Assembly (NCBI GenBank): GCA_024762875.1
Contig: JANTGR010000003.1
Span: 1-57,976 of the forward strand
DNA from: Sulfurospirillum sp.
Lineage (GTDB): Bacteria > Campylobacterota > Campylobacteria > Campylobacterales > QNZT01
DNA: 57,976 nt
Direction: 5' to 3'
Positions 1-57,976 of the stretch are shown in pieces. How positions within the stretch are numbered: the first letter of the stretch is position 1; the number at the start of each line of letters is the position of its first letter. The translations under genes were made by a program, and so were the position numbers. The notes under the pieces were generated by a model that saw nothing but the letters and a program-made list of their open reading frames with translations, was not told where the DNA came from and did no database searches.

Positions 1-38
1 TTTTTCTTTGGTAAATCCACACCAGCAATTCTTGCCAT
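1..38 (-). CDS. rpsM: 30S ribosomal protein S13, 5' end only (runs off the window)
   Basis: Reverse complement of 38..1 reads MARIAGVDLPKK, the conserved S13 N-terminus. It lies directly downstream of rpmJ, as in the usual operon order. Confidence 0.7.
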   Translation of the reverse strand, partial: MARIAGVDLPKK

Positions 39-40
39 GC

Positions 41-154
41 TTATCCTTGTCTCTGTTTGTGTTTAGGGTTTTTGCAGATTACTCTTACTGCACCTCTACG
101 TTTGATAATTTTACAACTATCGCACATTTTCTTGACTGATGGTCTAACTTTCAT
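41..154 (-). CDS. rpmJ: 50S ribosomal protein L36
   Basis: Not in the ORF track (<60 aa). Reverse complement 154..41 translates to [37 protein letters not shown], a canonical L36. Confidence 0.9.
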
Positions 155-346
155 TTTAATCCTTTTCTTACACAAGAGCAAAGCACTTGTATAATTCATT
201 GCATCTGAAGCTACGGCAGTTCGCCGAGACTTATCTGTCTTTCTTCTTGATTTAGAGCTTGCTCTGAATCAATTATTGCTACTAAAGCTACGACAATTGT
301 CGAGAATTTTGCAATCTTGAATACCTATAACTAAAAGATTGTTGAT

Positions 347-356
347 TATCATGATA
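347..356. repeat. TATCATGATA copy 1
   Basis: Perfect 10-mer in the infA-rpmJ spacer. Confidence 0.95.
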
Positions 357-536
357 GGCAACATCTTCAAGTCATTTAACTTTTTATCTATTTCCACTTG
401 AAATAACGAACGAAATGGTTTACTGATATATGCAAACCAATGATTGAAAAAACAGTGGGATTTTGTCAATCATTCTTCATATAGTCCCGTCATTCGACAA
501 TAGAGGCGGGCATTATAGCCTAGATAAGGTTAAAAA

Positions 537-755
537 TTACTTATATCTAAAAGTAATTCGTCCTTTGTCTAAACTATAAGGAGTCAATTCAACTTTTACT
601 TTATCACCTAACATGATTTTTATATAGTGCATTCTCATTTTTCCTGCGATATGACACAATACTTTATGTCCATTTTCAAGTTCTACTTGAAATGTTGCAT
701 TTGGTAACGCTTCAATAATTGTACCGTCAATTTCTATGACATCATCTTTAGCCAT
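537..755 (-). CDS. infA: translation initiation factor IF-1
   Basis: 72 aa, [41 protein letters not shown]..., a typical IF-1 S1-like fold. Follows map. Confidence 0.95.
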
Positions 756-792
756 CTAAATCCTTTATATAGTTATCATAGATATTTCACCG

Positions 793-1551
793 CTAAGGCA
801 GTGAAAGTATCTCTGCTTTATTATTTATAATTGCCACTGTATGCTCATAATGACTGCCACGAAGGCCGTCTTGTGATACTACAGACCATTTGTCATCTAG
901 AATTTTAGCTGTCGGAAGTTTCTGACAGATCATAGGTTCTAGACAAAATACCATACCATTTTTTATTTTCGGGCCCTGTTTTGGATTAGGAAATTCTAAA
1001 TAATTTGGTATTTCCGGTTCTTCATGTGGCTTTCTACCGATGCCATGACCGCAAAAACCATGTAAAGGGACATATCCGCGCCCTTCAATAAACTGTTCTA
1101 TTTCAAAACTTAACTCTTTAAAACGCATTCCTGCTTTTATTGTTTCTATAGCAAAATAGAGTGTATCTTTGGCACAGGCTATCAGTGCTTCATCTTCTTG
1201 ACTGATTTTACCTATTGGCATCGTAATGGCAGCATCACCATACCATCCGTCCTTTTCCACACCAATATCTAAACCCAAAATATCACCCTCTTGGACCACA
1301 GTTTCATTTGGAATACCATGAATAATCACTTCATTAAGCGAAGTACACACACCAGCGGGGAATCCATAAAGTCCTTTAAATGCAGGTCTTGCATCTAAAG
1401 ATGCAATAAATTCTTCACCCATTTGATTAATATGCGCCAATGTCATACCAGGTCTGACATACGTTTCTAAGTGTTTGAGAGTTTTACCGACATACGAGTT
1501 TGAAACCCTCAATGAATCAATTTCAGAGGGTTTCTTGATTGTAATGCCCAT
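793..1551 (-). CDS. map: type I methionine aminopeptidase
   Basis: 252 aa with the metal-ligand context (GDILGLDIG, HGIGR, EPMI..). Sits after secY. Confidence 0.93.
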   Translation of the reverse strand: MGITIKKPSEIDSLRVSNSYVGKTLKHLETYVRPGMTLAHINQMGEEFIASLDARPAFKGLYGFPAGVCTSLNEVIIHGIPNETVVQEGDILGLDIGVEKDGWYGDAAITMPIGKISQEDEALIACAKDTLYFAIETIKAGMRFKELSFEIEQFIEGRGYVPLHGFCGHGIGRKPHEEPEIPNYLEFPNPKQGPKIKNGMVFCLEPMICQKLPTAKILDDKWSVVSQDGLRGSHYEHTVAIINNKAEILSLP

Positions 1552-1555
1552 TAGT

Positions 1556-2815
1556 TTACAAGCCTACCGTATTCAATGAATTATATTTGTTCATATAAAT
1601 CTGTGCTTCTATTTTTCTCATCGTATCAAGTGCAACTTGTACAACAATCAAGACAGCCACACCACCAAAATAAAATGGTACACCCATCGCTTTTACCAAT
1701 ATAAATGGTAGTGTTGAGATCAGACCAAGGTATATTGCACCGCCAAATGTCAAGCGACTGGCAACTTCATTGATAAAACCTTCTGTACTCGCACCTGGTC
1801 TGACACCAGGGATAAATCCGCCTTGTTTCTTCAGGTTTTCCGATATGTCTTTTGCATTAAATACGATTGACGCATAAAAGAAAGCAAAAAAGACAACACC
1901 CAAAAACATCAAAATGTTAAATAAATATCCACCAGGACTCAATGCATCAGAAATAGCCAATACATAAGGATTTGTACTACCATGCAATAAAGTAGCAGGC
2001 ATCATCAAAATAGCAGATGCAAAAATTGGTGGTATAACACCAGAGAGATTCACTTTGATAGGTATATAATTCATCACTCTCTTGTTTTGATTGTCCATCA
2101 TCGTTTTTCTTGAATACGAAATAGGTACACGTCTTTCACCAAGTTCAACATAGATAATTGCACCAATAGTAATCAAAATAACAGCAAACATACCAATTAC
2201 TGATAAGAAATTCAAGTCACCAGTATTAACAAGGTTGATTGTACCAGCAATTGCTGATGGAATACCAGAAACAATACCCGCAAAAATTATCAAGGAGATA
2301 CCGTTACCAATACCACGCTGTGTAATTTGTTCACCAATCCACATCAACAACATTGTACCTGTCAGCATCGAAAATGCAGCTACCGGTACGAAAATACTCA
2401 TATCTATCATGATAGCACTCTGACCACCGCCACTCATGCTTTGAAGTCCCATTGAAACACCTACAGCCTGTACCAGTGTGATAACAACCGTAGCATAACG
2501 GATGATTTGCATATATTTAGTCATACCATCACGTTCTTTTTTCATTTGACCTAAAGTTGGAAAAGTAGCAGCGAGAAGTTCCATGATAATGGAAGCAGTA
2601 ATATAAGGCATAATGCCTAGTGAAATGATACTCAGTCGGCTGACCGCATTTCCACTAAACATATTTACCATACCAAGTGCGTTATTTGAATTTGAATCAA
2701 AAAACTGTTTTATAACATCTACATTTACACCAGGTACTGGCACATAGGATAAAATCCTATAAGCAAACAAGAAACCAAGTGTAATCAGTATCTTATTTGT
2801 TAAATCTTTGCTCAT
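1556..2815 (-). CDS. secY: preprotein translocase subunit SecY
   Basis: 419 aa polytopic membrane protein ([33 protein letters not shown]). Sits at the end of the spc operon. Confidence 0.97.
2405..2414. repeat. TATCATGATA copy 2
   Basis: Perfect. Inside secY, read as I-M-I. Confidence 0.95.
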
Positions 2816-3216
2816 TTTTCCATACCGCTATATGTGACATTGTCATCTTTGATTTTAGAAGCCAATGCTTTTGCACCTGCACCAATCAATTTAATTTTTT
2901 GTACTGAGCCCTGTACTTTATGTACAGATTTAATTGTTTCCATAGAAATCTCAGCCAACTCTGCAATTTTACTTACTTTGTCAACATTGATTGAATATGG
3001 TTTGATTACTCTTGAAGTAAATCCTACTTTAGGTAATCTTCTTTGAAGTGGTTGTTGACCACCTTCAAATCCTCTTTTTTGGCTATAACCAGTTCTACTT
3101 TTTTGACCATTTTGACCACGAGAAGCTGTTTTACCCATTCCACTACCTTGCCCTCGGCCTTTTCTCTTTCTATTTTTAGTAGAGTTATCCGCTGGTGTTA
3201 GATTATGTAATGCCAT
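2812..3216 (-). CDS. rplO: 50S ribosomal protein L15
   Basis: 134 aa with a Gly/Arg/Lys-rich N-terminus ([24 protein letters not shown]). 4-nt overlap with secY. Confidence 0.93.
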
Positions 3217-3235
3217 CTAATATCCTTCAATCTAA

Positions 3236-3685
3236 TTATTGTTTGATCATAGTAAGTGCTTTTACAGTCGCTCTTACTACATTTGCCGGGTTATTTGAAC
3301 CAAGAGATTTAGTCAAGATATCTTTGATACCAGCAAGCTCTAAAACAGGTCTAGTTGCTCCACCGGCAATCACACCAGTACCTTCACTGGCTGGTTTTAA
3401 CAAAATTCTACTTGCATTAAACTTAATCTCGATGTCATGCGCGATTGTAGAACCTTTGATATTGACATTTACCAGGTTTTTAAATGCATCGTCAACAGCT
3501 TTTTTGATAGCATCAGGTACTTCTTTGGCTTTACCAGATCCATAACCTACAATACCTTCTTTGTTACCTACAACAACTAAAGCAGTAAATCTAAATCTTC
3601 TACCACCTTTAACAACTTTTGTAACTCTTCCGATGTTTACAATAGCTTCTTCAAAATCTTCTCTGTTAATTTTTTCCATATTCAT
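3236..3685 (-). CDS. rpsE: 30S ribosomal protein S5
   Basis: 149 aa with [26 protein letters not shown]. There is no rpmD (L30) ORF between rpsE and rplO. Confidence 0.95.
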
Positions 3686-3689
3686 AGCC

Positions 3690-4046
3690 TTACACCGTAA
3701 TCCCGTTATTTCTTAAGCCATCAGCAAATGCTGCTACTACACCATGATAATTGTTTCCTCTTTTGTCAAAAACAACTTTTTCGATGCCTTTATCTTTCAG
3801 ACTTTGTGCAAAAACTTTTGCAATTTCTTCTGCTGCATTTTTACTTGCATTTTGTCCTAATTTTTTACCATCGACACTTGCTAAAGTTACAGAGTCAACA
3901 TCATTGATTGCCTGTGCATAAAGATGTCTAGTTGATTTAAAAAGGGCAACTCTTGGAGTCTGTGCTGTACCAGAAATTTTAGCTCTGACTCTTTTTATTC
4001 TTCTTGCTTTTAATGCATTTTTCTTTTTTAATAATTTTGTTCTCAT
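3690..4046 (-). CDS. rplR: 50S ribosomal protein L18
   Basis: 118 aa, basic N-terminus, C-terminal [16 protein letters not shown]. Operon position fits. Confidence 0.93.
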
Positions 4047-4054
4047 CTCAATCC

Positions 4055-4591
4055 CTATTTACCAGCTGTCTTACCAGCTTTTCTGATGATATGCTCTTCA
4101 ACATACTTAACACCTTTTCCTTTATATGGCTCAGGCGGTCTAAAGCTTCTAATCTCTGCAGCGATTTGTCCAATAACTTGTTTATCATCACCACTAATAG
4201 TTACAATATTTTTTTCTACACCGATTTTCACATCTTTTGGAAAATCATAGTTGATTGGGTGAGAATGACCAAGTTGTAATTCCAAAACATTACCTTTAAC
4301 AGCTGCTTTATAACCAACACCGTTGATTTCAAGTTGTCTTGTATAACCATCAGTTAGACCAACAATGATATTTTGCGCTAGCGCTCTAAATGTTCCCCAG
4401 AAAGCACGATCTTGTCTATCATCACCTTTTGGTGCGAAAACGATCTCTTCTTTCTCAACAGATACATTTACCAAATCTTTTGTATCAAGTTCTTTAGTGA
4501 CATTACCTTTTTTAAAAGTAAGCACTGAACCATCTAATTTTACTTCAATACCAGCTGGTATTGAAACGGGTTGTTTCCCTATTCTTGACAT
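4055..4591 (-). CDS. rplF: 50S ribosomal protein L6
   Basis: 178 aa, starts [17 protein letters not shown]. Confidence 0.95.
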
Positions 4592-4643
4592 ATTTTTCCT
4601 TTTTACTTGTCTACGATTTACTCGAATGCCGTAAAAATATCTG

Positions 4644-5039
4644 CTACCAAATACTGCAGATTATTTCGCCGCCAACGCCTTCTTTATAAGCAACTTCATT
4701 ACTTACAACGCCTTTAGAGGTACTCACAATAATCGTACCATAGCCATTTTTAAATTTTTTAATTTCACTGTTTCCTTTATAAACACGACGACCAGGCTTG
4801 GAAATCTTTTTGATTTCATTAATCACACGATTACCATTATCATCATATTTTAAAACAACTTTAATAAATTTTTTATTGCCTTCTTCTACTACATTGTAAC
4901 TATCAATATATCCTTTTTCCTGGATAATCTTTACAACTGATTCAACCAATTTTGAATGAAGCAATTGTGTTACTTCAAGTTTTCTCATAGAAGCATTTCT
5001 TATTCTTGTTAGCGCATCTGCTACTAAATCATTTACCAT
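4644..5039 (-). CDS. rpsH: 30S ribosomal protein S8
   Basis: 131 aa, starts [16 protein letters not shown]. Confidence 0.95.
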
Positions 5040-5048
5040 TGCTATCCC

Positions 5049-5234
5049 TTACCAGCTTGATTTTTTGATTCCAGGTAATTTACCTTCGTTTGCCATTTTT
5101 CTGAAACAAACTCTACAAATACCAAAATCTCTATATACTGAATGAGGTCTTCCACAGATTTGACATCGTGTATAACCTCTTACTTTGAACTTAGGATCTC
5201 TTTTCGCTTTTGCGATCATTGATTTCTTTGCCAT
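5049..5234 (-). CDS. rpsN: 30S ribosomal protein S14 (short, zinc-binding type Z)
   Basis: 61 aa with [22 protein letters not shown] (two CxxC pairs). Confidence 0.93.
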
Positions 5235-5782
5235 TATTCACGTCCCTTTGCAAATGGTACACCAAACATTTCCAACATTTTGAAAGCTTCTTTATCATCT
5301 TCTGTTGTTGTTACAAATGTAAGATTCATACCGTGTGTTTTAATAATATCATCAAATTTTACTTCAGGGAATACCAATTGCTCATCAAGCCCAAAGTTAT
5401 AATTTCCTCTACCATCAAATCCGTTTCTTGGTACACCTCTAAAATCTTTTACTCTAGGAAGCGTAATAGAAATCAGTTTATCCAAGAAAACATACATATT
5501 TTCTCCACGAAGTGTTACCATGACACCAACTGGAAAATCTTCTCTTAGTTTAAAACCAGCGATAGATTTTTTCGCTTTTGTAACAACAGCTTTTTGACCT
5601 GCTATCAGTGAAATAGTATCTACTACGTTCTGTAATACTTTTGTATCTTTTGCTTCTTCACTAGCACCAACACTGATAGAAATTTTTTCCAAACCAGGAA
5701 TCAACATAGGATTCTTGATTTCAAACTCTTCAGCCAATGCAGCTCTGATTGTTGCATCATATTTTTCTTTTAATCTTGCCAT
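5234..5782 (-). CDS. rplE: 50S ribosomal protein L5
   Basis: 182 aa, MARLKEKYD..., [17 protein letters not shown]. Confidence 0.95.
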
Positions 5783-5787
5783 CTCTA

Positions 5788-6021
5788 TTACCCTTCTACT
5801 TTAGTAACATTTGAAATGTGAATAGGTGTTTCTCTGTTCTCAAAACCACCTTGAGGATTTTCCTCAGTAGGCTTAATAGATTTTTTAGCTATTTTACACC
5901 CAGCTACAATCACTTGTGATGTTTTTGGTAATACTTGCAATACTTCAGCTTCTTTACCTTTATCATCTCCAGCAATGATCTTTACAGTATCACCTTTTTT
6001 GATATCAAACTTAACTGCCAT
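5788..6021 (-). CDS. rplX: 50S ribosomal protein L24
   Basis: 77 aa with a KOW-like [20 protein letters not shown]. Confidence 0.9.
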
Positions 6022-6389
6022 TATAAAACCTCCGGTGCAAGTGAAACAATTTTCATGAAACCTGCATATCTAACTTCACGACCTATTGGACCAAAAATAC
6101 GTGTTCCTATCGGCTCACTTTTTCCATCAAGGATCACGGCAGCATTTTCATCAAAACGAATTAAAGAACCATTTTCTCTTTGAATCTCTTTTTTTGTTCT
6201 GACAACAACTGCTTTAACAACTTGACCTTTTTTTACTTTTCCATTTGGAATCGCTTTTTTTACTGATGCAACAATTACATCACCAACACTTGCATATCTT
6301 CTTTTACTACCACCAAGTACTTTGATACACATGATTTCTTTAGCACCACTGTTATCTCCAACAGCAAGTCTTGTAAAACCTTGAATCAT
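6021..6389 (-). CDS. rplN: 50S ribosomal protein L14
   Basis: 122 aa, starts [28 protein letters not shown]. Confidence 0.96.
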
Positions 6390-6640
6390 GCCCCAACTCC
6401 TCTAGCAGTAATCTCTTTTAATCTAAATGTTTTTGTTTTAGACATTGGTCTGCATTCAATTGCAGTCACACTATCACCAACATTTGCATCATTAGACTCA
6501 TCATGTACCAGATATTTTTTAAATCGTTTTACAATTTTATGATATCTAGGATGTGTCACTTTTCTCTCAACTAAAACAGTAACTGTTTTCTCGCCAGCCT
6601 TTTTAACAACTGTACCTTTGATTTCTCTTTTTAAAGCCAT
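6386..6640 (-). CDS. rpsQ: 30S ribosomal protein S17
   Basis: 84 aa with [25 protein letters not shown]. Confidence 0.93.
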
Positions 6641-6642
6641 TA

Positions 6643-6843
6643 TTACGCCTTATTGTTAGCTGCAGTCATTGCTGTTTGGATTCTAGCAATATCTTTTCTA
6701 ACTTCTTTAATTTCATTTGGGTTGCTTAATTGCATCGTTCTAAGCTTAGCTTTAAGCTTAAAAAGCAATAACTTCTTCTCTTTCAACAACTCGCTTAACG
6801 CTTTTGCGTCTTTCTCTTGTATCTCAGTAAATTTCATTTTCAT
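6643..6843 (-). CDS. rpmC: 50S ribosomal protein L29
   Basis: 66 aa helical protein in the L16-L29-S17 position. Confidence 0.85.
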
Positions 6844-7249
6844 TCTCTCGAGTTATAATTTTTGTTTTAAATGGTAATTTATGCTTAGCCAATGTTAATG
6901 CTTCTCTTGCTAATTCATCACTGACACCAGCCATTTCAAATATAATTCTTCCTGGCTTAACATTCATAACCCATTTATCAACAGCACCTTTACCTTTACC
7001 CATTCTTGTTTCAAGTGGTTTAGCAGTTAAAGGTTTATCTGGGAAAACACGAATCCAAGATTTTGCTTCTCTTTTAACATGTCTGGTCATTGCGATACGC
7101 GCTGCTTCAATTTGACGTGAATCAATTCTGCCAGCTTCGGTAGCTTTGAGTGCTATTTCACCAAATGCAATAGAGTTACCTTTGTAGGATTTTCCTCTAT
7201 TTCTACCTTTCATCACTTTTCTGTATTTTGTTCTTTTAGGCATCAACAT
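6824..7249 (-). CDS. rplP: 50S ribosomal protein L16
   Basis: 141 aa, starts [19 protein letters not shown]. Confidence 0.95.
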
Positions 7250-7251
7250 GA

Positions 7252-7941
7252 CTATTCACCTCTTCTCTTGTTTCTAGGTTTTTTTTCTTCTCTTTTTTCA
7301 GCTGGAATACCTTTTGCCAGTACCTCACCTTTAAAGATCCATACTTTGATACCTATGATTCCATAAGTAGTATGCGCTTCTGCAAAACCATAATCTATTC
7401 TTGCTCTTAAAGTATGAAGAGGAACTCTTCCTTCAAGGTACCACTCAGTTCTTGCCATTTCAGCACCACCAAGACGACCTGCAACAGAAACTTTAATTCC
7501 TTTTGCTCCACCTTTCATCGCACCTTGCATCACTTTTTTCATTGCTCTTCTAAAGGCAACTCTTCTCTCAAGTTGTGTTGCTACATTTTCAGCAGCCAAC
7601 TGAGCAGATGTTTGAGGTTTTCTCTCTTCTTGGATATTTACATTAACTTCTTTACCGACAAGTTTGTGAAGTTTTTTTCTTAACTTCTCAATGTCCGCAC
7701 CTTTTTTACCGATAATGATTCCTGGTCTTGCTGAAACTATAGTAACTCTTAGTTTTTTTGCAGTTCTTTCAATAATAATTTGACTGACACCTGCATAATA
7801 AAGTTCTTTTTTTACAAAAGTTCTAATCTTGTGATCTTCACCAATATTTTGTACTGTATTTTCAGAAGATGGATACCATCTAGAATCCCAGTTTCTATTA
7901 AGTCCTAGTCTAAGACCTATAGGATTTACTTTTTGACCCAT
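7252..7941 (-). CDS. rpsC: 30S ribosomal protein S3
   Basis: 229 aa, [25 protein letters not shown] domain. Confidence 0.96.
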
Positions 7942-7943
7942 GG

Positions 7944-8303
7944 TTATGCATCCTTCTTAGTAGTTTTTTTTGTTGTTTCATCTTTTTTCGCCGGTCCAAC
8001 TTCTACCATGATGTGAGATGTTGGCTTTAAAATTCTAGATGCACTACCTCTTGCTCTTGGTCTAAATCTTTTAAGAACCGGACCTTTATCAACACGACAA
8101 GAGATTACTTCAACTTCTTCAGGTTCATAATCACCATTTGCTACAGCTGAAGCAATTACCTTAGAGATAATACCCGCAGCTTTATTTGGTGCAAACTCCA
8201 AAGATGCAAGAGCATATTCAGCATTCATACCTTGCACTTCTTTTGCAATCAATCTTGCTTTTGTAGGTGAGAGTCTTATAAATTTTAATGTTGCTTTACT
8301 CAT
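7944..8303 (-). CDS. rplV: 50S ribosomal protein L22
   Basis: 119 aa with [18 protein letters not shown]. Operon position fits. Confidence 0.92.
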
Positions 8304-8304
8304 A

Positions 8305-8583
8305 TTAACCTACCTTCTTTTGTACAGAGCCCTTATGACCCTTAAAAGTTCTTGTAGGTGCAAACTCACCTAACTTATAACCAACATGATTTTCAGTGAT
8401 GTAAACAGGAATAAAATTTCTACCGTTATGTACACTAAATGTTAAACCAATCATATCAGGAAGAATCATACTTCTTCTTGACCATGTTTTGATAGGTTTT
8501 TTATCTCCACTCTCTTTTGCTTTTAACACTTTTTTAACCAAGTGATCGTCAACAAATGGACCTTTTTTCAGACTTCTAGCCAT
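8305..8583 (-). CDS. rpsS: 30S ribosomal protein S19
   Basis: 92 aa, starts [15 protein letters not shown], with [24 protein letters not shown]. Confidence 0.96.
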
Positions 8584-9414
8584 CTATCTTCCTTTCTTTC
8601 TTGAGATAATGAGTTTATCACTAGCTTTTTTTCTTCTAGTTTTATAACCTTTAGTCGGCATACCCCATGGACTCACTGGATGTCTACTTCCATTTGTCTT
8701 ACCTTCACCACCACCATGCGGGTGATCAATCGGGTTCATCGCAGAACCACGAGTTTGAGGACGTTTCCCCATATGTCTGCTTCTACCGGCTTTACCAATG
8801 ACTACATTGGCCCAATCTTCGTTACCAACAGTACCAATTGTTGCCATACATTCTGAAAGTATTTGTCTCATCTCACCACTTGGGAGTCTTAAAACAACAT
8901 ATTTCTCTTCTTTACCCATTAGTTGTGCATAACCACCGGCTGAACGTGCAATTTGAGCACCTTTACCTGGTTTCATCTCTACATTATGGATAATTGTACC
9001 AATTGGAATATTTTTCATTTTCATTGCATTACCAGGCTTGATGTCAAGTCCAGATTCTGCTGCCATTACTTTATCTCCAACTTTGATACCTGATGGTTGA
9101 ATAATATATCTTTTTTCACCATCTGTGTAAGTTACCAGTGCAATTCTACAATTTCTATACGGATCGTATTCTATTGCCGATACGGTACCTTCTATGTCAA
9201 ATTTTCTTCTTTTAAAATCGATAATACGATAGTGCTTTTTAGCACCTGCTTCTCTATGGCGAGAAGTGATTCTACCGTTATTATTTCTACCAGCACTTCT
9301 TGGAAGTTTTTTAAGAAGACTTGGAACACTTGCTTTAGCTGTAATATCGCTAGAGTCAAGACCAGTCATATATCTTCTAGAAGGCGTATAAGGTCTGTAT
9401 GATTTTATAGCCAT
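8584..9414 (-). CDS. rplB: 50S ribosomal protein L2
   Basis: 276 aa with [19 protein letters not shown]. Confidence 0.97.
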
Positions 9415-9415
9415 C

Positions 9416-9697
9416 TTATACCTCCAAACTTTCTATTTTAGCACCTTCAGGAAGTGTGACATAAAACTTTTTATAGTTATCTCTTCTACCTGCGATACCT
9501 TTAAATCTCTTTGCTTTACCCTCTTGTCTAAGTGAATTAACTTTAAGTGGAATAAAACCAAAATACTCTCTTAATACTTCTTTCAGGCCATTTTTAGTCA
9601 TTTTAGGACTTGTTTGTATTACTACAACACCATCTTCCTGAAGACCTAAACTCTTCTCAGTATAAAGAATTGCTTTAATATCTGTAATATCTGCCAT
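9416..9697 (-). CDS. rplW: 50S ribosomal protein L23
   Basis: The track ORF runs to 9730. I place the start at the internal ATG at 9697 ([15 protein letters not shown]), just after the rplD stop at 9699. Confidence 0.88.
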
Positions 9698-9698
9698 C

Positions 9699-10313
9699 TT
9701 AGTCCTCTTTCGTGAGTGTTTCAAAAACACTTTTTTCTATTACAATAGCATCAAATGCTGCTGCAGTATAACCGTTTAACTCGTGAGCTTCAACTAAATA
9801 ACTGTTTGGTTCATTTCTAAATGCATAGAATGTTTTCTCATCTACTAACTCTTTAACTACCAATGCATCTCTTGCATCAATATTTTTCAAATATGCAGCT
9901 GCATCTTTTGTTTTACCTGATTCAATCGCAACACTGTCAACAACAAAAAGTTTTCCATTTACTGCTTTTTCATTTATAGCAAATAATAAAGCAAGTTTTT
10001 TCTGCTTTTTATTGACTTTTTGATTATAGTTTCTGTTCGCTTTTGGACCATGAGAAACTCCACCGCCTACCCAGATTGGGCTTCTGGTAGAACCGGCACG
10101 TGCACGTCCTCCACCTTTTTGGGCGTATGGTTTCTTACCACCACCGCTTACTTCAGCTCTTGTTTTTGTATTTGCAGTATTTGCTCTTAATGCTGCTTGA
10201 TAAGACTTTACATATAGATACAAGTTATGTGGATCAATCTCACTGTAACTTGCTGGTAAAGCGATCTCACCATTTGCTTTAAGGTTATTATCTAATACAA
10301 TTGCTTTACTCAT
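9699..10313 (-). CDS. rplD: 50S ribosomal protein L4
   Basis: 204 aa with [29 protein letters not shown]. Confidence 0.95.
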
Positions 10314-10891
10314 TTCATAATCCTTATCGTTCCATATGCTCCATTTGCACCAGCTACACCGCCTTTAAGCGCGATTACACCAGTTTCTGCATCATAGGAT
10401 ACTATTTCATTTTTTGCTGTTTTTTTATCTACACCATAATGTCCAGGCATTTTTCTACCTTTTTGAACACGACCAGGCCATTCAGCATTACCAATAGAAC
10501 CAACACGTCTATGGAATCTAGAACCGTGTGCACCTGGACCACCTGCAAAATTATGTCTTTTCATAACACCAGAAAATCCACGACCTTTACTGGCAAATGT
10601 TGTTTTAACAGTTTTAGCATCCGCTAAAGGTGTCAAATCCAAGTCACCGACTTCACTATTGGCTACATCAAGTGTCATAAATTTATTAAACTCAGGCGTC
10701 AAGTTATATTTCTTTTGTTGTCCGGCAATGGCTTTGTTTGTTTTTTTACCCTTAGGATAAGCAACAAGTGCTCTTTTGCTTTCATCAACTTCAACAACTT
10801 TTGCTTCTACTATCTTCACTAGTGTTACCGCTACAGAAGGAACTGTAATCGTTCTAGTCATACCAATTTTTTCTACAATATATTCCATCAT
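10310..10891 (-). CDS. rplC: 50S ribosomal protein L3
   Basis: 193 aa with [26 protein letters not shown]. Confidence 0.95.
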
Positions 10892-10898
10892 AAACTCC

Positions 10899-11210
10899 CT
10901 ATTTACCCATCGCTCTAACTTCGACGTTTACTTCTGGAGCAAGGTCAAGCTTCATCAATGAATCAACAGTGTCAGTTGTAGCAGAAACGATGTCGATCAA
11001 TCGACCATGCATTCTCATCTCAAACTGTTCACGTGAATCTTTATTGACGTGCGGTGATTTTAGTACAGTATATTTTTTGATTTTTGTAGGCATTGGGATA
11101 GGCCCTCTAATCTCAGCTCCGGTTCGTTTAACTGCATCAACGATAGCAGCAACAGAACGGTCTAAAACCCTATGATCATAAGCTTTGAGCTTAAGTCTAA
11201 TTTTTTCCAT
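10899..11210 (-). CDS. rpsJ: 30S ribosomal protein S10
   Basis: 103 aa, starts [17 protein letters not shown]. First gene of the S10 operon. Confidence 0.96.
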
Positions 11211-11325
11211 TTTTTTCCTTAAAAGAACTCGTCAGATCTCTCTGACAAAAAATTTGAACGCTAAATATACAAAAAAAAGAGGAGAAAGTCAATAGTTATG
11301 GGGTTTTTAATAAAATTAACATCAT

Positions 11326-11352
11326 ATTTGTTCCTTTTAACAAGGAACAAAT
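11326..11352 (-). terminator. hairpin downstream of pssA, upstream of the S10 operon leader
   Basis: ATTTGTTCCTT / AAGGAACAAAT, an 11-bp perfect stem with a 5-nt loop. No clean U-tract. Confidence 0.35.
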
Positions 11353-11406
11353 ACATTATAAAGATCATTCTATTTTAATTATTTAAATACTTTATTTAAG
11401 AATAAA

Positions 11407-11958
11407 TCAAGGATGAGGAATCCGTACTTTAGAATTAAGCAGATAAGCTATCATGATAACCAAAAGAAGTATCACATAAATATTTGAAATGAGATCATTT
11501 GCATGCAGTAGATAGAGAACCCATAGCAGTATCGCCCCCAGTGGTGTAGGCACACCTTCAAAATATCTTGCTACTTCACCCTCTTCACTTTTGATGTTAA
11601 ACTCTATTAAGCGTCTGAGCCCTGAGATAATATAATAGATAAAAACCCCACCTGCAACGGCTGTTTCAAACCCACTTGTTTTTTGCAGTGCATAAAAAAG
11701 TAAAAAAGCCGGCATCACCACAAAAGAGATAAAGTCCGCAAAAGAATCAATCTGTATCCCAAACTCACAAGAGAGATTGTACCTGCGTGCTAATTTACCA
11801 TCCAGTATATCAAATGCTCCTGCTATCCATGCCAATATAATAGCTGTAAAAAAATCACCTTGCTGGATAAAATACATCGCAACCAATCCAAACGTTATAT
11901 TGGCAAATGTGACAAGATTGGCGATATTAAAATGGGAACTTTTCTCATACAGAAACAT
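11407..11958 (-). CDS. pssA: CDP-alcohol phosphatidyltransferase, probably CDP-diacylglycerol--serine O-phosphatidyltransferase
   Basis: 183 aa membrane protein carrying the D-G-x2-A-R-x8-G-x3-D-x3-D motif (DILDGKLARRYNLSCEFGIQIDSFADFISF). Confidence 0.75.
   Translation of the reverse strand: MFLYEKSSHFNIANLVTFANITFGLVAMYFIQQGDFFTAIILAWIAGAFDILDGKLARRYNLSCEFGIQIDSFADFISFVVMPAFLLFYALQKTSGFETAVAGGVFIYYIISGLRRLIEFNIKSEEGEVARYFEGVPTPLGAILLWVLYLLHANDLISNIYVILLLVIMIAYLLNSKVRIPHP
11449..11458. repeat. TATCATGATA copy 3
   Basis: Perfect. Inside pssA, read as I-M-I. Confidence 0.95.
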
Positions 11959-12044
11959 GGCTCTACTCCTAAATTACCTAATTTTAACAATCCACTTACA
12001 AATGACAAAATTGCCACTTTCTCAATAAGCCTGTTTATTTTAGA

Positions 12045-13187
12045 ATGGATAATTATATCAAATCTAAAATAATATCTGCTACACTAGTATCAACGAAAAC
12101 AAAAGGCTTCCCTATCATGATAAAACTGTTTTTCAAAGAGTATCCGCTCTTTGTCTCTTTTGCTGCTATTGGAGCGCTATTTCCGCTAGAGCACATCCTC
12201 AGCACTACGCTAAGTGGCAATCTCATCGGATTTGCCCTGCTCTTTGCAGTGATCATCTATTCTTCACTCAATGTAGCACACCATGCAGAAGTACTGGCAC
12301 ACAAATATGGTGAACCCTATGGCACACTGATTTTAACGATCGCTGCTGTGCTTGTAGAGATTGTGATCATTGTAATCATGATGAGCCATGCACACAATCC
12401 TTATCTGGCAAGAGATACGATCTATTCTGCCATCATGCTGGATATCAATGGTCTTTTGGGTATCGCTGCTATTATAGGTGGAATCAAATATGGTGAACAA
12501 AAATATAATATCGATTCTACCAACTCCTATATGTCCATGATTTTAATTTCATTGGGAATAGCCATGGTCATCCCGCATTTTATAGCCAAAGAGAAAATAG
12601 CTCTCTATTTGGATTTTACCATTGTTATGTTTGTATTGCTGTATATCATCTTTACCCGTGTACAGCTAAAAGAACATCGTTATTTTTTTGAGTACCAAAA
12701 TGACGACATAAATAACCACCATGAAGATACATCCCATATCAGTGGACTGTACCATGCTGTTATTTTAGTACTCTCTATTATCATGATAGGTTTACTTTCC
12801 GAGCATCTTTCTGTATTTATGAATAATAATTTAAAAGAACTTGGATTGCCTCTGGCTTTGGGTGCATTTTCAGTAGCCGTTATTTCTGCTTCACCAGAAT
12901 TGTTCACAGCTATTAAGGCAGCAGCCAACGACAATATGCAAACTGTAGTCAATATAGCTGTCGGTGCTTCACTGGCTACCGTACTTTTGACCATACCAGC
13001 AGTGCTGGTTGTGAGCAAGTTTATCCATATGCCTATAGAACTGGGCCTGTCTGTGATTCAGGGAATCATGTTGGGACTGACTATCCTTGCTGCTATTATC
13101 CACTTCAATGATGGAGAGACTAATGCACTTGAAGGTTTTGTACATTTTGTACTATTTATCGTCTTTTTCTTCTTGATGTTTATATAG
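12045..13187 (+). CDS. Ca2+/H+ (cation/proton) antiporter, CaCA/ChaA-like
   Basis: Polytopic membrane protein with two alpha-repeat-like segments (GEPYGTLILTIAAVLVEIV and ASPELFTAIKAA). The start is uncertain. The ATG at 12117, inside a TATCATGATA copy, would give about 356 aa. Confidence 0.7.
   Translation: MDNYIKSKIISATLVSTKTKGFPIMIKLFFKEYPLFVSFAAIGALFPLEHILSTTLSGNLIGFALLFAVIIYSSLNVAHHAEVLAHKYGEPYGTLILTIAAVLVEIVIIVIMMSHAHNPYLARDTIYSAIMLDINGLLGIAAIIGGIKYGEQKYNIDSTNSYMSMILISLGIAMVIPHFIAKEKIALYLDFTIVMFVLLYIIFTRVQLKEHRYFFEYQNDDINNHHEDTSHISGLYHAVILVLSIIMIGLLSEHLSVFMNNNLKELGLPLALGAFSVAVISASPELFTAIKAAANDNMQTVVNIAVGASLATVLLTIPAVLVVSKFIHMPIELGLSVIQGIMLGLTILAAIIHFNDGETNALEGFVHFVLFIVFFFLMFI
12113..12122. 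repeat. TATCATGATA copy 4
   Basis: Perfect. At the antiporter 5' end, read as I-M-I. Contains the alternative ATG at 12117. Confidence 0.95.
12779..12788. repeat. TATCATGATA copy 5
   Basis: Perfect. Inside the antiporter gene, I-M-I. Confidence 0.95.
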
Positions 13188-13191
13188 GAGT

Positions 13192-13201
13192 TATCATGAT
13201 A
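13192..13201. repeat. TATCATGATA copy 6
   Basis: Perfect. Supplies the ATG start at 13196. Confidence 0.95.
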
Positions 13202-13468
13202 GTCACTATAGAAAACCAACAATTTGATACAGACGATATCACGCAGCTTTATCCAGCAGCGATGATCAAAACAGGTTACAACAACGAAGTTACCCAGATA
13301 AGCCTGGAGTGGATTGACATGCAAGAGGGAAATAGTGATGTAACGGTGGTAAGCTACGCAATTTTTATCCATAAAAGAGATCGCTCTGTAGCGTCATTCC
13401 CTTACCATGATAGAGAAGAGCTGGAAGAGGCGATGGAACATTTAGCAAGCCAGATGCAAAACCTTTAA
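13196..13468 (+). CDS. hypothetical protein (90 aa)
   Basis: AGGAG lies 5 nt upstream of the ATG. Tightly follows the antiporter gene. No recognisable family. Confidence 0.5.
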   Translation: MIVTIENQQFDTDDITQLYPAAMIKTGYNNEVTQISLEWIDMQEGNSDVTVVSYAIFIHKRDRSVASFPYHDREELEEAMEHLASQMQNL

Positions 13469-13470
13469 AA

Positions 13471-13505
13471 ATATGAAGCAAGAGCATATACTCTAAGCTT
13501 CATAT
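13471..13505. terminator. hairpin between convergent genes (13468 end / 13533 end)
   Basis: ATATGAAGC ... GCTTCATAT, a 9-bp stem, followed by TCTTGTTTTT on the + strand. Confidence 0.45.
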
Positions 13506-13532
13506 TCTTGTTTTTATAGTTTGAAAGCCTGT

Positions 13533-14462
13533 TTAAAACTTCTTTTGATAGATATGACAATAAGGTGTTTTATTATGTTTTTTATAATAATCCTGATGAT
13601 ACTCTTCTGCTTTGTAAAATGGATGTGCTTTGGCAGGAATGAGTTTTGTCGCAGGCGTCACACCTTTACTCTTTAAGATATCAATCAGCTTCTCTACTGT
13701 CTTTTTTTCTTCTTCATTATTATAAAAGACTGCCGAGAGATACTGAGGACCGATATCAGGTCCCTGTCCGTTGCTTTGTGCTGATTCATGGATCTCAAAA
13801 AAAAGCTTTGCCAACTCCTCATAACTAACCTTGGATGGATCGTAGGTCACTTCTACTACTTCCAGATGACCGGTGTTACCACTACATACTTCCCGGTATG
13901 TCGGATCCTGCTTATCACCGCCCATATATCCGGAATCAGCAGCAATGACACCTTCTTTTTTGGCAAAGTGGTATTCCACACCCCAAAAACAACCTGCAGC
14001 AAAATACGCTTTTTTAGAATTTTCATGTGTAGCCGGTATAAAATCCATTGAGATAGAATTCACACAATGACGTGTGTTTTTAGGTGTAAGCTGTTCCCCT
14101 TTGAATACATGTCCCAGATGCCCGCCGCAGTTGGCACAAACGATTTCAGTCCGCATCCCGTCTGCATCTGGCAGATGTTTCACTGCTCCTTCTATTTCAT
14201 CATCAAAACTAGGCCAGCCGCATCCCGATGAGAACTTGTCTGATGATCTATAAAGCGGTGCCCCACACTGCTTACAGACATACGTTCCTTTTTCAAAAAA
14301 ATTGTCATATTTTCCGGTATATGGCATCTCGGTACCCTTATTTAATATCACTCTTGCTTCTTCTGGATTTAACTTTTTAAATTCCATTTTTTTCTCCTCC
14401 CCGTGTAAAGTAAATAGTACACTCACCAATACTACAAAAAGAATTAAAACATACTTTTTCAT
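13533..14462 (-). CDS. msrAB: exported bifunctional methionine sulfoxide reductase, MsrB-MsrA order
   Basis: Signal peptide MKKYVLILFVVLVSVLFTLHG. MsrB half has two CxxC pairs, GCGWPSF and RHCVNS. MsrA half has AAGCFWGVE. Confidence 0.88.
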   Translation of the reverse strand: MKKYVLILFVVLVSVLFTLHGEEKKMEFKKLNPEEARVILNKGTEMPYTGKYDNFFEKGTYVCKQCGAPLYRSSDKFSSGCGWPSFDDEIEGAVKHLPDADGMRTEIVCANCGGHLGHVFKGEQLTPKNTRHCVNSISMDFIPATHENSKKAYFAAGCFWGVEYHFAKKEGVIAADSGYMGGDKQDPTYREVCSGNTGHLEVVEVTYDPSKVSYEELAKLFFEIHESAQSNGQGPDIGPQYLSAVFYNNEEEKKTVEKLIDILKSKGVTPATKLIPAKAHPFYKAEEYHQDYYKKHNKTPYCHIYQKKF

Positions 14463-14565
14463 AATCTATCCTTTATAAGTAGGATTAAACCACATTACTG
14501 TGTAATGTATATGTAGTCATTAGACGTTAAAAATAGTATAATTTAATACTTTATTCATCTATTTT

Positions 14566-14574
14566 TGCTATACT
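14566..14574 (+). promoter_or_regulatory. candidate extended -10 (TGcTATACT) for the 14597 gene
   Basis: TG-n-TATACT lies 23 nt upstream of the ATG, which is preceded by AAGGAG. Confidence 0.3.
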
Positions 14575-14596
14575 CTCTCAAAATCAAGGAGCAGTC

Positions 14597-14983
14597 ATGC
14601 AAAAAAACGTTTTTAAAGAAAAATATCCCCTATTGAGTTATGAGATCCATAAAAGTGAAACCAGCAAAAAAAATGTTGATGAAATCATTGCTTATTTTAA
14701 AGAAAAGATAGAGGCTCACCCCGTTGCCACCTTTATCGCAACTTTCGATCACTATGCACATACCAGTTCCTTGGCAGAACACAGTATCAACCCGGCAATC
14801 ATAGATGTGAAAAATATCATATTTTGTTTTGGAGCGGAGATTCCTTCTCCAAAAGTAGCTGCAGTTCGACCCCGTTCTATCGGTGTTTGTGAGTTAGAAG
14901 ATAAATTTGTCATTGAGTTCATGGAAGCGCCAAATGAAAAAGCAAATGACTTTATGGAAAACTGGACCAAAAATTTGGCATAA
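14597..14983 (+). CDS. hypothetical protein (128 aa)
   Basis: Good RBS (AAGGAG). No motif I recognise. Confidence 0.5.
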   Translation: MQKNVFKEKYPLLSYEIHKSETSKKNVDEIIAYFKEKIEAHPVATFIATFDHYAHTSSLAEHSINPAIIDVKNIIFCFGAEIPSPKVAAVRPRSIGVCELEDKFVIEFMEAPNEKANDFMENWTKNLA

Positions 14984-15052
14984 ACACTAAAATATTTATT
15001 ATTTGAGCCGATATACTCTCATACATAATTATAGATATAAAGGCATATACAA

Positions 15053-15877
15053 ATGACAAATGAAACAATTCTTGAAAAAGTAAAAGCATTTCCTCCCCTG
15101 GATGATACTGTCGCAAAAGTCATGGCAATCTGCAATGATGAAAATGGTTCAGTAGGAGAACTGGCCAAAGTGGTACAGGCAGATCCAATGACCATGGCCA
15201 ATATCCTTAAAGCTGCCAACAGTCCGCTTTACGGTTTCAGCCGTGAAATAAAAAGTATTTCACAAGCAGTCTCTATTTTTGGAATGGATACAGTGAAAGG
15301 TTTCGCATTTTCTTCATTTTTGCAAAAAAAAATGGACTTAAATCTAGCGCCTTATGGGGTTAAAGCAGATAAATTTACGATGATCACTGAAAAACAAAAT
15401 GCTTTTGCCGTCAACTGGTTCAAACAAAAAAGAGTGATGCTCGATACATTGGCGTTGACATCATTTCTTATGGAGATGGGCAAAATTGTTCTTGCCAATA
15501 TCGTCATAGAACATGAAAAAGCAGATGAGTTCAAAGCACATGTAGACCAGACTACTTCCCTGGAGGATCTTGAGAAACTGGAGAAACAAGTCTTTGGTAT
15601 GAGCAACGAAGAAGTTACTTCGATTATCTTTAAAGAGTGGAACTTTGATGAAACAATGTGTGATGCCATCAAATACCTGCATCACCCTGAAGAAGCCAGT
15701 GAAGAAGCCAGACCTTATGCCCAGGCACTGCAGATCATCAAAACACTTATTTCAACCAAAGATTTTGATCAGGAAACTCAGATAGCAAAAGCCACTGAAT
15801 TGGTAGAAAAATATGATTTGGAAGTAGCAAAATTTCATGAAACACTGAGACTTCAAATGCAGGCAGTCCCCGCATAA
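15053..15877 (+). CDS. HDOD domain signalling protein
   Basis: 274 aa. The N-terminal LPPLDDTVAKVMAICNDENGSVGELAKVVQADPMTMANILKAANSPLYGFSREIKSISQAVSIFGMDTVK is typical of HDOD. Confidence 0.75.
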   Translation: MTNETILEKVKAFPPLDDTVAKVMAICNDENGSVGELAKVVQADPMTMANILKAANSPLYGFSREIKSISQAVSIFGMDTVKGFAFSSFLQKKMDLNLAPYGVKADKFTMITEKQNAFAVNWFKQKRVMLDTLALTSFLMEMGKIVLANIVIEHEKADEFKAHVDQTTSLEDLEKLEKQVFGMSNEEVTSIIFKEWNFDETMCDAIKYLHHPEEASEEARPYAQALQIIKTLISTKDFDQETQIAKATELVEKYDLEVAKFHETLRLQMQAVPA

Positions 15878-15885
15878 TTGATCTC

Positions 15886-15922
15886 TACACACTGACTTCA
15901 TCACATTTGAAGTCAGTGTGTA
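15886..15922 (+). terminator. 15-bp perfect hairpin after the HDOD gene
   Basis: TACACACTGACTTCA - TCACATT - TGAAGTCAGTGTGTA. No U-tract follows. Confidence 0.45.
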
Positions 15923-16047
15923 AGATGTCCTGTCGTAAAAATACGTCAAAAACTACACTATTTACATCCTAATTTATACAAAATATATCCTAATTCTTTT
16001 AAAATTATAGTATAATACCTTTCAAAAATTTATCTGGGGGGATAAAA

Positions 16048-16434
16048 TTGACCTATACGAAAGAAGAATTAAATATGATGTTAAAAGATAAACAGATGAG
16101 TTCTGATGCACTGCAAGAACTTTTAAAAGCACGAGAAGCAGGAGAAGTTGATTTTAAACTTGTTGATATCCGAGAGGTTTACGAATATACATCTCAAAGC
16201 ATTGACGGCACAGATCTTTTGATCCCTACATCGATGATCCAGGCCCATTTGCCAAAGCTTGAAGCTTTGATAGATGAACCCGTTGTACTGTACTGTCGCA
16301 CAGGTAACAGAACAGGACAGGTGATGATGGCATTGGAGCGTATGGGATTTGCAAATATCGCGCACTTAAGCCGTGGTATTATCTCCTATACCGGTGCTAC
16401 TTCACACAATGCTGAACTACCAAACAAACTCTAA
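16048..16434 (+). CDS. rhodanese-like sulfurtransferase domain protein
   Basis: 128 aa with the active-site loop CRTGNRTG. The track start is TTG. The ATG at 16075 is an alternative. Confidence 0.75.
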   Translation: MTYTKEELNMMLKDKQMSSDALQELLKAREAGEVDFKLVDIREVYEYTSQSIDGTDLLIPTSMIQAHLPKLEALIDEPVVLYCRTGNRTGQVMMALERMGFANIAHLSRGIISYTGATSHNAELPNKL

Positions 16435-16438
16435 TATA

Positions 16439-16468
16439 TTTTACCCGTTCTCATAAAAACGGGTAAAA
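16439..16468. terminator. bidirectional hairpin between the rhodanese gene and alr (convergent)
   Basis: TTTTACCCGT - 10 nt - ACGGGTAAAA. The T/A runs are part of the stem in both directions. Confidence 0.5.
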
Positions 16469-16470
16469 CC

Positions 16471-17490
16471 TCAAATCACACTACGTTTTAACCAGGGTGA
16501 AAGCTTCACCAACAGATCATAAACAATCGTATCATGATAGTGTGCCAATGCTTTTGCATCACCAAAGAGTGCTACCTGATCTGCTTCGCCTTCAACTGAA
16601 ACACTGTCCATAGAGACACGACCGATTATCTTTTTACCTTCTGCTGTTCTCAGATCGTCCTTTCCATGAGAGCGTAGATACCCATCACCATAGCCGATAT
16701 CATATGTCGAGACGGTACAATCTTCATGGCAAATACCAACACCACCATAACCTATTCTCACACCTTTTTGCATTGCCCTGCTGGCAATCTTTTCTGCCCA
16801 TAGTTGCATCACGGGTTTCAAATCAGCAATACCAAAAGCAGGATCGCACTCTTCATATCCATACGTTGCAATACCGCAGCGGGCGAAGCTATCATGATAA
16901 TCTCCTGTGCGCAAAACAGCCGCAGAGTTTGCAGAGTGAAACATCGGTATGTTCCAACCATATCGGGCTATCAAATCCAGAGACTTTTGTTTGATATTTT
17001 CCCACACTTTCATCTGCCAAAAAAGTTCACAGGAAAGTTCATCTGCAGAACGAAAATGGGTCATAATACCTTCTAAAACAAGATTTTGTTTGTCTATCAT
17101 GATAAAGGCTCTTTCCATCTCATTCTGAGTGATACCGCTTCGATGCATCCCGGAATCTATCTTGAGATGGATTTTTGCCTTTTGCGGTACAAGAGAAAGT
17201 GCCTCAAGAGAATTGATCACCAGTGAAAAATCACCAACCTCATCCTGCATATCAGGTACCAGTATCAGAATAAAAGGGAAAAATCCTGCAATAGCTTTGG
17301 CTTCCTGCTGGTTTCGGACAATGGCTTTTTGGACACCAAACTCTTTGGCCAGTGCTGCCATCTCCAACAATCCATGTCCATAAGCATTGTCTTTGAGTAC
17401 CACTGCCAATTTATCAATTCCTCCCAGTTTGTCACTGAGCAGACCTAGATTGTGAAAGTAGTGTTCTTTATCAAGTGTGATGTATGCCAT
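16471..17490 (-). CDS. alr: alanine racemase
   Basis: 339 aa with the PLP-lysine motif VLKDNAYGHG near the N-terminus and a C-terminal beta domain. Confidence 0.88.
   Translation of the reverse strand: MAYITLDKEHYFHNLGLLSDKLGGIDKLAVVLKDNAYGHGLLEMAALAKEFGVQKAIVRNQQEAKAIAGFFPFILILVPDMQDEVGDFSLVINSLEALSLVPQKAKIHLKIDSGMHRSGITQNEMERAFIMIDKQNLVLEGIMTHFRSADELSCELFWQMKVWENIKQKSLDLIARYGWNIPMFHSANSAAVLRTGDYHDSFARCGIATYGYEECDPAFGIADLKPVMQLWAEKIASRAMQKGVRIGYGGVGICHEDCTVSTYDIGYGDGYLRSHGKDDLRTAEGKKIIGRVSMDSVSVEGEADQVALFGDAKALAHYHDTIVYDLLVKLSPWLKRSVI
16530..16539. repeat. TATCATGATA copy 7
   Basis: Perfect. Inside alr, Y-H-D. Confidence 0.95.
16890..16899. repeat. TATCATGATA copy 8
   Basis: Perfect. Inside alr, Y-H-D. 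Confidence 0.95.
17095..17104. repeat. TATCATGATA copy 9
   Basis: Perfect. Inside alr, I-M-I. Confidence 0.95.
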
Positions 17491-17723
17491 CAGCCTACGT
17501 TAATATCTCTGGCTTCGATCAATAATCCTCTGATCTTTCTAGCTTGATAGTCCAGTTTAAAAAAGTTTTTATATACATCCTCCGCATCGATCATGGGATC
17601 AGACGAAAAGTCAAAATGACCCTTTGCATCTTTTGGGATACTCACATCCAAAAGTGCATAAAAATCACTTCGTATCTCTTCAAGCTTTCGCATCTCTTTT
17701 TTTACATCATCTATCGCTGTCAT
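17490..17723 (-). CDS. hypothetical protein (77 aa), translationally coupled to alr
   Basis: Its TGA overlaps the alr ATG (TGATG). No family recognised. Confidence 0.45.
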   Translation of the reverse strand: MTAIDDVKKEMRKLEEIRSDFYALLDVSIPKDAKGHFDFSSDPMIDAEDVYKNFFKLDYQARKIRGLLIEARDINVG

Positions 17724-17734
17724 AGTATTTCCTT

Positions 17735-19375
17735 TTATTTGTTTATTGCTACTTTATATGTTGGATCATCTTCTTCGTATTCACAGTATGGACCGGCATC
17801 TTTAAGCAGCTGCTTACAATCACTACTAAGATGACGCAGTCGTATTTTCCTGCCCGTTGTTGCATACTTTTTCGTGATGGCATCCACGGCTTCAACACCT
17901 GAGCTATCCATCACTCTTGCCTTTTTGAAATCAATCACTACATTTTCAGGATCATTTTCGAGATCAAACTGTTCCAAAAATGAAGTCACAGAAGCAAAAA
18001 AGAGCGGTCCATCCAGCACATAAACCTTACTGCCGTCTTTTTCGATATGTGATCTTGAAAATATTTTAGCATGTTTCCACGCAAAAACCAATGCCGAAAT
18101 GATAATCCCCGTAATGACTGCAATCGCAAGATCAAACATCACAGTGACCACTGTCACCACAATCAGCACAAAAGCATCACTTTTTGGCATCCGTTTGATG
18201 CGTGAAAGTGACGAAAACTCAAATGTCCCGATACTCACCATAAACATGATACCCACCAGTACAGCAACCGGGATAACAGCGATAAGTCCGCTTAGTGCTA
18301 CCACAAACAAGATCAAAAGTACTGCCGCTGTAAAGGATGAAACACGCCCCAGACCACCAGAAGAAAAGTTGATGATACTCTGTCCGATCATCGCGCAACC
18401 AGCCATACCTCCAAAAAATCCGGTACACACATTACCTGTTCCCTGTGCAATACACTCTTTATTGCCATTGCCCCGTTCTCCACCCATCTCATCCAATACA
18501 GAGAGTGTCAAAAGAGATTCTATCAACCCTACCAATGCAATCAAAACAGCATAAGGGAGTATAATCATCAAACTCTCCCACGATACAAGTGATAAATCAG
18601 GCATCACAAAATGCGGAAATGCACCTTTGATATCTGCCAAATCACCCACTGTTTTAGTCTCTATGCCAGCAAAATATGCGACTACAGTCAACAGTACAAT
18701 CGCTACCAATCCGGCAGGTACTGCCTTGGTAAAACGCGGCAGATAGTACATGATTGCCATCGTAATCAGGACAAAAATAACCATGATATAGTTTTCAGAC
18801 AGAGAATGAGAAATCTTGTCACTCCAGTTTGTCAGTGTCTCATAATCACTTGATTTGAAAAATTTTAACTGTGCCATAGCAATTACAATCGCCAAACCAT
18901 TGACAAATCCATACATCGCAGGCTGTGGTACAAGACGGATAAATTTTCCCATCTTGAAAAATCCAACCAGGATTTGTACAAGTCCGGCAATAATCGTAGT
19001 AAACAGGATATAATGCAATATCATGATAGAGAGTGCTTCACCATGCAGCTGAGGATGCAGTTGTGACACAGCCAGGCCAAGTCCGACAAATACCACGGCA
19101 ACAGCTCCGGTTGCTCCGGAAATCATCCCCGGCTTTCCACCGATCAATGCTGTCACCAGCCCTAAAATAAATGCCGTATAAAGTCCCACAAGAGGACTCA
19201 CACCAGCAATAAAGCTGAAAGCTATCGCTTCAGGTACCAGTGCTACAGCTACGACTATACCTGAAAGTACACCATTTTTAATATTGAATTTTTCATAATT
19301 TTGTAAGTTGAACAAACGTGTTTCCCCTGTGGTTAATATTAGCGCGATTGTATCTAAAACTCTATTTAGATACAA
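17735..19375 (-). CDS. SulP family anion (sulfate/bicarbonate-type) permease with C-terminal STAS domain
   Basis: 546 aa polytopic, VPEAIAFSFIAGVSP, C-terminal STAS-like VIDFKKARVMDSSGVEAVDAITKKY. The start codon is TTG and uncertain. Confidence 0.85.
   Translation of the reverse strand: MYLNRVLDTIALILTTGETRLFNLQNYEKFNIKNGVLSGIVVAVALVPEAIAFSFIAGVSPLVGLYTAFILGLVTALIGGKPGMISGATGAVAVVFVGLGLAVSQLHPQLHGEALSIMILHYILFTTIIAGLVQILVGFFKMGKFIRLVPQPAMYGFVNGLAIVIAMAQLKFFKSSDYETLTNWSDKISHSLSENYIMVIFVLITMAIMYYLPRFTKAVPAGLVAIVLLTVVAYFAGIETKTVGDLADIKGAFPHFVMPDLSLVSWESLMIILPYAVLIALVGLIESLLTLSVLDEMGGERGNGNKECIAQGTGNVCTGFFGGMAGCAMIGQSIINFSSGGLGRVSSFTAAVLLILFVVALSGLIAVIPVAVLVGIMFMVSIGTFEFSSLSRIKRMPKSDAFVLIVVTVVTVMFDLAIAVITGIIISALVFAWKHAKIFSRSHIEKDGSKVYVLDGPLFFASVTSFLEQFDLENDPENVVIDFKKARVMDSSGVEAVDAITKKYATTGRKIRLRHLSSDCKQLLKDAGPYCEYEEDDPTYKVAINK
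19019..19028. repeat. TATCATGATA copy 10
   Basis: Perfect. Inside the SulP permease gene, I-M-I. Confidence 0.95.
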
Positions 19376-19383
19376 TCGATTTT

Positions 19384-20451
19384 ATGAATTTACTGGAAAT
19401 CCTTTATGCACAAGAGTTTAAAACAACCACTTTTTACCCCAGAAAACAGTCAATAACCCATCCTAAAACCCTGCTTATTGGACCCAAAAAATCAGGTAAA
19501 ACCACCTTGGTACTTGATCACCTTTCCCAAGCCCAAAAAGGTTCTTTTCTCTATATCGATTTTGCTGATTTGCGTGTCAATCAAGCAATCTTTTTTGGCT
19601 TGCCTAATTTTCTGACAAAAAACAACATCCGCCTGTTGGTACTGGATAATTTTGATTTCTCATTTAAAATTCCAGATTGTGAAAATGTCATCGTAACAAC
19701 ACATCAAGCCAAAAGCATTGCAGGCTTTGCAACACAAAAAATCTATCCACTTGATTTTGAAGAATTTATCGCCTTTGAAAAACGGCAGATGAATATAGAA
19801 GCAATTTTCAATGACTATGCAGATGCAGGTACCTATCCTGTGATGGCACAAAGCAGCAAAGAACACCGTATAAAAAACTTTCAAAACCTGATTACCCTGA
19901 TGTGCGAAACCCCGCTGGAATTTACCATCTTTCAAAAATACGCACTATCACAGGGGCTCATCGTCTCCTCATTTTCACTTTTTAACGAGATTAAACTTTT
20001 TCACAAAGTCTCAAAAGACAAATTTTATGCCAATGTCAAAAAGCTGCAGGAAGAGAATATGATATTTTTAGTAGAAAAATACCAGGTACCCAGAGCAGAT
20101 AAAAAAGTCTATCTCATTGATTTTGCGATCAAAAGTGTACTGACCTTTGATAAAGATTTTATCAAGCGGTTTGAAAATATTATCTACCTTGAGCTATTTA
20201 AAGGTGGTGAGCGCGTTTACTATACTGATCTCATCGATTTTTATATACCTGATACATCTAAAGCAGTCATTGCCCTGCCGTTTTTACCACTGCCTATGAT
20301 CAAAACCAAATTAGAGCGTATTGAAAAAGAGTTGGAAAAATATCAGATTAAAAAGATTGAGATCATTACATTGGAGAGTGAGGGAGCATTCACATACAAG
20401 CATATGGATGTTGAGATACTCCCCTTTTGGTCCTGGGCACTACAGCGCTAA
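19384..20451 (+). CDS. P-loop ATPase (AAA_14/DUF4143-like)
   Basis: Walker A GPKKSGKTT. A Walker B-like LLVLDNFD. Start moved to the ATG at 19384 (MNLLEILYAQ). Confidence 0.6.
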   Translation: MNLLEILYAQEFKTTTFYPRKQSITHPKTLLIGPKKSGKTTLVLDHLSQAQKGSFLYIDFADLRVNQAIFFGLPNFLTKNNIRLLVLDNFDFSFKIPDCENVIVTTHQAKSIAGFATQKIYPLDFEEFIAFEKRQMNIEAIFNDYADAGTYPVMAQSSKEHRIKNFQNLITLMCETPLEFTIFQKYALSQGLIVSSFSLFNEIKLFHKVSKDKFYANVKKLQEENMIFLVEKYQVPRADKKVYLIDFAIKSVLTFDKDFIKRFENIIYLELFKGGERVYYTDLIDFYIPDTSKAVIALPFLPLPMIKTKLERIEKELEKYQIKKIEIITLESEGAFTYKHMDVEILPFWSWALQR

Positions 20452-21470
20452 TGCTCCATCTCAAACAGCAGGATATCCAGATCAAATATCTCAACTCCCT
20501 TACTGCCGTTTGCAACAAATAAAATCCCATCTTTCAGTAAAAGTGATAACCCTGATGTATTGTCACCCAAATCTTTTTCTCCTATCATGACAGGATTGGA
20601 TGGATCACTAACATCATAAAGCTGTAATCCTTCCATCCCGTGTGCCACAATCAGTTTGCTATCATGATCAACCAGTGCTATATCCAAAATCCCCTGATCT
20701 TTTAAAAGAAAATTTTGTTTAATATCTGTAGAATTGGTGATATCTTCACTCACCAATCCACAGGCATTCAGACGAAACCGTGTCGCTCCATCTTCACTCA
20801 CAGAAGTAACCTTCTTATCGATGTTCTCTACGACCCCTGTCTCCACAGGATGCGATATATCTGAAATATCCATGATATGATACCTGCCACGCTCATCTTC
20901 GATATAAAGTTTTTGTTCATCATCACTCAGGACAACATTAACAGCATTGATACCTTCAACAGAAGAAACTATTTCTGAGCTGATTTTGTCATCATATCCT
21001 ATCGAGATCACTTCCACACCCTGATTTTTTTCTGCCACAAAAATGATCCCATCTTTTGAGAGCTCAATATTTGCAGCATCACCTTTAGTTGCTACTGTAC
21101 CCAGCGAAGCACTTTTTGAATTTTTGGAGATTTCAATCGTGATCTTTTCACTACTGACTCCATCAGGAGACTCAGAATGTACGGCATAACTGTAATCACC
21201 AACATCTTTGATCTCAAAAGATACCTCAAGCGTTCCAGACTCCGGAATTGTCCCAACAAGTTCACCATTGATAAAAACTTTGGAACCATATTCTCCCAAA
21301 AGTGTAACATTGGCATAATCCTCTGTTGTTTCTATATAGCTTTGTTCTGCCGCAATCTGCGATGCATTCAAACTTACAACAGGTTCATGAACAGGTGGGG
21401 CACTTCTGTCTCCACACCCTATCATGACAGCTGCTAACACCAGTGATGCAATAAGCGCTTTTTTGTGCAT
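20448..21470 (-). CDS. lipoprotein with LVIVD-type beta-propeller repeats
   Basis: Start set at MHKKALIASLVLAAVMIGC (lipobox). Repeats such as KLIVAHGMEGLQLYDVSDPSNPV and GILFVANGSKGVEIFDL. The track's longer ORF to 21629 overlaps rnhB. Confidence 0.65.
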   Translation of the reverse strand: MHKKALIASLVLAAVMIGCGDRSAPPVHEPVVSLNASQIAAEQSYIETTEDYANVTLLGEYGSKVFINGELVGTIPESGTLEVSFEIKDVGDYSYAVHSESPDGVSSEKITIEISKNSKSASLGTVATKGDAANIELSKDGIIFVAEKNQGVEVISIGYDDKISSEIVSSVEGINAVNVVLSDDEQKLYIEDERGRYHIMDISDISHPVETGVVENIDKKVTSVSEDGATRFRLNACGLVSEDITNSTDIKQNFLLKDQGILDIALVDHDSKLIVAHGMEGLQLYDVSDPSNPVMIGEKDLGDNTSGLSLLLKDGILFVANGSKGVEIFDLDILLFEMEH

Positions 21471-21525
21471 TGTAATCTCCTTTGTTGTAAAATCGGAAAA
21501 AATGAAAATTATTTTAGGAGCAGCC

Positions 21526-22074
21526 ATGTTGTGTGGTATCGATGAAGCAGGCAGAGGATGCCTTGCAGGACCACTTGTAGTAGCAGGTGTGATACTGACA
21601 GGCGAGGTGGAGGGACTGGGTGACTCCAAGCAGCTAAGTGAAAAAAAACGTGAAGCACTCTATGAAAAGATTGTCAAAAACAGCCACTATGAAGTGATCT
21701 TTACAGACAATCAAACTATCGATGATATAGGACTTTCACTTGCCCTCAAACGTTCTATTATAACCATCATCAAAAAGCTATCGCCATCACACACTATCAT
21801 GGATGGCAACACGACTTTTGGCGTAGAAGGCGTAGAAGCCATCATCAAAGCAGATGCGAACATCGATGAAGTCTCAGCTGCAAGTATCCTGGCAAAGGTA
21901 AGCCGTGATCGATTTATCATCAGTCAGGATAGCCAGTATCCTGAGTATGGATTTGCCAAACACAAAGGATATGGGACAAAAGCACATATCGCCATGATTG
22001 CCAAACACGGTCTCTCACCACTGCATAGAAAAAGTTTTAAAATAAAATCCCTGTCACAACCAACACTCTTTTAA
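21526..22074 (+). CDS. rnhB: ribonuclease HII
   Basis: MLCGIDEAGRGCLAGPLVVAG (catalytic DE motif). AGGAG lies 5 nt upstream of the ATG at 21526. The ATG at 21502 is an alternative. Confidence 0.88.
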   Translation: MLCGIDEAGRGCLAGPLVVAGVILTGEVEGLGDSKQLSEKKREALYEKIVKNSHYEVIFTDNQTIDDIGLSLALKRSIITIIKKLSPSHTIMDGNTTFGVEGVEAIIKADANIDEVSAASILAKVSRDRFIISQDSQYPEYGFAKHKGYGTKAHIAMIAKHGLSPLHRKSFKIKSLSQPTLF

Positions 22075-22097
22075 TCTCATATGCCCTGGATAAATTC

Positions 22098-22106
22098 TGC
22101 TATAAT
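22098..22106 (+). promoter_or_regulatory. candidate extended -10 (TGcTATAAT) upstream of the 22192 cassette
   Basis: Perfect TATAAT preceded by TGn, about 85 nt upstream of the GTG start. Confidence 0.35.
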
Positions 22107-22191
22107 AGATCTCATATCTAACATATAAGCTGTTTATATTATTTATAGTCGTACAATTACATTTATAATCCTGTAAAAATTAAGGAGAAGA

Positions 22192-23562
22192 GTGAATTTA
22201 AAAAATAAAAAAATTGTTATAACCTATGGCACATATGATATGTTGCATGAAGGACACCTAAATCTACTTAAACGTGCCAAAGCTCTTGGAAATTACCTGA
22301 TTGTCGGAGTGACTGATGAAAATTATGATCGTTCACGGGGGAAGCTTAATGTCTCTCAAAGCACCCAAGAGCGAGTGCATGCTGTGGAAGCTTTGGATTT
22401 TGTTGATAAAGTCATTATAGAAAAACACAAAAAGCAAAAAGCGTCAGACATGGTAAAGTATGATGTGGATATTTTTGCGATCGGTGATGACTGGGTCGGT
22501 GCATTTGATTATCTGAATGAATATACACATGTGGAGTATCTTCCTCGCACTGAAGGCATTTCAAGTACGCAACTTCGCCAAGAGCAGATAGGTGTCATCA
22601 AGATGGGTATTGTCGGCCTAGGACGTGACACACAGTCTTTTGTAGATGAAGCAGCATTTGTCTCAAGCATCAAACTTAACCGTATCTATGCTGATGATTT
22701 TTTGGCCATTAAAAAATTCAATAAAGAAAATCCGCAAATTGAATATGGTCATGATAATTATGATGATTTTTTAGATACGCATGTTCAGGCTGTTTATATC
22801 GATACAGCTCTCAAAAAACATTATATGTTAATAAAAAAAGCACTTCAAGCAGGGAAACATGTTTTGTGTGAAAATCCTATTGCACTTGAAAAAAAGGAGA
22901 TGAAGGAGCTGCTGTCTCTGGCAAAAAACAATAAGGTACTGCTGCTTCCGGCACTAAAAACCGCTTTTTTGCCTGCATTTAAGCAACTGCTAAAAGAGCT
23001 TGAAAAAGGTGAGATAGGTGAGATCAAAGAAGTACGGGCGACACGAACCTCTTTGTATAGAGAAAAAAATTACCCTGAAAGTTTTATGGCGCAGGGTGCT
23101 ACCAATATTTTAGCCGGTTACCCTACACTGCTTATTCACAAAGTGCTGGGTAAAAGAAAAAATACAACTTTCTTCGATCAGTATGATAATGGATTTGATA
23201 TATCCAATCTCATCGTCACTCAGCACCAAAACAATACTGTCGGAGTTGCCAGGGTGGCCACAGGAGCGAAATCAGAAGGTGATGCAGTAATTTCGGGTAC
23301 AAAAGGATATGTTTATATTCCGGCACCGTGGTGGCTGACAAAAGAGTTCTATTTTAAATTTGAAGATGCACATAAAAGCTATAAATTCAAGTATGAATTT
23401 GAAGGATGTGGTCTTCGTTATATGATCGCAGAATTTGCTTCATTGATACACAGAGGCAAACGCTCTTCTGAAGTATTACGACCTACAGACATTGTAGCCA
23501 TCAGTAGAATAGTGCTTGATTATCGTGACCATAAAGAAAACAGAGATAAAAAGGAACATTAG
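22192..23562 (+). CDS. fusion protein: TagD-like (glycerol-3-phosphate-type) cytidylyltransferase + Gfo/Idh/MocA oxidoreductase
   Basis: N-terminal ~130 aa: ITYGTYDMLHEGHLNLLKRAKALGNYLIVGV ... IGDDWVGAFDYL ... YLPRTEGISSTQLR. This closely resembles TagD, including the HxGH and RTEGISST motifs. C-terminal ~320 aa has a Rossmann IKMGIVGLGR and LCENP. GTG start with AAGGAG upstream. Confidence 0.8.
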   Translation: MNLKNKKIVITYGTYDMLHEGHLNLLKRAKALGNYLIVGVTDENYDRSRGKLNVSQSTQERVHAVEALDFVDKVIIEKHKKQKASDMVKYDVDIFAIGDDWVGAFDYLNEYTHVEYLPRTEGISSTQLRQEQIGVIKMGIVGLGRDTQSFVDEAAFVSSIKLNRIYADDFLAIKKFNKENPQIEYGHDNYDDFLDTHVQAVYIDTALKKHYMLIKKALQAGKHVLCENPIALEKKEMKELLSLAKNNKVLLLPALKTAFLPAFKQLLKELEKGEIGEIKEVRATRTSLYREKNYPESFMAQGATNILAGYPTLLIHKVLGKRKNTTFFDQYDNGFDISNLIVTQHQNNTVGVARVATGAKSEGDAVISGTKGYVYIPAPWWLTKEFYFKFEDAHKSYKFKYEFEGCGLRYMIAEFASLIHRGKRSSEVLRPTDIVAISRIVLDYRDHKENRDKKEH

Positions 23563-23565
23563 AAC

Positions 23566-24645
23566 ATGATATATGAAGATTTTGCCATATTTACTCCCGG
23601 ACCTGTCAAAATGTCTGAAGAGATTTTAGCCATTGGTGCAAAACAGACACCCTATTTTAGAAATGATAAATTTTCAGAAGTGACATTCAACTGTGAAAAA
23701 GGTCTGTTGAAAATGCTCAATGCTCCCAAAGGCTCAAAAGTCATCTTTTTGACAGCCTCAGGAACAGCAGGAATGGAATCAGTCGTGATGAATCTGCTCA
23801 CAGATGAAGACAAAGCACTGGTTATAAACGGTGGTGGATTTGGGGGACGCTTTGTGGATATCTGCAAAACACATAAAATCCCTCATACTGACTTCAAAGT
23901 ACAACACACAAATCTCAGTGATATTGCAACCCTTGCTCCAAACGAATCTTTTACGTCTTTGATTGTAAATGCACACGAGACTTCTGTAGGACATCTGTAT
24001 GATCTGAATGCTTTGGGAAGTTATGCAAAAAAGAATGATCTCTTTTTCATTGTTGATGCGATTTCGATGTTTGTTACTGATCCTATTGATATGTGTGCAC
24101 AAAACATTGACACTGTCATCATCAGTAGTCAAAAAGGGCTGGCTCTGCCTCCCGGCTTGACGATGGTTGTTTTGGCACCGCGTGCTTTAGAGAAAGTGCA
24201 AGATATTAATTCACTCTATTTTAATTTTAAAGATTATCTGCATAATGGTGAAAGAGGACAAACTCCGTATACACCTGCCGTAACCATCATGCTGCAGCTT
24301 GAAGCAAGACTGATGCAGATAGAGCGTGATGGTGGAGTAAAGCAGAGTATCACCCTCGCCAAAGAGATAGCAGCCTATTTTAGAGAAAATATCACGCCTT
24401 TACCATTAAAACCCTATACTGCTTATATGCCAAATGCCATGACTACACTCACTCCCACAGACGGAAAATCGGCGATAGATATTGTTAGAGATCTTGAAAA
24501 TGACTACAAAGTGATGGTCTGTCCAAACGGCGGTGATCAAAGAGATATGATCTTCAGAGTATCACATATGGGTGCTATGAGCAAAGCCTATACAGATTTA
24601 CTCATCGATGCACTATATGACTATTATGGCATGCAAAGAGCATAG
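23566..24645 (+). CDS. class V (AGXT/PhnW-like) PLP-dependent aminotransferase
   Basis: 359 aa. IVDAISMF and SSQKGLALPPGL (PLP lysine context). Confidence 0.75.
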   Translation: MIYEDFAIFTPGPVKMSEEILAIGAKQTPYFRNDKFSEVTFNCEKGLLKMLNAPKGSKVIFLTASGTAGMESVVMNLLTDEDKALVINGGGFGGRFVDICKTHKIPHTDFKVQHTNLSDIATLAPNESFTSLIVNAHETSVGHLYDLNALGSYAKKNDLFFIVDAISMFVTDPIDMCAQNIDTVIISSQKGLALPPGLTMVVLAPRALEKVQDINSLYFNFKDYLHNGERGQTPYTPAVTIMLQLEARLMQIERDGGVKQSITLAKEIAAYFRENITPLPLKPYTAYMPNAMTTLTPTDGKSAIDIVRDLENDYKVMVCPNGGDQRDMIFRVSHMGAMSKAYTDLLIDALYDYYGMQRA

Positions 24646-25419
24646 ATGGCAGTAGATCCACAAACTCTACGCAGTGCCCAGCTTATTATGTTGGAGATGC
24701 TTGTGGAGTTTGATACCATTTGTAAAAAGCATGATTTGACCTATTGGCTTGACAGCGGCACACTACTGGGTGCTGTGCGGCATAAAGGGTTTATTCCCTG
24801 GGATGACGATGTCGATATCGCGATGCCGGTTGAAGATTATGAAAAATTTGCCACATTGGCAAAAGAAGAACTCTCAGAACATATCTTCTTTCAAAATAAA
24901 GCCACTGATAATACTTTTGTATTTGACTATATGAAACTGCGTTCAAACAAAGCAAAAATCGTAGAGTTTCATGAAGCAAACAAGAGTGTGGACTATCATC
25001 AGGGTGTTTTTGTAGATATTTTTCCGATGTTACAAGTTAAAAAGAGTAGATTTCATCAGTGGTACTATCAAAGTGCCTTAGCCCTTATACGCTTTTTTTC
25101 AGAAAAAAACCTACATGTTCAAACCAGTATCCCAAGCCGTCCTATGCGAAGATTTTTGGCATGGACATTACGCTGTATGCATAAGAAAGATGCGACAAGT
25201 CATACACAGGTAATTTACGGTGGAGAGATGCCTGATGTCGCCGCATGGTTTGATAAAAAAGAGATTTTCCCGTTAACAAAACTCTCTTTTGAGGAAATAG
25301 AGTTTTATGTTCCAAAAAATCCAGACCACTATCTCCGTGCTATCTATGCATTTGATTACAAGCAGCTTCCGCCCGAAAATAAGCGTACCATTCACGCCCA
25401 TAAAGTGACTATCAGCTAA
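24646..25419 (+). CDS. licD: LicD family phospho-alcohol (phosphocholine/phosphopolyol) transferase
   Basis: 257 aa. YWLDSGTLLGAVRHKGFIPWDDDVDIAMP is the LicD signature. The ATG abuts the previous stop. Confidence 0.8.
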   Translation: MAVDPQTLRSAQLIMLEMLVEFDTICKKHDLTYWLDSGTLLGAVRHKGFIPWDDDVDIAMPVEDYEKFATLAKEELSEHIFFQNKATDNTFVFDYMKLRSNKAKIVEFHEANKSVDYHQGVFVDIFPMLQVKKSRFHQWYYQSALALIRFFSEKNLHVQTSIPSRPMRRFLAWTLRCMHKKDATSHTQVIYGGEMPDVAAWFDKKEIFPLTKLSFEEIEFYVPKNPDHYLRAIYAFDYKQLPPENKRTIHAHKVTIS

Positions 25420-25459
25420 TGTAACCTTTTTGTAATCCTTATATGTTACGATCCCTGGT

Positions 25460-26197
25460 ATGAAATACAGATCATTATTTATATCAGACTTACATTTAGG
25501 CACAAAATTTGCCAAAGCCGAAGAACTTCTAGAACTTATTAGAAATCATGAGGCGGAAAATATTTACCTTGTTGGAGATATTATCGACGGTTGGGCAATA
25601 AAAAAGAGACTCCACTGGAAACAGGCTTACTCCGACGTCATACAAAAAATACTCAGAGCAGCAAGAAAAGGAACCAATATCTACTATCTGACGGGAAATC
25701 ATGATGAGTTTCTACGTTCTTTTTTACCACTAATGCTTGGTGATAGTTTACATGTCGTTGACAGTATGGAATACAAAGCCCTTAATGGAGAGCGATATTT
25801 GGTTGTACATGGCGATATATTTGATTCACTGACACTCACGAAACGTTGGCTCAGTATATTTGGTGATGTCGGTTATGATGTGCTGCTGCACTTCAATCCA
25901 CTTATCAATATAATACGCCACTCTTTTGGCTTTAAACGCCACTGGTCACTCTCAAAGCATCTCAAAGATGACTTTAGAGAAAGATTGGATTTTATAAGAA
26001 CCTACGAAACGATGGCAACGCAATACGCCCGACAACAAGGATATGAGGGTGTTATCTGCGGCCACATACATAAAGCAGATATCAAATCTGTCAATGGTAT
26101 ACAGTATAAAAACTGTGGAGACTGGGTAGAGTCTTGTACTGCTATTGCGGAAACTTATGAGGGAAAATGGGAAATTATCGATGGACTGCATGTATAA
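25460..26197 (+). CDS. lpxH: UDP-2,3-diacylglucosamine diphosphatase (LpxH-type metallophosphoesterase)
   Basis: 245 aa. LFISDLHLG, LVGDIIDGW, LTGNHDEF, VVHGD, ICGHIH. Confidence 0.7.
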   Translation: MKYRSLFISDLHLGTKFAKAEELLELIRNHEAENIYLVGDIIDGWAIKKRLHWKQAYSDVIQKILRAARKGTNIYYLTGNHDEFLRSFLPLMLGDSLHVVDSMEYKALNGERYLVVHGDIFDSLTLTKRWLSIFGDVGYDVLLHFNPLINIIRHSFGFKRHWSLSKHLKDDFRERLDFIRTYETMATQYARQQGYEGVICGHIHKADIKSVNGIQYKNCGDWVESCTAIAETYEGKWEIIDGLHV

Positions 26198-26220
26198 ACA
26201 CTAATACTTGCCCTGCTTAT

Positions 26221-26230
26221 TATCATGATA
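26221..26230. repeat. TATCATGATA copy 11
   Basis: Perfect. In the lpxH/glnS convergent spacer. Confidence 0.95.
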
Positions 26231-26275
26231 TATCTTATCAAGATTAAAGAGCTACGATATTAGTGCATATAACTG

Positions 26276-28525
26276 CTAATTTAGCTTCTCAGCTACAAGC
26301 GTATTGACCACTGTCGGATTCGCTTTTCCTCCTGTACCTTTCAGTACCTGCCCTACAAAAAAACCTAAAAGTTTAGTATTGCCGGCTTTAAACTTGGCAA
26401 CATTCTCTGGATTTTTAGTGATGATTTCATCAATGATAGGTAAAATTATAGCAGGATCACTTATCTGCACAAGACCTTTCTCTTGCACTATTTGTACCGG
26501 ATTTTCACCAGATTGTGCCATCTGTTCAAATACCTGTTTTGCAATTTTATTTGAAATGGTCCCCTCATCTATCATCTTGACAAGCTCAGCTATCTGTTTT
26601 GGACTAAATTTCAACGTATCAGCTTCTTTCTCTTTTAGCTCTCTGGCGACTTCATTTGCCACGATATTAGCGATACTTGTGGGACTGTTTAGCGTAGAAA
26701 GTGCCTCGTCATAAAAATGTGAAAGTCTCTTGTCACGCGCTAGTGTATTGGCTACTTCACTGTTTAGTTTCAATTCCTTGGTATACCTGTCAAATAGTAC
26801 CTGTTCATCTTCACTCATAGGCGCTACCTCACCTTCTACATACTCTTTTTTCACCTGCGGCTTCTCTGTATTTTGAGGTACTTTTGTTTTTTTAGCCCAT
26901 GAGTCTTTTAGTGCTACAATCTTATTAAAGACAGGATTTTCATCTGTATAGTCTATAGGGTCAGCATAAAAATACCCCTCTCGTTCAAACTGAAATCTCT
27001 CATCAGCTTTTTCATTCACTACTGCAGGTTCAACAAGTGCGTTTTTGATGATTTTTAAAGAATCAGGATTTAAGTCTTCTATACCCTCAGGTATCTCTGC
27101 CAAAAAGAGTCTGTCATAAAGTCTTACTTCTACACGCTTAGCCTCTGCAGCACTCACCCACTGAATAGCACTTTTAACCTTGATGCCGCTTGTGTCAGAG
27201 CCGCTTTTAGAATCTGGATGATACACTGCTTTTATTTCACTGATACGACCATCCGCATCTTTGATCACTTCCTTGCAAGTAATGATATAAGCATGCTTTA
27301 ATCTCACCGGCTGATCGGGTGTCAATCGATAATAGCCTTTTGGAGGATTTTCCATAAAATCTTCTCGCTCGATGTAAATCTCTTTTGCAAAAGGAAGCTT
27401 TCTTGAACCCTCTTTTGGCACATCATGCGGATAGTAAGAAGCATCGATCTCTTCACTCCCCTTATAGTTTTCAATCGTAACTTTTAGCGGATCCATGACA
27501 CACATCACACGTGGTACTTTTGTATTGAGATCATCTCTGATACAAAATTCAAGCTGTGAAACATCCACCATAGAGTTTGCTTTTGCGATACCTATTTGAT
27601 CGCAGAAATTGAGTATTGATTCTGGCGTATAACCTCTTCTTTTATACCCGGCAATCGTCGGCATACGGGGATCATCCCAGCCACTAACATAACCTCCTTC
27701 AACAAGCTCCAGCAGTTTTCTTTTACTCATAACCGTATAATTGATACCCAGTCTGGCAAACTCATGCTGGTAAGGACGAGGCGGCTTTAATCCAAGCGTC
27801 TCTATCACCCAGTCATAAATATCTCTGTTGTTTTCAAATTCCAGTGTACAAATCGAGTGTGTCACGCCTTCAATATAGTCAGATAAACAGTGCGCAAAAT
27901 CATACATCGGATAAATAGACCACTTATCACCTGCTCTAAAATGATGCACATGTCTGATACGGTACAGGAGTGGATCACGCATCTTCATATTGGCAGCCCC
28001 CATATCGATTTTGGCTCTCAGTACATGCTCTGCATCTTGAAACTCACCATTTTTCATTTTTTCAAAAAGATCCAGATTTTCTTCTACACTGCGATTGGCA
28101 TATTCACTGCGGCGGCCAGGTTCTGTGACAGTGCCACGGTATTGTCGTATCTCCTCTTCACTTAAGCTATCGACATATGCCTTGCCCATTTTGATCAGTT
28201 CAACTGCATAATCATATAACCTAGGAAAATAATCTGAAGTAAAATAGACTTTTTCACCCCAGTCAAACCCCAGCCACTTCACAGCATCTTTCAGCGCTTC
28301 AACATACTGTGTGTCTTCTTTGGTTGGATTGGTATCATCCATGCGGAGGTTACAATGCCCACTATAATCACGGGCAATACCAAAATTGATAGCTATAGAT
28401 TTAGCATGTCCAATGTGAGGGAAACCATTTGGCTCTGGAGGAAACCTTGTAACAATCTCTGTATACTTGGCTGAGCGTAAATCCTCTTCAACTATGCTGC
28501 GTAAAAAATCTTTGCTTTCACTCAT
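26276..28525 (-). CDS. glnS: glutaminyl-tRNA synthetase with C-terminal GatB/YqeY domain
   Basis: 749 aa. TRFPPEPNGFPHIGHAKSIAINFGIA (HIGH), VMSKRK (KMSKS). C-terminal ~190 aa ends ...AKFKAGNTKLLGFFVGQVLKGTGGKANPTVVNTLVAEKL, typical of GatB_Yqey. Confidence 0.85.
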   Translation of the reverse strand: MSESKDFLRSIVEEDLRSAKYTEIVTRFPPEPNGFPHIGHAKSIAINFGIARDYSGHCNLRMDDTNPTKEDTQYVEALKDAVKWLGFDWGEKVYFTSDYFPRLYDYAVELIKMGKAYVDSLSEEEIRQYRGTVTEPGRRSEYANRSVEENLDLFEKMKNGEFQDAEHVLRAKIDMGAANMKMRDPLLYRIRHVHHFRAGDKWSIYPMYDFAHCLSDYIEGVTHSICTLEFENNRDIYDWVIETLGLKPPRPYQHEFARLGINYTVMSKRKLLELVEGGYVSGWDDPRMPTIAGYKRRGYTPESILNFCDQIGIAKANSMVDVSQLEFCIRDDLNTKVPRVMCVMDPLKVTIENYKGSEEIDASYYPHDVPKEGSRKLPFAKEIYIEREDFMENPPKGYYRLTPDQPVRLKHAYIITCKEVIKDADGRISEIKAVYHPDSKSGSDTSGIKVKSAIQWVSAAEAKRVEVRLYDRLFLAEIPEGIEDLNPDSLKIIKNALVEPAVVNEKADERFQFEREGYFYADPIDYTDENPVFNKIVALKDSWAKKTKVPQNTEKPQVKKEYVEGEVAPMSEDEQVLFDRYTKELKLNSEVANTLARDKRLSHFYDEALSTLNSPTSIANIVANEVARELKEKEADTLKFSPKQIAELVKMIDEGTISNKIAKQVFEQMAQSGENPVQIVQEKGLVQISDPAIILPIIDEIITKNPENVAKFKAGNTKLLGFFVGQVLKGTGGKANPTVVNTLVAEKLN

Positions 28526-28668
28526 TACTACTGAACCCTTTATTGTAAATTGATGTAATTTTATCGAATAAGAGCTTATTGCATCTAAGCTAAAGTGAGG
28601 GATTTGAGAGAAAAAAAGTATCTTTTATTGGTTTTATATTATAATGCAGCTCAATCAAAAGGATCAAT

Positions 28669-29691
28669 ATGCAAAGAAAAAAGATATACAATCCAGACTC
28701 CGAAGAAGGGGTCAATGAGAGAAAAATCTTTGGTGGAAACCCTACCGGGATCTTTGAACTCAACAAGATAAAATACCAATGGGCATACAAACTGTGGGAA
28801 ATGATGCTCAACAATACATGGTTCCCAAAAGAAGTCGATATGACAACAGATGCCAGAGACTACAAACTACTGACAGATTCAGAGAAAAATGCCTATGACA
28901 AGGCACTTTCACAGCTTATTTTTATGGATTCACTACAAACAAACAATCTCATTGACAATGTCAATCCATACATCACAGCACCCGAGGTCAATCTCATTCT
29001 TGTCAGACAGGCATTTGAAGAGGCACTGCACTCACAAAGTTATGCTGTTATGGTGGACAGTATCTCCCAAAATAGTGATGAAATTTATGATATGTGGCGT
29101 CAAGATGCACAGCTCAAACACAAAAATGACAATATTGCTAGAGTCTATGACGAGCTGGGCAGCGGTAATCCAACAGACCAGGAAATAGTCAAAGCGATGT
29201 TCGCCAATCAGATTCTCGAAGGTATTTATTTTTACAGTGGCTTTACCTTCTTCTATACACTGGCAAGAAGCGGTAAGATGCTGGGCTCAGCACAAATGAT
29301 TCGATTTATCCAAAGAGACGAAGTCACCCACCTTTTGATCTTTCAAAACATGATCAATGTCACGCGTAAAGAAAGACCGGAACTTTTTACACCAGAACTC
29401 ATCGAAGAAGTCTATGAGATGTTTAGAAAAGCAGTTGAATTGGAAATCTCATGGGGAAAATACATCACAGAGGGGCAGATTCTGGGTCTGACCAATGATA
29501 TCATCGAAGATTATATCCAGTACCTTGCAGACAAAAGATTAACAGCAGTTGGTCTCAATAAACTTTACAATAAAGAACACCCTATCAAATGGGTTGATAA
29601 CTTCTCCAGTTTCAATGATCAAAAAACAAACTTTTTTGAAGGAAACGTCACCAACTATTCCAAAGGCAGTCTCAATTTCGATGACTTCTAG
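28669..29691 (+). CDS. nrdB: class Ia ribonucleotide reductase beta subunit
   Basis: 340 aa. Di-iron ligand motifs [10 protein letters not shown] and [10 protein letters not shown]-terminal ..NFDDF. Confidence 0.9.
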
Positions 29692-30409
29692 AGAACTTGT
29701 TGCTCTACAGTTTGATTATCATGATCACGCTTATCATGATAATCTTTCTACGCTTCTCTCCCTTATCCGCCAAAGCAAAGAAGATGCAATCGTTACTGCA
29801 CCTGAACTCTGTTTGACCCACTTTTCTTATCATGATATGCACCAGGCTGCTCTCTTTTCACAACAAGCCCTTGCCGAGATCTTGCCCTTGAGTGCAAATC
29901 GCATCATCACTTTTACAATGATCGAAGAAAGAGATGGTACATTTTACAACTCTGCCAAGATCCTGCATCATCAAAAAATCTTTTATGCTCAGGACAAAGT
30001 CAAACTATTCCCTTTGGGTGAAGAACAGCAGCACTTTTCACCAGGGAAGAGAGAAAATATTAAAATAATTACAATTGACAACATAAAATTTGCGATTTTA
30101 ATCTGTTTTGAGATAAGATTTGCCGCATTATGGGAGCAGGTCAAAGGTGCTGATATCATCCTTGTTCCTGCCCTTTGGGGAAAAATAAGAAAGGCACAGT
30201 TTCAATCCATCACACAAGCCCTGGCAATCATGAATCAGGCATTTGTGATCGCATCAGATGCATCAGATGAGGATTCAGCTGCCCAATCAGCCATTATCAC
30301 ACCTTTTGGTGAAAGCACCAGTGATGATTCCAAAGCTTTTTTAAGCCTGGATGCCGATCTGAAAGAGATAAAAAAAATGAGACGATATATCGACATAGGA
30401 CTATCATGA
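29681..30409 (+). CDS. carbon-nitrogen hydrolase (nitrilase superfamily) protein
   Basis: Start moved to the ATG at 29681, an 11-nt overlap with nrdB. E-K-C triad contexts: [25 protein letters not shown]. Confidence 0.7.
29732..29741. repeat. TATCATGATA copy 12
   Basis: Perfect. Inside the C-N hydrolase gene, Y-H-D. A one-mismatch copy lies 15 nt upstream. Confidence 0.95.
29828..29837. repeat. TATCATGATA copy 13
   Basis: Perfect. Inside the C-N hydrolase gene, Y-H-D. Confidence 0.95.
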
Positions 30410-30411
30410 TA
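30402..30411. repeat. TATCATGATA copy 14
   Basis: Perfect. Supplies both the hydrolase TGA stop and the pcm ATG start (ATGA). Confidence 0.95.
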
Positions 30412-31065
30412 CGAAAACATCTAAAAAACAACAGCTTACATCTGCACAAGTCTGAGCAACTGGCAGAAGAGATCAACAAAGTTTTTCCACTGAGTTCTAT
30501 CGTCAAAGAAGCCATCGGCAAAACAGAAAGAGAACTCTTTGTACCTATAGGGTTTAAACACCATGCCTATAAGCTCGATGCACTGCCGCTCTCAGCCAAC
30601 CAATGGATCAGCTCTCCCCTCACTGTTGCCAAGATGACTGAAGCACTTGCTGTTGAAGGTGCGGACAGTGTCCTGGAAGTGGGTTGTGGTAGTGGCTATC
30701 AAGCTGCTGTTCTCAGTCAGCTCTTTCGTCGTGTCTTTACCATAGAACGTATTGAAAAACTACTTTTAGAAGCCAAAGGTAAATTTGCACAACTGGGACT
30801 CAACAATATAAACACCCGCTTTGATGATGGTAACCGTGGATGGAAAGCATATGCCCCTTATGACCGTATCCTCTTTTCGGCTTCAGCACCCAAGCCTCCT
30901 TTGCATCTGTTTGATCAGTTAAAAGAGGGAGGCATTTTAGTCACACCCATCACGCATGGAGAAAAACAGATCATCACACGTTTCATCAAAAAAGGTGGGA
31001 ACATTCAGCAAGAACAGTTAGATCAGTGTCTTTTTGTGCCTGTCCTTGAGGGAATTCAAAAGTAA
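30406..31065 (+). CDS. pcm: protein-L-isoaspartate O-methyltransferase
   Basis: 219 aa. VLEVGCGSGYQAAVLSQL, YDRILFSASAP. ATGA overlap with the previous gene. Confidence 0.85.
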   Translation: MIRKHLKNNSLHLHKSEQLAEEINKVFPLSSIVKEAIGKTERELFVPIGFKHHAYKLDALPLSANQWISSPLTVAKMTEALAVEGADSVLEVGCGSGYQAAVLSQLFRRVFTIERIEKLLLEAKGKFAQLGLNNINTRFDDGNRGWKAYAPYDRILFSASAPKPPLHLFDQLKEGGILVTPITHGEKQIITRFIKKGGNIQQEQLDQCLFVPVLEGIQK

Positions 31066-31076
31066 CGTGAAAACAT

Positions 31077-32618
31077 TTAATTTTTATAGAGTTCCTGAAC
31101 CATCAGTTGAGGCGTAATATTGCCTCTAAATTCATTTTTAGAGATATTGCACACAACATCGATATGCTCACCTTGTTCCACTTGCGTATCAAAATTAAAA
31201 TAAATTGATTCCAAAGTTTGACTATCTGAAATCAGTGTCATTTTAAGGTGGTTGGCATTGACACCAAGCAGTCTGTTTGCCGAAACATAGGCATTTTTGA
31301 GTAAAAATTTTGGTTGAGGATTTTTCTGTCCATAAGGTTCATACCGCTCCAAAATATCAAGCAGTTCAAAATTGATCGCATCCGCTGCTATCTCACCCAG
31401 GACTTCGGATTTTTCGACAAATGCATCTTTGGGAATTTTAGCTGCCTCTTTTTCAAGATTGCTACGAAACATTTCAAGGTTTTTAGGTTCGATTGCCATG
31501 CCGGCTGCCCCCTGATGTCCGCCATAACCAATCAAAAGTTCTTTTTGTGCTGCGATGAGATTGAGGATATGTATGCTGCCTACGCTGCGGGCACTTCCTT
31601 TTGCCTTGCCCTCTTCCACAGAAAAAACAATCGCCGGTTTACCATATCTGCGCGTTAACCTTGCTGCAACGATACCGATAACACCCTCATGCCATCCTTC
31701 ACCCCAGACAACTATGATGTCAGCCCTATCATGACAGAGGGCACAGGCTTTATTGAAAATCTCCAGTTCAATCTCTTTACGCCTGTTATTGAGCCCGACG
31801 ATATATTCCAGTTTCATCAAAGCATCTTCTTCATTCTGGGAAGACAACATCTCATATGCCAATGTAGCATCTTCAATACGACCGGCACTATTGATAATAG
31901 GTGCCAGTAAAAATGCAATATCATCACTCTTGAAAACCGACTTTCTAAAATAGCGCTTGATAACTGAAAATATAAGACGTTTTTCCTGATTAATCATCTT
32001 AAATCCCGCACGCACCATCGTTCTATTCATGCCTTTAAGCTCCATCATATCTGCCACGATAGCGATTGCCAAAAGGTCTAGAAACTTGGCCAGCCGGTAC
32101 TCGATCTGCAAATACTCTTTCAGTGCAGCACAGAGATACCACGCAACCTGTGCACCGCATATCTCTGGGTGTGGAAAAGTACAGTCACTTTGTTTGGGAT
32201 TGACAATGGCAAAAGCATCAGGAATAGTTTCTGGCACAGTATGATGGTCTGTGATGATGAGATCAATGCCACGTTCCTTACAGACACGGGCGGCACCAAC
32301 TGCTGAAATACCGTTATCCACCGTGATAATCAAGTCTGCGTCGATACGCTCAAGCAACTTTTCATTGATACCATAGCCGTCACGAAAACGGTTAGGAATG
32401 ATCAGTGTAATGTCGATACCGATATCTGTGAAAAACGCATGCATGATCGTAGATGAGACAACACCGTCTACATCATAATCACCCACAACAGTAATTTTTT
32501 CATTATTTTCTATTGCCTGCTTGATGCGTTTTGCTGCTTTCTCATTGTCTTTGAGTAAAAAAGGCGCTGGTATTTCAGAGAGTGATGAACACGTATCATC
32601 AGCAAATCTTGCTGCCAA
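31077..32618 (-). CDS. recJ: single-stranded-DNA-specific exonuclease RecJ
   Basis: 513 aa. DHH family motifs VVGDYDVDGVVSS, ITVDNG, ITDHH, GGHQGAAG. Confidence 0.88.
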   Translation of the reverse strand: MAARFADDTCSSLSEIPAPFLLKDNEKAAKRIKQAIENNEKITVVGDYDVDGVVSSTIMHAFFTDIGIDITLIIPNRFRDGYGINEKLLERIDADLIITVDNGISAVGAARVCKERGIDLIITDHHTVPETIPDAFAIVNPKQSDCTFPHPEICGAQVAWYLCAALKEYLQIEYRLAKFLDLLAIAIVADMMELKGMNRTMVRAGFKMINQEKRLIFSVIKRYFRKSVFKSDDIAFLLAPIINSAGRIEDATLAYEMLSSQNEEDALMKLEYIVGLNNRRKEIELEIFNKACALCHDRADIIVVWGEGWHEGVIGIVAARLTRRYGKPAIVFSVEEGKAKGSARSVGSIHILNLIAAQKELLIGYGGHQGAAGMAIEPKNLEMFRSNLEKEAAKIPKDAFVEKSEVLGEIAADAINFELLDILERYEPYGQKNPQPKFLLKNAYVSANRLLGVNANHLKMTLISDSQTLESIYFNFDTQVEQGEHIDVVCNISKNEFRGNITPQLMVQELYKN

Positions 32619-32650
32619 AATCTTCTCGATTTTGGTACCGTCGAGCTTTG

Positions 32651-34303
<1,653 letters not shown>

Positions 34304-34305
34304 TT

Positions 34306-34402
34306 AATTACGTGTTCTGAACAAACCCACTTGTGAACGACTCTACAGCCGTTTTACGGCGCAGCCTTAGTGAATAAGTGGGTTTGTTCAGAACACACAA
34401 TT
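34306..34402 (+). repeat. 97-nt hairpin repeat, copy 1
   Basis: AATTACGTGTTCTGAACAAACCCACTT...AAGTGGGTTTGTTCAGAACACACAATT. Lies between the methyltransferase stop and the pyrG start. About 91-95% identical to the other copies. Confidence 0.92.
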
Positions 34403-34447
34403 TTAATTTGGATTATAGTGTAATATCACTAAAAAAAGCGTTAAAGC

Positions 34448-35137
34448 TCACACCTTTTGAAAAATGAAAATAGTTTTATCATCCTCATCAGAAAACATCC
34501 CCATATCCTGCACTTTCACAAGTTTTAATGGTGTCAGTTTTTCAATAAGCTGCTTATCATGATAGAATTGAAAAATGGTATCCTGCTCTTTTTGATAACA
34601 ATTGCCCTGCTCTTCAAAAAGCGTCATCTCAGTTGTCAAAATTCCATCTAAAAACTCGGCATCAAGAGAGAGAAACTGTTTGCCAAAATCGGCTGACATA
34701 CTCCCGGCTGTTACCTCTTCAAATCCATGCAGTGTATTGACATCGCAGATAAAAACACCTCCTTTATTGAGCACCCTTTCTACCTCAGTCAAAAATGCCT
34801 TCAATTCATCTTGACGCATATAGTTTAACACATCACCTACTGCTACAACCCCGTCAAAATGCTCTGTGACTTTACTCAGCTGTCTATTATAAGCATCAAC
34901 ACCTTTTTGCCTGGCTATCTCGACCATCCTGGGGCTCAGATCGATGCCCATCGCCTTATAGCGCTTTTGCAAATGCAGCAAAAAGTTGCCATTACCGCAA
35001 CCCACATCCAAAATGGTCTTGATGTCATACGGTTCAAGCAGACTTAAATAGATCTGGTACAAACCTTCATATGCTGCTTCAAAACCAATCAACGGCTCTA
35101 TTTTGGCATAAAGATCCAGGTTTTCTGTCTCTATCAT
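34448..35137 (-). CDS. class I SAM-dependent methyltransferase
   Basis: 229 aa. Motif I ILDVGCGNGNFLLHL. Flanked by repeat copies 1 and 2. Confidence 0.8.
   Translation of the reverse strand: MIETENLDLYAKIEPLIGFEAAYEGLYQIYLSLLEPYDIKTILDVGCGNGNFLLHLQKRYKAMGIDLSPRMVEIARQKGVDAYNRQLSKVTEHFDGVVAVGDVLNYMRQDELKAFLTEVERVLNKGGVFICDVNTLHGFEEVTAGSMSADFGKQFLSLDAEFLDGILTTEMTLFEEQGNCYQKEQDTIFQFYHDKQLIEKLTPLKLVKVQDMGMFSDEDDKTIFIFQKV
34555..34564. repeat. TATCATGATA copy 15
   Basis: Perfect. Inside the methyltransferase gene, Y-H-D. Confidence 0.95.
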
Positions 35138-35141
35138 GATA
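35132..35141. repeat. TATCATGATA copy 16
   Basis: Perfect. Supplies the methyltransferase start codon (minus strand, 35137). Confidence 0.95.
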
Positions 35142-35171
35142 ACTCCTTTTAAGACTAGATAGGTATAGATT

Positions 35172-35268
35172 AATTACGTGTTTTGAACAAGCATACTTGT
35201 GAACGACTCTACAGCTGTTTTATGGCGCAGCCTTAGTGAATAAGTGTGTTTGTTCAGAACATTCAATT
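35172..35268 (+). repeat. 97-nt hairpin repeat, copy 2
   Basis: Same element and same orientation as copy 1. Lies in the divergent spacer between the methyltransferase and DUF1538 genes. Confidence 0.92.
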
Positions 35269-35302
35269 ACATGCCATATTATAACATAAATTATGATACA
35301 AT

Positions 35303-36817
35303 ATGACTATGAAACAGAGTATCCATATATTTTATGATGATCTTAAAAACTCTTTCAAAGATTTACTGCCGATTATCCTTGTGGTAGCATTTTTTCAGAT
35401 TGCCATTGTGCAGGCGATGCCTGAAAATCTCCTATCTATCATCATCGGACTCACCATCGTAGCCATTGGGCTGGCACTCTTTATCAGAGGGCTTGAACTG
35501 GGTATCTTTCCAATCGGTGAAAATCTTGCAACTGATTTTGCCAAAAAAGGTTCACTGTTTTGGCTGCTTTTATTTGCTTTTACCATCGGTTTTTCTACGA
35601 CTGTGGCAGAACCGGCACTCATTGCTATTGCAGAGAAAGCCGCTTCGATCAGTGCCGGAAAAGTGGATGCTTTTTTTCTACGTATGACGGTTGCTTTTTC
35701 TGTTGGTTTTGCTATCACGCTGGGTACACTGCGTATTCTGCTCGGGCATCCTATACAGTACTATATCGTATCCGGTTATATTTTGGTCGTAGTTGTCACT
35801 TTTTTTGCACCCAAAGAGATTATCGGGCTGGCTTATGACAGTGGCGGCGTCACCACTTCTACTGTTACCGTTCCTCTGGTGGCAGCACTGGGAATCGGGC
35901 TGGCCTCCAGTATCAAAGGGCGCAATCCTGTCATCGATGGTTTTGGGTTGATCGCTTTTGCTTCACTCACACCGATGATTTTTGTACAGCTTTACGGTAT
36001 CTTTGTCTATGCCTTTGTCCCTGATGCTTCAGCCCATACCCAGATACTTTCCACTGCGATAAATGAAACAGTCATAGCACACCAGCATTTTGATCCATGG
36101 GATATACTTTGGGATATATTGGCTGTAGTCAAAGATGTTGCCCCTATATTGGCAGTGATATTTTTTTTCCAATATCTTATCATCAAAAAACCAGTCGCAC
36201 ATCTGCATAAAATCATCGTGGGAATCATCCTGGTGATTCTGGGACTGTATGCCTTTATCTTAGGGTTGGAGATGGGACTTTTTCCTATCGGTGAGAGCAT
36301 TGCCTTTCAACTGACTGCCATGCATAACAACCTCCTGGTATATCTCTTTGCCTTTTTGATTGGTTTTTCAACAACGATGGCAGAACCCTCACTCTTGGCT
36401 ATCGCTATCAAAGCCCAGGAAGTAAGTGCAGGCAGTATCAAACAAAATATTCTGCGTATTGCCGTGGCAATCGGTGTAGCTTTCGGGATCGCACTTGGTG
36501 CCTACCGTATCATCGCCGGTGATCCCATCCACTATTACATTATCGTGGGATATAGCCTGGTTATCATGATGACCTATTTTGCACCGGCTTATATCATCCC
36601 TATCGCCTATGACAGCGGTGGTGTCACCACTTCTACTGTTACCGTACCGTTAGTAGCTGCTTTGGGACTGGGACTGGCAGAAAATATCGAAGGCAGAAAT
36701 CCCCTCATCGATGGTTTTGGTTTAATCGCCTTTGCTTCACTTTTTCCGATGATTACTGTGATGGGCTATGGTATCTATGTCAATTATAAACTTAAAAAAT
36801 CTAAGGAGCATTTATGA
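35303..36817 (+). CDS. tandem-duplicated DUF1538 family membrane protein
   Basis: 504 aa in two homologous halves. Each ends in [41 protein letters not shown]. Confidence 0.7.
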
Positions 36818-37164
36818 AATTTGTTGCACTTGTGACCATTATACCCGATCAGGATGAAGAGAGGGCAATAGAGATTGCCAAAGAAGCCGGTGCCGGCGGG
36901 GTGACTATTCTTCATGGTACGGATATCGGGCTAAAAGAACGTAAAGTTTTTTTCGGACTCACCTTGGAAGAGAATGTATCTCTACTCATTTTTGTACTGC
37001 CCAGAAAACTCTCTATGAAAGTCATGAAAGCGTTGAGAAAGGTATTTGATCTGGATAGTCACGATAACCGATCAATGGCTTTTACCATACCGCTAAGCCA
37101 TGTGGCGGGACTTGACAATGATGAACTGTACCAGTTTGAACAAGATATCAAAAATATACTATAG
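36814..37164 (+). CDS. P-II-like (GlnB superfamily) small regulatory protein
   Basis: 116 aa with a beta-alpha-beta x2 pattern ([32 protein letters not shown]..). ATGA overlap with the DUF1538 gene. Confidence 0.55.
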
Positions 37165-37173
37165 GAGATAAAA

Positions 37174-37569
37174 ATGTTAGTAGAAGAGATCATGACAAAG
37201 AAAGAAAATCTGGTTATCGTACCACAGATATCGACAGTGCGAGATGCCCTAAAACTGATGCGCAAATACAAAATCAAATCTGTTATTATGGATAAAAGCA
37301 ATATACATGGAGCCTATGGATTGGTAACATTTAAAAACATCCTCCAGTCTATCGTAGCTGAAGACGGGGATATCGATCTGCTCAATGTCTATGATATCGC
37401 CAATGCTCCCGCTATATCCGTTTCAAAAAAACTGGATGTCAAATATGCAGCAAGGCTGATGGTAAAAAGCAGCATCAAAAGATTGCTGGTTATCGACAAC
37501 AATGAACTATACGGGATCATCACAATGTCTGATATTATCAACGTCTTGATGGATAATATCAATGAGTAG
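37174..37569 (+). CDS. CBS-pair domain protein
   Basis: 131 aa, two CBS motifs (VEEIMTKKENLVIVPQISTVRDAL...; NAPAISVSKKLDVKYAARLMVKSSIKRLLVIDNNELYGIITMSDI). Confidence 0.8.
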   Translation: MLVEEIMTKKENLVIVPQISTVRDALKLMRKYKIKSVIMDKSNIHGAYGLVTFKNILQSIVAEDGDIDLLNVYDIANAPAISVSKKLDVKYAARLMVKSSIKRLLVIDNNELYGIITMSDIINVLMDNINE

Positions 37570-37687
37570 ATACTTGAAAATTCTTTGCACATACCACCAT
37601 GGATAATTGTGGAACTTAGGTATATTTTAAACTTTTGCAGTAGCACTATCTAATAGACCTGGGTCTATAAACATTATCTTTAAATTT

Positions 37688-37696
37688 TGATATAAT
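37688..37696 (+). promoter_or_regulatory. candidate extended -10 (TGaTATAAT) for the sensor/two-component operon
   Basis: TGnTATAAT lies 34 nt upstream of the ATG at 37730. Confidence 0.35.
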
Positions 37697-37729
37697 GCGT
37701 ATTATGATAAATAACCAGGTTTTTTAAAG

Positions 37730-38647
37730 ATGCAGATTTTTGATAACATTAGCAAAAAGATCGATAAAATAGTGCTTGTCTTTGCTTTTATTGTGCTAGC
37801 ACTCTCCTTCTATTTTGTCTATACTTTAAATCAATCTTATACTAAAAAAGAAGCTGTCCAATCCATAGACAATGCATTATTATTGACCAGAAACCTGCTT
37901 GAAGAACAGCAGCAGCATGCACTCTCCCTTTCATTACTACTTGCGCAGGATAAATCTTTTTTAAAAGCATATTATCATGATAATAGAAAAGCAGCTTATT
38001 CAATCATCAATCATAAAATCAAAAGCCTCAAAAAACTTCAAGGATACAGCTTTGACGTGCAAGTACATGATAAAAATTTGCATACTTATTTAAGAAGCTG
38101 GGATTTTTCAATCACTGGAATACCACTGGCTTCTTTCAGGGAGGGATTAGTATTGGTAAAAAAATATAAAAAACCGCTGGTTTCAATCGAAGTGGGAAAA
38201 CGCTTAAACATCAAAGCAATTTCACCTATTATGAAAGAAGAAAAATTTCAAGGTTCTATTGAAGTTATTGAGAACTTTGAACACCTAAGAGAAAAATTGT
38301 CCGAACACGGCTATACACTATTTATGCTGCTTGATAAACGCTATCTTTCCATTGCTACAACACTTATTCATCAGCCAAAAATTGCAGAGCATTTTATATT
38401 GGCAAATAAGATTTATGATAAAAATGCTTTTTGGGATTTAAAAAATGCACATGTTACAACCTTGGGAAATTATGGTTATTTTACACATGGTCAATATCTA
38501 TTTGGTTATTTTGAGCTTAAAAACTTTCACAATCAAAGTTTGGGATATTGTATTATTGCAGCAGAAACGAAAGCTCCTCTTTTGGCAGAAGAATACCACA
38601 GAAGTGTCAGTCTAGAAAAAAATAGTTCGGGAATTATCATACAATGA
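37730..38647 (+). CDS. membrane-anchored periplasmic sensor-like protein (Cache/PDC-like), no output domain
   Basis: 305 aa with a single N-terminal TM (IVLVFAFIVLALSFYFVY) and an extracytoplasmic alpha/beta region. Overlaps the response regulator gene by 4 nt. The family call is tentative. Confidence 0.45.
   Translation: MQIFDNISKKIDKIVLVFAFIVLALSFYFVYTLNQSYTKKEAVQSIDNALLLTRNLLEEQQQHALSLSLLLAQDKSFLKAYYHDNRKAAYSIINHKIKSLKKLQGYSFDVQVHDKNLHTYLRSWDFSITGIPLASFREGLVLVKKYKKPLVSIEVGKRLNIKAISPIMKEEKFQGSIEVIENFEHLREKLSEHGYTLFMLLDKRYLSIATTLIHQPKIAEHFILANKIYDKNAFWDLKNAHVTTLGNYGYFTHGQYLFGYFELKNFHNQSLGYCIIAAETKAPLLAEEYHRSVSLEKNSSGIIIQ
37973..37982. repeat. TATCATGATA copy 17
   Basis: Perfect. Inside the Cache-like sensor gene, Y-H-D. 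Confidence 0.95.
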
Positions 38648-39309
38648 GAATACTTTTACTAGAAGATGACATTGATTATAAAGAGACAGTTCATGAGTAT
38701 CTGGAATCACTGGGATATAAAGTCGATAGTTTTGAAAACGGTGATGAGGCGCTGAGTGCAATCCATTTTAAAAGTTACCAGCTGCTGCTTCTGGATATCC
38801 GGGTACCGGGTACCAATGGGTATGATATCGTCAAAACGATCAAAGCAGCGGGGGACGAAACGCCTGTTATCTTCATCACATCACTGACAGATATCGATAA
38901 TCTAAGCATCGGCTACGAGCTTGGCTGTAATGATTATATCCGCAAGCCATTTGCCTCCCAAGAGTTGAAGTATCGTATAGAACAAGTCTTGAAACTTTAT
39001 TATTTTCATTCCAATAAAGATAAAGTGGATGTAGGCAGCGGATATACGTATGACCTCAAAACCGGTGCACTTTTATATGAGCAAAATCCTGTGATACTCA
39101 CGCCCAAAGAACAAAAAGTCTGGGATTATCTCATCGCCAGAATAGACCAGTATGTACCGACAAAACAGTTGTGGGAAGATGTCTGGGAATGTAAAATGGT
39201 CACAGAAGCGGATATACGTATGTGTATTAAAAAAATTCGGGATAAAACCAGCAGAGAATTAATTGTCAGTCAAAAAGGAAAAGGATATAAGATTGATCGA
39301 AAAAGATAA
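38644..39309 (+). CDS. OmpR/PhoB-family response regulator
   Basis: 221 aa. REC domain (LLLLDIRVPGTNG, IFITS, KPF) plus a winged-helix C-terminus. Confidence 0.9.
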   Translation: MRILLLEDDIDYKETVHEYLESLGYKVDSFENGDEALSAIHFKSYQLLLLDIRVPGTNGYDIVKTIKAAGDETPVIFITSLTDIDNLSIGYELGCNDYIRKPFASQELKYRIEQVLKLYYFHSNKDKVDVGSGYTYDLKTGALLYEQNPVILTPKEQKVWDYLIARIDQYVPTKQLWEDVWECKMVTEADIRMCIKKIRDKTSRELIVSQKGKGYKIDRKR

Positions 39310-40420
39310 ACGCTATATCTATACATTGGCATTCTTTTATTCCATGATGATTATCTTTGTAGTAAGTATTCCTGCCTTTTTTTATATAAAAGTAGAGATG
39401 AACAGCTATAAACAGAGCAAGATGCAGAATTTGGATCATTATGCTTATGGCATTGAAAAGAGTATTTATGATTTTTCACATACAAAAGGGCATATATTTC
39501 ACTTTCCAAGGTCTTTATTTTACGATGCTTCTCTATATGACACAACAGGAAAAAGAATTTTTACCACTAAAGTTGAACCCTTTGACGCTAACAAACAACA
39601 AATCAGTAAAAAAATCACGCTCAGTGCAAATAGGTTACAAGCCGGATATATTATTATTTCCCAAACATTTTCTTATCGTGTGATTTATACAAAAGCATTT
39701 ATCGCAGCACTTTTTTTGGGTGCGGTGGTCTTTTTTATGACACTTTTTTTTATCAAAATCAGTCTGCGTCCGCTGGAACGGGTCAATCGTTATCTAAATA
39801 CTTTTTTCAATGATGCGATGCATGAACTTAAAACCCCGCTGGGAGTGATGCAGCTCAATCTCGAAATACTCCGTTCCAAAGAAGAAAGCAAAGTACTGCG
39901 GCGACTTTTTAACAGTATGCAAAGTATGATTTTGATTTATGAAGATATAGAGTACCATATCAAACATACACATGTCCAGTACCGCCTAGAAAAGATAGAT
40001 TTTTCACATTTTCTTTTTGAACGGGTTGCAGTTTTTCGTGATTTGGCGCAGGTCAAAGATATCACTATCGAGGAAGATATTTTTCCGGATATTTCCTATA
40101 TGATCAATCGTATCGAATTGCAGCGTATCATTGACAATACACTTTCCAATGCGATTAAATATTCCCCAAAAAATACAAAAGTCAGCGTCTGTTTAAAACA
40201 AGAGGAGAAAAAAATCACACTGACAATCAAGGATCAGGGTGTAGGTATCAAAGATACAAAAAAGATATTTCAGCGCTATAAACGCGAAGATACTATCCAG
40301 GGTGGTTTTGGGATCGGGCTCAGTATCGTGAAGCATATCTGTGACAAAAATCATATTGACATCAATGTCACGACGTCTGAACAGAAAGGTAGTACTTTTA
40401 CTTATCATATTTATAAGTAA
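39263..40420 (+). CDS. sensor histidine kinase (two TM, HisKA + HATPase_c)
   Basis: H-box FNDAMHELKTPLG, N-box NAIKYSP, G-boxes DQGVGI and GGFGIGL. The start is uncertain. TTG at 39293, with AAGGAAAAGGA upstream, is an alternative. Confidence 0.88.
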   Translation: MSVKKEKDIRLIEKDKRYIYTLAFFYSMMIIFVVSIPAFFYIKVEMNSYKQSKMQNLDHYAYGIEKSIYDFSHTKGHIFHFPRSLFYDASLYDTTGKRIFTTKVEPFDANKQQISKKITLSANRLQAGYIIISQTFSYRVIYTKAFIAALFLGAVVFFMTLFFIKISLRPLERVNRYLNTFFNDAMHELKTPLGVMQLNLEILRSKEESKVLRRLFNSMQSMILIYEDIEYHIKHTHVQYRLEKIDFSHFLFERVAVFRDLAQVKDITIEEDIFPDISYMINRIELQRIIDNTLSNAIKYSPKNTKVSVCLKQEEKKITLTIKDQGVGIKDTKKIFQRYKREDTIQGGFGIGLSIVKHICDKNHIDINVTTSEQKGSTFTYHIYK

Positions 40421-40515
40421 TTGAGTGTTTTGAACAAACACACTTATTCACTAAGGCTGCGCCGTAAAACGGCTGTAGAGTCGTTCACAAGTGTGTTTGC
40501 TCAAAACACTCAATT
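40419..40515 (-). repeat. 97-nt hairpin repeat, copy 3 (inverted orientation)
   Basis: The reverse complement aligns over all 97 nt with copies 1, 2 and 4. Begins 2 nt inside the histidine kinase stop codon. Confidence 0.92.
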
Positions 40516-40575
40516 ATTAATTACGAAAAAGTTACGCAACACTTGTTAGCATTTCATATTACAAAAAAAGGAGTA

Positions 40576-41547
40576 ATGATGAAAGTTAACACATTAAGAT
40601 ATTCAATGGCAGCATTGGCACTAGTGTCTCTTGCCGGAGCAAATCTATTTGCGGCAGATATTCCAACGGCTGCACCAAAAGCTTATCCCGATGGTGAAGT
40701 CGGTCGTATGGTCAAACTGGGCGAAGCGATCATGAATGAAACCGATACCCATCCCCTGACCAAAGATTTTGTGGGAAACAAACTCAAATGTAAAAGTTGC
40801 CACTTGCAGGGAAGCGACGGCAAACCGGGAACAGCACCTGGTATCGCCACATGGATTGGGACTGCGACTTCTTTTCCAGCGTATTCCAAAAGAGAAAAAT
40901 CTGTTCAGACACTGCAAGACCGTTCCAATAACTGTTTTATGCGAAGTATGAATGGTAAACGTCCGATTATCGATTCCGAGGCTTCTGTTGCGATGGCAAC
41001 TTATATCACTTGGCTTTCTACAAGTATGCCGATCAAACAAAACACCAAAATGCCTTGTAGTCCTATGAACTCAGACAGATGGATGGGTGGTGCCAAACAT
41101 TTTGGAAAAATGCAGAAAAAAGCAACACATGCCAATTATCTAAACGGTCAAAAACTTTATGACGCCAAATGTGCGTCATGTCACGGTCAGGATGGTGCAG
41201 GTATAGGGACTTTCCCACCACTTTGGGGAAAAGACAAAGCAGGCAAATGGCTCTCTTATAACACAGGTGCTGGTATGAGTAAACTCAACAAAGGCGCTGC
41301 ATGGGTACAATCTAACATGCCGCTTGGTCAGGGTGGTACGCTCAAAGATCAGGAAGCTGCAGACATTATGCTCTATGTCAATGCACAGCCTCATGCTAAT
41401 TTTGACTTGCAAAAACGCTTATTGCCAAAAGAAGAGATGGGATATTATAACTCTAAAGTTTTGAAAGAAAAACACTCTGTCAGAAGTAACTTTAAAGCAT
41501 TTGGTTTGGATATCGATACCATCCGTGGCGACCACAAAATAAAATAG
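40576..41547 (+). CDS. tsdA: periplasmic dihaem cytochrome c, TsdA-like (thiosulfate dehydrogenase/tetrathionate reductase family)
   Basis: Signal peptide, then two CxxCH motifs (CKSCH, CASCH). The segment KREKSVQTLQDRSNNCFMRSMNG has R-x9-R-x3-C-x3-S spacing, which I recall as the TsdA active-site/Cys-ligand region. Start set at the ATG at 40576 after AAAGGAG. Confidence 0.55.
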   Translation: MMKVNTLRYSMAALALVSLAGANLFAADIPTAAPKAYPDGEVGRMVKLGEAIMNETDTHPLTKDFVGNKLKCKSCHLQGSDGKPGTAPGIATWIGTATSFPAYSKREKSVQTLQDRSNNCFMRSMNGKRPIIDSEASVAMATYITWLSTSMPIKQNTKMPCSPMNSDRWMGGAKHFGKMQKKATHANYLNGQKLYDAKCASCHGQDGAGIGTFPPLWGKDKAGKWLSYNTGAGMSKLNKGAAWVQSNMPLGQGGTLKDQEAADIMLYVNAQPHANFDLQKRLLPKEEMGYYNSKVLKEKHSVRSNFKAFGLDIDTIRGDHKIK

Positions 41548-41558
41548 GGGTGTATAGT

Positions 41559-42905
41559 ATGAGACAAAGAAAAACAAACAAGATTATTTTATCTCTGGCT
41601 ACTGCTTCTGTACTTTCACTTGGTCTGCATGCTGCAGACTGGCTTTCTATCGCAGGAACAGAGCCATCTTTTGTCAAAAAAGGTGGTCAAAAAGTGGCAA
41701 ATCATAATACCAAGCCGCATTACTGGGGATTTATACAAGTTGGTTATCAAAAAGATTTCGGGGATATATTTGTGCCAGGAAGTGGACCAAAAGCGGGACT
41801 GAATTTAACACCTTTTGCTATGATGACACCTTCACTGAATTCCCAATCCGGTTTTGAAGTCAATCGTGCCAGACTGGCAGTGCGTGGTATGTTTGACAAA
41901 GACAATACGCTGGATTATTTCTTTATGACAGAATTGGGGGAAGATGGTATCACCAGACCTGCTGGACATCCTTCAAGCAATTATCTCACAGATGCTTCCA
42001 TCACATACAGAGGTATTCCTTATGTCAATGTGCGTCTGGGACAATTTAAATATCCTGGAAGTGAAGAGGGGCTTCGTGCCGTGTTTACTTCTACTTATAG
42101 AAACTTTTCAACTGCAGGTTCACAGCTTTTGCTGGAGAGGTTTTTACCTAACAATGCAAAAGAGGTCAGTCCCGGTATTTTTCAGGCAGCACCTGAGCAA
42201 TCTGTAGCAGCCTATCGTGACCGCGGTGTAGAACTTTTTCACACTGAAAAAATTCAGCCCAATGTAACGATGACGCTTGCCGGTATGGTCGGTAGCGGTA
42301 CAGGGCTTAGTTCTACCAATGCATCCGGAAATCTGACCTATTATGGTTATCTTGCCAGTGAATATCTCTTTGGTAAAGGAAAAGGGTACTATACACAGTC
42401 CCTAAAAGGCTTTGCATGGTATCAAAGCGGAAAGAGACAACTAAATGATACAGACTATAAAAGAACACGTTATGGTGCCGGATTTAACTATTTTAAAGAT
42501 GGTCTGAGGATCGGGGCTGAATATATGAAAGCTGAGGGTATGATCTACAATGGTGCCAAAGATGTGGATTCGGATCCCTTCGGTGTTAACTGGCAGTATC
42601 AAATCGCAGCTGATGACAGCAATGAAGCAGATGGCGGGTACTTTAATGTAGCGTATTTTTTCATTCCCAAAAAATGGGAAGCAATGGCCAGATACGACTA
42701 TCTGAACCGTCTGACCAATTCTACAGCGGGCAAAAGAGAATTTAAAACGACAACACTTGGGCTCTCTTATCATTTTAAAGGTCCTACCAGAATCGATTTG
42801 AATTATGCACTAAGAGATGCTAAAGCACCTGGCAATGCCAAGGCGCAAAAAGTACTGGACAATATAGGCAATCTTTTCTCCTTACAAGGTACGATAAAAT
42901 TTTAA
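41559..42905 (+). CDS. outer-membrane porin (beta-barrel, OprO/P-like)
   Basis: Signal peptide ...SLGLHA. Alternating beta-strand pattern. C-terminal ...LFSLQGTIKF with terminal Phe. Lies 11 nt after the cytochrome gene. Confidence 0.65.
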   Translation: MRQRKTNKIILSLATASVLSLGLHAADWLSIAGTEPSFVKKGGQKVANHNTKPHYWGFIQVGYQKDFGDIFVPGSGPKAGLNLTPFAMMTPSLNSQSGFEVNRARLAVRGMFDKDNTLDYFFMTELGEDGITRPAGHPSSNYLTDASITYRGIPYVNVRLGQFKYPGSEEGLRAVFTSTYRNFSTAGSQLLLERFLPNNAKEVSPGIFQAAPEQSVAAYRDRGVELFHTEKIQPNVTMTLAGMVGSGTGLSSTNASGNLTYYGYLASEYLFGKGKGYYTQSLKGFAWYQSGKRQLNDTDYKRTRYGAGFNYFKDGLRIGAEYMKAEGMIYNGAKDVDSDPFGVNWQYQIAADDSNEADGGYFNVAYFFIPKKWEAMARYDYLNRLTNSTAGKREFKTTTLGLSYHFKGPTRIDLNYALRDAKAPGNAKAQKVLDNIGNLFSLQGTIKF

Positions 42906-42953
42906 TGACATAGCCTTCTAGAGTATGTCAATTCTTCAATTCTCACTCTTTTT

Positions 42954-42986
42954 AAGTCTGTATGCTCAATCACCGCATACAGACTT
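42954..42986 (+). terminator. hairpin after the porin gene
   Basis: AAGTCTGTATGC - 9 nt - GCATACAGACTT, a 12-bp perfect stem. Confidence 0.4.
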
Positions 42987-43035
42987 ATAATATTCTCAAC
43001 AAAATTTAAGCCTTATTGGATAAAGTAATTCTAAT

Positions 43036-43060
43036 AGTGTGTTTCTTCGGAACACTCAAT
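43036..43060 (+). repeat. solo half (3' arm) of the 97-nt repeat
   Basis: AGTGTGTTTCTTCGGAACACTCAAT versus the element arm AGTGTGTTTGTTCAGAACACTCAAT (2 differences). The partner arm is absent. Confidence 0.5.
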
Positions 43061-43082
43061 ATAATTTAAAGGAATCAAGACA

Positions 43083-43973
43083 ATGAAATGGCGTGGTGGT
43101 CGAAAAAGTAATAATGTAGATGATAGAAGAACAAGTAGCGGAAGCCGTGGTGGACGGGGTTTTAGGATGCCTTCTCTTCAAACCATGTTTTTTATATTTC
43201 CGCTTATCAAACCACTTTTAAAAAGCAAGCTGGGTCTGATCGTTATCGGTATTGGTGCAGTTGCTTATTTTAGCGGATTTAATCCTCTAGGCATGCTGGA
43301 TGGTGGCGCAACAGCACAACCCAAAGATCAAAAAGCAGATGATGAAAAGGCTGCTTTTATCTCGACTGTTTTAGCAGATACGGAAGATACCTGGAAAGAT
43401 ATCTTTGCCAAGGCAGGTTATCGTTATCAAGAACCAAAACTAGTACTCTATCGTGGGCATACCCGCAGCGGATGTGGTGGTGCTGATGCTGAAATGGGAC
43501 CTTTTTATTGTCCGAATGATCAGACAATCTATGTAGATTTAGGGTTTTATGATGAATTAAAACACAAATATAAAGCTTCCGGGGATTTTGCAGAGGCCTA
43601 TATTTTGGCACATGAAGTAGGACACCATATCCAAAATATGCAAGGCACACTGCAAAAGGTACAGGAAGCGAAACAGCGCTCTTATGGAAAAGGTGCTGAA
43701 AATGCCCTGCAAGTCAAAGTCGAATTACAGGCAGACTGCTATGCAGGGATCTGGGCGAACCATGCGCAAAAAACCAAACAGATTTTGGAAGAAGGGGATA
43801 TCGATGAAGCGCTCAATGCCGCCAATGTCATCGGAGATGATACCCTGCAAAAAAAAGCACAGGGCTATGTCATGCCTGACAGCTTCACACATGGTACTTC
43901 CAAACAGCGTATGAGCTGGTTTCTAAGAGGTCTAAAAAGTGGAGATTTAAGAAGCTGCAACACTTTTCAATGA
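43083..43973 (+). CDS. YpfJ-family neutral zinc metallopeptidase
   Basis: 296 aa. MKWRGGRKSNNVDDRR N-terminus, one TM, HEVGHH zinc motif. Confidence 0.75.
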   Translation: MKWRGGRKSNNVDDRRTSSGSRGGRGFRMPSLQTMFFIFPLIKPLLKSKLGLIVIGIGAVAYFSGFNPLGMLDGGATAQPKDQKADDEKAAFISTVLADTEDTWKDIFAKAGYRYQEPKLVLYRGHTRSGCGGADAEMGPFYCPNDQTIYVDLGFYDELKHKYKASGDFAEAYILAHEVGHHIQNMQGTLQKVQEAKQRSYGKGAENALQVKVELQADCYAGIWANHAQKTKQILEEGDIDEALNAANVIGDDTLQKKAQGYVMPDSFTHGTSKQRMSWFLRGLKSGDLRSCNTFQ

Positions 43974-43982
43974 CATCCTGTC

Positions 43983-43992
43983 TATCATGATA
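43983..43992. repeat. TATCATGATA copy 18
   Basis: Perfect. Supplies the TGA stop of the yqaA-like gene (minus strand, 43985). Confidence 0.95.
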
Positions 43993-44398
43993 GCAGCCAG
44001 ATTGCAAAGAGATAACGTGCGCCCTTTGCAAACATGACTATCATGATAAACCATTTCAACTCATACTTTAAAACACCTGCGATTAGCGTGATCGGATCTC
44101 CTATCACAGGCACCCATGACAAAAGCAGCGCCCATCCTCCATACTTTTCAAAGTAATCATGCGCCTTTGCGATTTGACGCTCTTTGGCAATATTTTTAGA
44201 AAGAAGATAGTCAGTCCCTTTTGCCCCTAAAAAGTAGTTAATCAACGCGCCTAAAGTGTTGCCTGTTGTTGCAAAAAAGAGTAGGTAAAAAGGAGAATAT
44301 CCTAAGGATAAATCATAAAGGAGCACTGCCTCACTGCCTCCCGGCAGCAGTGTCGCCGAGAGTAGTGAGAGTGCAAAAAGTGAGAGATATACGAGCAC
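43985..44398 (-). CDS. YqaA/DedA-related small membrane protein
   Basis: 137 aa, four hydrophobic segments, GGSEAVLLY and LLSWVPVIGDPITLIAG. Confidence 0.6.
   Translation of the reverse strand: MLVYLSLFALSLLSATLLPGGSEAVLLYDLSLGYSPFYLLFFATTGNTLGALINYFLGAKGTDYLLSKNIAKERQIAKAHDYFEKYGGWALLLSWVPVIGDPITLIAGVLKYELKWFIMIVMFAKGARYLFAIWLLS
44039..44048. repeat. TATCATGATA copy 19
   Basis: Perfect. Inside the yqaA-like gene, I-M-I. Confidence 0.95.
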
Positions 44399-44401
44399 TG
44401 C

Positions 44402-45736
44402 CTACTTAACCAGCAGCTCCCTGATACTATCTTCATCTGTAATATCTTTGTCATATTTGACAACGATGGTACCTTCTGTTTCGTTGGTATAGTATTCTAC
44501 TACACCTTTCACCATCTTCAAAGAGTCAAGTCTCTCTTTATCATATCTGTCATAATCCATATAAACATTACCTCTATGTCCTGGATTTCTCAGCTTCATC
44601 ACCCATAAAAACCATCCCACACAAAGTACTACAACTACTAGCGCCAAAGTGGAACGTGAGAAACTGTGCATCAACCATCCGCCGAGCAAACCACCCAAAA
44701 AAGCACCAAAATAGGCAAAAGAGTTCGCGACACCCAAAGCTGCACCTTTTTGGTGTACTTTGGCAAATTTTGAGACAAAAGACTGCAAGAGCGGTTCAAA
44801 CATATTAAACCCGATAAAAAACAACACTACCCCCACGATAAACAGTATCGCATTGCTTGCAAATCCCATCAGAATGAACCCCAAAGCGATTAAGACAATA
44901 GAGAGCAAAAAGATCTCTTTACCTTTATCTTTTTTTTCACCAAATACGGCTGCAGGTCCCATTGCAATCAGACCAAACACCATGGCTGGCAGATAAACTT
45001 TCCAAAGATCCACCTTGTCCCATCCAAAACCACCGTCATCTATACTATGTGTCATCACAATCGGAATAATAAAAAATGCCATTGTCATGATAGAAGTATG
45101 AAAGAGGAAAGTAACATACATAATCACCAAACTTTTATCTTTAAACACTTCTTTCATTTTTGACTCTTCTTCGGAGTAATTATGAATGATTTTTGGAGGA
45201 TTTGGCACTTTGGTAAAGAGAATCAAGATAGCCAATGTTGCCAAAACAGCAGTAATCCAAAACAGTTTATCGACACCATAATATCCCCCGACAACTGGTC
45301 CAACGATCATCGCCACAGCAAAACTCATCGCGATCGTTCCACCCATGATAGCCATCGCATGGGCTCTGGTCTCTTCTTTGACAAGATCAGATATCATGGC
45401 AGTGACAACAGAGCCGATAGCGCCTGCACCTTGCAAAAACCGCCCCAGCATCAACATATAGATATTGGTACTCTCAGCTGCTACAATAGAACCAAGTATA
45501 AAAATCAATAAACCGATAAGCAGTGTCTTTTTTCGACCCAGTTTATCACTCATCAATCCAAACGGAATCTGGAAAACTGTTTGCGTCAGTGCATAACCAC
45601 CCACAACGATACCAACCAATATGGCATTTGAGCCTTCCAGTGAAAGTGCATAAGCCGACAGTACAGGAAGTACAATAAAAAGCCCCAAAAATCTCAGCGC
45701 AATGATAAGACTCAAAGGCATAACCGATTTCATCAT
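44402..45736 (-). CDS. MFS transporter with ~60-aa soluble C-terminal extension
   Basis: 444 aa. MFS signature GLMSDKLGRKKTLL. 12 TM-like segments. Confidence 0.8.
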   Translation of the reverse strand: MMKSVMPLSLIIALRFLGLFIVLPVLSAYALSLEGSNAILVGIVVGGYALTQTVFQIPFGLMSDKLGRKKTLLIGLLIFILGSIVAAESTNIYMLMLGRFLQGAGAIGSVVTAMISDLVKEETRAHAMAIMGGTIAMSFAVAMIVGPVVGGYYGVDKLFWITAVLATLAILILFTKVPNPPKIIHNYSEEESKMKEVFKDKSLVIMYVTFLFHTSIMTMAFFIIPIVMTHSIDDGGFGWDKVDLWKVYLPAMVFGLIAMGPAAVFGEKKDKGKEIFLLSIVLIALGFILMGFASNAILFIVGVVLFFIGFNMFEPLLQSFVSKFAKVHQKGAALGVANSFAYFGAFLGGLLGGWLMHSFSRSTLALVVVVLCVGWFLWVMKLRNPGHRGNVYMDYDRYDKERLDSLKMVKGVVEYYTNETEGTIVVKYDKDITDEDSIRELLVK

Positions 45737-45771
45737 GATAAAAACCCCTCTATGTTATAATTTAAAAGTAT

Positions 45772-45824
45772 ATTAGGTATGTTGTGCAAATATCTTTGCA
45801 GGATATATACACAACATACCTAAT
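45772..45824. other. 15-bp perfect inverted repeat in the MFS/rdgB divergent spacer
   Basis: ATTAGGTATGTTGTG - 23 nt - CACAACATACCTAAT. The spacer contains a nested ATATC/GATAT pair. Confidence 0.85.
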
Positions 45825-45860
45825 GAGACAATTATATTCCTAATCACATTAAGGTATCCA

Positions 45861-46457
45861 ATGAAAATCATATTAGCCAGTGCAAATAAAGGTAAAATTC
45901 GTGAAATCCAGACATACTGCGATATTGATGTCCTTCCTTATTCGGATGTTATGGCGCCTTTTGATATCATAGAAGACGGAGACACATTTAAAGCCAATGC
46001 TCTCATAAAAGCAAGAGCCATTTATGAAAAGTTAAAAGGCAAAGAAAAAGATTTTATCGTACTGGCTGATGACAGTGGTATCTCAGTGCCGGCGCTAAAC
46101 AATGCACCAGGTATCTACAGTGCAAGATATGCTGGTGAAGATGCAAGCGAAAAGGACAATCTGTACAAACTGATTGATGAACTCAAAAAAAATGGGATAG
46201 AGAGAACACCTGCCTTTTATACAGCTGCCATGGCGATGATCACAGATAAAGGTGAAGAATTTACCGTGCATGGCTGGATGTATGGTGATGCCATAGCACA
46301 GGCTAGAGGTGATAAAGGATTTGGCTATGATCCGATGTTTATTCCTGAAGGATTCGATAAAACACTGGGAGAGTTAGATGCCGAAGTCAAAAAAGCACTT
46401 TCACATCGCAGCAAAGCACTTGTTTTGACCAAAACGATTTTACGTACCCTTGTTTAG
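45861..46457 (+). CDS. rdgB: non-canonical purine NTP pyrophosphatase (RdgB/HAM1)
   Basis: 198 aa. [33 protein letters not shown]. Confidence 0.9.
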
Positions 46458-46460
46458 TGT

Positions 46461-47153
46461 TTAGTGAACATGTCCAACCACAGCATTGGTATTGGTTTTT
46501 AATATCGTCAGCCCCTCTCTGCCATTGGCGATAAAAATATAATTGTTTCTTAGAGCCAGGGCATAAGCACTGTCATGCAGATAATAGCTTGCTACGGCAC
46601 CTGTTCTGGCCTGGTAGATTTTTAAACCTTCATTGTCCACTTCATAGAGATACTCCCCTGCTGTAATCGTGCTATGACCGACACCGCTCTTTCCTTCGGC
46701 ACTTCCCAGATAGATAGGTCTCAAAGGATTTTGCACATCAAAAGCACTGACACGGCTGTAACTCTGCAGCCCCTCTGGTATATAAGCGACATACACCACA
46801 TCATCCACCACTTCTACATAGTTGACATACTCCGGCAGGTCATAGCTGTAGATCAGATACGGTGAGGCTGGATTCGTCACATCTACTACTTCAAGACCAC
46901 CGTCACCACTGGCGATATAAGCGATATTTCCATCATTGGAGAGTACGATATCCACAGCGATACCTTCCGTATTGAAACGCTTGAGAGCTTCTATCTGTAT
47001 ATCATTGTTATCATGATAGGCTGTCTGCACAGAGTTTGAACTGATACGACTTGTACTTGATGGGCCAATTGAACCATCTGGTGTACCACTGCCACTACAA
47101 CCGATAAAGAGAGTTCCTAACACCAGTAAGAGTATATTTATTTTCATCATCAT
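46461..47153 (-). CDS. lipoprotein with LVIVD-type repeats (second paralogue-like gene)
   Basis: Lipobox LFIGC. NIAYIASGDGGLEVVDVTNPASP, VVYVAYIPEGLQ, YIFIANGREGLTIL. Confidence 0.65.
   Translation of the reverse strand: MMMKINILLLVLGTLFIGCSGSGTPDGSIGPSSTSRISSNSVQTAYHDNNDIQIEALKRFNTEGIAVDIVLSNDGNIAYIASGDGGLEVVDVTNPASPYLIYSYDLPEYVNYVEVVDDVVYVAYIPEGLQSYSRVSAFDVQNPLRPIYLGSAEGKSGVGHSTITAGEYLYEVDNEGLKIYQARTGAVASYYLHDSAYALALRNNYIFIANGREGLTILKTNTNAVVGHVH
47009..47018. repeat. TATCATGATA copy 20
   Basis: Perfect. Inside the LVIVD lipoprotein gene, Y-H-D. Confidence 0.95.
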
Positions 47154-47322
47154 CTCCTTGCATGCATATATATTGTTCTATTCAGAATAGTAATTTTTTT
47201 TATTTTATGCAATATTTATTTACCTTTTTAATATAAAAAAGTTTTTTTGTTCCTAAAAGAAACATTTTTTTAAATAAATAGTGTATAATCATAAAAAAAA
47301 TTAAAGTTTACAAGGAAATACC

Positions 47323-48507
47323 ATGGCAGAAATATTGATCATCGGGGCAGGAGGCGTTGGCCGCGTAGTCGTACACAAATGTGCACAAGAAAAAACTTTT
47401 GATAAAATCACTTTGGCCAGCAGGCGGCTTAGCTCCTGCCAGGCTTATCAAAAAGAGGTCAAAGAACGCTACAACAAAGACATCAACATAGCAGAAGTCA
47501 ATGCTGATAGTGTTGCTGATCTTATCACCCTCTTTCGCCAGGTCAAACCGGATATCGTACTCAATATCGCTCTTCCCTATCAGGATCTGACAATCATGGA
47601 AGCCTGTTTACAAACGGGTATACACTATCTGGATACTGCAAACTATGAACACCCTGAGACTGCAAAATTTGAGTATAAAGAGCAATGGGCTTATCATGAT
47701 AGATATAAAGAAGCCGGTATTATGGCATTGCTTGGAAGCGGTTTTGATCCGGGTGTGACCAATGTCTTTTGTGCCTATGCGCAAAAACACTACTTTGATG
47801 AGATAGAAACAATCGATATTTTAGACTGCAACGCAGGTGATCACGGCTATCCTTTTGCTACCAATTTCAATCCGGAGATCAATCTTCGTGAGGTCAGTGC
47901 CAATGGGCGATACTGGGAAAATGGCACTTGGATCGAAACGGATCCTATGGAAATCAAAATGGTTTGGGATTATCCTCAAATTGGTAAAAAGGATAGTTAT
48001 TTACTCTATCATGAAGAGATGGAAAGCCTTGTAAAACATATCAAAGGGCTCAAACGTATCCGCTTCTTTATGACCTTTTCACAATCCTATCTCACACATA
48101 TGAAATGCCTGGAAAATGTTGGTATGCTGGGTATCGAAGAGGTCGAACACCAAGGATGCAAAATCATCCCGATACAATTTCTCAAAACCCTGCTTCCTGA
48201 TCCAGCATCACTAGGTTCCCGCACCAAAGGAAAGACCAATATCGGAATCCTTGCAAAAGGCAAAAAAGAGGGTAAAGAAAGAACAATATATATCTATAAT
48301 GTCTGCGATCATGAAGCAACATACAAAGAGACACTTTCACAGGCCGTAAGTTATACAACAGGCGTACCAGCCATGATAGGTGCCAAAATGATGATGCAGG
48401 GCATATGGATGGATAAAGGAGTATTCAATATGGAACAATTTGACCCAGATCCTTTCATGGAAGCACTCAATCAGGATGGATTAAAATGGTTTGTCAAAGA
48501 GTTATGA
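47323..48507 (+). CDS. carboxynorspermidine synthase/dehydrogenase (saccharopine dehydrogenase family)
   Basis: 394 aa. ILIIGAGGVGRVVVHK Rossmann. Length and sequence are typical of CANSDH. Its partner nspC lies at 53462. Confidence 0.8.
   Translation: MAEILIIGAGGVGRVVVHKCAQEKTFDKITLASRRLSSCQAYQKEVKERYNKDINIAEVNADSVADLITLFRQVKPDIVLNIALPYQDLTIMEACLQTGIHYLDTANYEHPETAKFEYKEQWAYHDRYKEAGIMALLGSGFDPGVTNVFCAYAQKHYFDEIETIDILDCNAGDHGYPFATNFNPEINLREVSANGRYWENGTWIETDPMEIKMVWDYPQIGKKDSYLLYHEEMESLVKHIKGLKRIRFFMTFSQSYLTHMKCLENVGMLGIEEVEHQGCKIIPIQFLKTLLPDPASLGSRTKGKTNIGILAKGKKEGKERTIYIYNVCDHEATYKETLSQAVSYTTGVPAMIGAKMMMQGIWMDKGVFNMEQFDPDPFMEALNQDGLKWFVKEL
47692..47701. repeat. TATCATGATA copy 21
   Basis: Perfect. 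Inside the CANSDH gene, Y-H-D. Confidence 0.95.
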
Positions 48508-48541
48508 TATAATAAAGGTTATTTTAACAGAGGAAAAAGCA

Positions 48542-48886
48542 ATGATGCCACAAATCGATATGAACTCACAAGAGTTTTTAGATGAATTAGAAAAAACAAA
48601 AAAATTTACAGATAAAGTATGTAAAAACTTTGACTGGGTCTATAATGCCAATGAAGATGTCAATGAAGGAGTCACACTGGGACTTGCCAGACATAAACTA
48701 CTCTATGGGAAAAGATTTTGCCCTTGTTTTATGGTAGTACCAGATGAGAACAAAGAGGGAAAATACAAAAGCGCAGATGACAGAATATGCCCATGCAAAC
48801 CAGCTATTGAAGATGAGATACCAAACAAAGGTGTGTGCCACTGTGGTATATTTTGTGCACCAGATTTTGAAGGCGCTGCAAAATAA
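48542..48886 (+). CDS. ferredoxin:thioredoxin reductase catalytic-subunit-like protein
   Basis: CPC ... CPC ... CHC cysteine pattern (FCPCFMV, ICPCKP, GVCHCGIFC). Start set at the ATG at 48542 after GAGGA. Confidence 0.7.
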   Translation: MMPQIDMNSQEFLDELEKTKKFTDKVCKNFDWVYNANEDVNEGVTLGLARHKLLYGKRFCPCFMVVPDENKEGKYKSADDRICPCKPAIEDEIPNKGVCHCGIFCAPDFEGAAK

Positions 48887-48925
48887 ACTGCCTGGTATAA
48901 GTTGGGCTTTGCCCAATTTATGCTT

Positions 48926-49384
48926 TTAATTTTCCTGGCACTCTTTGCAGATACCATATAGCTGCATCAAATGATTTGTCAAAACAAAACCGTTTTCCTG
49001 GGCAATTTTATGCTGCAAATGCTCAATTTCTTCATCTTCAAACTCCACAATTTTCCCACACTTTTCACAGATGATATGATCATGATGTTCTTTGTTGGCA
49101 AGTTCAAATTTTTTACCCTGTATACCCAATGAAATCGAGGTGGCAAATCCATTCTCTTCTAAAAGATTCAATGTTCTATACACTGTCGTTATGCCGGTAT
49201 TTAACTGTGGATGTTTCTTCTTCACCAAGTCATAAAGTTCTTCAGGTGTAAAATGTTTGGGATGGTTATAGAGTGTTTGCAGTATTGCTTCTCTTTGGGC
49301 TGTGAACTTTAGCCCATTATTTTTAAGAAGCTGTTTAAATTCCAATAAAAGCTTTTTAAAACTTAAATTTTTTGTCTCTAACAT
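48926..49384 (-). CDS. Fur family transcriptional regulator (Fur/PerR-type)
   Basis: 152 aa. Winged helix TTVYRTLNLLEENG. Metal sites HHDHIICEKCGKIVEF and CKEC. Confidence 0.85.
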   Translation of the reverse strand: MLETKNLSFKKLLLEFKQLLKNNGLKFTAQREAILQTLYNHPKHFTPEELYDLVKKKHPQLNTGITTVYRTLNLLEENGFATSISLGIQGKKFELANKEHHDHIICEKCGKIVEFEDEEIEHLQHKIAQENGFVLTNHLMQLYGICKECQEN

Positions 49385-49412
49385 AGGCTTTCCTCTTCAT
49401 AAAAATTATTTT

Positions 49413-49431
49413 CATAATGATTTTCAAATTA
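49413..49431. promoter_or_regulatory. weak Fur-box-like sequence upstream of the Fur-family gene
   Basis: CATAATGATTTTCAAATTA matches 12/19 of GATAATGATAATCATTATC, including ATAATGAT. The A+T-rich context makes chance matches likely. Confidence 0.2.
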
Positions 49432-49463
49432 TAGCATATATTTTAAGACAAAATACTTTATGA

Positions 49464-49985
49464 TTAACGTTTTAGGGTAGCAGATGTTTCCACATCAGTT
49501 GCTTGCAAAACCAATTCATCAGATGCCGTAGTCGTAATATCATAATCTGATGTCAAAAAAGCAGCTGCTGCATTTTCTGCATTTTCAAATTCATTACAAC
49601 TTGCATTGTCAAGATCTGGCTTTGGCGAAGAAACTCTTGAAAAATAGAGCGCATTGTCTTTTATTTTATAGGTGGCACTGAGTATATAACAATCTGCTAA
49701 AATATTGACTTTTGTATCGGTAAAATCCATCTGCATTTTATAGGTTCTTACACTGCCTGTTGTATCATAAAGATACTTGTCAAGATCCATTTTAAGAGAA
49801 GTCCATGTTTTCTCTTTGAGGATCGCACCTACATCTTCACTGCCACTTAATGAGCCAAAAGTCTTTCCACTGCCTACAGTATTTGGCCCAGTAGTGTTGG
49901 AGTCTGAACCTGAAGTTGCGCTGCTGTTACACCCGCTCATCCATAGAAGTGCTGCAGTTAAACCCAGTACAATGCTATTTTTCAT
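49464..49985 (-). CDS. hypothetical lipoprotein
   Basis: 173 aa, lipobox LWMSGC. No family recognised. Confidence 0.55.
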   Translation of the reverse strand: MKNSIVLGLTAALLWMSGCNSSATSGSDSNTTGPNTVGSGKTFGSLSGSEDVGAILKEKTWTSLKMDLDKYLYDTTGSVRTYKMQMDFTDTKVNILADCYILSATYKIKDNALYFSRVSSPKPDLDNASCNEFENAENAAAAFLTSDYDITTTASDELVLQATDVETSATLKR

Positions 49986-50068
49986 GATATTTTCCTATAT
50001 ATGTATTACTATATTCAATATCGTCAAAAATAGTATTTACTTTAATCCATAAAAATATGTTACACTCT

Positions 50069-50078
50069 TATCATGATA
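50069..50078. repeat. TATCATGATA copy 22
   Basis: Perfect. Lies 21 nt upstream of the 50099 start, in the leader. Confidence 0.95.
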
Positions 50079-50098
50079 ACATGATTAAAGGAGTCATA

Positions 50099-50677
50099 AT
50101 GAAATATCTTTTATTGGTATTAAGTTTATTGTTTTTTTCTGCCTGTTCACCAAAATATAAAATCGTCAAAGAGTACCATCCACCCCAACTGACAGACAGC
50201 AGCAATACCTCTGTTTGTCTTGGGCTGTGTGAAACCAAACGCAGTGCCTGCAAACAAAAATGTGAAAGCACTTTTAACAGCTGTAAAGTCAAAGCCCACC
50301 GCATCGCACTCCAGCGGTATAATAAAAAGATGCAGGATTATACAAAGCAGCTTGAAAACTATGTAGATGCTGTTGATGATAACGGATTTGAGAGTCGTTT
50401 TATCTTTATGAACTACGGGTATGGCTATCCTTACTATTATTATCCGCGTCCTTATGGATATGCCAACAGTCTGTTTTGGTATGATCCGATGCCATATTAT
50501 GGTTCTTACCGCAGCCGGCCAAAACCCAAAAAGCCAAGTTTAGAGCAGGAAAACCTCAAAGCTGAAGCAGAGTTTTGTGATCTTGACTGTGGTTGTACGC
50601 ATACTTTTGACACCTGTTATACAGGTTGTGGCGGGACTATCGTCTCCAAAAAGCTCTGCATAGAAAATTGTCCATAA
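50099..50677 (+). CDS. Cys-rich lipoprotein with Tyr/Pro-rich low-complexity segment
   Basis: Start at the ATG at 50099, 5 nt after AAGGAG. Lipobox FFSAC. GYGYPYYYYPRPYGY. Confidence 0.55.
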   Translation: MKYLLLVLSLLFFSACSPKYKIVKEYHPPQLTDSSNTSVCLGLCETKRSACKQKCESTFNSCKVKAHRIALQRYNKKMQDYTKQLENYVDAVDDNGFESRFIFMNYGYGYPYYYYPRPYGYANSLFWYDPMPYYGSYRSRPKPKKPSLEQENLKAEAEFCDLDCGCTHTFDTCYTGCGGTIVSKKLCIENCP

Positions 50678-51501
50678 TGGAGCAAAAGTCAGTACTCATC
50701 ACCGGCTGCTCAACCGGGATAGGCTATTTTTGTGCCAAAGCACTTCAAGAGGATGGTTATCGTGTTTTTGCCACAGCCAGAAAAATAGAAGATGTCACAA
50801 GGCTGAGGGAAGAAGGATTGGAGTCTTATCAGCTTGATTTGGATGATTCTGAGAGTATCAAAGCAGCACTCGATACCGTTTTGGAACAAACAGGCGGTAC
50901 CTTGTATGCACTCTTTAACAATGGCGCTTATGGACAGCCTGGTGCCGTCGAAGACCTCTCCAGAGAAGTACTCAAAGCACAATTTGAAACCAACCTCTTT
51001 GGAACCCATGAACTAACGTGCCAAGTTCTGCCTGTTATGCGAAAACAGGGCTATGGGCGCATCATCCAAAACTCTTCTATATTGGGCTTTATAGCGATGC
51101 GATATCGCGGAGCCTACAATGCCAGTAAATTTGCACTCGAAGGCCTCAGCGATACCTTGAGACTGGAGCTGAAAAACAGCGGTATCACTGTCTCTCTCAT
51201 AGAACCAGGTCCTATCCGCAGTAACTTTAGAAAAAATGCACTAGCCAAGTTCATAGCCAATATAGATCAGCAGCACACACCCTTTCGCACTATTTATAAA
51301 AAAAAGCTTGCTGCTCTTCAAAGCAGTGAAGATGTAGCCTTTACCCTGGGAGAAGATGCTGTATATCAGGCACTCAAACACGCACTGACGGATAAAGCAA
51401 AAGCACGCTACCGTGTCACTGCACCTACTACATTATTTTGGTTTTTAAAACGTCTTCTTAGTACAACACTACTTGATAAAATCCTTAGAAAAGTAGAATA
51501 A
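50677..51501 (+). CDS. short-chain dehydrogenase/reductase (SDR)
   Basis: VLITGCSTGIGY, NNGA, YNASK catalytic motif. TAATG junction with the previous gene. Confidence 0.85.
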   Translation: MEQKSVLITGCSTGIGYFCAKALQEDGYRVFATARKIEDVTRLREEGLESYQLDLDDSESIKAALDTVLEQTGGTLYALFNNGAYGQPGAVEDLSREVLKAQFETNLFGTHELTCQVLPVMRKQGYGRIIQNSSILGFIAMRYRGAYNASKFALEGLSDTLRLELKNSGITVSLIEPGPIRSNFRKNALAKFIANIDQQHTPFRTIYKKKLAALQSSEDVAFTLGEDAVYQALKHALTDKAKARYRVTAPTTLFWFLKRLLSTTLLDKILRKVE

Positions 51502-51510
51502 GGGCACTTC

Positions 51511-52260
51511 TCAAAATCCCAATTCTGCTTTTTTGTACTTCAAAACACTTCCATCATCATTGGCAAAATAGATATTTCCCTCATCATCCAGACAGATACC
51601 TTCCTGGGCAAAAGCAGGTAGTTTTTTCGTCCATGCAACTTTTTTGGCCTGCAAATCATACCCAATCAACAAATCCTCTTTATCACTCACCATATACAAC
51701 ATACTATCATGATAGAAAAGTCCGGCAATATCCTGGTGCCCTGGATCGATAATCTCTTCAATCACAACTTTTTTCTTGTGGCTCTTGGCTACTTTGATAA
51801 CCACAGAAGGATCTTTTTTGGGATATTTTTTGTTAGATTGATTAGAGAGGTAGAGTGAGTGTTGATCTTGTGTAATACCTTCCAAACCATGTTTTTTATC
51901 TTTTTTCAGGATGAGATGACCTTGAAATTCACGCTTGATACGGATCTTGTTTTTGACATGCAGCTCTTTTTGTGAAACAACCAAAATCGCATCATCTCCT
52001 TCAACAGCAAACAACAATTCACCACGGTCATCGTCACAACTCACCCCTTCCAGGTCATAATTGCCGATGCGTTTTTTCCGTAAAATTTTACCATCCTTGC
52101 CCATCTCATAAATCTTTCCTTCATCATTGGCAACAAAAAGTGTCTGAGTGATTGTGGAGTAGCAGATACCCGATGCTTCAGGGATCTTGGCAATCTCATG
52201 CGATGATCCCAAACAGCCACTTAAGAATAATAAAGGTAAAATCACTATATAACGTATCAT
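51511..52260 (-). CDS. lipoprotein, SdiA-regulated/YjiK-like beta-propeller (tentative)
   Basis: Start at [16 protein letters not shown]. Repeated D.EG motifs (ASGICYS, LEGVSCDD, LEGITQD, QEGICLDDEGNIYFANDDG). Confidence 0.5.
   Translation of the reverse strand: MIRYIVILPLLFLSGCLGSSHEIAKIPEASGICYSTITQTLFVANDEGKIYEMGKDGKILRKKRIGNYDLEGVSCDDDRGELLFAVEGDDAILVVSQKELHVKNKIRIKREFQGHLILKKDKKHGLEGITQDQHSLYLSNQSNKKYPKKDPSVVIKVAKSHKKKVVIEEIIDPGHQDIAGLFYHDSMLYMVSDKEDLLIGYDLQAKKVAWTKKLPAFAQEGICLDDEGNIYFANDDGSVLKYKKAELGF
51705..51714. repeat. TATCATGATA copy 23
   Basis: Perfect. Inside the propeller lipoprotein gene, Y-H-D. Confidence 0.95.
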
Positions 52261-52344
52261 TTGAAATCCTTTTTCAATCATAGTATAAAATATAGTATAG
52301 CAAATAATCATAAAGACGATATACAATAAAAAGGCACAAGATTG

Positions 52345-53472
52345 ATGAAACCGATAACTTTATGTATCTTCAGCTTCATTGTTTTTTGGGGCATTGCCTG
52401 CTCATCTACGCCACAAGGTGATAACTCCCAACCAAACCAACAAACAACAACAATTCCAATCCAAAACAATCCAAAAATAGAGAATGCAGCACCTCAGCCT
52501 ATCATCTATCATGATAAGGCAAATATCCCACAACTTCAAAGTGGCTATGGTACGTTCGGTACGCATGAAGTCGCTACCAAAGATATCAACAATACCCGAT
52601 ATGACTACAAGCCAGACTATAAAGCACTCCACCTTCAAACAACACTCTATTATCCAAAAGATCTTCCACTTTCACGCCCTACACTCTTCTTTTACAGTGG
52701 CTATGGTATGCACGATCCATCCGCATATAAAGGGCTTTTTTACTTTGTCGCTTCCAAAGGATATAACATCATCTTTCTGACCTGCCCCCGTGTTGAACTG
52801 GGAAATTTACCTGCTGCAACCCGTGATGCCATTGCAGCATTTTCAAGCCATATCGATATCAAAAAGGTAGGCTTTATCGGACATTCTATGGGTGCTGGTG
52901 TCACATTTTGGATGGCAAATACACTCGCTGATGAAGTTGGAGATGATGTGCGTATCCTCTTTCCAATGGCCTCAGGCTATACTGTTTTTAATGACAGCAG
53001 ACTGATTCCCGCTACAAAAGCCATTCATCTACCCCAAAACAGTAAAATGATACTACAAGTTTATGCCAGGGATTATTCTACCGATATCCGAATAGGTATG
53101 GATATCTTTTTAAATACTGACATCCAGGACAAAGAATATATGCTGATTTATGGTGACAGTCAACATATTGCCGACCATGGCAGCTGTATGAGTAAAAATG
53201 GTTATGATGTGGATGCCATGATGCAAAGAAGTATCTACAAAGCACTTGATGCTTTGATGGATGAAGGATTTAATGACAACCACCAGGCAAGAGAAAAGCT
53301 GATGAAATCTCTACAGGATGATCCTTATTTTCATCCATATATAGGTAAAATGCCTGATATAGAGATCGATAAACAATATATTCTTCCCCAGGAGCATTAT
53401 CCTTTTAATTGCTCGATCGGCGGAGGTGTAGTCAGTCAACGAAAGGAGTATTGTAACGCTCTTGGATTATAA
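52345..53472 (+). CDS. alpha/beta hydrolase lipoprotein
   Basis: Lipobox WGIAC. Nucleophile elbow GHSMGAG. Confidence 0.65.
   Translation: MKPITLCIFSFIVFWGIACSSTPQGDNSQPNQQTTTIPIQNNPKIENAAPQPIIYHDKANIPQLQSGYGTFGTHEVATKDINNTRYDYKPDYKALHLQTTLYYPKDLPLSRPTLFFYSGYGMHDPSAYKGLFYFVASKGYNIIFLTCPRVELGNLPAATRDAIAAFSSHIDIKKVGFIGHSMGAGVTFWMANTLADEVGDDVRILFPMASGYTVFNDSRLIPATKAIHLPQNSKMILQVYARDYSTDIRIGMDIFLNTDIQDKEYMLIYGDSQHIADHGSCMSKNGYDVDAMMQRSIYKALDALMDEGFNDNHQAREKLMKSLQDDPYFHPYIGKMPDIEIDKQYILPQEHYPFNCSIGGGVVSQRKEYCNALGL
52507..52516. repeat. TATCATGATA copy 24
   Basis: Perfect. Inside the hydrolase lipoprotein gene, Y-H-D. Confidence 0.95.
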
Positions 53473-54580
53473 GCATATACACACGCCAGCCTATATACTG
53501 GAAGAAAAAAAATTACGTAAAAATCTGGAACTGCTTTCGTACATACAAAAAAAAAGTGGTGCCAAAATACTCCTGGCACTCAAAGGATTTGCTTTTAAAG
53601 CAAGTTTTGAGATGATGAGAACCTATCTCTCAGGCTGCTGTGCGAGTGGATTGCATGAGGCAAAACTGGCACATGAACTTTTTAAAGGTGAAGTACATAC
53701 CTATGCGCCTGCCTTTAAAGAAGATGAGATAGAAGAAATTATCAGTATCAGTCATCATCTGGTTTTCAACTCATTTTCTCAGTGGGAAAAGTACAAAGAA
53801 CAGGCAAAGGGTAAAGTCTCCTGCGGACTGCGTATCAATCCTGAAGTCTCTGCAGCTCCTACAGATCTTTACAATCCCTGTGCCGCATACTCCCGTCTGG
53901 GCATCACCCAAGAAAACTTTTATCATGATAGACTTGAGGGCATCGAGGGGCTGCACTTTCATGCACTCTGTGAAGAAGATGCAGATGCCCTGGAAACAGT
54001 ACTTGAAAGCTTTGAAAAAAAGTTTGGCAGCGCTATATCTCAGATGAAGTGGATCAACTTTGGCGGCGGTCATCACATCACCAAAGCAGGCTATGATATC
54101 GAAAAGCTTATCATGATAATCCAGGCGTTTAAATCACGCTATGATGTGGAAGTCTATCTTGAACCAGGTGAAGCAGTAGGCTGGCAGACTGGCGTACTAG
54201 TCGCTACGGTACTGGATATCGTACATAACGGTATCGATATCGCTATCCTTGATACTTCAGCTGAAGCACATATGCCTGACACCATCATCATGCCTTACTG
54301 CTCAGAAGTGAGAGGTGCTGGCAGGACAGGTGAGAAACCCTACGATTACAGACTGGCAGGCAATACCTGTTTGGCAGGTGATATCATGGGGGATTACTCT
54401 TTTGACAGTCCGCTCAAAGTAGGCGATAAAATCATCTTTAAAGACCAGATCCACTATACTATCGTCAAAAATACCACCTTCAACGGTATCCCCCTGCCTT
54501 CTATCATGATAGAAAAAGAGAATGGAAAAGTAGAACTTGTTAACCAATTTGGATATGATACCTATAAAAACCGGCTCTAA
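53462..54580 (+). CDS. nspC: carboxynorspermidine decarboxylase
   Basis: 372 aa, PLP-dependent group IV decarboxylase-like (LALKGFA, INFGGGHH, EPGEAV, CLAGD). TTG start overlapping the previous gene. Confidence 0.82.
   Translation: MDYKHIHTPAYILEEKKLRKNLELLSYIQKKSGAKILLALKGFAFKASFEMMRTYLSGCCASGLHEAKLAHELFKGEVHTYAPAFKEDEIEEIISISHHLVFNSFSQWEKYKEQAKGKVSCGLRINPEVSAAPTDLYNPCAAYSRLGITQENFYHDRLEGIEGLHFHALCEEDADALETVLESFEKKFGSAISQMKWINFGGGHHITKAGYDIEKLIMIIQAFKSRYDVEVYLEPGEAVGWQTGVLVATVLDIVHNGIDIAILDTSAEAHMPDTIIMPYCSEVRGAGRTGEKPYDYRLAGNTCLAGDIMGDYSFDSPLKVGDKIIFKDQIHYTIVKNTTFNGIPLPSIMIEKENGKVELVNQFGYDTYKNRL
53921..53930. repeat. TATCATGATA copy 25
   Basis: Perfect. Inside nspC, Y-H-D. Confidence 0.95.
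54109..54118. repeat. TATCATGATA copy 26
   Basis: Perfect. Inside nspC, I-M-I. Confidence 0.95.
54502..54511. repeat. TATCATGATA copy 27
   Basis: Perfect. Inside nspC, I-M-I. Confidence 0.95.
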
Positions 54581-54588
54581 GGAAAATA

Positions 54589-55512
54589 ATGGACTATCAA
54601 GCGGTATTGGAAGAAATTTATAAAGAGATTCAACCACATTTTGGTGAAGGTAAAGTAGCTGACTATATCCCGGCTCTCTCTTCTATCGATCCCAGGCAAT
54701 TTGGCTTTTCTATCATCACACAAGATGGCAGCACCTACAATGTCGGTGATACGCAAACTGACTTTTCCATCCAGAGTATCTCCAAGCTTTTTACCTTTAC
54801 GCTTGCTTTGGATATCTACAGCCGTGATTTATATACACGTCTGGGAGTTGAACCTTCAGGAAATCCTTTCAATTCGCTGGTTCAACTCGAATATGAACAG
54901 GGAAAACCAAGAAATCCTTTTATAAATGCCGGTGCTATCGTTGTCACTGACAGCCTCATCGCACACTATCAGGATGATTATAAAGCCTTTGAAGTGATAC
55001 TAAACTTCATACGAGATGTCGCAGATGACAATACTATCTCTTTTGATCCTGAAGTATCAAGCTCTGAAATGGAACATGCACATCGCAATCTGGCACTTGC
55101 CAACTTGATGAAAAGTTTTAACAATTTAGACAATGAGCCCAATCAGGCGGTACAAACCTACTTCAAGCACTGTGCCATCAGTATGAATACACAAAAACTC
55201 TCTAGAGCCATGCTCTATCTTGCCAATGGCGGCACAGACCCTCTTAGCAATAAAAAATACCTCACCCCGCAGCAGACCAGACGGATCAATGCTGTCATGC
55301 TCACCTGTGGCCACTATGATGCATCGGGTGAATTTGCTTTTCACGTGGGATTGCCTGGCAAAAGTGGTGTCGGCGGCGGTATCGTCGCAGTTGTACCAGG
55401 GAAAATGGGAATATCTGTTTGGTCACCTGCACTCAATCACTATGGAAATTCTCACCTGGGGACACTCGCTCTTCAAAAATTTGTCGAAAAAACAGGACTT
55501 TCTATCTTTTAG
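54589..55512 (+). CDS. glsA: glutaminase A
   Basis: 307 aa. FSIQSISKLFTF (Ser-x-x-Lys), GLPGKSGVGGGI. Confidence 0.92.
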   Translation: MDYQAVLEEIYKEIQPHFGEGKVADYIPALSSIDPRQFGFSIITQDGSTYNVGDTQTDFSIQSISKLFTFTLALDIYSRDLYTRLGVEPSGNPFNSLVQLEYEQGKPRNPFINAGAIVVTDSLIAHYQDDYKAFEVILNFIRDVADDNTISFDPEVSSSEMEHAHRNLALANLMKSFNNLDNEPNQAVQTYFKHCAISMNTQKLSRAMLYLANGGTDPLSNKKYLTPQQTRRINAVMLTCGHYDASGEFAFHVGLPGKSGVGGGIVAVVPGKMGISVWSPALNHYGNSHLGTLALQKFVEKTGLSIF

Positions 55513-55518
55513 AATCTA

Positions 55519-56160
55519 TTATGAAAAGCCATACAGTTTTCTAAAAAAATTCTCAATAATATTCATATCGAAAGATTTTTCTATCTTTTTTGTAGCAAAT
55601 TGACTGTTGGCATAGGCTTTTTGAGTTGTATTAAAATGTTCTTTTTTCCCTGCAGTCGGCCTAAAATCATGCGTACCTTCCAACTTGGCCCACTCCATGA
55701 TCTGGCGTAATTCACCACTGTCAAGCCAATAACCATGATCTACACAACGATCGATAATCACCCCGCTTCGTGACTGATAATTCATACGCAGCATCATCTT
55801 TTGACACTCGGGACATTTTTTGTAACGTACTTTTTTTTCACGGGTGAGTGGATGGTTTTTGATCTCTTGCAGTCTGACAAAATCATAGCGTTCAGACTTG
55901 ACGATCTCCTGCTCCATAATCGCCTCTATCTCTCCAAAATCCAAAAAAATCCCATCACAGTGTTTACACTGCTCTATATACAGTTTTTGATACTTGTCAA
56001 GGAGACGGATCTCGAGTAAAAGTTCGCAATTGGGACATATTCGCTCAGTATCGTGCTTTGTAGTGTAAGTTTTTTTGAGGTCGATTGCCTGACGTGTATG
56101 ACAGTAAGGACAGATGATGCCCTCTATCGGTGCACCACAGTTTTGACACTGATATCTCAT
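55519..56160 (-). CDS. zinc-ribbon protein (two TFIIB-type zf domains preceded by an extra CxxC pair)
   Basis: 213 aa. CQNCGAPIEGIICPYC. CPNC...CKHCDGIFLDFGEIEAIME. CPECQ...RCVDHGYWLDSGELRQIMEW. Confidence 0.6.
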   Translation of the reverse strand: MRYQCQNCGAPIEGIICPYCHTRQAIDLKKTYTTKHDTERICPNCELLLEIRLLDKYQKLYIEQCKHCDGIFLDFGEIEAIMEQEIVKSERYDFVRLQEIKNHPLTREKKVRYKKCPECQKMMLRMNYQSRSGVIIDRCVDHGYWLDSGELRQIMEWAKLEGTHDFRPTAGKKEHFNTTQKAYANSQFATKKIEKSFDMNIIENFFRKLYGFS

Positions 56161-56184
56161 AAAAAAACCTTCTTTGATGTTTAT

Positions 56185-56281
56185 AATCGAGTATTCTGAA
56201 CAAACCCACTTGTGAACGACTCTACAGCCGTTTTACGGCGCAGCCTTAGTGAATAAGTGTGTTTGTTCAGAATACTCGATT
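56185..56281 (+). repeat. 97-nt hairpin repeat, copy 4
   Basis: AATCGAGTATTCTGAACAAACCCACTT...AAGTGTGTTTGTTCAGAATACTCGATT. Lies between the zinc-ribbon gene start and tRNA-Glu. Confidence 0.92.
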
Positions 56282-56323
56282 TAATATCGACCATCTCAAA
56301 GTTTTTTGTAAGTAAAATTGCTC

Positions 56324-56329
56324 TATAAT
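56324..56329 (+). promoter_or_regulatory. candidate -10 (TATAAT) for tRNA-Glu
   Basis: Perfect TATAAT 32 nt upstream of the tRNA 5' end. Confidence 0.35.
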
Positions 56330-56361
56330 TTCGCCCGATGTCCTAACAAACACAATTTTGT

Positions 56362-56436
56362 GGCCCGTTCGTCTAGTGGTTAGGACACTGGCCTCTCACG
56401 CCGGTAACAGGGGTTCGAATCCCCTACGGGTCACCA
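56362..56436 (+). tRNA. tRNA-Glu (anticodon CUC), CCA encoded
   Basis: Hand-folded cloverleaf. Acceptor GGCCCGT/ACGGGTC (one G-U). D arm GTCT/GGAC. Anticodon stem CTGGC/GCCGG with loop C-T-CTC-A-C. T arm AGGGG-TTCGAAT-CCCCT. Discriminator A plus CCA. 75 nt. Confidence 0.9.
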
Positions 56437-56446
56437 GTTCAATGCT

Positions 56447-56569
56447 CTACTTGCCAAATAGATAATCAAACTCTTTTGACTCTTTAAATCTAAACATAGT
56501 AGATTTTGTAACAAAATCACTGCTAAATTGCTCAACCAATACTCTTAATCTTTTTAATGTTACCTTCAT
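56447..56569 (-). CDS. possible 40-aa small ORF
   Basis: Not in the track. AAAAGGAGCAAAG-ATG gives an excellent RBS. Encodes MKVTLKRLRVLVEQFSSDFVTKSTMFRFKESKEFDYLFGK*. No homology recognised. Confidence 0.3.
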   Translation of the reverse strand: MKVTLKRLRVLVEQFSSDFVTKSTMFRFKESKEFDYLFGK

Positions 56570-56671
56570 CTTTGCTCCTTTTATGCCTAAGATACAAACA
56601 ACATCGCACAAAAAGAAAAAAAATTAATACCTTATAAGAAATTTTTATGGAAAATAGGCTATTAAGTTACT

Positions 56672-57658
56672 TTAGGTAAATATATTATACTCTTTTTTAA
56701 TCATCTCGATGATGGATCGATCCTCTGCATAGATAAAAGCATAATTGAAATTTGCTCCTTTGAGTATCTCCAGTATATCTTCATTATTATAGTAATAACT
56801 AGGACGTTTGACACCCTCTACTTTTGTCTTGGGTGGTGTTAAGACGATACTTTTGACGATCCATGCACTTGGGGCATTGACATACAGCCTTGCTTCTATG
56901 ATATCTTCCAGATTATCACAAACGATGACTGTTCTGTCATTTTTACTCTGTTCATTGATTCCCGGTTCTCCATCTATAAAGATAGGTATAAATTGTTTGA
57001 TGTATTTTATTTTTTCTATGGCATATTCAAAATGGTGCTGCTGACAAAAAGCTACTACTTTTAGCAGATGTTCCAGATGAAACGGTACCATCTCTTTATA
57101 TTGATAGACATATTTTTCTACCTTGAAAGTTGAGCGAAAGAGCGTATCAGATATGATATATCCATCAACTTCTTTCACCAGTCGCTTTGCCTTGGGTCGC
57201 AGCTTTTTCATCAATTCCAGATTACTGGAGATAAAAATCTTTTTTTTACTGTTTAGTACCATCTCAAAAGCTTTTTTCCAGTCATCCGGTATAAAATCAA
57301 TATCACTTTTACGCAATAGTATCATTCTTAAAAAGCTGAGTTCATGCCTATTTAGATAGTAAAAATCCGCCTCAGAATCTGCTACAACATATTGTGTCAA
57401 TCTAAATGCAGCCTCTTCTATATCATCTACTTTGATCCAGGCCAAGTCACTGTCGCTTATCGCAAGCGTTGCATCATTATATATGATCGCCTGTGCACCT
57501 CTGCCAATGGCTTCTTCTATCTCAGAAGGGACAGAAGAGATAAAGAGTGATCCCTCACCGACATTTGACACATAGACTGTAGCACTATAGATTTCTTCTA
57601 TTTTTGAAGTCTCATTGATTTGCCCCTCTATGGTTTGTACTAATGTTTCTATTTGCAT
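56672..57658 (-). CDS. hypothetical protein (328 aa)
   Basis: Long ORF with no conserved catalytic motif that I can name. Confidence 0.55.
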   Translation of the reverse strand: MQIETLVQTIEGQINETSKIEEIYSATVYVSNVGEGSLFISSVPSEIEEAIGRGAQAIIYNDATLAISDSDLAWIKVDDIEEAAFRLTQYVVADSEADFYYLNRHELSFLRMILLRKSDIDFIPDDWKKAFEMVLNSKKKIFISSNLELMKKLRPKAKRLVKEVDGYIISDTLFRSTFKVEKYVYQYKEMVPFHLEHLLKVVAFCQQHHFEYAIEKIKYIKQFIPIFIDGEPGINEQSKNDRTVIVCDNLEDIIEARLYVNAPSAWIVKSIVLTPPKTKVEGVKRPSYYYNNEDILEILKGANFNYAFIYAEDRSIIEMIKKEYNIFT

Positions 57659-57748
57659 TTATTATCCTGCGTTTTGGTGTCTGATTTTAGCATAACTATG
57701 GTGTTATACAAAATTATGTTAAAATAATTTATTTTACAAAGGATTTTT

Positions 57749-57976
57749 ATGAAAAAAATTTTTTTTATCATGATAAGTACGTTTTTACTGCACAGCACAA
57801 TCTATGCTGATATGATATATTTTAAAAACATCAACCATAAGCAACTGAGGATAAATAATTTGGAAGGAAATTTTCTCTTTCAGGATCCTGACTATAAAGG
57901 AGAAAAAGTTTTACTCTTTTTCTTTGGTATTGAGTGTCCATACTGTTTAAAAGAATTACCCGACATCATCAATCTC
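57749..57976 (+). CDS. thioredoxin-fold thiol:disulfide oxidoreductase (TlpA/ResA-like), 5' part, runs off the window
   Basis: MKKIFFIMISTFLLHSTIYA signal peptide, then ...KVLLFFFGIECPYCLKELP (CxxC active site). Confidence 0.7.
   Translation, partial: MKKIFFIMISTFLLHSTIYADMIYFKNINHKQLRINNLEGNFLFQDPDYKGEKVLLFFFGIECPYCLKELPDIINL
57766..57775. repeat. TATCATGATA copy 28
   Basis: Perfect. Inside the thioredoxin-fold gene, I-M-I. Confidence 0.95.

What the first reader, a model, noticed from the sequence alone, without database searches (positions are those of the whole stretch)
347..57775. Highly iterated 10-12 bp palindrome (Y)TATCATGATA(R): at least 28 perfect copies in 58 kb
Reading by eye I find 28 perfect TATCATGATA. 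Start coordinates are 347, 2405, 11449, 12113, 12779, 13192, 16530, 16890, 17095, 19019, 26221, 29732, 29828, 30402, 34555, 35132, 37973, 43983, 44039, 47009, 47692, 50069, 51705, 52507, 53921, 54109, 54502 and 57766. There are also at least 10 one-mismatch copies (13403, 20583, 20660, 21420, 29717, 31727, 36562, 45083, 45731, 49980). The symmetry extends outward: the preceding base is Y in 26/28 and the following base is R in 25/28. For a sequence of roughly 60% A+T, a zero-order model predicts about 0.2 occurrences of this 10-mer. That is my rough estimate; I did not compute the composition exactly. The excess is therefore about two orders of magnitude. The copies sit in unrelated genes on both strands and in spacers, so this is neither a mobile element nor a shared protein domain. 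Density (about 1 per 2 kb) and length resemble the DNA uptake sequences of Neisseria/Pasteurellaceae and the HIP1 palindrome (GCGATCGC) of cyanobacteria. I am not aware of this particular motif having been described. The core contains CATG and TCATGA, typical methyltransferase/restriction targets, and Campylobacterota are often naturally competent. Candidate roles are an uptake signal, a methylation/repair-driven iterated palindrome, or a nucleoid-protein site.
Basis: partly seen in the sequence, partly recalled or inferred. Interest (0 to 1): 0.88.

Follow-up and report, generated by a model that had tools for sequence, protein, structure and literature searches.

The report
Genome-wide iterated palindrome in Campylobacterales
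An uncultured relative of Campylobacter carries the 10-base palindrome TATCATGATA about once every 2 kb, even at the cost of changing its proteins. Sister lineages carry different palindromes in the same way, so this resembles the unexplained 'HIP1' repeat of cyanobacteria in a new bacterial group.

Summary
There are 28 perfect TATCATGATA at the stated coordinates against about 0.14 expected, plus 12 one-mismatch copies. The excess survives codon-aware nulls: 24 copies in coding sequence against 5.3 (synonymous shuffle) or 0.3 (codon-order shuffle).

The copies are not mobile elements, because they arise by substitution without indels. They use only the two stop-free reading frames. This makes Tyr-His-Asp the most over-represented tripeptide in the window (14 against 0.9 expected).

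Sites are far better conserved than their surroundings: 4 of 4 are kept at 74% DNA identity, where only 6% of 10-mers survive.

The trait belongs to one clade of uncultured Campylobacterales. Its sister clade has no copies but carries TTAGTACTAA at similar density. A more distant relative carries TTACATGTAA, and other relatives carry nothing.

Near-miss copies deviate only at the outer two positions. The inner TCATGA is all-or-none, as for an enzyme recognition site.

This is a HIP1-like or uptake-sequence-like system in a new phylum. The mechanism is unresolved. My best guess (0.4) is a methylation-linked 'self' tag favoured during natural transformation. No methyltransferase or receptor was found in the DNA available.

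The parts
347..356 (.). Perfect copy. Lies in the spacer between infA and rpsM, possibly inside a 66-aa ORF (269-469, minus strand) where it would read IMI.
   Evidence: gene order from L081
2405..2414 (.). Perfect copy in secY (1556-2815, minus strand), frame T-ATC-ATG-ATA = Ile-Met-Ile.
11449..11458 (.). Perfect copy in the CDP-alcohol phosphatidyltransferase gene (11407-11958, minus strand), read as IMI. The L085 orthologue has LTI.
12113..12122 (.). Perfect copy in the Na/Ca exchanger gene (12045-13187, plus strand), read as IMI.
12779..12788 (.). Perfect copy in the Na/Ca exchanger gene, read as IMI.
13192..13201 (.). Perfect copy 5 nt after the exchanger stop codon. Its ATG (13196) starts a 90-aa ORF and GGAG lies just upstream.
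16530..16539 (.). Perfect copy in the alanine racemase gene (16471-17490, minus strand), frame TAT-CAT-GAT-A = Tyr-His-Asp. The L251 orthologue has YFD.
16890..16899 (.). Perfect copy in the alanine racemase gene, read as YHD.
17095..17104 (.). Perfect copy in the alanine racemase gene, read as IMI. The L251 orthologue has IFI.
19019..19028 (.). Perfect copy in the SulP transporter gene (17735-19375, minus strand), read as IMI. The L251 orthologue has VMI.
26221..26230 (.). Perfect copy in the spacer between two convergent genes (25460-26197 on the plus strand and glnS 26276-28525 on the minus strand).
29732..29741 (.). Perfect copy in the CN-hydrolase gene (about 29681-30409, plus strand), read as YHD. 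It is conserved in L245 and L252; non-motif relatives have WDS or FSG.
29828..29837 (.). Perfect copy in the CN-hydrolase gene, read as YHD. It is absent from L245 (FTQ), L085 (FDS) and L249 (FDR).
30402..30411 (.). Perfect copy spanning an ATGA stop/start overlap. TGA ends the CN-hydrolase gene and ATG (30406) starts pcm. Conserved in L245 and L252.
34555..34564 (.). Perfect copy in the class-I SAM methyltransferase gene (34448-35137, minus strand), read as YHD. It is conserved in L084 and L252; L085 has YHS and L249 has YYD.
35132..35141 (.). Perfect copy whose CAT (35135-35137) is the start codon of gene 34448-35137 on the minus strand. Conserved in L084 and L252.
37973..37982 (.). Perfect copy in the dCache_3 sensor gene (37730-38647, plus strand), read as YHD.
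43983..43992 (.). Perfect copy whose TCA (43985-43987) is the stop codon of the VTT-domain gene on the minus strand.
44039..44048 (.). Perfect copy in the VTT-domain gene (43985-44398, minus strand), read as IMI. The L249 orthologue has FLL.
47009..47018 (.). Perfect copy in a lipoprotein gene (46461-47153, minus strand), read as YHD.
47692..47701 (.). Perfect copy in gene 47323-48507 (plus strand), read as YHD. From the translation I read it as a saccharopine-dehydrogenase-like protein; it was not scanned against a family library.
50069..50078 (.). Perfect copy at codons 5-7 of a Cys-rich 206-aa ORF (50057-50677, plus strand), read as YHD.
51705..51714 (.). Perfect copy in the SdiA-regulated-domain gene (51511-52326, minus strand), read as YHD.
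52507..52516 (.). Perfect copy in a 376-aa gene of unknown function (52342-53472, plus strand), read as YHD.
53921..53930 (.). Perfect copy in gene 53462-54580 (plus strand), read as YHD. From the translation I read it as a carboxynorspermidine-decarboxylase-like protein; it was not scanned against a family library.
54109..54118 (.). Perfect copy in the same gene, read as IMI.
54502..54511 (.). Perfect copy in the same gene, read as IMI.
57766..57775 (.). Perfect copy just beyond the start of gene 56672-57658 (minus strand). It may lie at the N-terminus of an ORF that runs off the window (57749 onward, plus strand, IMI).
4838..4847 (.). One-mismatch copy, TATCATCATA (inner position).
13403..13412 (.). 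One-mismatch copy, TACCATGATA.
20583..20592 (.). One-mismatch copy, TATCATGACA (outer-position transition).
20660..20669 (.). One-mismatch copy, TATCATGATC (outermost position).
21420..21429 (.). One-mismatch copy, TATCATGACA.
29717..29726 (.). One-mismatch copy, TATCATGATC. It encodes YHD in the CN-hydrolase gene, 15 nt before the perfect copy at 29732.
31727..31736 (.). One-mismatch copy, TATCATGACA, in recJ (minus strand, read as CHD). The orthologous position in L083 is a perfect copy (YHD).
36562..36571 (.). One-mismatch copy, TATCATGATG.
37700..37709 (.). One-mismatch copy, TATTATGATA (inner C>T).
45083..45092 (.). One-mismatch copy, TGTCATGATA.
45731..45740 (.). One-mismatch copy, CATCATGATA. 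Its CAT (45734-45736) is the start codon of the MFS gene 44402-45736 on the minus strand.
49980..49989 (.). One-mismatch copy, TTTCATGATA. Its CAT (49983-49985) is the start codon of gene 49464-49985 on the minus strand.

Best explanation
YTATCATGATAR is a HIP-type 'genomic watermark'. It is a short palindrome that a sequence-specific process acting on DNA, not on protein or RNA, has written into the chromosome by point substitution and keeps there.

Shown here: the copies are created by substitution wherever the ancestral sequence was already close. They appear in the two stop-free frames and at gene boundaries, and they change amino acids. Once formed they are retained far better than the surrounding sequence. 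The trait belongs to one clade, and sister clades carry a different palindrome of the same build (TA arms around a CATG- or GTAC-centred core). The inner TCATGA is all-or-none, while the outer two bases on each side are graded.

Inferred: the all-or-none core is read by an enzyme-like specificity factor that can be exchanged between lineages, most plausibly an orphan DNA methyltransferase. A second reader adds the preference for TA flanks. The marked site then acts as a 'self' tag that favours uptake or recombination of DNA from close kin during natural transformation. Alleles that carry the tag would therefore spread by molecular drive and be kept. This would extend the methylated palindromic RAATTY signal of Campylobacter jejuni to a rare 10-12-bp word, and it parallels the current reading of HIP1. 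The confidence of 0.4 is for this specific mechanism. I put the general statement, a DNA-level drive of the HIP/USS kind, at about 0.85.
For: Abundance. The window has 28 copies against 0.14 expected. Pooled over 328 kb from 42 sequences (the window, four related contigs and 37 metagenome contigs), there are 251 copies against 2.0 expected. The metagenome contigs were selected for a close pair of perfect copies, which inflates this count.

A DNA-level cause. The excess survives shuffles that preserve the proteins (24 against 5.3) and shuffles that preserve codon usage (24 against 0.28). YHD is the most over-represented tripeptide (14 against 0.9). All 12 IMI tripeptides are encoded as T-ATC-ATG-ATA even though ATA is the least used Ile codon.

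Substitution, not insertion. Orthologues align without gaps. Relatives that lack the motif have near-miss residues at the same positions: YFD, IFI, VMI, YHE, LTI.

Maintenance. Between the window and L252, 4 of 4 sites are perfect where only 6.2% of 10-mers are conserved. L245 against L252 gives 4 of 8 against 9.3% (p=0.004). L083 against L084 gives 7 of 8 against 46% (p=0.02). The GTAC clade gives 7 of 11 against 20% (p=0.002).

A specificity that changes between clades. On a PyrG tree the five lineages with TATCATGATA form one clade (window, L083, L084, L245, L252). Their sister clade (L085, L255) has none, but has 27 and 14 copies of TAGTACTA. L086, L247, L249 and L251 have neither, and L007 has TTACATGTAA.

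Enzyme-like recognition. One-off variants are enriched only at the outer positions (position 1 T>C, 22 against 3.0; position 2 A>G, 17 against 1.6). Inner-core variants are at or below background, and position 5 has none. CATG and GTAC are not avoided (observed/expected 0.90 and 1.04), whereas GGCC and GATC are (0.28 and 0.44). That pattern fits protection of the cores, or the absence of a cognate nuclease.

Precedents. C. jejuni takes up only DNA methylated at the palindrome RAATTY by the methyltransferase CtsM (PMC10046745, citing Beauchamp et al. 2017). Methylated HIP1 raises transformation wherever it is placed, which its authors say is as expected for an uptake sequence (bioRxiv 10.1101/2024.09.10.611283). 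HIP1 abundance also co-varies with the pilus and competence machinery (bioRxiv 10.64898/2026.06.24.733823).
Against: No methyltransferase, nuclease, competence gene or DNA receptor was found. The window has none. The related contigs have none in their Pfam tables. A regex screen of 408 ORFs from motif-rich contigs also found none. This is weak negative evidence, because only a small part of any one genome was seen.

Methylation, competence and uptake bias are all untested.

Classical uptake sequences are not palindromes. No known Type II methyltransferase reads 10-12 bp, so a second reader has to be assumed.

Every comparative result here (drive, conservation, clade-specific switching) fits a methylation-linked repair ratchet or direct selection for a binding site equally well.

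Spacing in the window shows no evenness. My hand calculation from the coordinates gives a coefficient of variation of the gaps of about 1.1, so there is no sign of selection for regular coverage.
Confidence: 0.4

Rival explanations
1. The palindrome is a by-product of methylation-linked biased repair. An orphan methyltransferase marks the core. A nicking or very-short-patch-type repair enzyme that reads the methylated core plus its flank resolves mismatches in favour of the full palindrome. This ratchet creates sites and protects them (Elhai's model for HIPs), and the sites have no function of their own.
For: The near-miss spectrum is the one Elhai used to argue for this model. Deviations are concentrated at the outermost positions, around an all-or-none core of methyltransferase type (PMC4390886).

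Alternate palindromes in sister clades parallel the alternate cyanobacterial HIPs that go with alternate methyltransferases.

A ratchet that protects formed sites would also explain the hyperconservation.

The constant TA arms around different cores suggest a conserved reader combined with a variable methyltransferase, as 'G-meC' does in Elhai's model.
Against: From my own knowledge, and untested for this lineage, Helicobacter and Campylobacter lack MutS1, MutL and MutH. The methyl-directed mismatch-repair version of the model therefore has no obvious machinery here.

VSP-type repair fixes only the deaminated base and cannot explain the recruitment of all ten positions. The C>T variant is neither depleted nor enriched (3 against 2.6).

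Xu et al. (PMC5861425) argued that conservation of HIP1 sites favours selection over continual replenishment by biased repair.

No methyltransferase or Vsr gene was seen.
Confidence: 0.25
2. The copies are selected binding sites for an abundant, clade-specific dimeric DNA-binding protein that organises the chromosome. The analogy is with SeqA, Noc, SlmA or MatP, but with roughly a thousand sites per genome. This is the nucleoid-structure reading that Xu et al. proposed for HIP1.
For: The sites are perfect palindromes of 10-12 bp, the size of a dimer footprint. They are hyperconserved, as expected under selection.

The same 10-mer occurs in clustered arrays that look like operators or iterons in unrelated viral and GC-rich contigs, so proteins that bind this sequence probably exist.
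Against: The centre of the palindrome is the most constrained part and the arms are the least. That is the reverse of most helix-turn-helix dimer sites and is typical of restriction/modification-type recognition.

An essential architectural protein would have to change its specificity completely between sister clades and be absent from the next relatives.

Spacing is no more even than random (coefficient of variation about 1.1). The window is too short to test the 10-90 kb periodicity reported for HIP1.
Confidence: 0.15
3. The copies are remnants of a mobile element: miniature elements, or TA-flanked excision footprints of IS630/Tc1-type transposons. TA+TCA/TGA+TA, TA+CA/TG+TA and TA+GT/AC+TA all have the shape of such footprints.
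For: All three palindromes have TA at both ends of a short inverted core. That is the shape of a Tc1/IS630 footprint, which I recall from my own knowledge.
Against: A footprint or insertion adds bases: +8 for TATCATGATA, which would shift the reading frame. Every coding site examined aligns to its orthologues without a gap and differs by substitutions only. No longer repeat unit surrounds the copies, because the flanks beyond +/-1 are random. No transposase was found in the window.
Confidence: 0.02
4. The excess is a chance or compositional effect, or reflects selection at the protein level for YHD and IMI, or is an RNA motif.
For: The motif is A+T-rich in an A+T-rich genome. TAT, CAT, GAT and ATC are the preferred codons.
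Against: The motif is about 70-200 times over every null model. YHD and IMI occur in unrelated proteins at variable positions and are absent from the orthologues of sister clades. Copies also lie in spacers and across start and stop codons. The motif reads the same on both strands whatever the direction of the gene, so an RNA role is unlikely.
Confidence: 0.01

Closest known systems
HIP1 (GCGATCGC) and the alternate highly iterated palindromes of cyanobacteria
   Same: Both are short perfect palindromes at roughly one per 1-2 kb, tens to hundreds of times over expectation. Both are dispersed in coding and non-coding DNA and are not part of a longer repeat. Both are conserved at orthologous positions beyond background. 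In both, one-off deviations are concentrated at the outermost bases around a 6-bp core of restriction/modification type. In both, some lineages have a different palindrome instead (PMC4390886, PMC5861425).
   Different: The phylum differs (Campylobacterota, not Cyanobacteria). This sequence is A+T-rich and 10-12 bp long, not G+C-rich and 8 bp. The core is TCATGA/CATG rather than CGATCG/GATC, and GATC is actually avoided here. The cognate methyltransferases, a key part of the HIP description, were not found or tested. HIP1 is nearly phylum-wide, whereas here the word changes between lineages whose PyrG is 82-89% identical.
DNA uptake sequences (Neisseriaceae DUS, Pasteurellaceae USS) and their dialects
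   Same: Both are 9-12-bp words at about one per 1-2 kb that accumulate in coding regions in permissive frames and distort local protein sequence. Both are clade-specific with related 'dialects': YTATCATGATAR and CTTACATGTAAG share the CATG centre, while TTACATGTAA and TTAGTACTAA share the arms.
   Different: DUS and USS are asymmetric, whereas this word is a perfect palindrome. Competence, biased uptake and a receptor of the ComP type are not demonstrated here.
The methylated RAATTY uptake signal of Campylobacter jejuni (methyltransferase CtsM)
   Same: It is in the same phylum, it is palindromic, and it acts as a 'self' mark for natural transformation (PMC10046745; bioRxiv 10.1101/2024.09.10.611283).
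   Different: RAATTY is a degenerate 6-mer that occurs about every 60 bp by composition and needs no enrichment. Here a rare 10-12-mer has been enriched more than 100-fold. Neither methylation nor an uptake role has been shown here.

Membership tests
Highly iterated palindromes (HIP1 type) | A short perfect palindrome far over expectation (15- to 300-fold in PMC5861425), at about one per 1-2 kb. | tested here: met
   28 in 58 kb against 0.14-0.4 expected. 251 in 328 kb against 2.0 expected.
Highly iterated palindromes (HIP1 type) | Dispersed in genes and spacers and not embedded in a longer repeat. | tested here: met
   The flanks beyond +/-1 are random. Of 28 copies, 24 lie in coding sequence of unrelated genes on both strands.
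Highly iterated palindromes (HIP1 type) | Sites conserved between genomes beyond background. | tested here: met
   4 of 4 against 6.2%; 4 of 8 against 9.3% (p=0.004); 7 of 8 against 46% (p=0.02).
Highly iterated palindromes (HIP1 type) | [quoted passage not shown] | tested here: met
   Only positions 1 and 2 are clearly enriched, up to 7-11 fold. The inner TCATGA is at background.
Highly iterated palindromes (HIP1 type) | Cognate, often orphan, methyltransferases that recognise nested sites are present in the genome. | tested here: inconclusive
   None was found in the window, in the related loci, or among the 408 ORFs taken from the window, L083, L084 and the motif-rich metagenome contigs. 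Only a fraction of any genome was available.
Highly iterated palindromes (HIP1 type) | The site is methylated in vivo. | not testable with these tools
   This needs SMRT or nanopore methylomes.
DNA uptake sequences (DUS/USS) | A hyper-abundant clade-specific 9-12-mer that shapes coding sequence. | tested here: met
DNA uptake sequences (DUS/USS) | The organism is naturally competent and takes up DNA carrying the motif preferentially. | not testable with these tools
   The organism is uncultured. No competence genes lie in the DNA seen.
DNA uptake sequences (DUS/USS) | An asymmetric word, often found as inverted pairs that form terminators. | tested here: not met
   The word is a perfect palindrome. 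Only about 1 of 28 copies lies between convergent genes.
Mobile elements: MITE/REP elements or transposon footprints | The copy is an insertion relative to an empty site, or part of a longer unit in intergenic DNA. | tested here: not met
   Orthologue alignments have no gaps and differ by substitutions only. Most copies lie inside genes.
Transcription-factor regulon (for example a Fur box) | Tens of sites, placed in promoters. | tested here: not met
   About 0.5 copies per kb, and 24 of 28 lie inside coding sequence. The Fur-family gene at 48926-49384 is an ordinary neighbour.
CRISPR or tandem array | Regular spacing with identical flanks. | tested here: not met
   Gaps range from 56 to 9044 nt and the flanks are unrelated. 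By contrast L073, flagged by the same screen, is a real CRISPR array with a 73-nt period.

The most novel reading that the evidence does not exclude
Campylobacterales may have a modular 'watermarking' system. A conserved reader would prefer TA arms, and an exchangeable core specificity (TCATGA, GTAC or CATG, probably a methyltransferase) would together write a clade-specific 8-12-bp palindrome through the whole chromosome. The palindrome would serve as a kin-recognition tag for DNA uptake or recombination. That would make this the first HIP/DUS-type system outside cyanobacteria, Neisseriaceae and Pasteurellaceae. Because sister clades carry different words and the next relatives carry none, the responsible genes could be found by simple presence/absence comparison. 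That has not been possible for HIP1 in 30 years.
Probability: 0.35. Interest if true: 0.8.

Novelty: new variant of a known kind. Interest (0 to 1): 0.7.

Why it matters
Hyper-abundant short palindromes have so far been treated as a cyanobacterial peculiarity. In the paper library searched, every one of the 18 'iterated palindrome' papers since 2012 concerns cyanobacteria. Their origin and function are still debated: biased repair, nucleoid structure or uptake signal.

This finding is an independent occurrence in another phylum, with three properties that make the question tractable:

1. The word changes between closely related clades and is absent from the next ones. A comparison of about ten existing MAGs should therefore isolate the specificity gene or genes.
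2. The drive is strong enough to rewrite proteins, making YHD and IMI the signature tripeptides. This gives a quantitative measure of its strength against protein constraint.
3. The phylum already has one proven case of a methylated palindrome used as a signal for DNA uptake (C. jejuni RAATTY), which offers a concrete mechanism to test.

There is also a practical use. The motif is a near-unique barcode for binning contigs of this clade: a pattern scan for two close copies pulled motif-rich contigs straight out of metagenomes. It would also be the first thing to add, in methylated form, to DNA intended for transforming these organisms.

Tried and rejected
It returned only relatives at 71% identity or less, and none has the motif, so it was no help in finding close relatives. 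Those came instead from the protein search and contig look-ups.

2. The window's own genome is not in the assembly index. One edge gene was absent. The other was found only on 2-4 kb Logan contigs from SRR19843166 and SRR19843167, so the window could not be extended.

3. A viral-contig scan for pairs of the motif found no phage with dispersed, host-like density. It found only chance pairs, tandem repeats and clustered arrays. This test of 'acts on all DNA in the cell' against 'acts on the chromosome only' is uninformative, because no phages of this host are known.

4. A regex screen for DNA methyltransferase motifs (DPPY-type and PCQ-type) in 408 ORFs of motif-rich DNA gave one hit, which is BamA.

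5. The Tc1/IS630 footprint idea came from the TA...TA shape. It is rejected because the sites are not insertions.

6. The apparent 'super-HIP' GTTGCAAC in Chromatium weissei (130 copies in 21.6 kb) is a CRISPR array.

7. A VSP-type signature was sought. The C>T one-off variant is neither depleted nor enriched, so the result is uninformative.

8. Even spacing was checked. The coefficient of variation of the gaps is about 1.1, so there is no regularity. The window is too short to test 10-90 kb periodicity.

9. A resemblance to the Fur box was considered because a Fur-family gene lies in the window. It is rejected on copy number and on location inside genes.

10. Two gained or lost sites between L083 and L084 differ at many bases at once. 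This first suggested replacement of a whole patch, but both lie in locally hypervariable stretches (73-78% identity), so it is not evidence for patch conversion.

Full report
OBSERVATION

Expectation is 0.14 from dinucleotide shuffles (maximum 1 in 100), 0.17 from base composition and 0.13-0.40 from Markov orders 1-3. G+C is 38.7%. A pyrimidine precedes 26 of 28 copies, a purine follows 25 of 28, and 23 of 28 have both.

The excess belongs to the whole 10-12-mer. Of 53 TCATGA, 28 are flanked by TA..TA. The other 25 match the 19 expected, and CATG is at expectation. The Hamming spectrum is nearly all-or-none: 28 copies at distance 0, 12 at distance 1 (4-9 expected) and 58 at distance 2 (48-73 expected).

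WHAT THE COPIES ARE

The window is ordinary chromosome of an uncultured member of the Campylobacterales. It holds a ribosomal-protein operon with secY, map and infA, then alr, glnS, nrdB, pcm, recJ, pyrG, a two-component system, polyamine genes, a Fur-family gene and tRNA-Glu. I saw no DNA methyltransferase, nuclease, transposase or competence gene in it.

In my gene set, 24 copies lie inside coding sequence of unrelated genes on both strands. The others sit in spacers or across gene ends. The motif's ATG is the start codon at 13196, 30406 (an ATGA stop/start overlap) and 35137 (minus strand). It is also the start codon at the one-off copies at 45736 and 49985. At 43985 the motif's TCA is a stop codon.

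Only two reading frames are used: TAT-CAT-GAT-A (Tyr-His-Asp) and T-ATC-ATG-ATA (Ile-Met-Ile). The third frame contains TGA. YHD is the most over-represented tripeptide in the window's proteins (14 against 0.9 expected). All 12 IMI tripeptides are spelled by the motif, although ATA is the least used Ile codon.

Codon-aware nulls leave the excess intact. The observed count is 24. A synonymous shuffle gives 5.3 +/- 1.8 (maximum 10) and a codon-order shuffle gives 0.28 (maximum 3).

Codon-level alignments with orthologues show no indels at any site. Relatives without the motif have near-miss residues at the same positions: YFD, IFI, VMI, YHE, YHS, LTI, FDS.

The copies are therefore written by substitution at places that were already close, and they override weak protein constraint. 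They are not insertions, protein motifs or RNA motifs.

DISTRIBUTION AMONG RELATIVES

PyrG places the window among unnamed Campylobacterales. The nearest named relatives are 'Campylobacteraceae bacterium 4484_4' at 80% and Sulfurospirillum at 75%. Eighty loci from GTDB representative genomes, all at 71% PyrG identity or less, have no copies.

Contigs fetched through closer PyrG homologues give a clean pattern:
- Lineages at 86-89% identity carry TATCATGATA at 0.4-0.8 per kb. These are L083, L084, L245, L246 and L252-254, from NCBI MAGs, JGI metagenomes and Logan assemblies. The motif is therefore not an assembly artefact.
- Two lineages at 84% and 82% (L085, L255) have no copies. Instead they carry 27 and 14 copies of TAGTACTA (consensus TTAGTACTAA), of which the window has none.
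- L086, L247, L249 and L251 (79-82%) have neither palindrome. L086 and L247 show only a weak excess of GATCGATC.
- L007 (70%) has 11 TACATGTA in 16 kb (consensus CTTACATGTAAG).

On a neighbour-joining PyrG tree the TATCATGATA lineages form one clade and the TAGTACTA lineages form its sister clade. In L085 the palindrome also rewrites proteins, for example GINEK to GLSTS and AIVFS to ALVLS.

All three words share one build: TA arms around a CATG- or GTAC-centred core.

A metagenome pattern scan for two close copies returned 37 dispersed, motif-rich, low-GC contigs. They total 202 kb and hold 180 copies.

MAINTENANCE AND RECOGNITION PROFILE

Sites are far more conserved than their surroundings:
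- Window against L252 (74% DNA identity): 4 of 4 alignable sites are perfect, where 6.2% of all 10-mers are conserved.
- L245 against L252: 4 of 8 against 9.3% (p=0.004).
- L083 against L084: 7 of 8 against 46% (p=0.02).
- GTAC clade: 7 of 11 against 20% (p=0.002).

I pooled 328 kb of sequence carrying the motif: the window, L083, L084, L245, L252 and the 37 metagenome contigs. It holds 251 perfect copies against 2.0 expected. The metagenome contigs were chosen for a close pair of perfect copies, which inflates this perfect count but should not distort the one-off spectrum. One-off variants are enriched only at the two outer positions and mostly as transitions: position 1 T>C, 22 against 3.0, and position 2 A>G, 17 against 1.6. 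Variants of the inner TCATGA are at or below background, and position 5 has none. The GTAC word behaves in the same way, with a strict TAGTACTA and a loose outermost base.

A centre that is the most constrained part is typical of restriction/modification-type recognition and is unusual for helix-turn-helix dimers; this last point is inference. CATG and GTAC are not avoided (observed/expected 0.90 and 1.04). GGCC (0.28) and GATC (0.44) are avoided in this clade, and ACGT, GCGC, GGCC and CGCG are avoided in L085. No restriction pressure therefore seems to act on the cores.

MECHANISM

The following is shown. A sequence-specific process at the DNA level creates and keeps the word, its specificity is a clade-level trait that has switched, and recognition has a strict 6-8-bp core with graded arms.

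The cause is inferred. I rank the explanations as follows.

(a) A methylation-linked 'self' tag that biases natural transformation or recombination and spreads by molecular drive: 0.4. The precedents are the CtsM/RAATTY signal of C. jejuni, which is palindromic, methyl-dependent and in the same phylum (PMC10046745), and recent HIP1 work. Methylated HIP1 raises transformation independently of its position (bioRxiv 10.1101/2024.09.10.611283), and HIP1 abundance co-varies with pilus and competence genes (bioRxiv 10.64898/2026.06.24.733823).

(b) A by-product of a methylation-linked repair ratchet, as Elhai proposed (PMC4390886): 0.25. It fits the one-off spectrum and the alternate words. However, the mismatch-repair machinery it needs is missing from the best-known members of this phylum (my own knowledge, untested for this lineage), and VSP repair explains only one base.

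(c) Selected binding sites for a chromosome-organising protein, as Xu et al. proposed for HIP1 (PMC5861425): 0.15. The centre-heavy recognition profile and the complete switches between sister clades argue against it.

(d) Mobile-element remnants or footprints, and chance or protein-level effects, are contradicted by the data.

None of (a) to (c) can be separated with the DNA available. No methyltransferase, reader or competence gene was found in the window, in the related contigs or in 408 screened ORFs. That is weak negative evidence.

COMPARISON AND NOVELTY

The closest known thing is cyanobacterial HIP1 with its alternate HIPs. Five descriptive features were tested and met: abundance, dispersion, conservation, outer-position bias and alternate words in some lineages. 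The methyltransferase association and in vivo methylation could not be tested.

The system works like an uptake sequence in how it invades genes and forms dialects. It fails the asymmetry feature of DUS/USS, and competence is untested.

None of the 19 papers that contain the 10-mer treats it as a genomic repeat. No listed paper links iterated palindromes with Campylobacterota, and all 18 'iterated palindrome' papers since 2012 are cyanobacterial.

I rate it a new variant of a known kind, with interest 0.7. It is real, strong and apparently undescribed. The sister-clade switch also gives a direct route, by comparing existing MAGs, to the genes behind a phenomenon that has stayed unexplained in cyanobacteria for three decades.

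LIMITS

Everything rests on 58 kb plus roughly 0.5 Mb of fetched contigs, not on whole genomes. The conservation tests use few sites. The PyrG tree is a single-gene neighbour-joining tree. The metagenome contigs were selected for having two close copies, so their density is biased upward.

Noticed in passing
L085 (GCA_054011135.1) and L255 (GCA_027084135.1), whole loci: The sister clade of the window's lineage carries a different iterated palindrome, TAGTACTA (consensus TTAGTACTAA): 27 copies in 21.6 kb and 14 in 17 kb. It has no copy of TATCATGATA. The palindrome is read as Leu-Val-Leu or x-Ser-Thr-x and also changes amino acids.
   Followed up: yes
L007 (JBNKKI010000033.1, labelled Gammaproteobacteria but with PyrG 70% identical, like Sulfurimonadaceae): A third iterated palindrome, TACATGTA: 11 dispersed copies in 16 kb against 0.3 expected (consensus CTTACATGTAAG). 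The taxonomic label of the bin looks doubtful.
   Followed up: partly
L086 8645-9694 and 7894-8652; L086, L247 and L248 whole loci: In L086 a C5 DNA methyltransferase and a PD-(D/E)XK protein, probably a restriction-modification pair, are inserted between glnS and pyrG. L086, L247 and L248 show a modest excess of GATCGATC (4-6 copies against 0.1-0.25 expected), possibly a weaker iterated palindrome.
   Followed up: no
L073 (Chromatium weissei DSM 5161), 1-9500 and beyond: GTTGCAAC occurs 130 times in 21.6 kb. This is a very large CRISPR array with a 73-nt period and a repeat ending ...TGGATATTGAGTTGCAAC. It is ordinary and unrelated to the finding.
   Followed up: yes
L104 443-2150 and L108 520-2210 (IMG/VR viral contigs, 27-30% G+C): Sixteen TATCATGATA are clustered within about 2 kb inside a locally repetitive stretch with few long ORFs. 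This looks like an iteron, operator or centromere array, so some phage protein probably binds this palindrome.
   Followed up: partly
L157 7976-8013, L177 6751-6796, L195 334-379, L217 5753-5798, L228 2957-3002 (metagenome contigs, 61-65% G+C): A conserved composite palindrome, GTGA(TATCATGA)nTAGC(TATCATGA)nTATCAC, lies in intergenic DNA of G+C-rich organisms. It looks like an operator. In L177 it sits between a glycosyltransferase-like gene and a cyclase-like gene. It is unrelated to the dispersed motif.
   Followed up: partly
L106, L118, L132, L227 (period about 170 nt), L116 (period 24 nt), L200: Tandem repeats whose unit contains TATCATGATA. They were picked up by the pair-pattern scans and are a different phenomenon.
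   Followed up: no
window, L083, L084, L245 pooled; L085: There are strong restriction-avoidance signatures. GGCC (observed/expected 0.28), GATC (0.44) and CGCG (0.57) are avoided in the window's clade. ACGT (0.09), GCGC (0.13), GGCC (0.13) and CGCG (0.21) are avoided in L085. The two clades therefore face different sets of restriction systems.
   Followed up: partly
window 26276-28525 (minus strand): The glutaminyl-tRNA synthetase is 749 aa long and, by eye, has a C-terminal extension of the GatB/YqeY type. Its L086 orthologue has Pfam hits to tRNA-synt_1c plus GatB_Yqey.
   Followed up: no
window 20448-21629 (minus strand) and 21424-22074 (plus strand): The longest ORFs of the beta-propeller (LVIVD-like) lipoprotein and of RNase HII overlap by about 200 nt. 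The true starts are probably internal: in the translations the lipoprotein signal peptide begins around residue 54 and the conserved part of RNase HII around residue 35. Three one-mismatch motif copies (20583, 20660, 21420) lie here and no perfect one.
   Followed up: no
window, L083, L084, L245-L247: GATATC is about 2.5 times over-represented in the window (47 against 19). The 8-mers TGATATCA and AGATATCT recur 3-7 times per locus in several relatives, including ones without the main motif. TGATATCA is the two half-sites of the motif in the opposite order. This may simply be a codon effect (GAT-ATC).
   Followed up: no
window 2415-11448: The longest stretch free of the motif (9 kb) is the ribosomal-protein operon. 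This fits the idea that protein constraint limits where the word can be written.
   Followed up: partly

Follow-up and report, generated by a model that had tools for sequence, protein, structure and literature searches.

Zwitterionic surface head groups such as phosphocholine, phosphoethanolamine and aminoethylphosphonate influence surface charge, how well bacteria resist cationic peptides and how hosts and phages recognise them, and to our knowledge very few supply routes for zwitterionic phospho-head groups are known. Among the closest described systems are the Pnt and Lic systems, including Tde1415, a PntC-AEPT fusion accompanied by LicD, and the LicC-LicD route to phosphocholine, whose logic runs in three steps: a class V aminotransferase supplies the amine, which is next activated by a cytidylyltransferase and finally joined to a glycan by an enzyme of the LicD family (PMC6697681). 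LicD enzymes take several CDP-alcohol donors, and Mf1, a member of this family, uses CDP-choline and CDP-ethanolamine (PMC11982090). In bifunctional CDP-alditol synthases, such as Bcs1/TarIJ for CDP-ribitol and HS5.17/HS5.18 for CDP-6-glucitol, the cytidylyltransferase is accompanied by a redox domain or enzyme that acts on a keto or alcohol phosphate (PMC10918830). The amino-alcohol phosphate considered below, serinol phosphate, is formed from dihydroxyacetone phosphate (DHAP) as the (S)-form by the HisC-family enzyme Cj1437 of Campylobacter jejuni (PMC11800397) and slowly by the phosphoserine aminotransferase PSAT1 (PMC9283133).

The locus described here lies in a window of 57,976 nucleotides from Sulfurospirillum sp. 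(contig JANTGR010000003.1) and comprises three co-directional open reading frames separated by gaps of 3 and 0 nt (Table 1), with the junctions reading TAG-aac-ATG between the fusion and aminotransferase genes and TAG-ATG between the aminotransferase and licD genes. Pfam searches agreed with the domain assignments made earlier for all three proteins: the fusion protein matched CTP_transf_like (aa 10-130, 65 bits) and GFO_IDH_MocA (aa 136-251, 58 bits), followed by a weak C-terminal domain match (aa 264-374), while Aminotran_5 (PF00266, 63 bits) and LicD (PF04991, 152 bits over the full profile) were recovered for the second and third protein. Promoter-like sites in the region were not more numerous than in shuffled sequence, and only the position of the listed site is suggestive. 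The composition profile revealed no GC anomaly over the cassette.

Table 1 Features of the cassette and its surroundings (positions in the window).
Feature	Position	Strand	Description
Promoter-like site	22142..22169	+	TTTATA, 16 nt spacer, TATAAT; 10/12 matches; 22 nt upstream of fusion gene
Shine-Dalgarno AAGGAG	22182..22187	+	4 nt 5' of GTG start; read in sequence
Fusion gene	22192..23562	+	456 aa, GTG start; TagD-like cytidylyltransferase + Gfo/Idh/MocA-fold domain
Cytidylyltransferase domain	22210..22587	+	aa 7-132; HxGH (LHEGH) and RTEGISST intact
Gfo/Idh/MocA-fold domain	22597..23526	+	aa 136-445; Rossmann GxxGxG kept, catalytic residues lost
E227-N228-P229	22870..22878	+	site of EKP with catalytic Lys in active family members
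Class V (fold type I) aminotransferase gene	23566..24645	+	359 aa
LicD-family phosphotransferase gene	24646..25419	+	257 aa
LpxH-like metallophosphoesterase gene	25460..26197	+	245 aa; sub-cut-off

We propose, with a probability of about 0.5, that the cassette is a mobile surface-glycan module in which aminotransferase, cytidylyltransferase and LicD act in this order to attach phosphoserinol. The class V aminotransferase would aminate a keto-phosphate, most likely DHAP, to serinol phosphate, which the TagD-like domain would convert with CTP to CDP-serinol, and LicD would move phosphoserinol from this donor to a sugar hydroxyl with release of CMP. The acceptor would be a surface glycan, most likely the LPS/LOS core or another envelope glycoconjugate. 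The Gfo/Idh/MocA (Gfo) domain, in turn, would descend from a reductase that is still active in relatives carrying the EKP motif; it would have lost its catalytic function but been kept by selection for structural or regulatory reasons unrelated to redox chemistry. We infer the substrates, the order of steps, the head group and the acceptor from gene content, motifs, the residues lost in the Gfo domain, and co-inheritance and gene context. Phosphoserinol, chosen by analogy, is our best guess for the head group, and a CDP-activated amino-alcohol phosphate passed on by LicD, for example a serinol phosphate donor as suggested in the earlier note, is the most plausible product. Literature searches on CDP-serinol, phosphoserinol and serinol in combination with LicD returned nothing relevant and no paper describing the pathway was found, consistent with the earlier remark that the architecture matches no characterised pathway.

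The first domain is indeed TagD-like, as it matched Bacillus subtilis TagD over its full length (1coz, E 5.6e-34) and its LHEGH and RTEGISST motifs aligned with those of TagD (alignment to 1coz and 2b7l), with R and K in place of the phosphate-binding lysines K44 and K46. Its score against the TagD/TarD equivalog TIGR01518 (125.5 bits) lies below the cut-off of 165.4 and thus fails the equivalog threshold. Relatives that retain EKP either carry fused GDPD glycerophosphodiesterase domains or stand beside TagF-type transferases; these glycerol-phosphate links, the full-length TagD match and the basic residues at both lysine positions make C3 chemistry likely for the cassette, judged from sequence. 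A search for cytidylyltransferase residues separating amine-linked from Lys-type (K) fusions yielded none that was convincing, so that the sequence gives no direct sign of serinol phosphate over glycerol phosphate.

The aminotransferase matched PDB entry 3f0h (E 1.6e-94), and its SSQKG, which holds the PLP lysine, and VDAIS, whose Asp binds the pyridine nitrogen, aligned with the 3f0h motifs. Its top NCBIfam match, the phosphonate-handling PhnW-AepZ (TIGR03301), reached 161.3 bits and failed the cut-off of 360.8. This family match, Cj1437 and PSAT1 serve as precedents for the proposed step on a keto-phosphate. No match to PEP mutase over the cut-off was found in the whole genome (2.28 Mb, 89% complete), which extends an argument made earlier from the window and led us to reject a phosphonate route and, with it, a phosphonate head group.

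The AlphaFold model of the whole fusion protein has a mean pLDDT of 88 and a low-confidence linker at aa 126-132. Its second half has a two-domain fold with an N-terminal Rossmann domain and matches 3e9m (Foldseek, TM 0.88). The catalytic Lys of EKP is replaced by Asn, the motif reading ENP, and the Asp/Glu catalytic partner, equivalent to Asp176 of dimeric dihydrodiol dehydrogenase (DHDH), is Ile306, leaving only Tyr310 of the pair. Among 120 close homologues the Lys position holds N in 113, H in four and T, D or S in one each, with Lys in none, and within the clade 32 of 34 members have Asn at position 228 and none has Lys. More widely, the position varies freely among relatives (N, H, T, D, S, P, F, W, A), and among representatives at 50% identity the K forms retain GxGR, PH, EKP and GGxxExxSY, whereas non-K forms lose these variably. 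The earlier view of the fused oxidoreductase as partner of the aminotransferase in a keto-intermediate amination pair is not supported, given these replacements, the freely variable Lys position and a relative lacking the Gfo domain (P0383, see below). We therefore regard the oxidoreductase half as probably lying outside the cassette chemistry, although its conservation means that it may serve a non-canonical redox role.

Comparison of gene contexts gave a corresponding picture. Fusions of the non-K type adjoin an aminotransferase in six of seven informative contexts and K forms (L060, L061, P0248, P0259, P0263) in none of five, a difference with p ~0.008 in Fisher's exact test for this small sample of 12 contexts, from which P0245, P0244 and P0256 were left out because their contigs are too short. 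Loss of the Lys in the Gfo domain thus appears to go with an adjacent aminotransferase; the non-K exception, P0264, has an SDR neighbour instead. The partner is a class V enzyme in the clade of the window and in L025, L028 and P0269, and in sister cassettes (L062, P0252, P0255) it is swapped for a non-homologous, HisC-like enzyme, orthologous among these loci. P0383 has no Gfo domain: its TagD-like cytidylyltransferase is joined directly to a class V aminotransferase sharing 44% identity with that of the window (E 1e-93), and a LicD gene adjoins.

These observations bear on the order of the steps. Following the earlier view of an amination pair, CDP-glycerol could instead be oxidised at C2 by the Gfo domain with NAD(P)+ to CDP-dihydroxyacetone, which the aminotransferase would convert to CDP-serinol for LicD. 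This route would account for the intact fold and for the Rossmann glycines, Glu227, Pro229 and Tyr310 kept in the clade, as well as for the purifying selection reflected in 65-75% identity of the Gfo domain between phyla, and nucleotide-linked substrates are known in the Gfo family (KijD10, GnnA). We nevertheless consider it unlikely, since both catalytic residues are replaced at positions of which the first is free to vary, the residue ending strand beta-2, expected to be acidic for cofactor binding, is variable, and the glycine motif is gone entirely from other non-K clades that still have their aminotransferase partner. In addition, the HisC-like partners of the sister cassettes belong to a family binding free phosphate esters. 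The lost Gfo residues, the pairing of Lys loss with an aminotransferase and the Gfo-less P0383 thus make amination before activation the more likely order.

With the same enzyme order, a different head group is conceivable, such as phosphoethanolamine, phosphoserine, a 1-amino-propanediol isomer or a longer amino-polyol phosphate derived from a sugar phosphate. The fold of the cytidylyltransferase also occurs in ethanolamine- and choline-phosphate enzymes (3elb, 4zcp), the aminotransferase is related to PhnW and SerC, and CDP-ethanolamine is, as mentioned above, accepted by LicD enzymes. The HisC-like partners resemble transaminases as well as their relatives CobD and Cj1436, which are decarboxylases (PMC11800397), and they could thus act as decarboxylases rather than transaminases and provide phosphoethanolamine in those cassettes. 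For the cassette described here, such head groups seem improbable, as the domain scores far higher with TagD (121 bits) than with the ethanolamine (64 bits) or choline (38 bits) enzymes and its EKP relatives are linked to glycerol-phosphate enzymes. Glycolaldehyde phosphate, the keto precursor of phosphoethanolamine, is no common metabolite, and phosphoserine is already made by housekeeping SerC, which would render a dedicated enzyme redundant.

The triad recurs with its gene order unchanged at no fewer than 25 genome loci in two phyla, Campylobacterota and Gammaproteobacteria, well beyond what chance would give and in line with the earlier claim of one functional three-gene cassette. More than 25 genomes, either Sulfurovum-type or from sulfur-oxidising Gammaproteobacteria, hold the three genes together, with identities of 55-90% overall, 70-90% for fusion and aminotransferase and only 55-60% for LicD. 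No flanking genes are common to these loci; because flanks are unrelated between genomes and the distribution is patchy, the cassette is, by its genomic distribution, a self-contained, laterally moving module. The conserved fusion and aminotransferase, the divergent LicD and the unshared flanks fit a constant small-molecule chemistry with a variable acceptor. In a survey of 401 genomes of another phylum only two fusions were found, both of the EKP type. A same-genus comparison gave no empty site, as G304 is without the LpxH-like gene and G305 carries it in another context with no rnhB or glnS nearby. Scans of viral contigs with P0383 and the window aminotransferase found nothing. Lateral transfer would have carried the module between phyla, and a phage-like contig holds it as well.

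The strict co-inheritance also bears on the function implied by public annotations, which name the fusion 'glycerol-3-phosphate cytidylyltransferase' and the aminotransferase 'serine-glyoxylate aminotransferase', so that the fusion, in keeping with its TagD-like domain, would supply plain CDP-glycerol to LicD and the aminotransferase would belong to unrelated amino-acid metabolism. We consider this highly improbable: the aminotransferase is always inherited with the fusion across both phyla at gaps of 0-50 nt and diverges less than LicD; in sister cassettes a non-homologous aminotransferase takes its place, and in P0383 it is fused to the cytidylyltransferase.

The licD gene of the cassette is the sole LicD gene in its genome, and the acidic motif PWDDDVD of its product aligns with FKRP. 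Its top NCBIfam match is the Mf1 cholinephosphotransferase, at 85 bits far below the cut-off of 225. Mf1 and the glycolipid MfGL-II of Mycoplasma fermentans, a glucolipid bearing 2-amino-1,3-propanediol phosphate (PMC3403081), are the model for an acceptor that is a membrane lipid or glycolipid, where the cassette would provide a lipid with a new polar head group. Such an acceptor would suit most genomes, where the cassette is found by itself and no glycosyltransferases accompany it; the informative contexts, however, contain LPS-core or polysaccharide genes, and given the low Mf1 score we regard a lipid acceptor as quite unlikely. In the Sulfurovum relative L025 the module lies between genes for a heptosyltransferase, a lipid A acyltransferase, PAP2, an MsbA-like ABC transporter and a WaaL-type ligase, and other relatives adjoin Wzy, GT2 and GT4 genes. 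This LPS-core locus and these neighbours make a glycan or LPS the likely target on the basis of gene context. Tentatively, and short of an even chance, we would extend the proposal to a general route in which a class V or HisC-type aminotransferase, a TagD-like enzyme and LicD place phosphoserinol on LPS or glycans, with the pseudo-dehydrogenase domain left from a swap of reductase for transaminase.

The link to LPS/LOS had first been suggested by the adjacency of lpxH, which proved to be a weak hint, while the link itself gained independent support from the core and lipid A genes surrounding the module in L025. The LpxH-like protein fails both LpxH equivalog cut-offs (53.6 and 43.7 bits against 134 and 190) and scores lowest of three paralogues in the genome, all sub-threshold; moreover, the gene is missing from most other cassette loci, whose flanks are not conserved. 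No terminator-like site was found between licD and this gene, and in L015 the genes for the aminotransferase and LicD flank a homologue with 46% identity. The gene may thus be an accessory of the cassette, its membership being uncertain. A Metallophos domain fused to EKP relatives is not specifically related to the LpxH-like family (E 0.01). The window itself has no adjacent glycosyltransferase or LPS gene besides this doubtful paralogue.

If the proposal is correct, the cassette would provide a new donor nucleotide, the so far unreported CDP-serinol, and phosphoserinol as a new, undescribed zwitterionic head group. It would also present a clear case of a dehydrogenase domain persisting as a pseudoenzyme after transamination replaced its step, and thousands of public annotations of the kind quoted above, including 'Gfo/Idh/MocA oxidoreductase', would have to be corrected. 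With three genes only, apparently fed by central metabolites, the cassette is directly testable.

Compared with the Pnt and Lic systems, the cassette would follow the same three-step logic, and the cytidylyltransferase-aminotransferase fusion P0383 recalls PntC-AEPT. In contrast to those systems, its cytidylyltransferase is of the TagD type (CTP_transf_like) rather than the LicC/PntC type and carries the extra degenerate Gfo/Idh/MocA domain, and the genome without PEP mutase points to a phosphate ester rather than a phosphonate. With TagD/TarD (1coz, TIGR01518) it shares the alignment over the whole length, HxGH and RTEGISST and two basic phosphate-binding residues; it differs in its sub-cut-off score, one extra residue in the RGKLNV loop, the fusion to a 320-aa domain and the coupling to an aminotransferase instead of the TagF polymerase. 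The EKP-type relatives probably work like CDP-alditol synthases. Bcs1/TarIJ, however, combines an IspD-type cytidylyltransferase with an SDR/MDR reductase, different families from the CTP_transf_like and GFO_IDH_MocA domains found here, as noted earlier and confirmed with Pfam, and the redox domain of the window is without the catalytic Lys and Asp/Glu. The top sequence and fold matches of that domain belong to the dimeric dihydrodiol dehydrogenase subfamily (2o48, 3e9m), from which it differs by Asn for Lys97 and Ile for Asp176, with the equivalent of Tyr180 kept. Finally, Cj1437 catalyses the same reaction as the proposed first step (PMC11800397) and enzymes of its HisC-family type adjoin non-K fusions in sister cassettes, whereas the cassette enzyme belongs to class V; in C. 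jejuni, serinol phosphate ends as an amide on glucuronate without CDP activation or phosphodiester transfer.

ORF calls and the sequence itself bore out the positions and the 3- and 0-nt gaps that the earlier note had described for the three cassette genes, which all lie on the + strand, with the junctions reading TAG-aac-ATG and TAG-ATG. Pfam searches likewise confirmed each of its domain assignments: the fusion protein combines CTP_transf_like (aa 10-130) with GFO_IDH_MocA (aa 136-251) and a weakly matched C-terminal domain, the second protein matches Aminotran_5, and the third matches LicD over the whole profile (152 bits). GC content over the cassette is unremarkable in the composition profile, and its LicD gene is the only one in its own genome, which comprises 2.28 Mb in 213 contigs and belongs to a Sulfurovum-like member of the Campylobacterota. 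Elsewhere in the window, about 200 nt (21424-21629) are shared by the RNase HII ORF (216 aa) and the 5' end of an LVIVD-repeat ORF on the opposite strand (20448-21629); the RNase HII profile leaves the residues before 34-37 of the former uncovered, so its true start probably lies further downstream.

Features of the cassette, of the LpxH-like genes and of selected related loci
Feature	Position	Strand	Details
Promoter-like site	22142-22169		
AAGGAG ribosome-binding site	4 nt 5' of the fusion gene's GTG	+	read in the sequence
Fusion gene	22192-23562	+	456 aa, GTG start
Class V aminotransferase gene	23566-24645	+	359 aa
LicD gene	24646-25419	+	257 aa
LpxH-like metallophosphoesterase, window	25460-26197		paralogue, ~253 aa
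LpxH-like metallophosphoesterase	G000:C93:6458-7129		paralogue, ~253 aa
LpxH-like metallophosphoesterase	G000:C196:1857-2438		paralogue, ~253 aa
LpxH-like homologue, L015	5711-6631		Ectothiorhodospiraceae MAG
L062	6958-9261		G101, Campylobacterota
L067	1734-6293		
L068	531-5036		
L078	3004-7266		DUF4422-LicD (666 aa), P0383 (5001-6458, 485 aa) and GNAT acetyltransferase in adjacent genes

Public data contain thousands of relatives of the fusion protein, with homologues numbering roughly 18,000, and neighbourhood mining recovered fusion, aminotransferase and LicD genes in the window's order with short gaps at 25+ genome loci, which established the triad as a conserved unit. Identity across loci amounts to 70-90% for fusion and aminotransferase and 54-61% for LicD. 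Around the triad lie housekeeping and regulatory genes in random assortment, and when all flanking ORFs were clustered, no further gene recurred beyond a handful of loci closely related to one another. The distribution of the cassette is patchy, which together with the flanks marks it as a mobile unit: it occurs in one genome of a 300-genome phylum sample and in 3 of the 32 genomes of its own GTDB family, and the two further genomes of its genus both lack it. A tree of the fusion protein groups 13 sequences from several gammaproteobacterial orders into a single short-branched clade set against the Campylobacterota, a topology that a single transfer between the phyla followed by further spread would be enough to explain.

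The cytidylyltransferase domain aligns over the entire length of Bacillus subtilis TagD (E = 5.6e-34), with intact HxGH and RTEGISST motifs and basic residues opposite TagD Lys44 and Lys46, and scores 125.5 bits, below the TagD equivalog cut-off of 165.4. The aminotransferase retains its PLP-lysine motif; its top-scoring family is PhnW-AepZ, yet at 161 bits against a cut-off of 361, and among solved structures it is closely related to 3f0h (E = 1.6e-94), an entry without an assigned function.

The C-terminal part of the fusion protein adopts a complete Gfo/Idh/MocA fold (mean pLDDT 88 in the predicted model; Foldseek TM 0.88 to 3e9m), with the dimeric dihydrodiol dehydrogenase group as nearest kin. 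Its catalytic EKP motif is replaced by ENP and the Asp176 equivalent by Ile, so that only the Tyr is retained. In 120 close homologues, N (113), H (4), T, D or S (1 each) occupies the Lys position, and K never does. Comparison of motif states across representatives of the fusion family at 50% identity separated EKP forms, in which the Rossmann GxGR, PH, EKP and GGxxExxSY motifs are all retained, from non-K forms (with N, S, T, P, F, W, A or another residue), in which these have been lost to different extents, in some including the glycine motif. GxxGxG, Glu227, Pro229 and Tyr310 are retained in the window's clade. Between phyla, the Gfo domain is 65-75% identical, compared with 80-88% for the cytidylyltransferase domain, which argues that it is under selection even though two of three catalytic residues are missing.

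The motif state is mirrored by gene context. A class V aminotransferase gene adjoins the non-K fusions of the window's own clade, of the Sulfurovum loci L025 and L028 (57-59% identical) and of the related protein P0269, while L062, P0252 and P0255, also non-K, adjoin HisC-like class I/II aminotransferases that are mutual orthologues (45-56% identity); the remaining non-K form, P0264, is accompanied by an SDR and two LicD genes without an aminotransferase. An aminotransferase neighbour was thus found in 6/7 informative non-K contexts versus 0/5 for EKP fusions (Fisher exact p ~0.008), the latter adjoining TagF-type transferases, LicD, glycosyltransferases, a second Gfo protein or GDPD. The ENP-type fusion at L062 has also lost the Rossmann glycine motif (LGILTQNPR); its aminotransferase gene follows after 3 nt, no LicD gene is adjacent, and the contig breaks off a short way upstream of the fusion. 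At L067 and L068, an Octopine_DH-family gene precedes genes for a HisC-like aminotransferase, a non-K fusion and a hexapeptide acyltransferase, a hint that the amine head group of that version may undergo opine-type N-carboxyalkylation or N-acylation.

Some EKP relatives are large multi-domain proteins (P0247 with 1240 aa, P0250, P0251, P0249 and P0363) with Metallophos-CT-Gfo-GDPD, Metallophos-CT-Gfo, CT-Gfo-GDPD and Gfo-GDPD architectures (CT, cytidylyltransferase). These fusions tie the family to glycerol-phosphate chemistry and suggest that glycerophosphodiesters are salvaged into a CDP-alcohol. The EKP-type fusion P0259 lies on contigs with Exostosin_GT47 and RNA_pol genes (L070, L071; GCA_001564335.1) that look eukaryotic or giant-virus-like rather than bacterial.

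The most telling case is P0383, in which a TagD-like cytidylyltransferase is fused straight to a class V aminotransferase (44% identity to that of the window, E = 1e-93) without any Gfo domain; next to its gene lie those for a DUF4422-LicD protein and a GNAT protein. This argues that the Gfo domain is dispensable for a cytidylyltransferase-aminotransferase-LicD route. The contig is phage-like, with a Phage_T4_Y07B match and many small ORFs, and the trio is possibly a minimal, phage-borne version of the module; scans of a viral contig collection revealed no further copies. Given the missing Lys and Asp176 equivalent and the Gfo-free P0383, the oxidise-then-aminate mechanism proposed in the earlier note is not supported.

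We infer instead that the Gfo domain of EKP forms probably reduces a keto-phosphate or CDP derivative to an alcohol, a step that in non-K forms would be replaced by an aminotransferase, yielding an amine, or by an SDR. As shared keto substrate, dihydroxyacetone phosphate (DHAP) is the strongest candidate because the cytidylyltransferase is TagD-like, because EKP relatives are linked to glycerophosphodiesterases, and because HisC-family enzymes bind substrates of the R-CO-CH2-O-phosphate type. Two precedents point the same way: the HisC-family enzyme Cj1437 is a proven transaminase converting DHAP to (S)-serinol phosphate (PMC11800397), and phosphoserine aminotransferase PSAT1, whose family is related to the window aminotransferase in profile searches, turns DHAP into serinol phosphate in a side reaction (PMC9283133). 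DHAP would accordingly be converted to serinol phosphate and then to CDP-serinol, from which LicD would transfer phosphoserinol. LicD enzymes are not restricted to a single CDP-alcohol donor (PMC11982090), and a serinol phosphate unit occurs naturally in the Mycoplasma fermentans glycolipid MfGL-II (PMC3403081). Acyltransferase genes adjoin the module in L025, L067 and L078, suggesting that some versions may N-acylate the amine; the window's cassette contains none, and its head group would thus be zwitterionic. The product class put forward earlier, a CDP-activated amino-alcohol donor used by LicD, therefore remains plausible, although the proposed route to it is not supported; phosphoserinol is the leading candidate for the product.

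Regarding the acceptor, the earlier hint at LPS had relied on adjacency to lpxH, which proved weak: the gene downstream of licD scores 43-54 bits against LpxH cut-offs of 134-190, is the lowest-scoring of three paralogues, none of which reaches the cut-off, and lacks a conserved neighbourhood within the genus. It starts 40 nt after licD with no terminator-like site between, and at L015 a 46%-identical homologue lies between the aminotransferase and LicD genes; the protein could be a cassette-linked CDP-alcohol pyrophosphatase rather than LpxH. The LPS link is better supported by L025, where the module lies between genes for a heptosyltransferase, a lipid A late acyltransferase, PAP2, two LicD proteins, an MsbA-like transporter and a WaaL-type ligase, and by Wzy, ligase and glycosyltransferase neighbours at other relatives' loci. 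A lipid acceptor is a possible alternative.

Public annotations of the cassette proteins are generic. The cassette falls outside the TagD, PhnW, LpxH and CDP-ribitol synthase equivalog families by those families' own criteria. The literature searched gave no account of CDP-serinol, of phosphoserinol transfer or of genes in this arrangement. A parallel is offered by Lic/Pnt systems, which follow the same logic of aminotransferase, then cytidylyltransferase, then LicD, and in which a PntC-aminotransferase fusion exists (PMC6697681). The cassette differs from them in its cytidylyltransferase family, the lack of a phosphonate and the additional pseudo-dehydrogenase domain, and is best read as a new variant of a Lic/Pnt-type head-group decoration system.

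Follow-up and report, generated by a model that had tools for sequence, protein, structure and literature searches.

A 97-nt repeat of an uncultured Sulfurovaceae bacterium as a candidate mobile palindromic element with a single-stranded hairpin

With a probability that we estimate at roughly 55%, the 97-nt repeat described in this work is a mobile palindromic element of the MITE/REPIN type that is restricted to one lineage, is non-coding and non-autonomous, and has its hairpin maintained on one strand only, probably in mRNA leaders. The element is about 89-97 bp long, and its self-complementary arms of 23-29 bp flank a loop of 39 nt. In the proposed mechanism, the single-stranded hairpin would be the unit that is copied and/or selected; the stem would merely have to pair, while a factor encoded in another part of the genome would recognise the loop by its sequence.

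The window, i.e., the whole stretch of 57,976 nucleotides that was analysed, is a housekeeping part of the chromosome of an uncultured, Sulfurovum-like member of the Sulfurovaceae, sampled in metagenomes of deep-sea hydrothermal vents. The first-pass annotation had reported four copies of the repeat, with a core identical in three of them and altered at two positions in copy 2. Both statements were borne out, as a 51-nt core pattern, for which shuffles predict 0 matches, was found in the four copies with 0, 2, 0, and 0 mismatches, and an unfiltered covariance-model scan of the entire window returned the same four copies on the same strands and no further ones. Copy 1 (34306..34402, forward strand) is located between the stop codon of a methyltransferase gene (34448, reverse strand) and the start of pyrG (34285, reverse strand), 20 nt upstream of the pyrG ATG, and its reverse complement would be present in pyrG mRNA. 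According to the fold and the pair table, its 5' arm (element positions 7-29; 34312..34334, forward strand) pairs with its 3' arm (element positions 69-91; 34374..34396, forward strand). The conserved 39-nt loop, or core, lies between them (element positions 30-68; 34335..34373, forward strand) and folds internally into the mini-hairpin GCCGT-TTT-ACGGC (element positions 43-55; 34348..34360, forward strand). Copy 2 (35172..35268, forward strand) separates a methyltransferase gene (ATG at 35137, reverse strand) from a divergent DUF1538 gene (ATG at 35303, forward strand), at a distance of 34 nt from either start. The first bases of copy 3 (40419..40515, reverse strand) overlap the stop codon of a histidine-kinase gene (40418-40420), and the copy is placed 62 nt upstream of the likely ATG of a SoxA/TsdA-like cytochrome c gene. 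Copy 4 (56185..56281, forward strand) is found 24 nt upstream of the start of a zinc-ribbon gene (56160, reverse strand) and 80 nt upstream of tRNA-Glu (56362-56436). All four copies are oriented alike with respect to the closest downstream gene.

The elements are thus positioned 20-62 nt upstream of start codons. Putative -10 boxes, read from the sequence, precede some of them: TATAAT for pyrG (34412..34417, reverse strand) and the extended -10 box TGTTATAAT for the methyltransferase gene (35278..35283, reverse strand), each followed by 9 nt and the element, and TGCTTAAAAT, followed by 4 nt, at loci L085 and L001, which carry a diverged subfamily of the repeat. The boxes were assigned by visual inspection of AT-rich sequence, and their closeness to the element is evident at no more than three of the five loci. 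Due to their location just past the -10 boxes and before the start codons, the elements would form the initial segment of the transcribed mRNA leaders. The genes involved (pyrG, methyltransferase, cytochrome c, zinc-ribbon protein, and xpaC-telA) have no evident common theme.

In every copy, position i pairs with position 98-i to form a stem of 23-29 bp, in agreement with the stem of about 25-29 bp proposed earlier, and the loop holds the mini-hairpin GCCGU-UUU-ACGGC. RNA fold energies of the four window copies range from -36 to -52 kcal/mol (z = -5 to -12). Changes in the arms mostly preserve pairing. The compensatory pairs listed in the first-pass annotation are all present (T-A vs C-G at 4/94, G-C vs A-T at 9/89, C-G vs T-A at 12/86, and C-G vs A-T at 22/76), as is the C.T exception in copy 4, at 22/76. 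Among five copies, 9 pairs are altered on both sides, a number reached in 0 of 500 shuffles, and among six copies 7 pairs (reached in 2 of 500); as only six full sequences and the arms of one more were available, these statistics rest on few, related copies. An additional copy read from run X12 contributes two further compensated pairs and one further G.U on the same strand.

The single-sided changes in the stem are strand-asymmetric. All 19 produce G.U on one strand and A.C on the other (19 G.U cells vs 0 A.C cells, counted as about 14 separate events), and 98.2% of cells are paired on the listed strand vs 86.9% on the opposite one. The G.T bias described previously holds within stem positions 7-91, but not at the outermost positions 5/93 and 6/92, where copies 1 and 2 show A.C. 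Copy 2 contains seven G.U pairs, on the forward strand only, one of which is the family-wide 28/70 pair; both changes in its mini-hairpin yield U.G and G.U. Its RNA fold reaches -36.1 kcal/mol on the forward strand vs -19.6 kcal/mol on the reverse strand, and as a DNA hairpin it has z = -1.9. Similarly, the fold energy of L085 is -29.5 kcal/mol as RNA (z = -3.9), compared with -9.8 kcal/mol as DNA (z = -0.6). In the decayed copies (copy 2, L001, and L085), the hairpin is thus clear as RNA and far weaker as DNA, being absent in L085 DNA, and the strand forming the RNA hairpin is one that the mRNA of a neighbouring gene would carry. Survival of the hairpin of old copies on the mRNA-side strand fits RNA-level selection after insertion. 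For copies 1, 3, and 4, the opposite strand would be found in the mRNA of the adjacent gene; in copy 3, one G.U falls on the non-mRNA strand. Alternatively, the G.U-only pattern could have arisen without selection, from a mutational bias of one strand (C>T and A>G). Taken together, covariation and the one-sided G.U pattern support the earlier suggestion of a conserved single-strand structure over neutral decay.

The genome carries dozens to hundreds of dispersed copies of the element. Read depth of the core in the source metagenomes exceeds that of single-copy flanks about 400-fold: it is 14,000-15,300 in run X1, vs 17-46 for the single-copy contigs of the window, and 3,568 vs 8 in run X2. Contigs with other copies have a depth of 17-40, equal to that of the window's own contigs, which indicates that the many copies belong to this genome. 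Seven studies contributed runs containing the core, with a copy number per genome equivalent between about 16 and more than 100, and the flanks, AT-rich, are unrelated between copies. Searches for the core gave 0 matches in GTDB representative genomes, one match in JGI metagenomes, and none in viral contigs, plasmids, or phages; the element is also absent from about 1.2 Mb of Sulfurovaceae loci of relatives.

Relative to orthologous sites in relatives, the element is an insertion. In 13 fetched loci from three lineages, 16 nt separate the pyrG -10 box from the leader, and the TATAAT is kept (aligned in L082, L084, and L089-L098), while the corresponding spacer of the window consists of the remaining flank and the 97-nt element. 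In the diverged subfamily, L085 and L001 carry the element and L086 is empty; the empty site reads GAAATAACA followed by TTTAT, and the element lies exactly at this junction in the filled loci, without duplicated bases. Entry in this sole clean filled/empty pair thus occurred without target-site duplication, though, given a separate 5-nt indel nearby, a footprint or a hidden short duplication is conceivable. The insertion is common to L001 and L085, which are 85% identical over 4.4 kb. The insertions of copies 1 and 4 are both present in the diverged population of run X6, and that of copy 4 also in the diverged population of run X7; the X6 contig spanning copy 4, the one contig measured at a window site, shows about 7% letter differences from the window. 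Insertions are therefore retained at their sites in genomes whose surrounding sequence has diverged by as much as about 15%. The high copy number, the insertion relative to relatives, and the clean filled/empty pair strengthen the earlier proposal of a REP/MITE-like element, and the repeat was not identified as the terminus of any known IS or MITE flanked by target-site duplications. The missing duplication, together with the one-strand signature, would favour a mover of the Y1/HUH type, acting on single strands, over a cut-and-paste DDE transposase. As the first-pass annotation had stated, no transposase gene accompanies the element (Pfam scans of the window), nor does the window encode a RAYT or a reverse transcriptase linked to it.

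An unlikely but serious alternative is a classical cut-and-paste MITE, in which a DDE transposase encoded elsewhere (e.g., of the IS630 or IS5 type) would bind the outer ends GTGTTCTGA...TCAGAACAC and insert the element into TA or AATT, creating a short palindromic duplication, and in which arm complementarity would result from DNA-level correction (template switching in quasi-palindromes) and not from RNA selection. Long terminal inverted repeats, the non-coding character, many intergenic copies, and AT-rich flanks all agree with it, and the outer segment of the arms, about 9 bp (GTGTTCTGA), is their best-conserved part across subfamilies. TA flanks 6 of the 8 ends of the window copies, and AATT is found at 6 of the 8; since both are palindromic, their duplications would resemble stem extensions in window-type copies. 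However, the clean filled/empty pair shows no duplication, the AATC...GATT of copy 4 is an inverted and not a direct repeat, and the loop is conserved more than the ends. Moreover, arm-to-arm correction alone would not leave G.T only, and never A.C, on one strand, and the Pfam scans of the window yielded no transposase.

Conservation of the loop bears on a second alternative. A comparison of the subfamilies shows 14-16 differences over the 46 arm positions (30-35%) and 0 over the 39 of the core, and copies 1, 3, 4, L001, and L085 have no substitution in the 39-nt loop; core variants in the metagenomes account for about 1% of depth each. It is conceivable, though we regard it as improbable, that the repeat is now mainly a host-recruited cis-acting RNA module, i.e., a leader hairpin whose loop is bound by a common trans-acting protein or RNA, with the carrier genes forming a co-regulated set and mobility being only the means of spread. 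Such a role would suit the unchanged loop of orthologous copies across 15% genome divergence, the G.U-only changes, the stability of L085 as RNA and not as DNA, the placement between the -10 box and the ribosome-binding site, and the shared orientation of the window copies (4/4). Nevertheless, L001 and L085 are oriented oppositely to the window copies relative to mRNA, and an asymmetric loop cannot offer one sequence in both orientations. Additionally, the carrier genes lack an evident theme, hundreds of copies exceed what is expected of a regulon, and gene conversion among many copies, instead of selection, could also keep the cores identical.

A DNA-level architectural site, extruded as a cruciform or bound by nucleoid or topology proteins and kept for chromosome organisation, is very improbable; a protein-binding cruciform was one of the three options named in the first-pass annotation. 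Binding of gyrase and IHF has been proposed for REP/BIME elements, and the long perfect palindrome, the many dispersed intergenic copies, and the conserved internal sequence would be consistent with such a function. The one-strand G.T-only pattern is unexpected where both strands fold, as they do in a cruciform or in double-stranded DNA; furthermore, old copies are unstable as DNA hairpins (z = -0.6 for L085 and -1.9 for copy 2), and no binding motif was identified. Least probable of all is a set of small RNA genes with their own transcription, akin to the sRNA family suggested in the first-pass annotation, or of mobile intrinsic terminators: despite the strong hairpin and the position of copy 3 directly after a stop codon, Rfam gave no match even at E <= 10 (chance miRNA-like hits aside), the copies share no promoter and have unrelated flanks, the stem is not followed by a T-run (terminator scan = 0 at the elements), and 4 of 5 loci (copies 1, 2, 4, and L001/L085) lie upstream of genes, within the leaders of unrelated genes, and not after them.

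The element of the MITE/REPIN kind, preferred here, can be compared with several known systems. IS200/IS605 elements such as IS608, their palindrome-associated derivatives, and Y1/HUH transposition of single-stranded DNA in general (discussed in PMC3116915) produce no target-site duplication and depend on strand-specific recognition of a folded single strand; the sole clean insertion of the present repeat is likewise free of duplication. The ends of IS200/IS605 carry two different small sub-terminal hairpins, and insertion takes place 3' of a fixed tetra- or pentanucleotide. In contrast, the repeat is one long palindrome and has no fixed left flank (AACA at L085/L001; ATT, AAT, and TAT at the window copies).

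REPINs are REP doublets that form hairpins and are mobilised by RAYT tyrosine transposases (Bertels & Rainey 2011, PMC3116915). Similar to them, the repeat is extragenic, non-coding, about 100 nt long, and present in tens to hundreds of copies; the entire unit forms one long hairpin in ssDNA or RNA, with compensatory changes on both sides, and the copies are long-lived and vertically inherited (PMC3116915). The mover proposed for REPINs works on single-stranded DNA, which fits the lack of duplication observed here (PMC3116915). The pattern of conservation is, however, the opposite: in REPINs the ends (16-mers overlapping a REP) are invariant and the spacer is variable (PMC3116915), whereas the present repeat has an invariant loop between variable arms. 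The arms are also AT-rich, without a REP-like GC-rich sub-hairpin or a GTAG or CGTC tag at the foot of the terminal hairpin, and the search for a RAYT covered the window.

The CREE/NEMIS (Correia) elements of Neisseria are similar in size (about 100-150 bp), in having an inverted repeat around a conserved core, and in occurring in hundreds of copies near gene starts (PMC2649163). They are co-transcribed into mRNA, where their hairpin is a substrate of RNase III (PMC2649163), which offers a model for the leader effect proposed here: an RNA stem of 23-29 bp could act as a 5' stabiliser or an RNase III site. Correia elements also create promoters at their ends, contain an IHF site, and duplicate TA (PMC2649163), three features not observed in the present repeat, whose sole clean insertion has no duplication; there is no sequence similarity, and the host belongs to a Campylobacterota lineage, not to Neisseria. 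ERIC/IRU, RUP, Nezha, and other bacterial MITEs, to which the repeat has no sequence similarity in the collections searched, are likewise small, imperfect, non-coding, intergenic palindromes, often transcribed with neighbouring genes (PMC3184786, PMC10969869). Whereas such MITEs usually combine conserved ends with a variable interior (PMC3184786, PMC10969869), the 97-nt element shows the reverse arrangement; it is a new family within this well-known class of small mobile repeats of bacteria.

The 97-nt repeat is a palindrome whose arms (positions 7-29 and 69-91) enclose a 39-nt loop, or core (positions 30-68). Its four copies were recovered where the first-pass annotation had placed them, at 34306-34402 (+), 35172-35268 (+), 40419-40515 (inverted) and 56185-56281 (+), and are referred to below as copies 1 to 4. 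The 51-nt pattern quoted in that annotation matches them with 0, 2, 0 and 0 mismatches, respectively, while shuffled sequences are expected to give no match. An unfiltered search of the whole window with a covariance model made from the copies returned the same four and no fifth. The model also matched 45771-45825, which was rejected as an unrelated plain hairpin without the core, picked up only because of its stem; this 55-nt hairpin (stem of ~24 bp, 3-nt loop) sits in the intergenic region of the divergent MFS transporter and Ham1 genes. The annotated limits of the unit are borne out by metagenome run contigs, since their matches end at 34305/34306 and 34402/34403. Outside the unit, the flanks of other copies in contigs of the source runs are AT-rich and mutually unrelated.

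In each copy, position i pairs with position 98-i, as had been claimed, and the loop carries a GCCGU-UUU-ACGGC mini-hairpin. RNA folding gives each copy a stem of 23-29 pairs, with energies of -36 to -52 kcal/mol, which is 5 to 12 SD below those of shuffled sequences. The compensatory pairs named in the first-pass annotation are all present; one small correction concerns A·C, which is found in copies 1 and 2 at the two outermost pairs, 5/93 and 6/92, and nowhere else. The element is short and non-coding (97 nt, four copies in 58 kb), and its six-frame peptides found no read-through protein among 5.8 billion. On the reverse strand of 34306-34402 and of the other copies, one frame is open across the whole element (...VLNKPTYSLRLRRKTAVESFTSGFVQNT), out of frame with downstream genes; its peptide occurs in no protein of the 5.8-billion collection.

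The window, which is the entire 57,976-base contig, is an ordinary chromosomal stretch, with a ribosomal protein operon, secY, pyrG, recJ, glnS, ribonucleotide reductase, two-component systems and tRNA-Glu, and nearly its full length is covered by runs from hydrothermal-vent metagenomes. With the DUF1538 protein as a probe, the closest matches (77-84% identity) are in MAGs labelled mostly as Sulfurovum, Sulfurovaceae or Campylobacterales. A metagenome contig that passes through four repeat copies could be mis-joined at one of them. Gene order conserved in relatives supports the joins at copies 1 and 2. Copy 3 belongs to a block beyond which the conserved order picks up again, at the zinc peptidase gene. 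At copy 4, the left side is confirmed by contigs of runs X6 and X7, and the right side (tRNA-Glu) is seen in the window contig alone.

Several features of the surrounding sequence were also recorded. Relative to the homologous loci L082 and L084, the window carries, between its CBS-domain and zinc peptidase genes, an extra block of ~5.3 kb (37730-42905); it comprises genes for a dCache sensor, a response regulator and a histidine kinase, together with copy 3 and the genes for a SoxA/TsdA-like cytochrome c and a 451-aa protein that matches nothing in Pfam. The region separating the DUF1538 and methyltransferase genes (window 35138-35302) is a variable spot, occupied in the window by copy 2 only, in L082 (5008-9433) and the related locus L083 by a cas9-cas1-cas2 locus, and in L084 (3391-9749) by an ABC-transporter/efflux operon. 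The same intergenic region of another relative contains a different palindromic insertion of ~165 nt (L005:1553-1717), with perfect 24-bp terminal inverted repeats (CCCAAATTATGCAATAGCACATTG...CAATGTGCTATTGCATAATTTGGG) and a sequence unrelated to the 97-nt family. In addition, the palindromic 10-mer TATCATGATA occurs at 28 sites in the window against 0.14 expected (e.g., 347-356, 35132-35141 and 57766-57775). These sites are found both within genes and in intergenic regions, and at least once span a start codon, that of the methyltransferase gene. The 10-mer is also seen in L001, L005 and L082, and at ~1 per 2 kb it is about as dense as uptake sequences or highly iterated palindromes.

The element is confined to a few lineages, and no catalogued sequence matches it. 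A scan with the core pattern gave no match in GTDB representative genomes and none in viral contigs, plasmids or phages; its single match in JGI metagenome contigs was L001, a locus that carries a diverged subfamily copy. No copy was found by BLAST or the covariance model in homologous loci of more than 80 related genomes, ~1.2 Mb in total. A look-up of the window methyltransferase itself gave no record, and its closest relatives, which are just 81% identical, lack the element. Look-ups via P0121 and P0122 returned nothing beyond L001 again and one 1.1-kb fragment. With Rfam 15 at gathering scores, only tRNA-Glu passes in the whole window and no family covers the element; at E <= 10, the elements attract only chance matches to miRNA precursors (15-20 bits against gathering scores of 74-195). 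The core sequence had no occurrence in the literature searched. To our knowledge, small palindromic repeats have been well studied in Proteobacteria (Neisseria, Pseudomonas, enterics) and hardly in vent Campylobacterota; the element extends this class to a new clade.

Within its hosts, the family is numerous. The core depth is 14,000-15,300 in run X1, where single-copy contigs of the window lie at 17-46, and 3,568 in run X2, where they lie at 8, so that the core is ~400 times deeper than single-copy DNA in both. Longer contigs that bear other copies have a depth of 17-40, that of the window's own contigs, which places many copies in the same genome. Four copies per 58 kb, scaled to a 2-Mb genome, give ~140 copies, and the depth ratio gives up to ~400. 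The core is present in runs of seven studies of vents, microbial mats and plastisphere, in which depth ratios suggest ~16 to 100 or more copies. Depth declines steadily from the centre of the element outwards, which indicates that the centre is common to all copies and that the arms differ among them. A 320-nt contig of run X7 that matches window 40414-40491 represents a copy apparently without the second arm, in which another, dissimilar small hairpin (GGGTGTAT...ATACACCC) follows the core, so the family includes truncated or rearranged copies. Such abundance corresponds to about 1-2% of a genome. It also means that short-read assemblies of these organisms are broken at every copy, which lowers MAG quality for an ecologically important group.

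The stem appears to be kept by compensation, with a signal confined to one side. Among the six full copies, seven stem pairs are changed on both sides, a number reached in 2 of 500 shuffles, and 98.2% of cells show standard pairing on the listed strand (the orientation given for the copies); neither the observed pairing nor the covariation score was reached in any of the 500. When the partner is slid by 1-3 columns, pairing falls to 35-54%, and the opposite strand reaches just 86.9%. In 19 cells only one side has changed, and every one of these forms G·U on the listed strand and A·C on its complement. They represent ~14 separate events, by our own judgement of independence, and 14 to 0 gives ~1e-4 in a two-sided sign test. 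These covariation statistics come from copies that are few and related. A seventh copy, pieced together from two loose ends of a single contig of run X12 (arms GTGTTCTGATTAAAC.../...GCTTAATCAGAACAC), differs from the window type by two further compensated pairs and one further G·U on the same strand. Correction of one arm by the other at the DNA level can yield compensated changes without selection, and C>T and A>G mutation limited to one strand would likewise give G·T only; copy 2 has, on its listed strand, C>T at five positions and A>G at one.

Folding of the decayed copies bears on whether the hairpin is kept as RNA or as DNA. For the copy at L085, a second relative's locus of the diverged subfamily, the predicted energy is -29.5 kcal/mol (z = -3.9) for RNA of the listed strand, -19.8 (z = -0.8) for RNA of the other strand and -9.8 (z = -0.6) for DNA of the listed strand. 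The corresponding values for copy 2 are -36.1 (z = -5.1), -19.6 (z = -1.5) and -13.0 kcal/mol (z = -1.9). The modelled hairpin of these copies is thus clearly above chance as RNA and far weaker as DNA, where it is chance-like only in L085. The strand that folds well has the sense of the downstream operon in L001 and L085 and that of the DUF1538 gene in copy 2. The two outermost wobble pairs of copy 1 favour the strand of the pyrG mRNA, and copy 3 has one G·U on the strand absent from the mRNA of the adjacent gene. Selection on whichever strand is transcribed at each locus would fit this pattern, without being proved by it.

Comparison of orthologous copies suggests that the insertions are old. 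L001, L085 and L086, the last being the matching locus without the element, are about equidistant: over kilobases they share 83-85% identity, the L001-L085 pair being marginally ahead; one insertion before the split of L001 and L085 would be the simplest history. The populations of X6 and X7 have copies 1 and 4 at the same sites as the window, and the X6 contig across copy 4 differs from the window in ~7% of letters. Over such distances, the arms and the loop behave very differently. Between the orthologous copies of L001 and L085, the arms show 6 differences in 46 positions, and the 39-nt loop has no substitutions and one inserted base; between the window type and the L001/L085 type, the arms differ at 14-16 of 46 positions and the loop again at none. 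Loop variants in the metagenomes each account for ~1% of depth, although one copy of run X12 has 8 changes in 47 nt. In MITEs and REPINs, the ends are usually fixed and the interior drifts (PMC3116915). In the present element this conservation is reversed, the loop being invariant and the arms variable.

Insertion can be followed at two sites. The pyrG promoter region, including its TATAAT box, is conserved in relatives, and in 13 fetched relative loci of three lineages the empty site has a 16-nt spacer between TATAAT and the leader motif AATGGATAT; in the window, the same landmarks are separated by residual flank and the 97-nt element. The second site lies upstream of a small ORF and the xpaC-telA operon, where L001 carries its diverged copy. 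Two relatives were found via the XpaC protein, of which L085 is filled at the same point as L001 and L086 is empty; the 72 nt to the left of the site are 94-97% identical among the three loci. The empty junction of L086 reads GAAATAACA directly followed by TTTAT, and the filled one of L085 reads AAAATAACA, the element (AAGTGTTC...GAACGCGT) and TTTAT. This presence-absence pair is a cleaner case than pyrG, and no base is duplicated at its junctions. A separate 5-nt indel lies five bases further right, and there is a small chance that it is a footprint. The ends of the window copies are flanked by TA in six of eight cases and have AATT in six of eight; both motifs are palindromic, so they could equally belong to the stem or to a duplication. 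TA is not present at the ends of the L085 copy, and copy 4 ends in AATC...GATT, an inverted rather than a direct repeat. Runs X1-X7 contained no presence/absence joints at any of the four window sites and no close empty site for window-type copies. The element was not identified as the end of a known IS or MITE with target-site duplications, the outcome that had been set against a conserved structure; in the sole clean pair the duplication is absent.

The copies lie close to gene starts. Copy 1 is 20 nt upstream of the pyrG start codon, copy 2 is 34 nt from the start codons of both the methyltransferase and the DUF1538 genes, copy 3 directly follows the kinase stop codon, 62 nt upstream of the cytochrome c gene start, and copy 4 is 24 nt upstream of the zinc-ribbon gene start; the L001/L085 copy is about 22-30 nt upstream of the small ORF. 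Clear -10 boxes can be read at three loci, where the element starts 9 nt past TATAAT (pyrG), 9 nt past TGTTATAAT (methyltransferase gene) and 4 nt past TGCTTAAAAT (L085 and L001). At copies 3 and 4, the only candidates are weaker -10-like hexamers at a distance of 1-7 nt, and all these boxes are located in the flanks, outside the element. The clear ones probably work as promoters, a reading helped by their conservation in relatives; if so, each leader would have the element at its extreme 5' end. With respect to the nearest downstream gene, all four window copies point the same way and L001/L085 the opposite way. The position near promoters could reflect a preference of the insertion mechanism, or the survival of those insertions that spared a promoter or ribosome-binding site; five loci cannot separate the two.

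With a probability of only roughly 12%, the family may be a new kind of single-strand mobile hairpin, recognised through the invariant 39-nt loop and not through the ends. Its target would be the melted DNA of open promoter complexes, which it would enter, with no duplication, a few bases past the -10 box, and so install a ready-made 5'-terminal RNA stem-loop on the mRNAs of unrelated genes, which the host would keep at the RNA level. With its invariant loop, freely compensating arms, duplication-free insertion and one-strand G·U, the family is suited to testing movement as a folded single strand. The same features allow one to ask whether hosts recruit such elements as mRNA leader structures.

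Among known systems, REPINs are the closest in behaviour, as they share with the element a single long hairpin, compensatory changes, long persistence and a presumed single-strand mover. A REPIN consists of two inverted REPs, short palindromes that are rich in GC and tagged at the foot with GTAG or CGTC (PMC3733652). The anatomy of the element differs: its arms are AT-rich and without REP sub-hairpins, and its sole GTAG is a part of the loop, at the 3' side of the mini-hairpin, a mirror of the REP arrangement, with none at the hairpin foot. REP-RAYT systems also have a single-copy RAYT gene, encoding a Y1 transposase, with the repeats on either side; the window has no Y1_Tnp domain. REPINs keep their ends and vary their spacer, the reverse of what is seen here (arms 14-16/46, core 0/39). 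The GTAG/CGTC REP superfamilies were rejected on this tag arrangement, and the supplements of that study hold no matching sequence (PMC3733652).

Correia elements consist of an inverted repeat around a conserved core, lie near gene starts and are co-transcribed as hairpins, which RNase III processes (PMC2649163). The element likewise combines an inverted repeat and a conserved core in the vicinity of gene starts. Correia elements duplicate TA and create promoters at their ends; in the present family, TA flanks six of the eight ends in the window and is absent at L085, and the -10-like boxes are outside the element. The two have no sequence relation, and their hosts differ (Neisseria and Sulfurovaceae). 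The 26-bp terminal repeat of the Neisseria type is unlike the ends of the element, (AATTGA)GTGTTCTGAAC...

The element has most of the features of a MITE, including a length below about 300 bp and terminal inverted repeats in the form of its 23-29-bp arms, except for target-site duplication in the sole clean case; Pfam scans of the window found no transposase, including the Y1_Tnp domain. IS200/IS605 elements insert without duplication, as in that case; derivation from them was rejected, as the element is one long palindrome rather than two different sub-terminal hairpins, and its left flanks vary with no fixed target tetranucleotide. Integron attC sites, retrons and terminators were set aside on anatomy. 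Intrinsic terminators have a GC-rich stem and then a T-run, and follow a gene; the terminator scan was negative at the elements, and four of five loci lie upstream of genes. On the comparison with REPINs, Correia elements, MITEs and IS200/IS605, we assign the element to the known class of small non-autonomous palindromic repeats, as a new family that is unusual in its invariant loop and variable arms.
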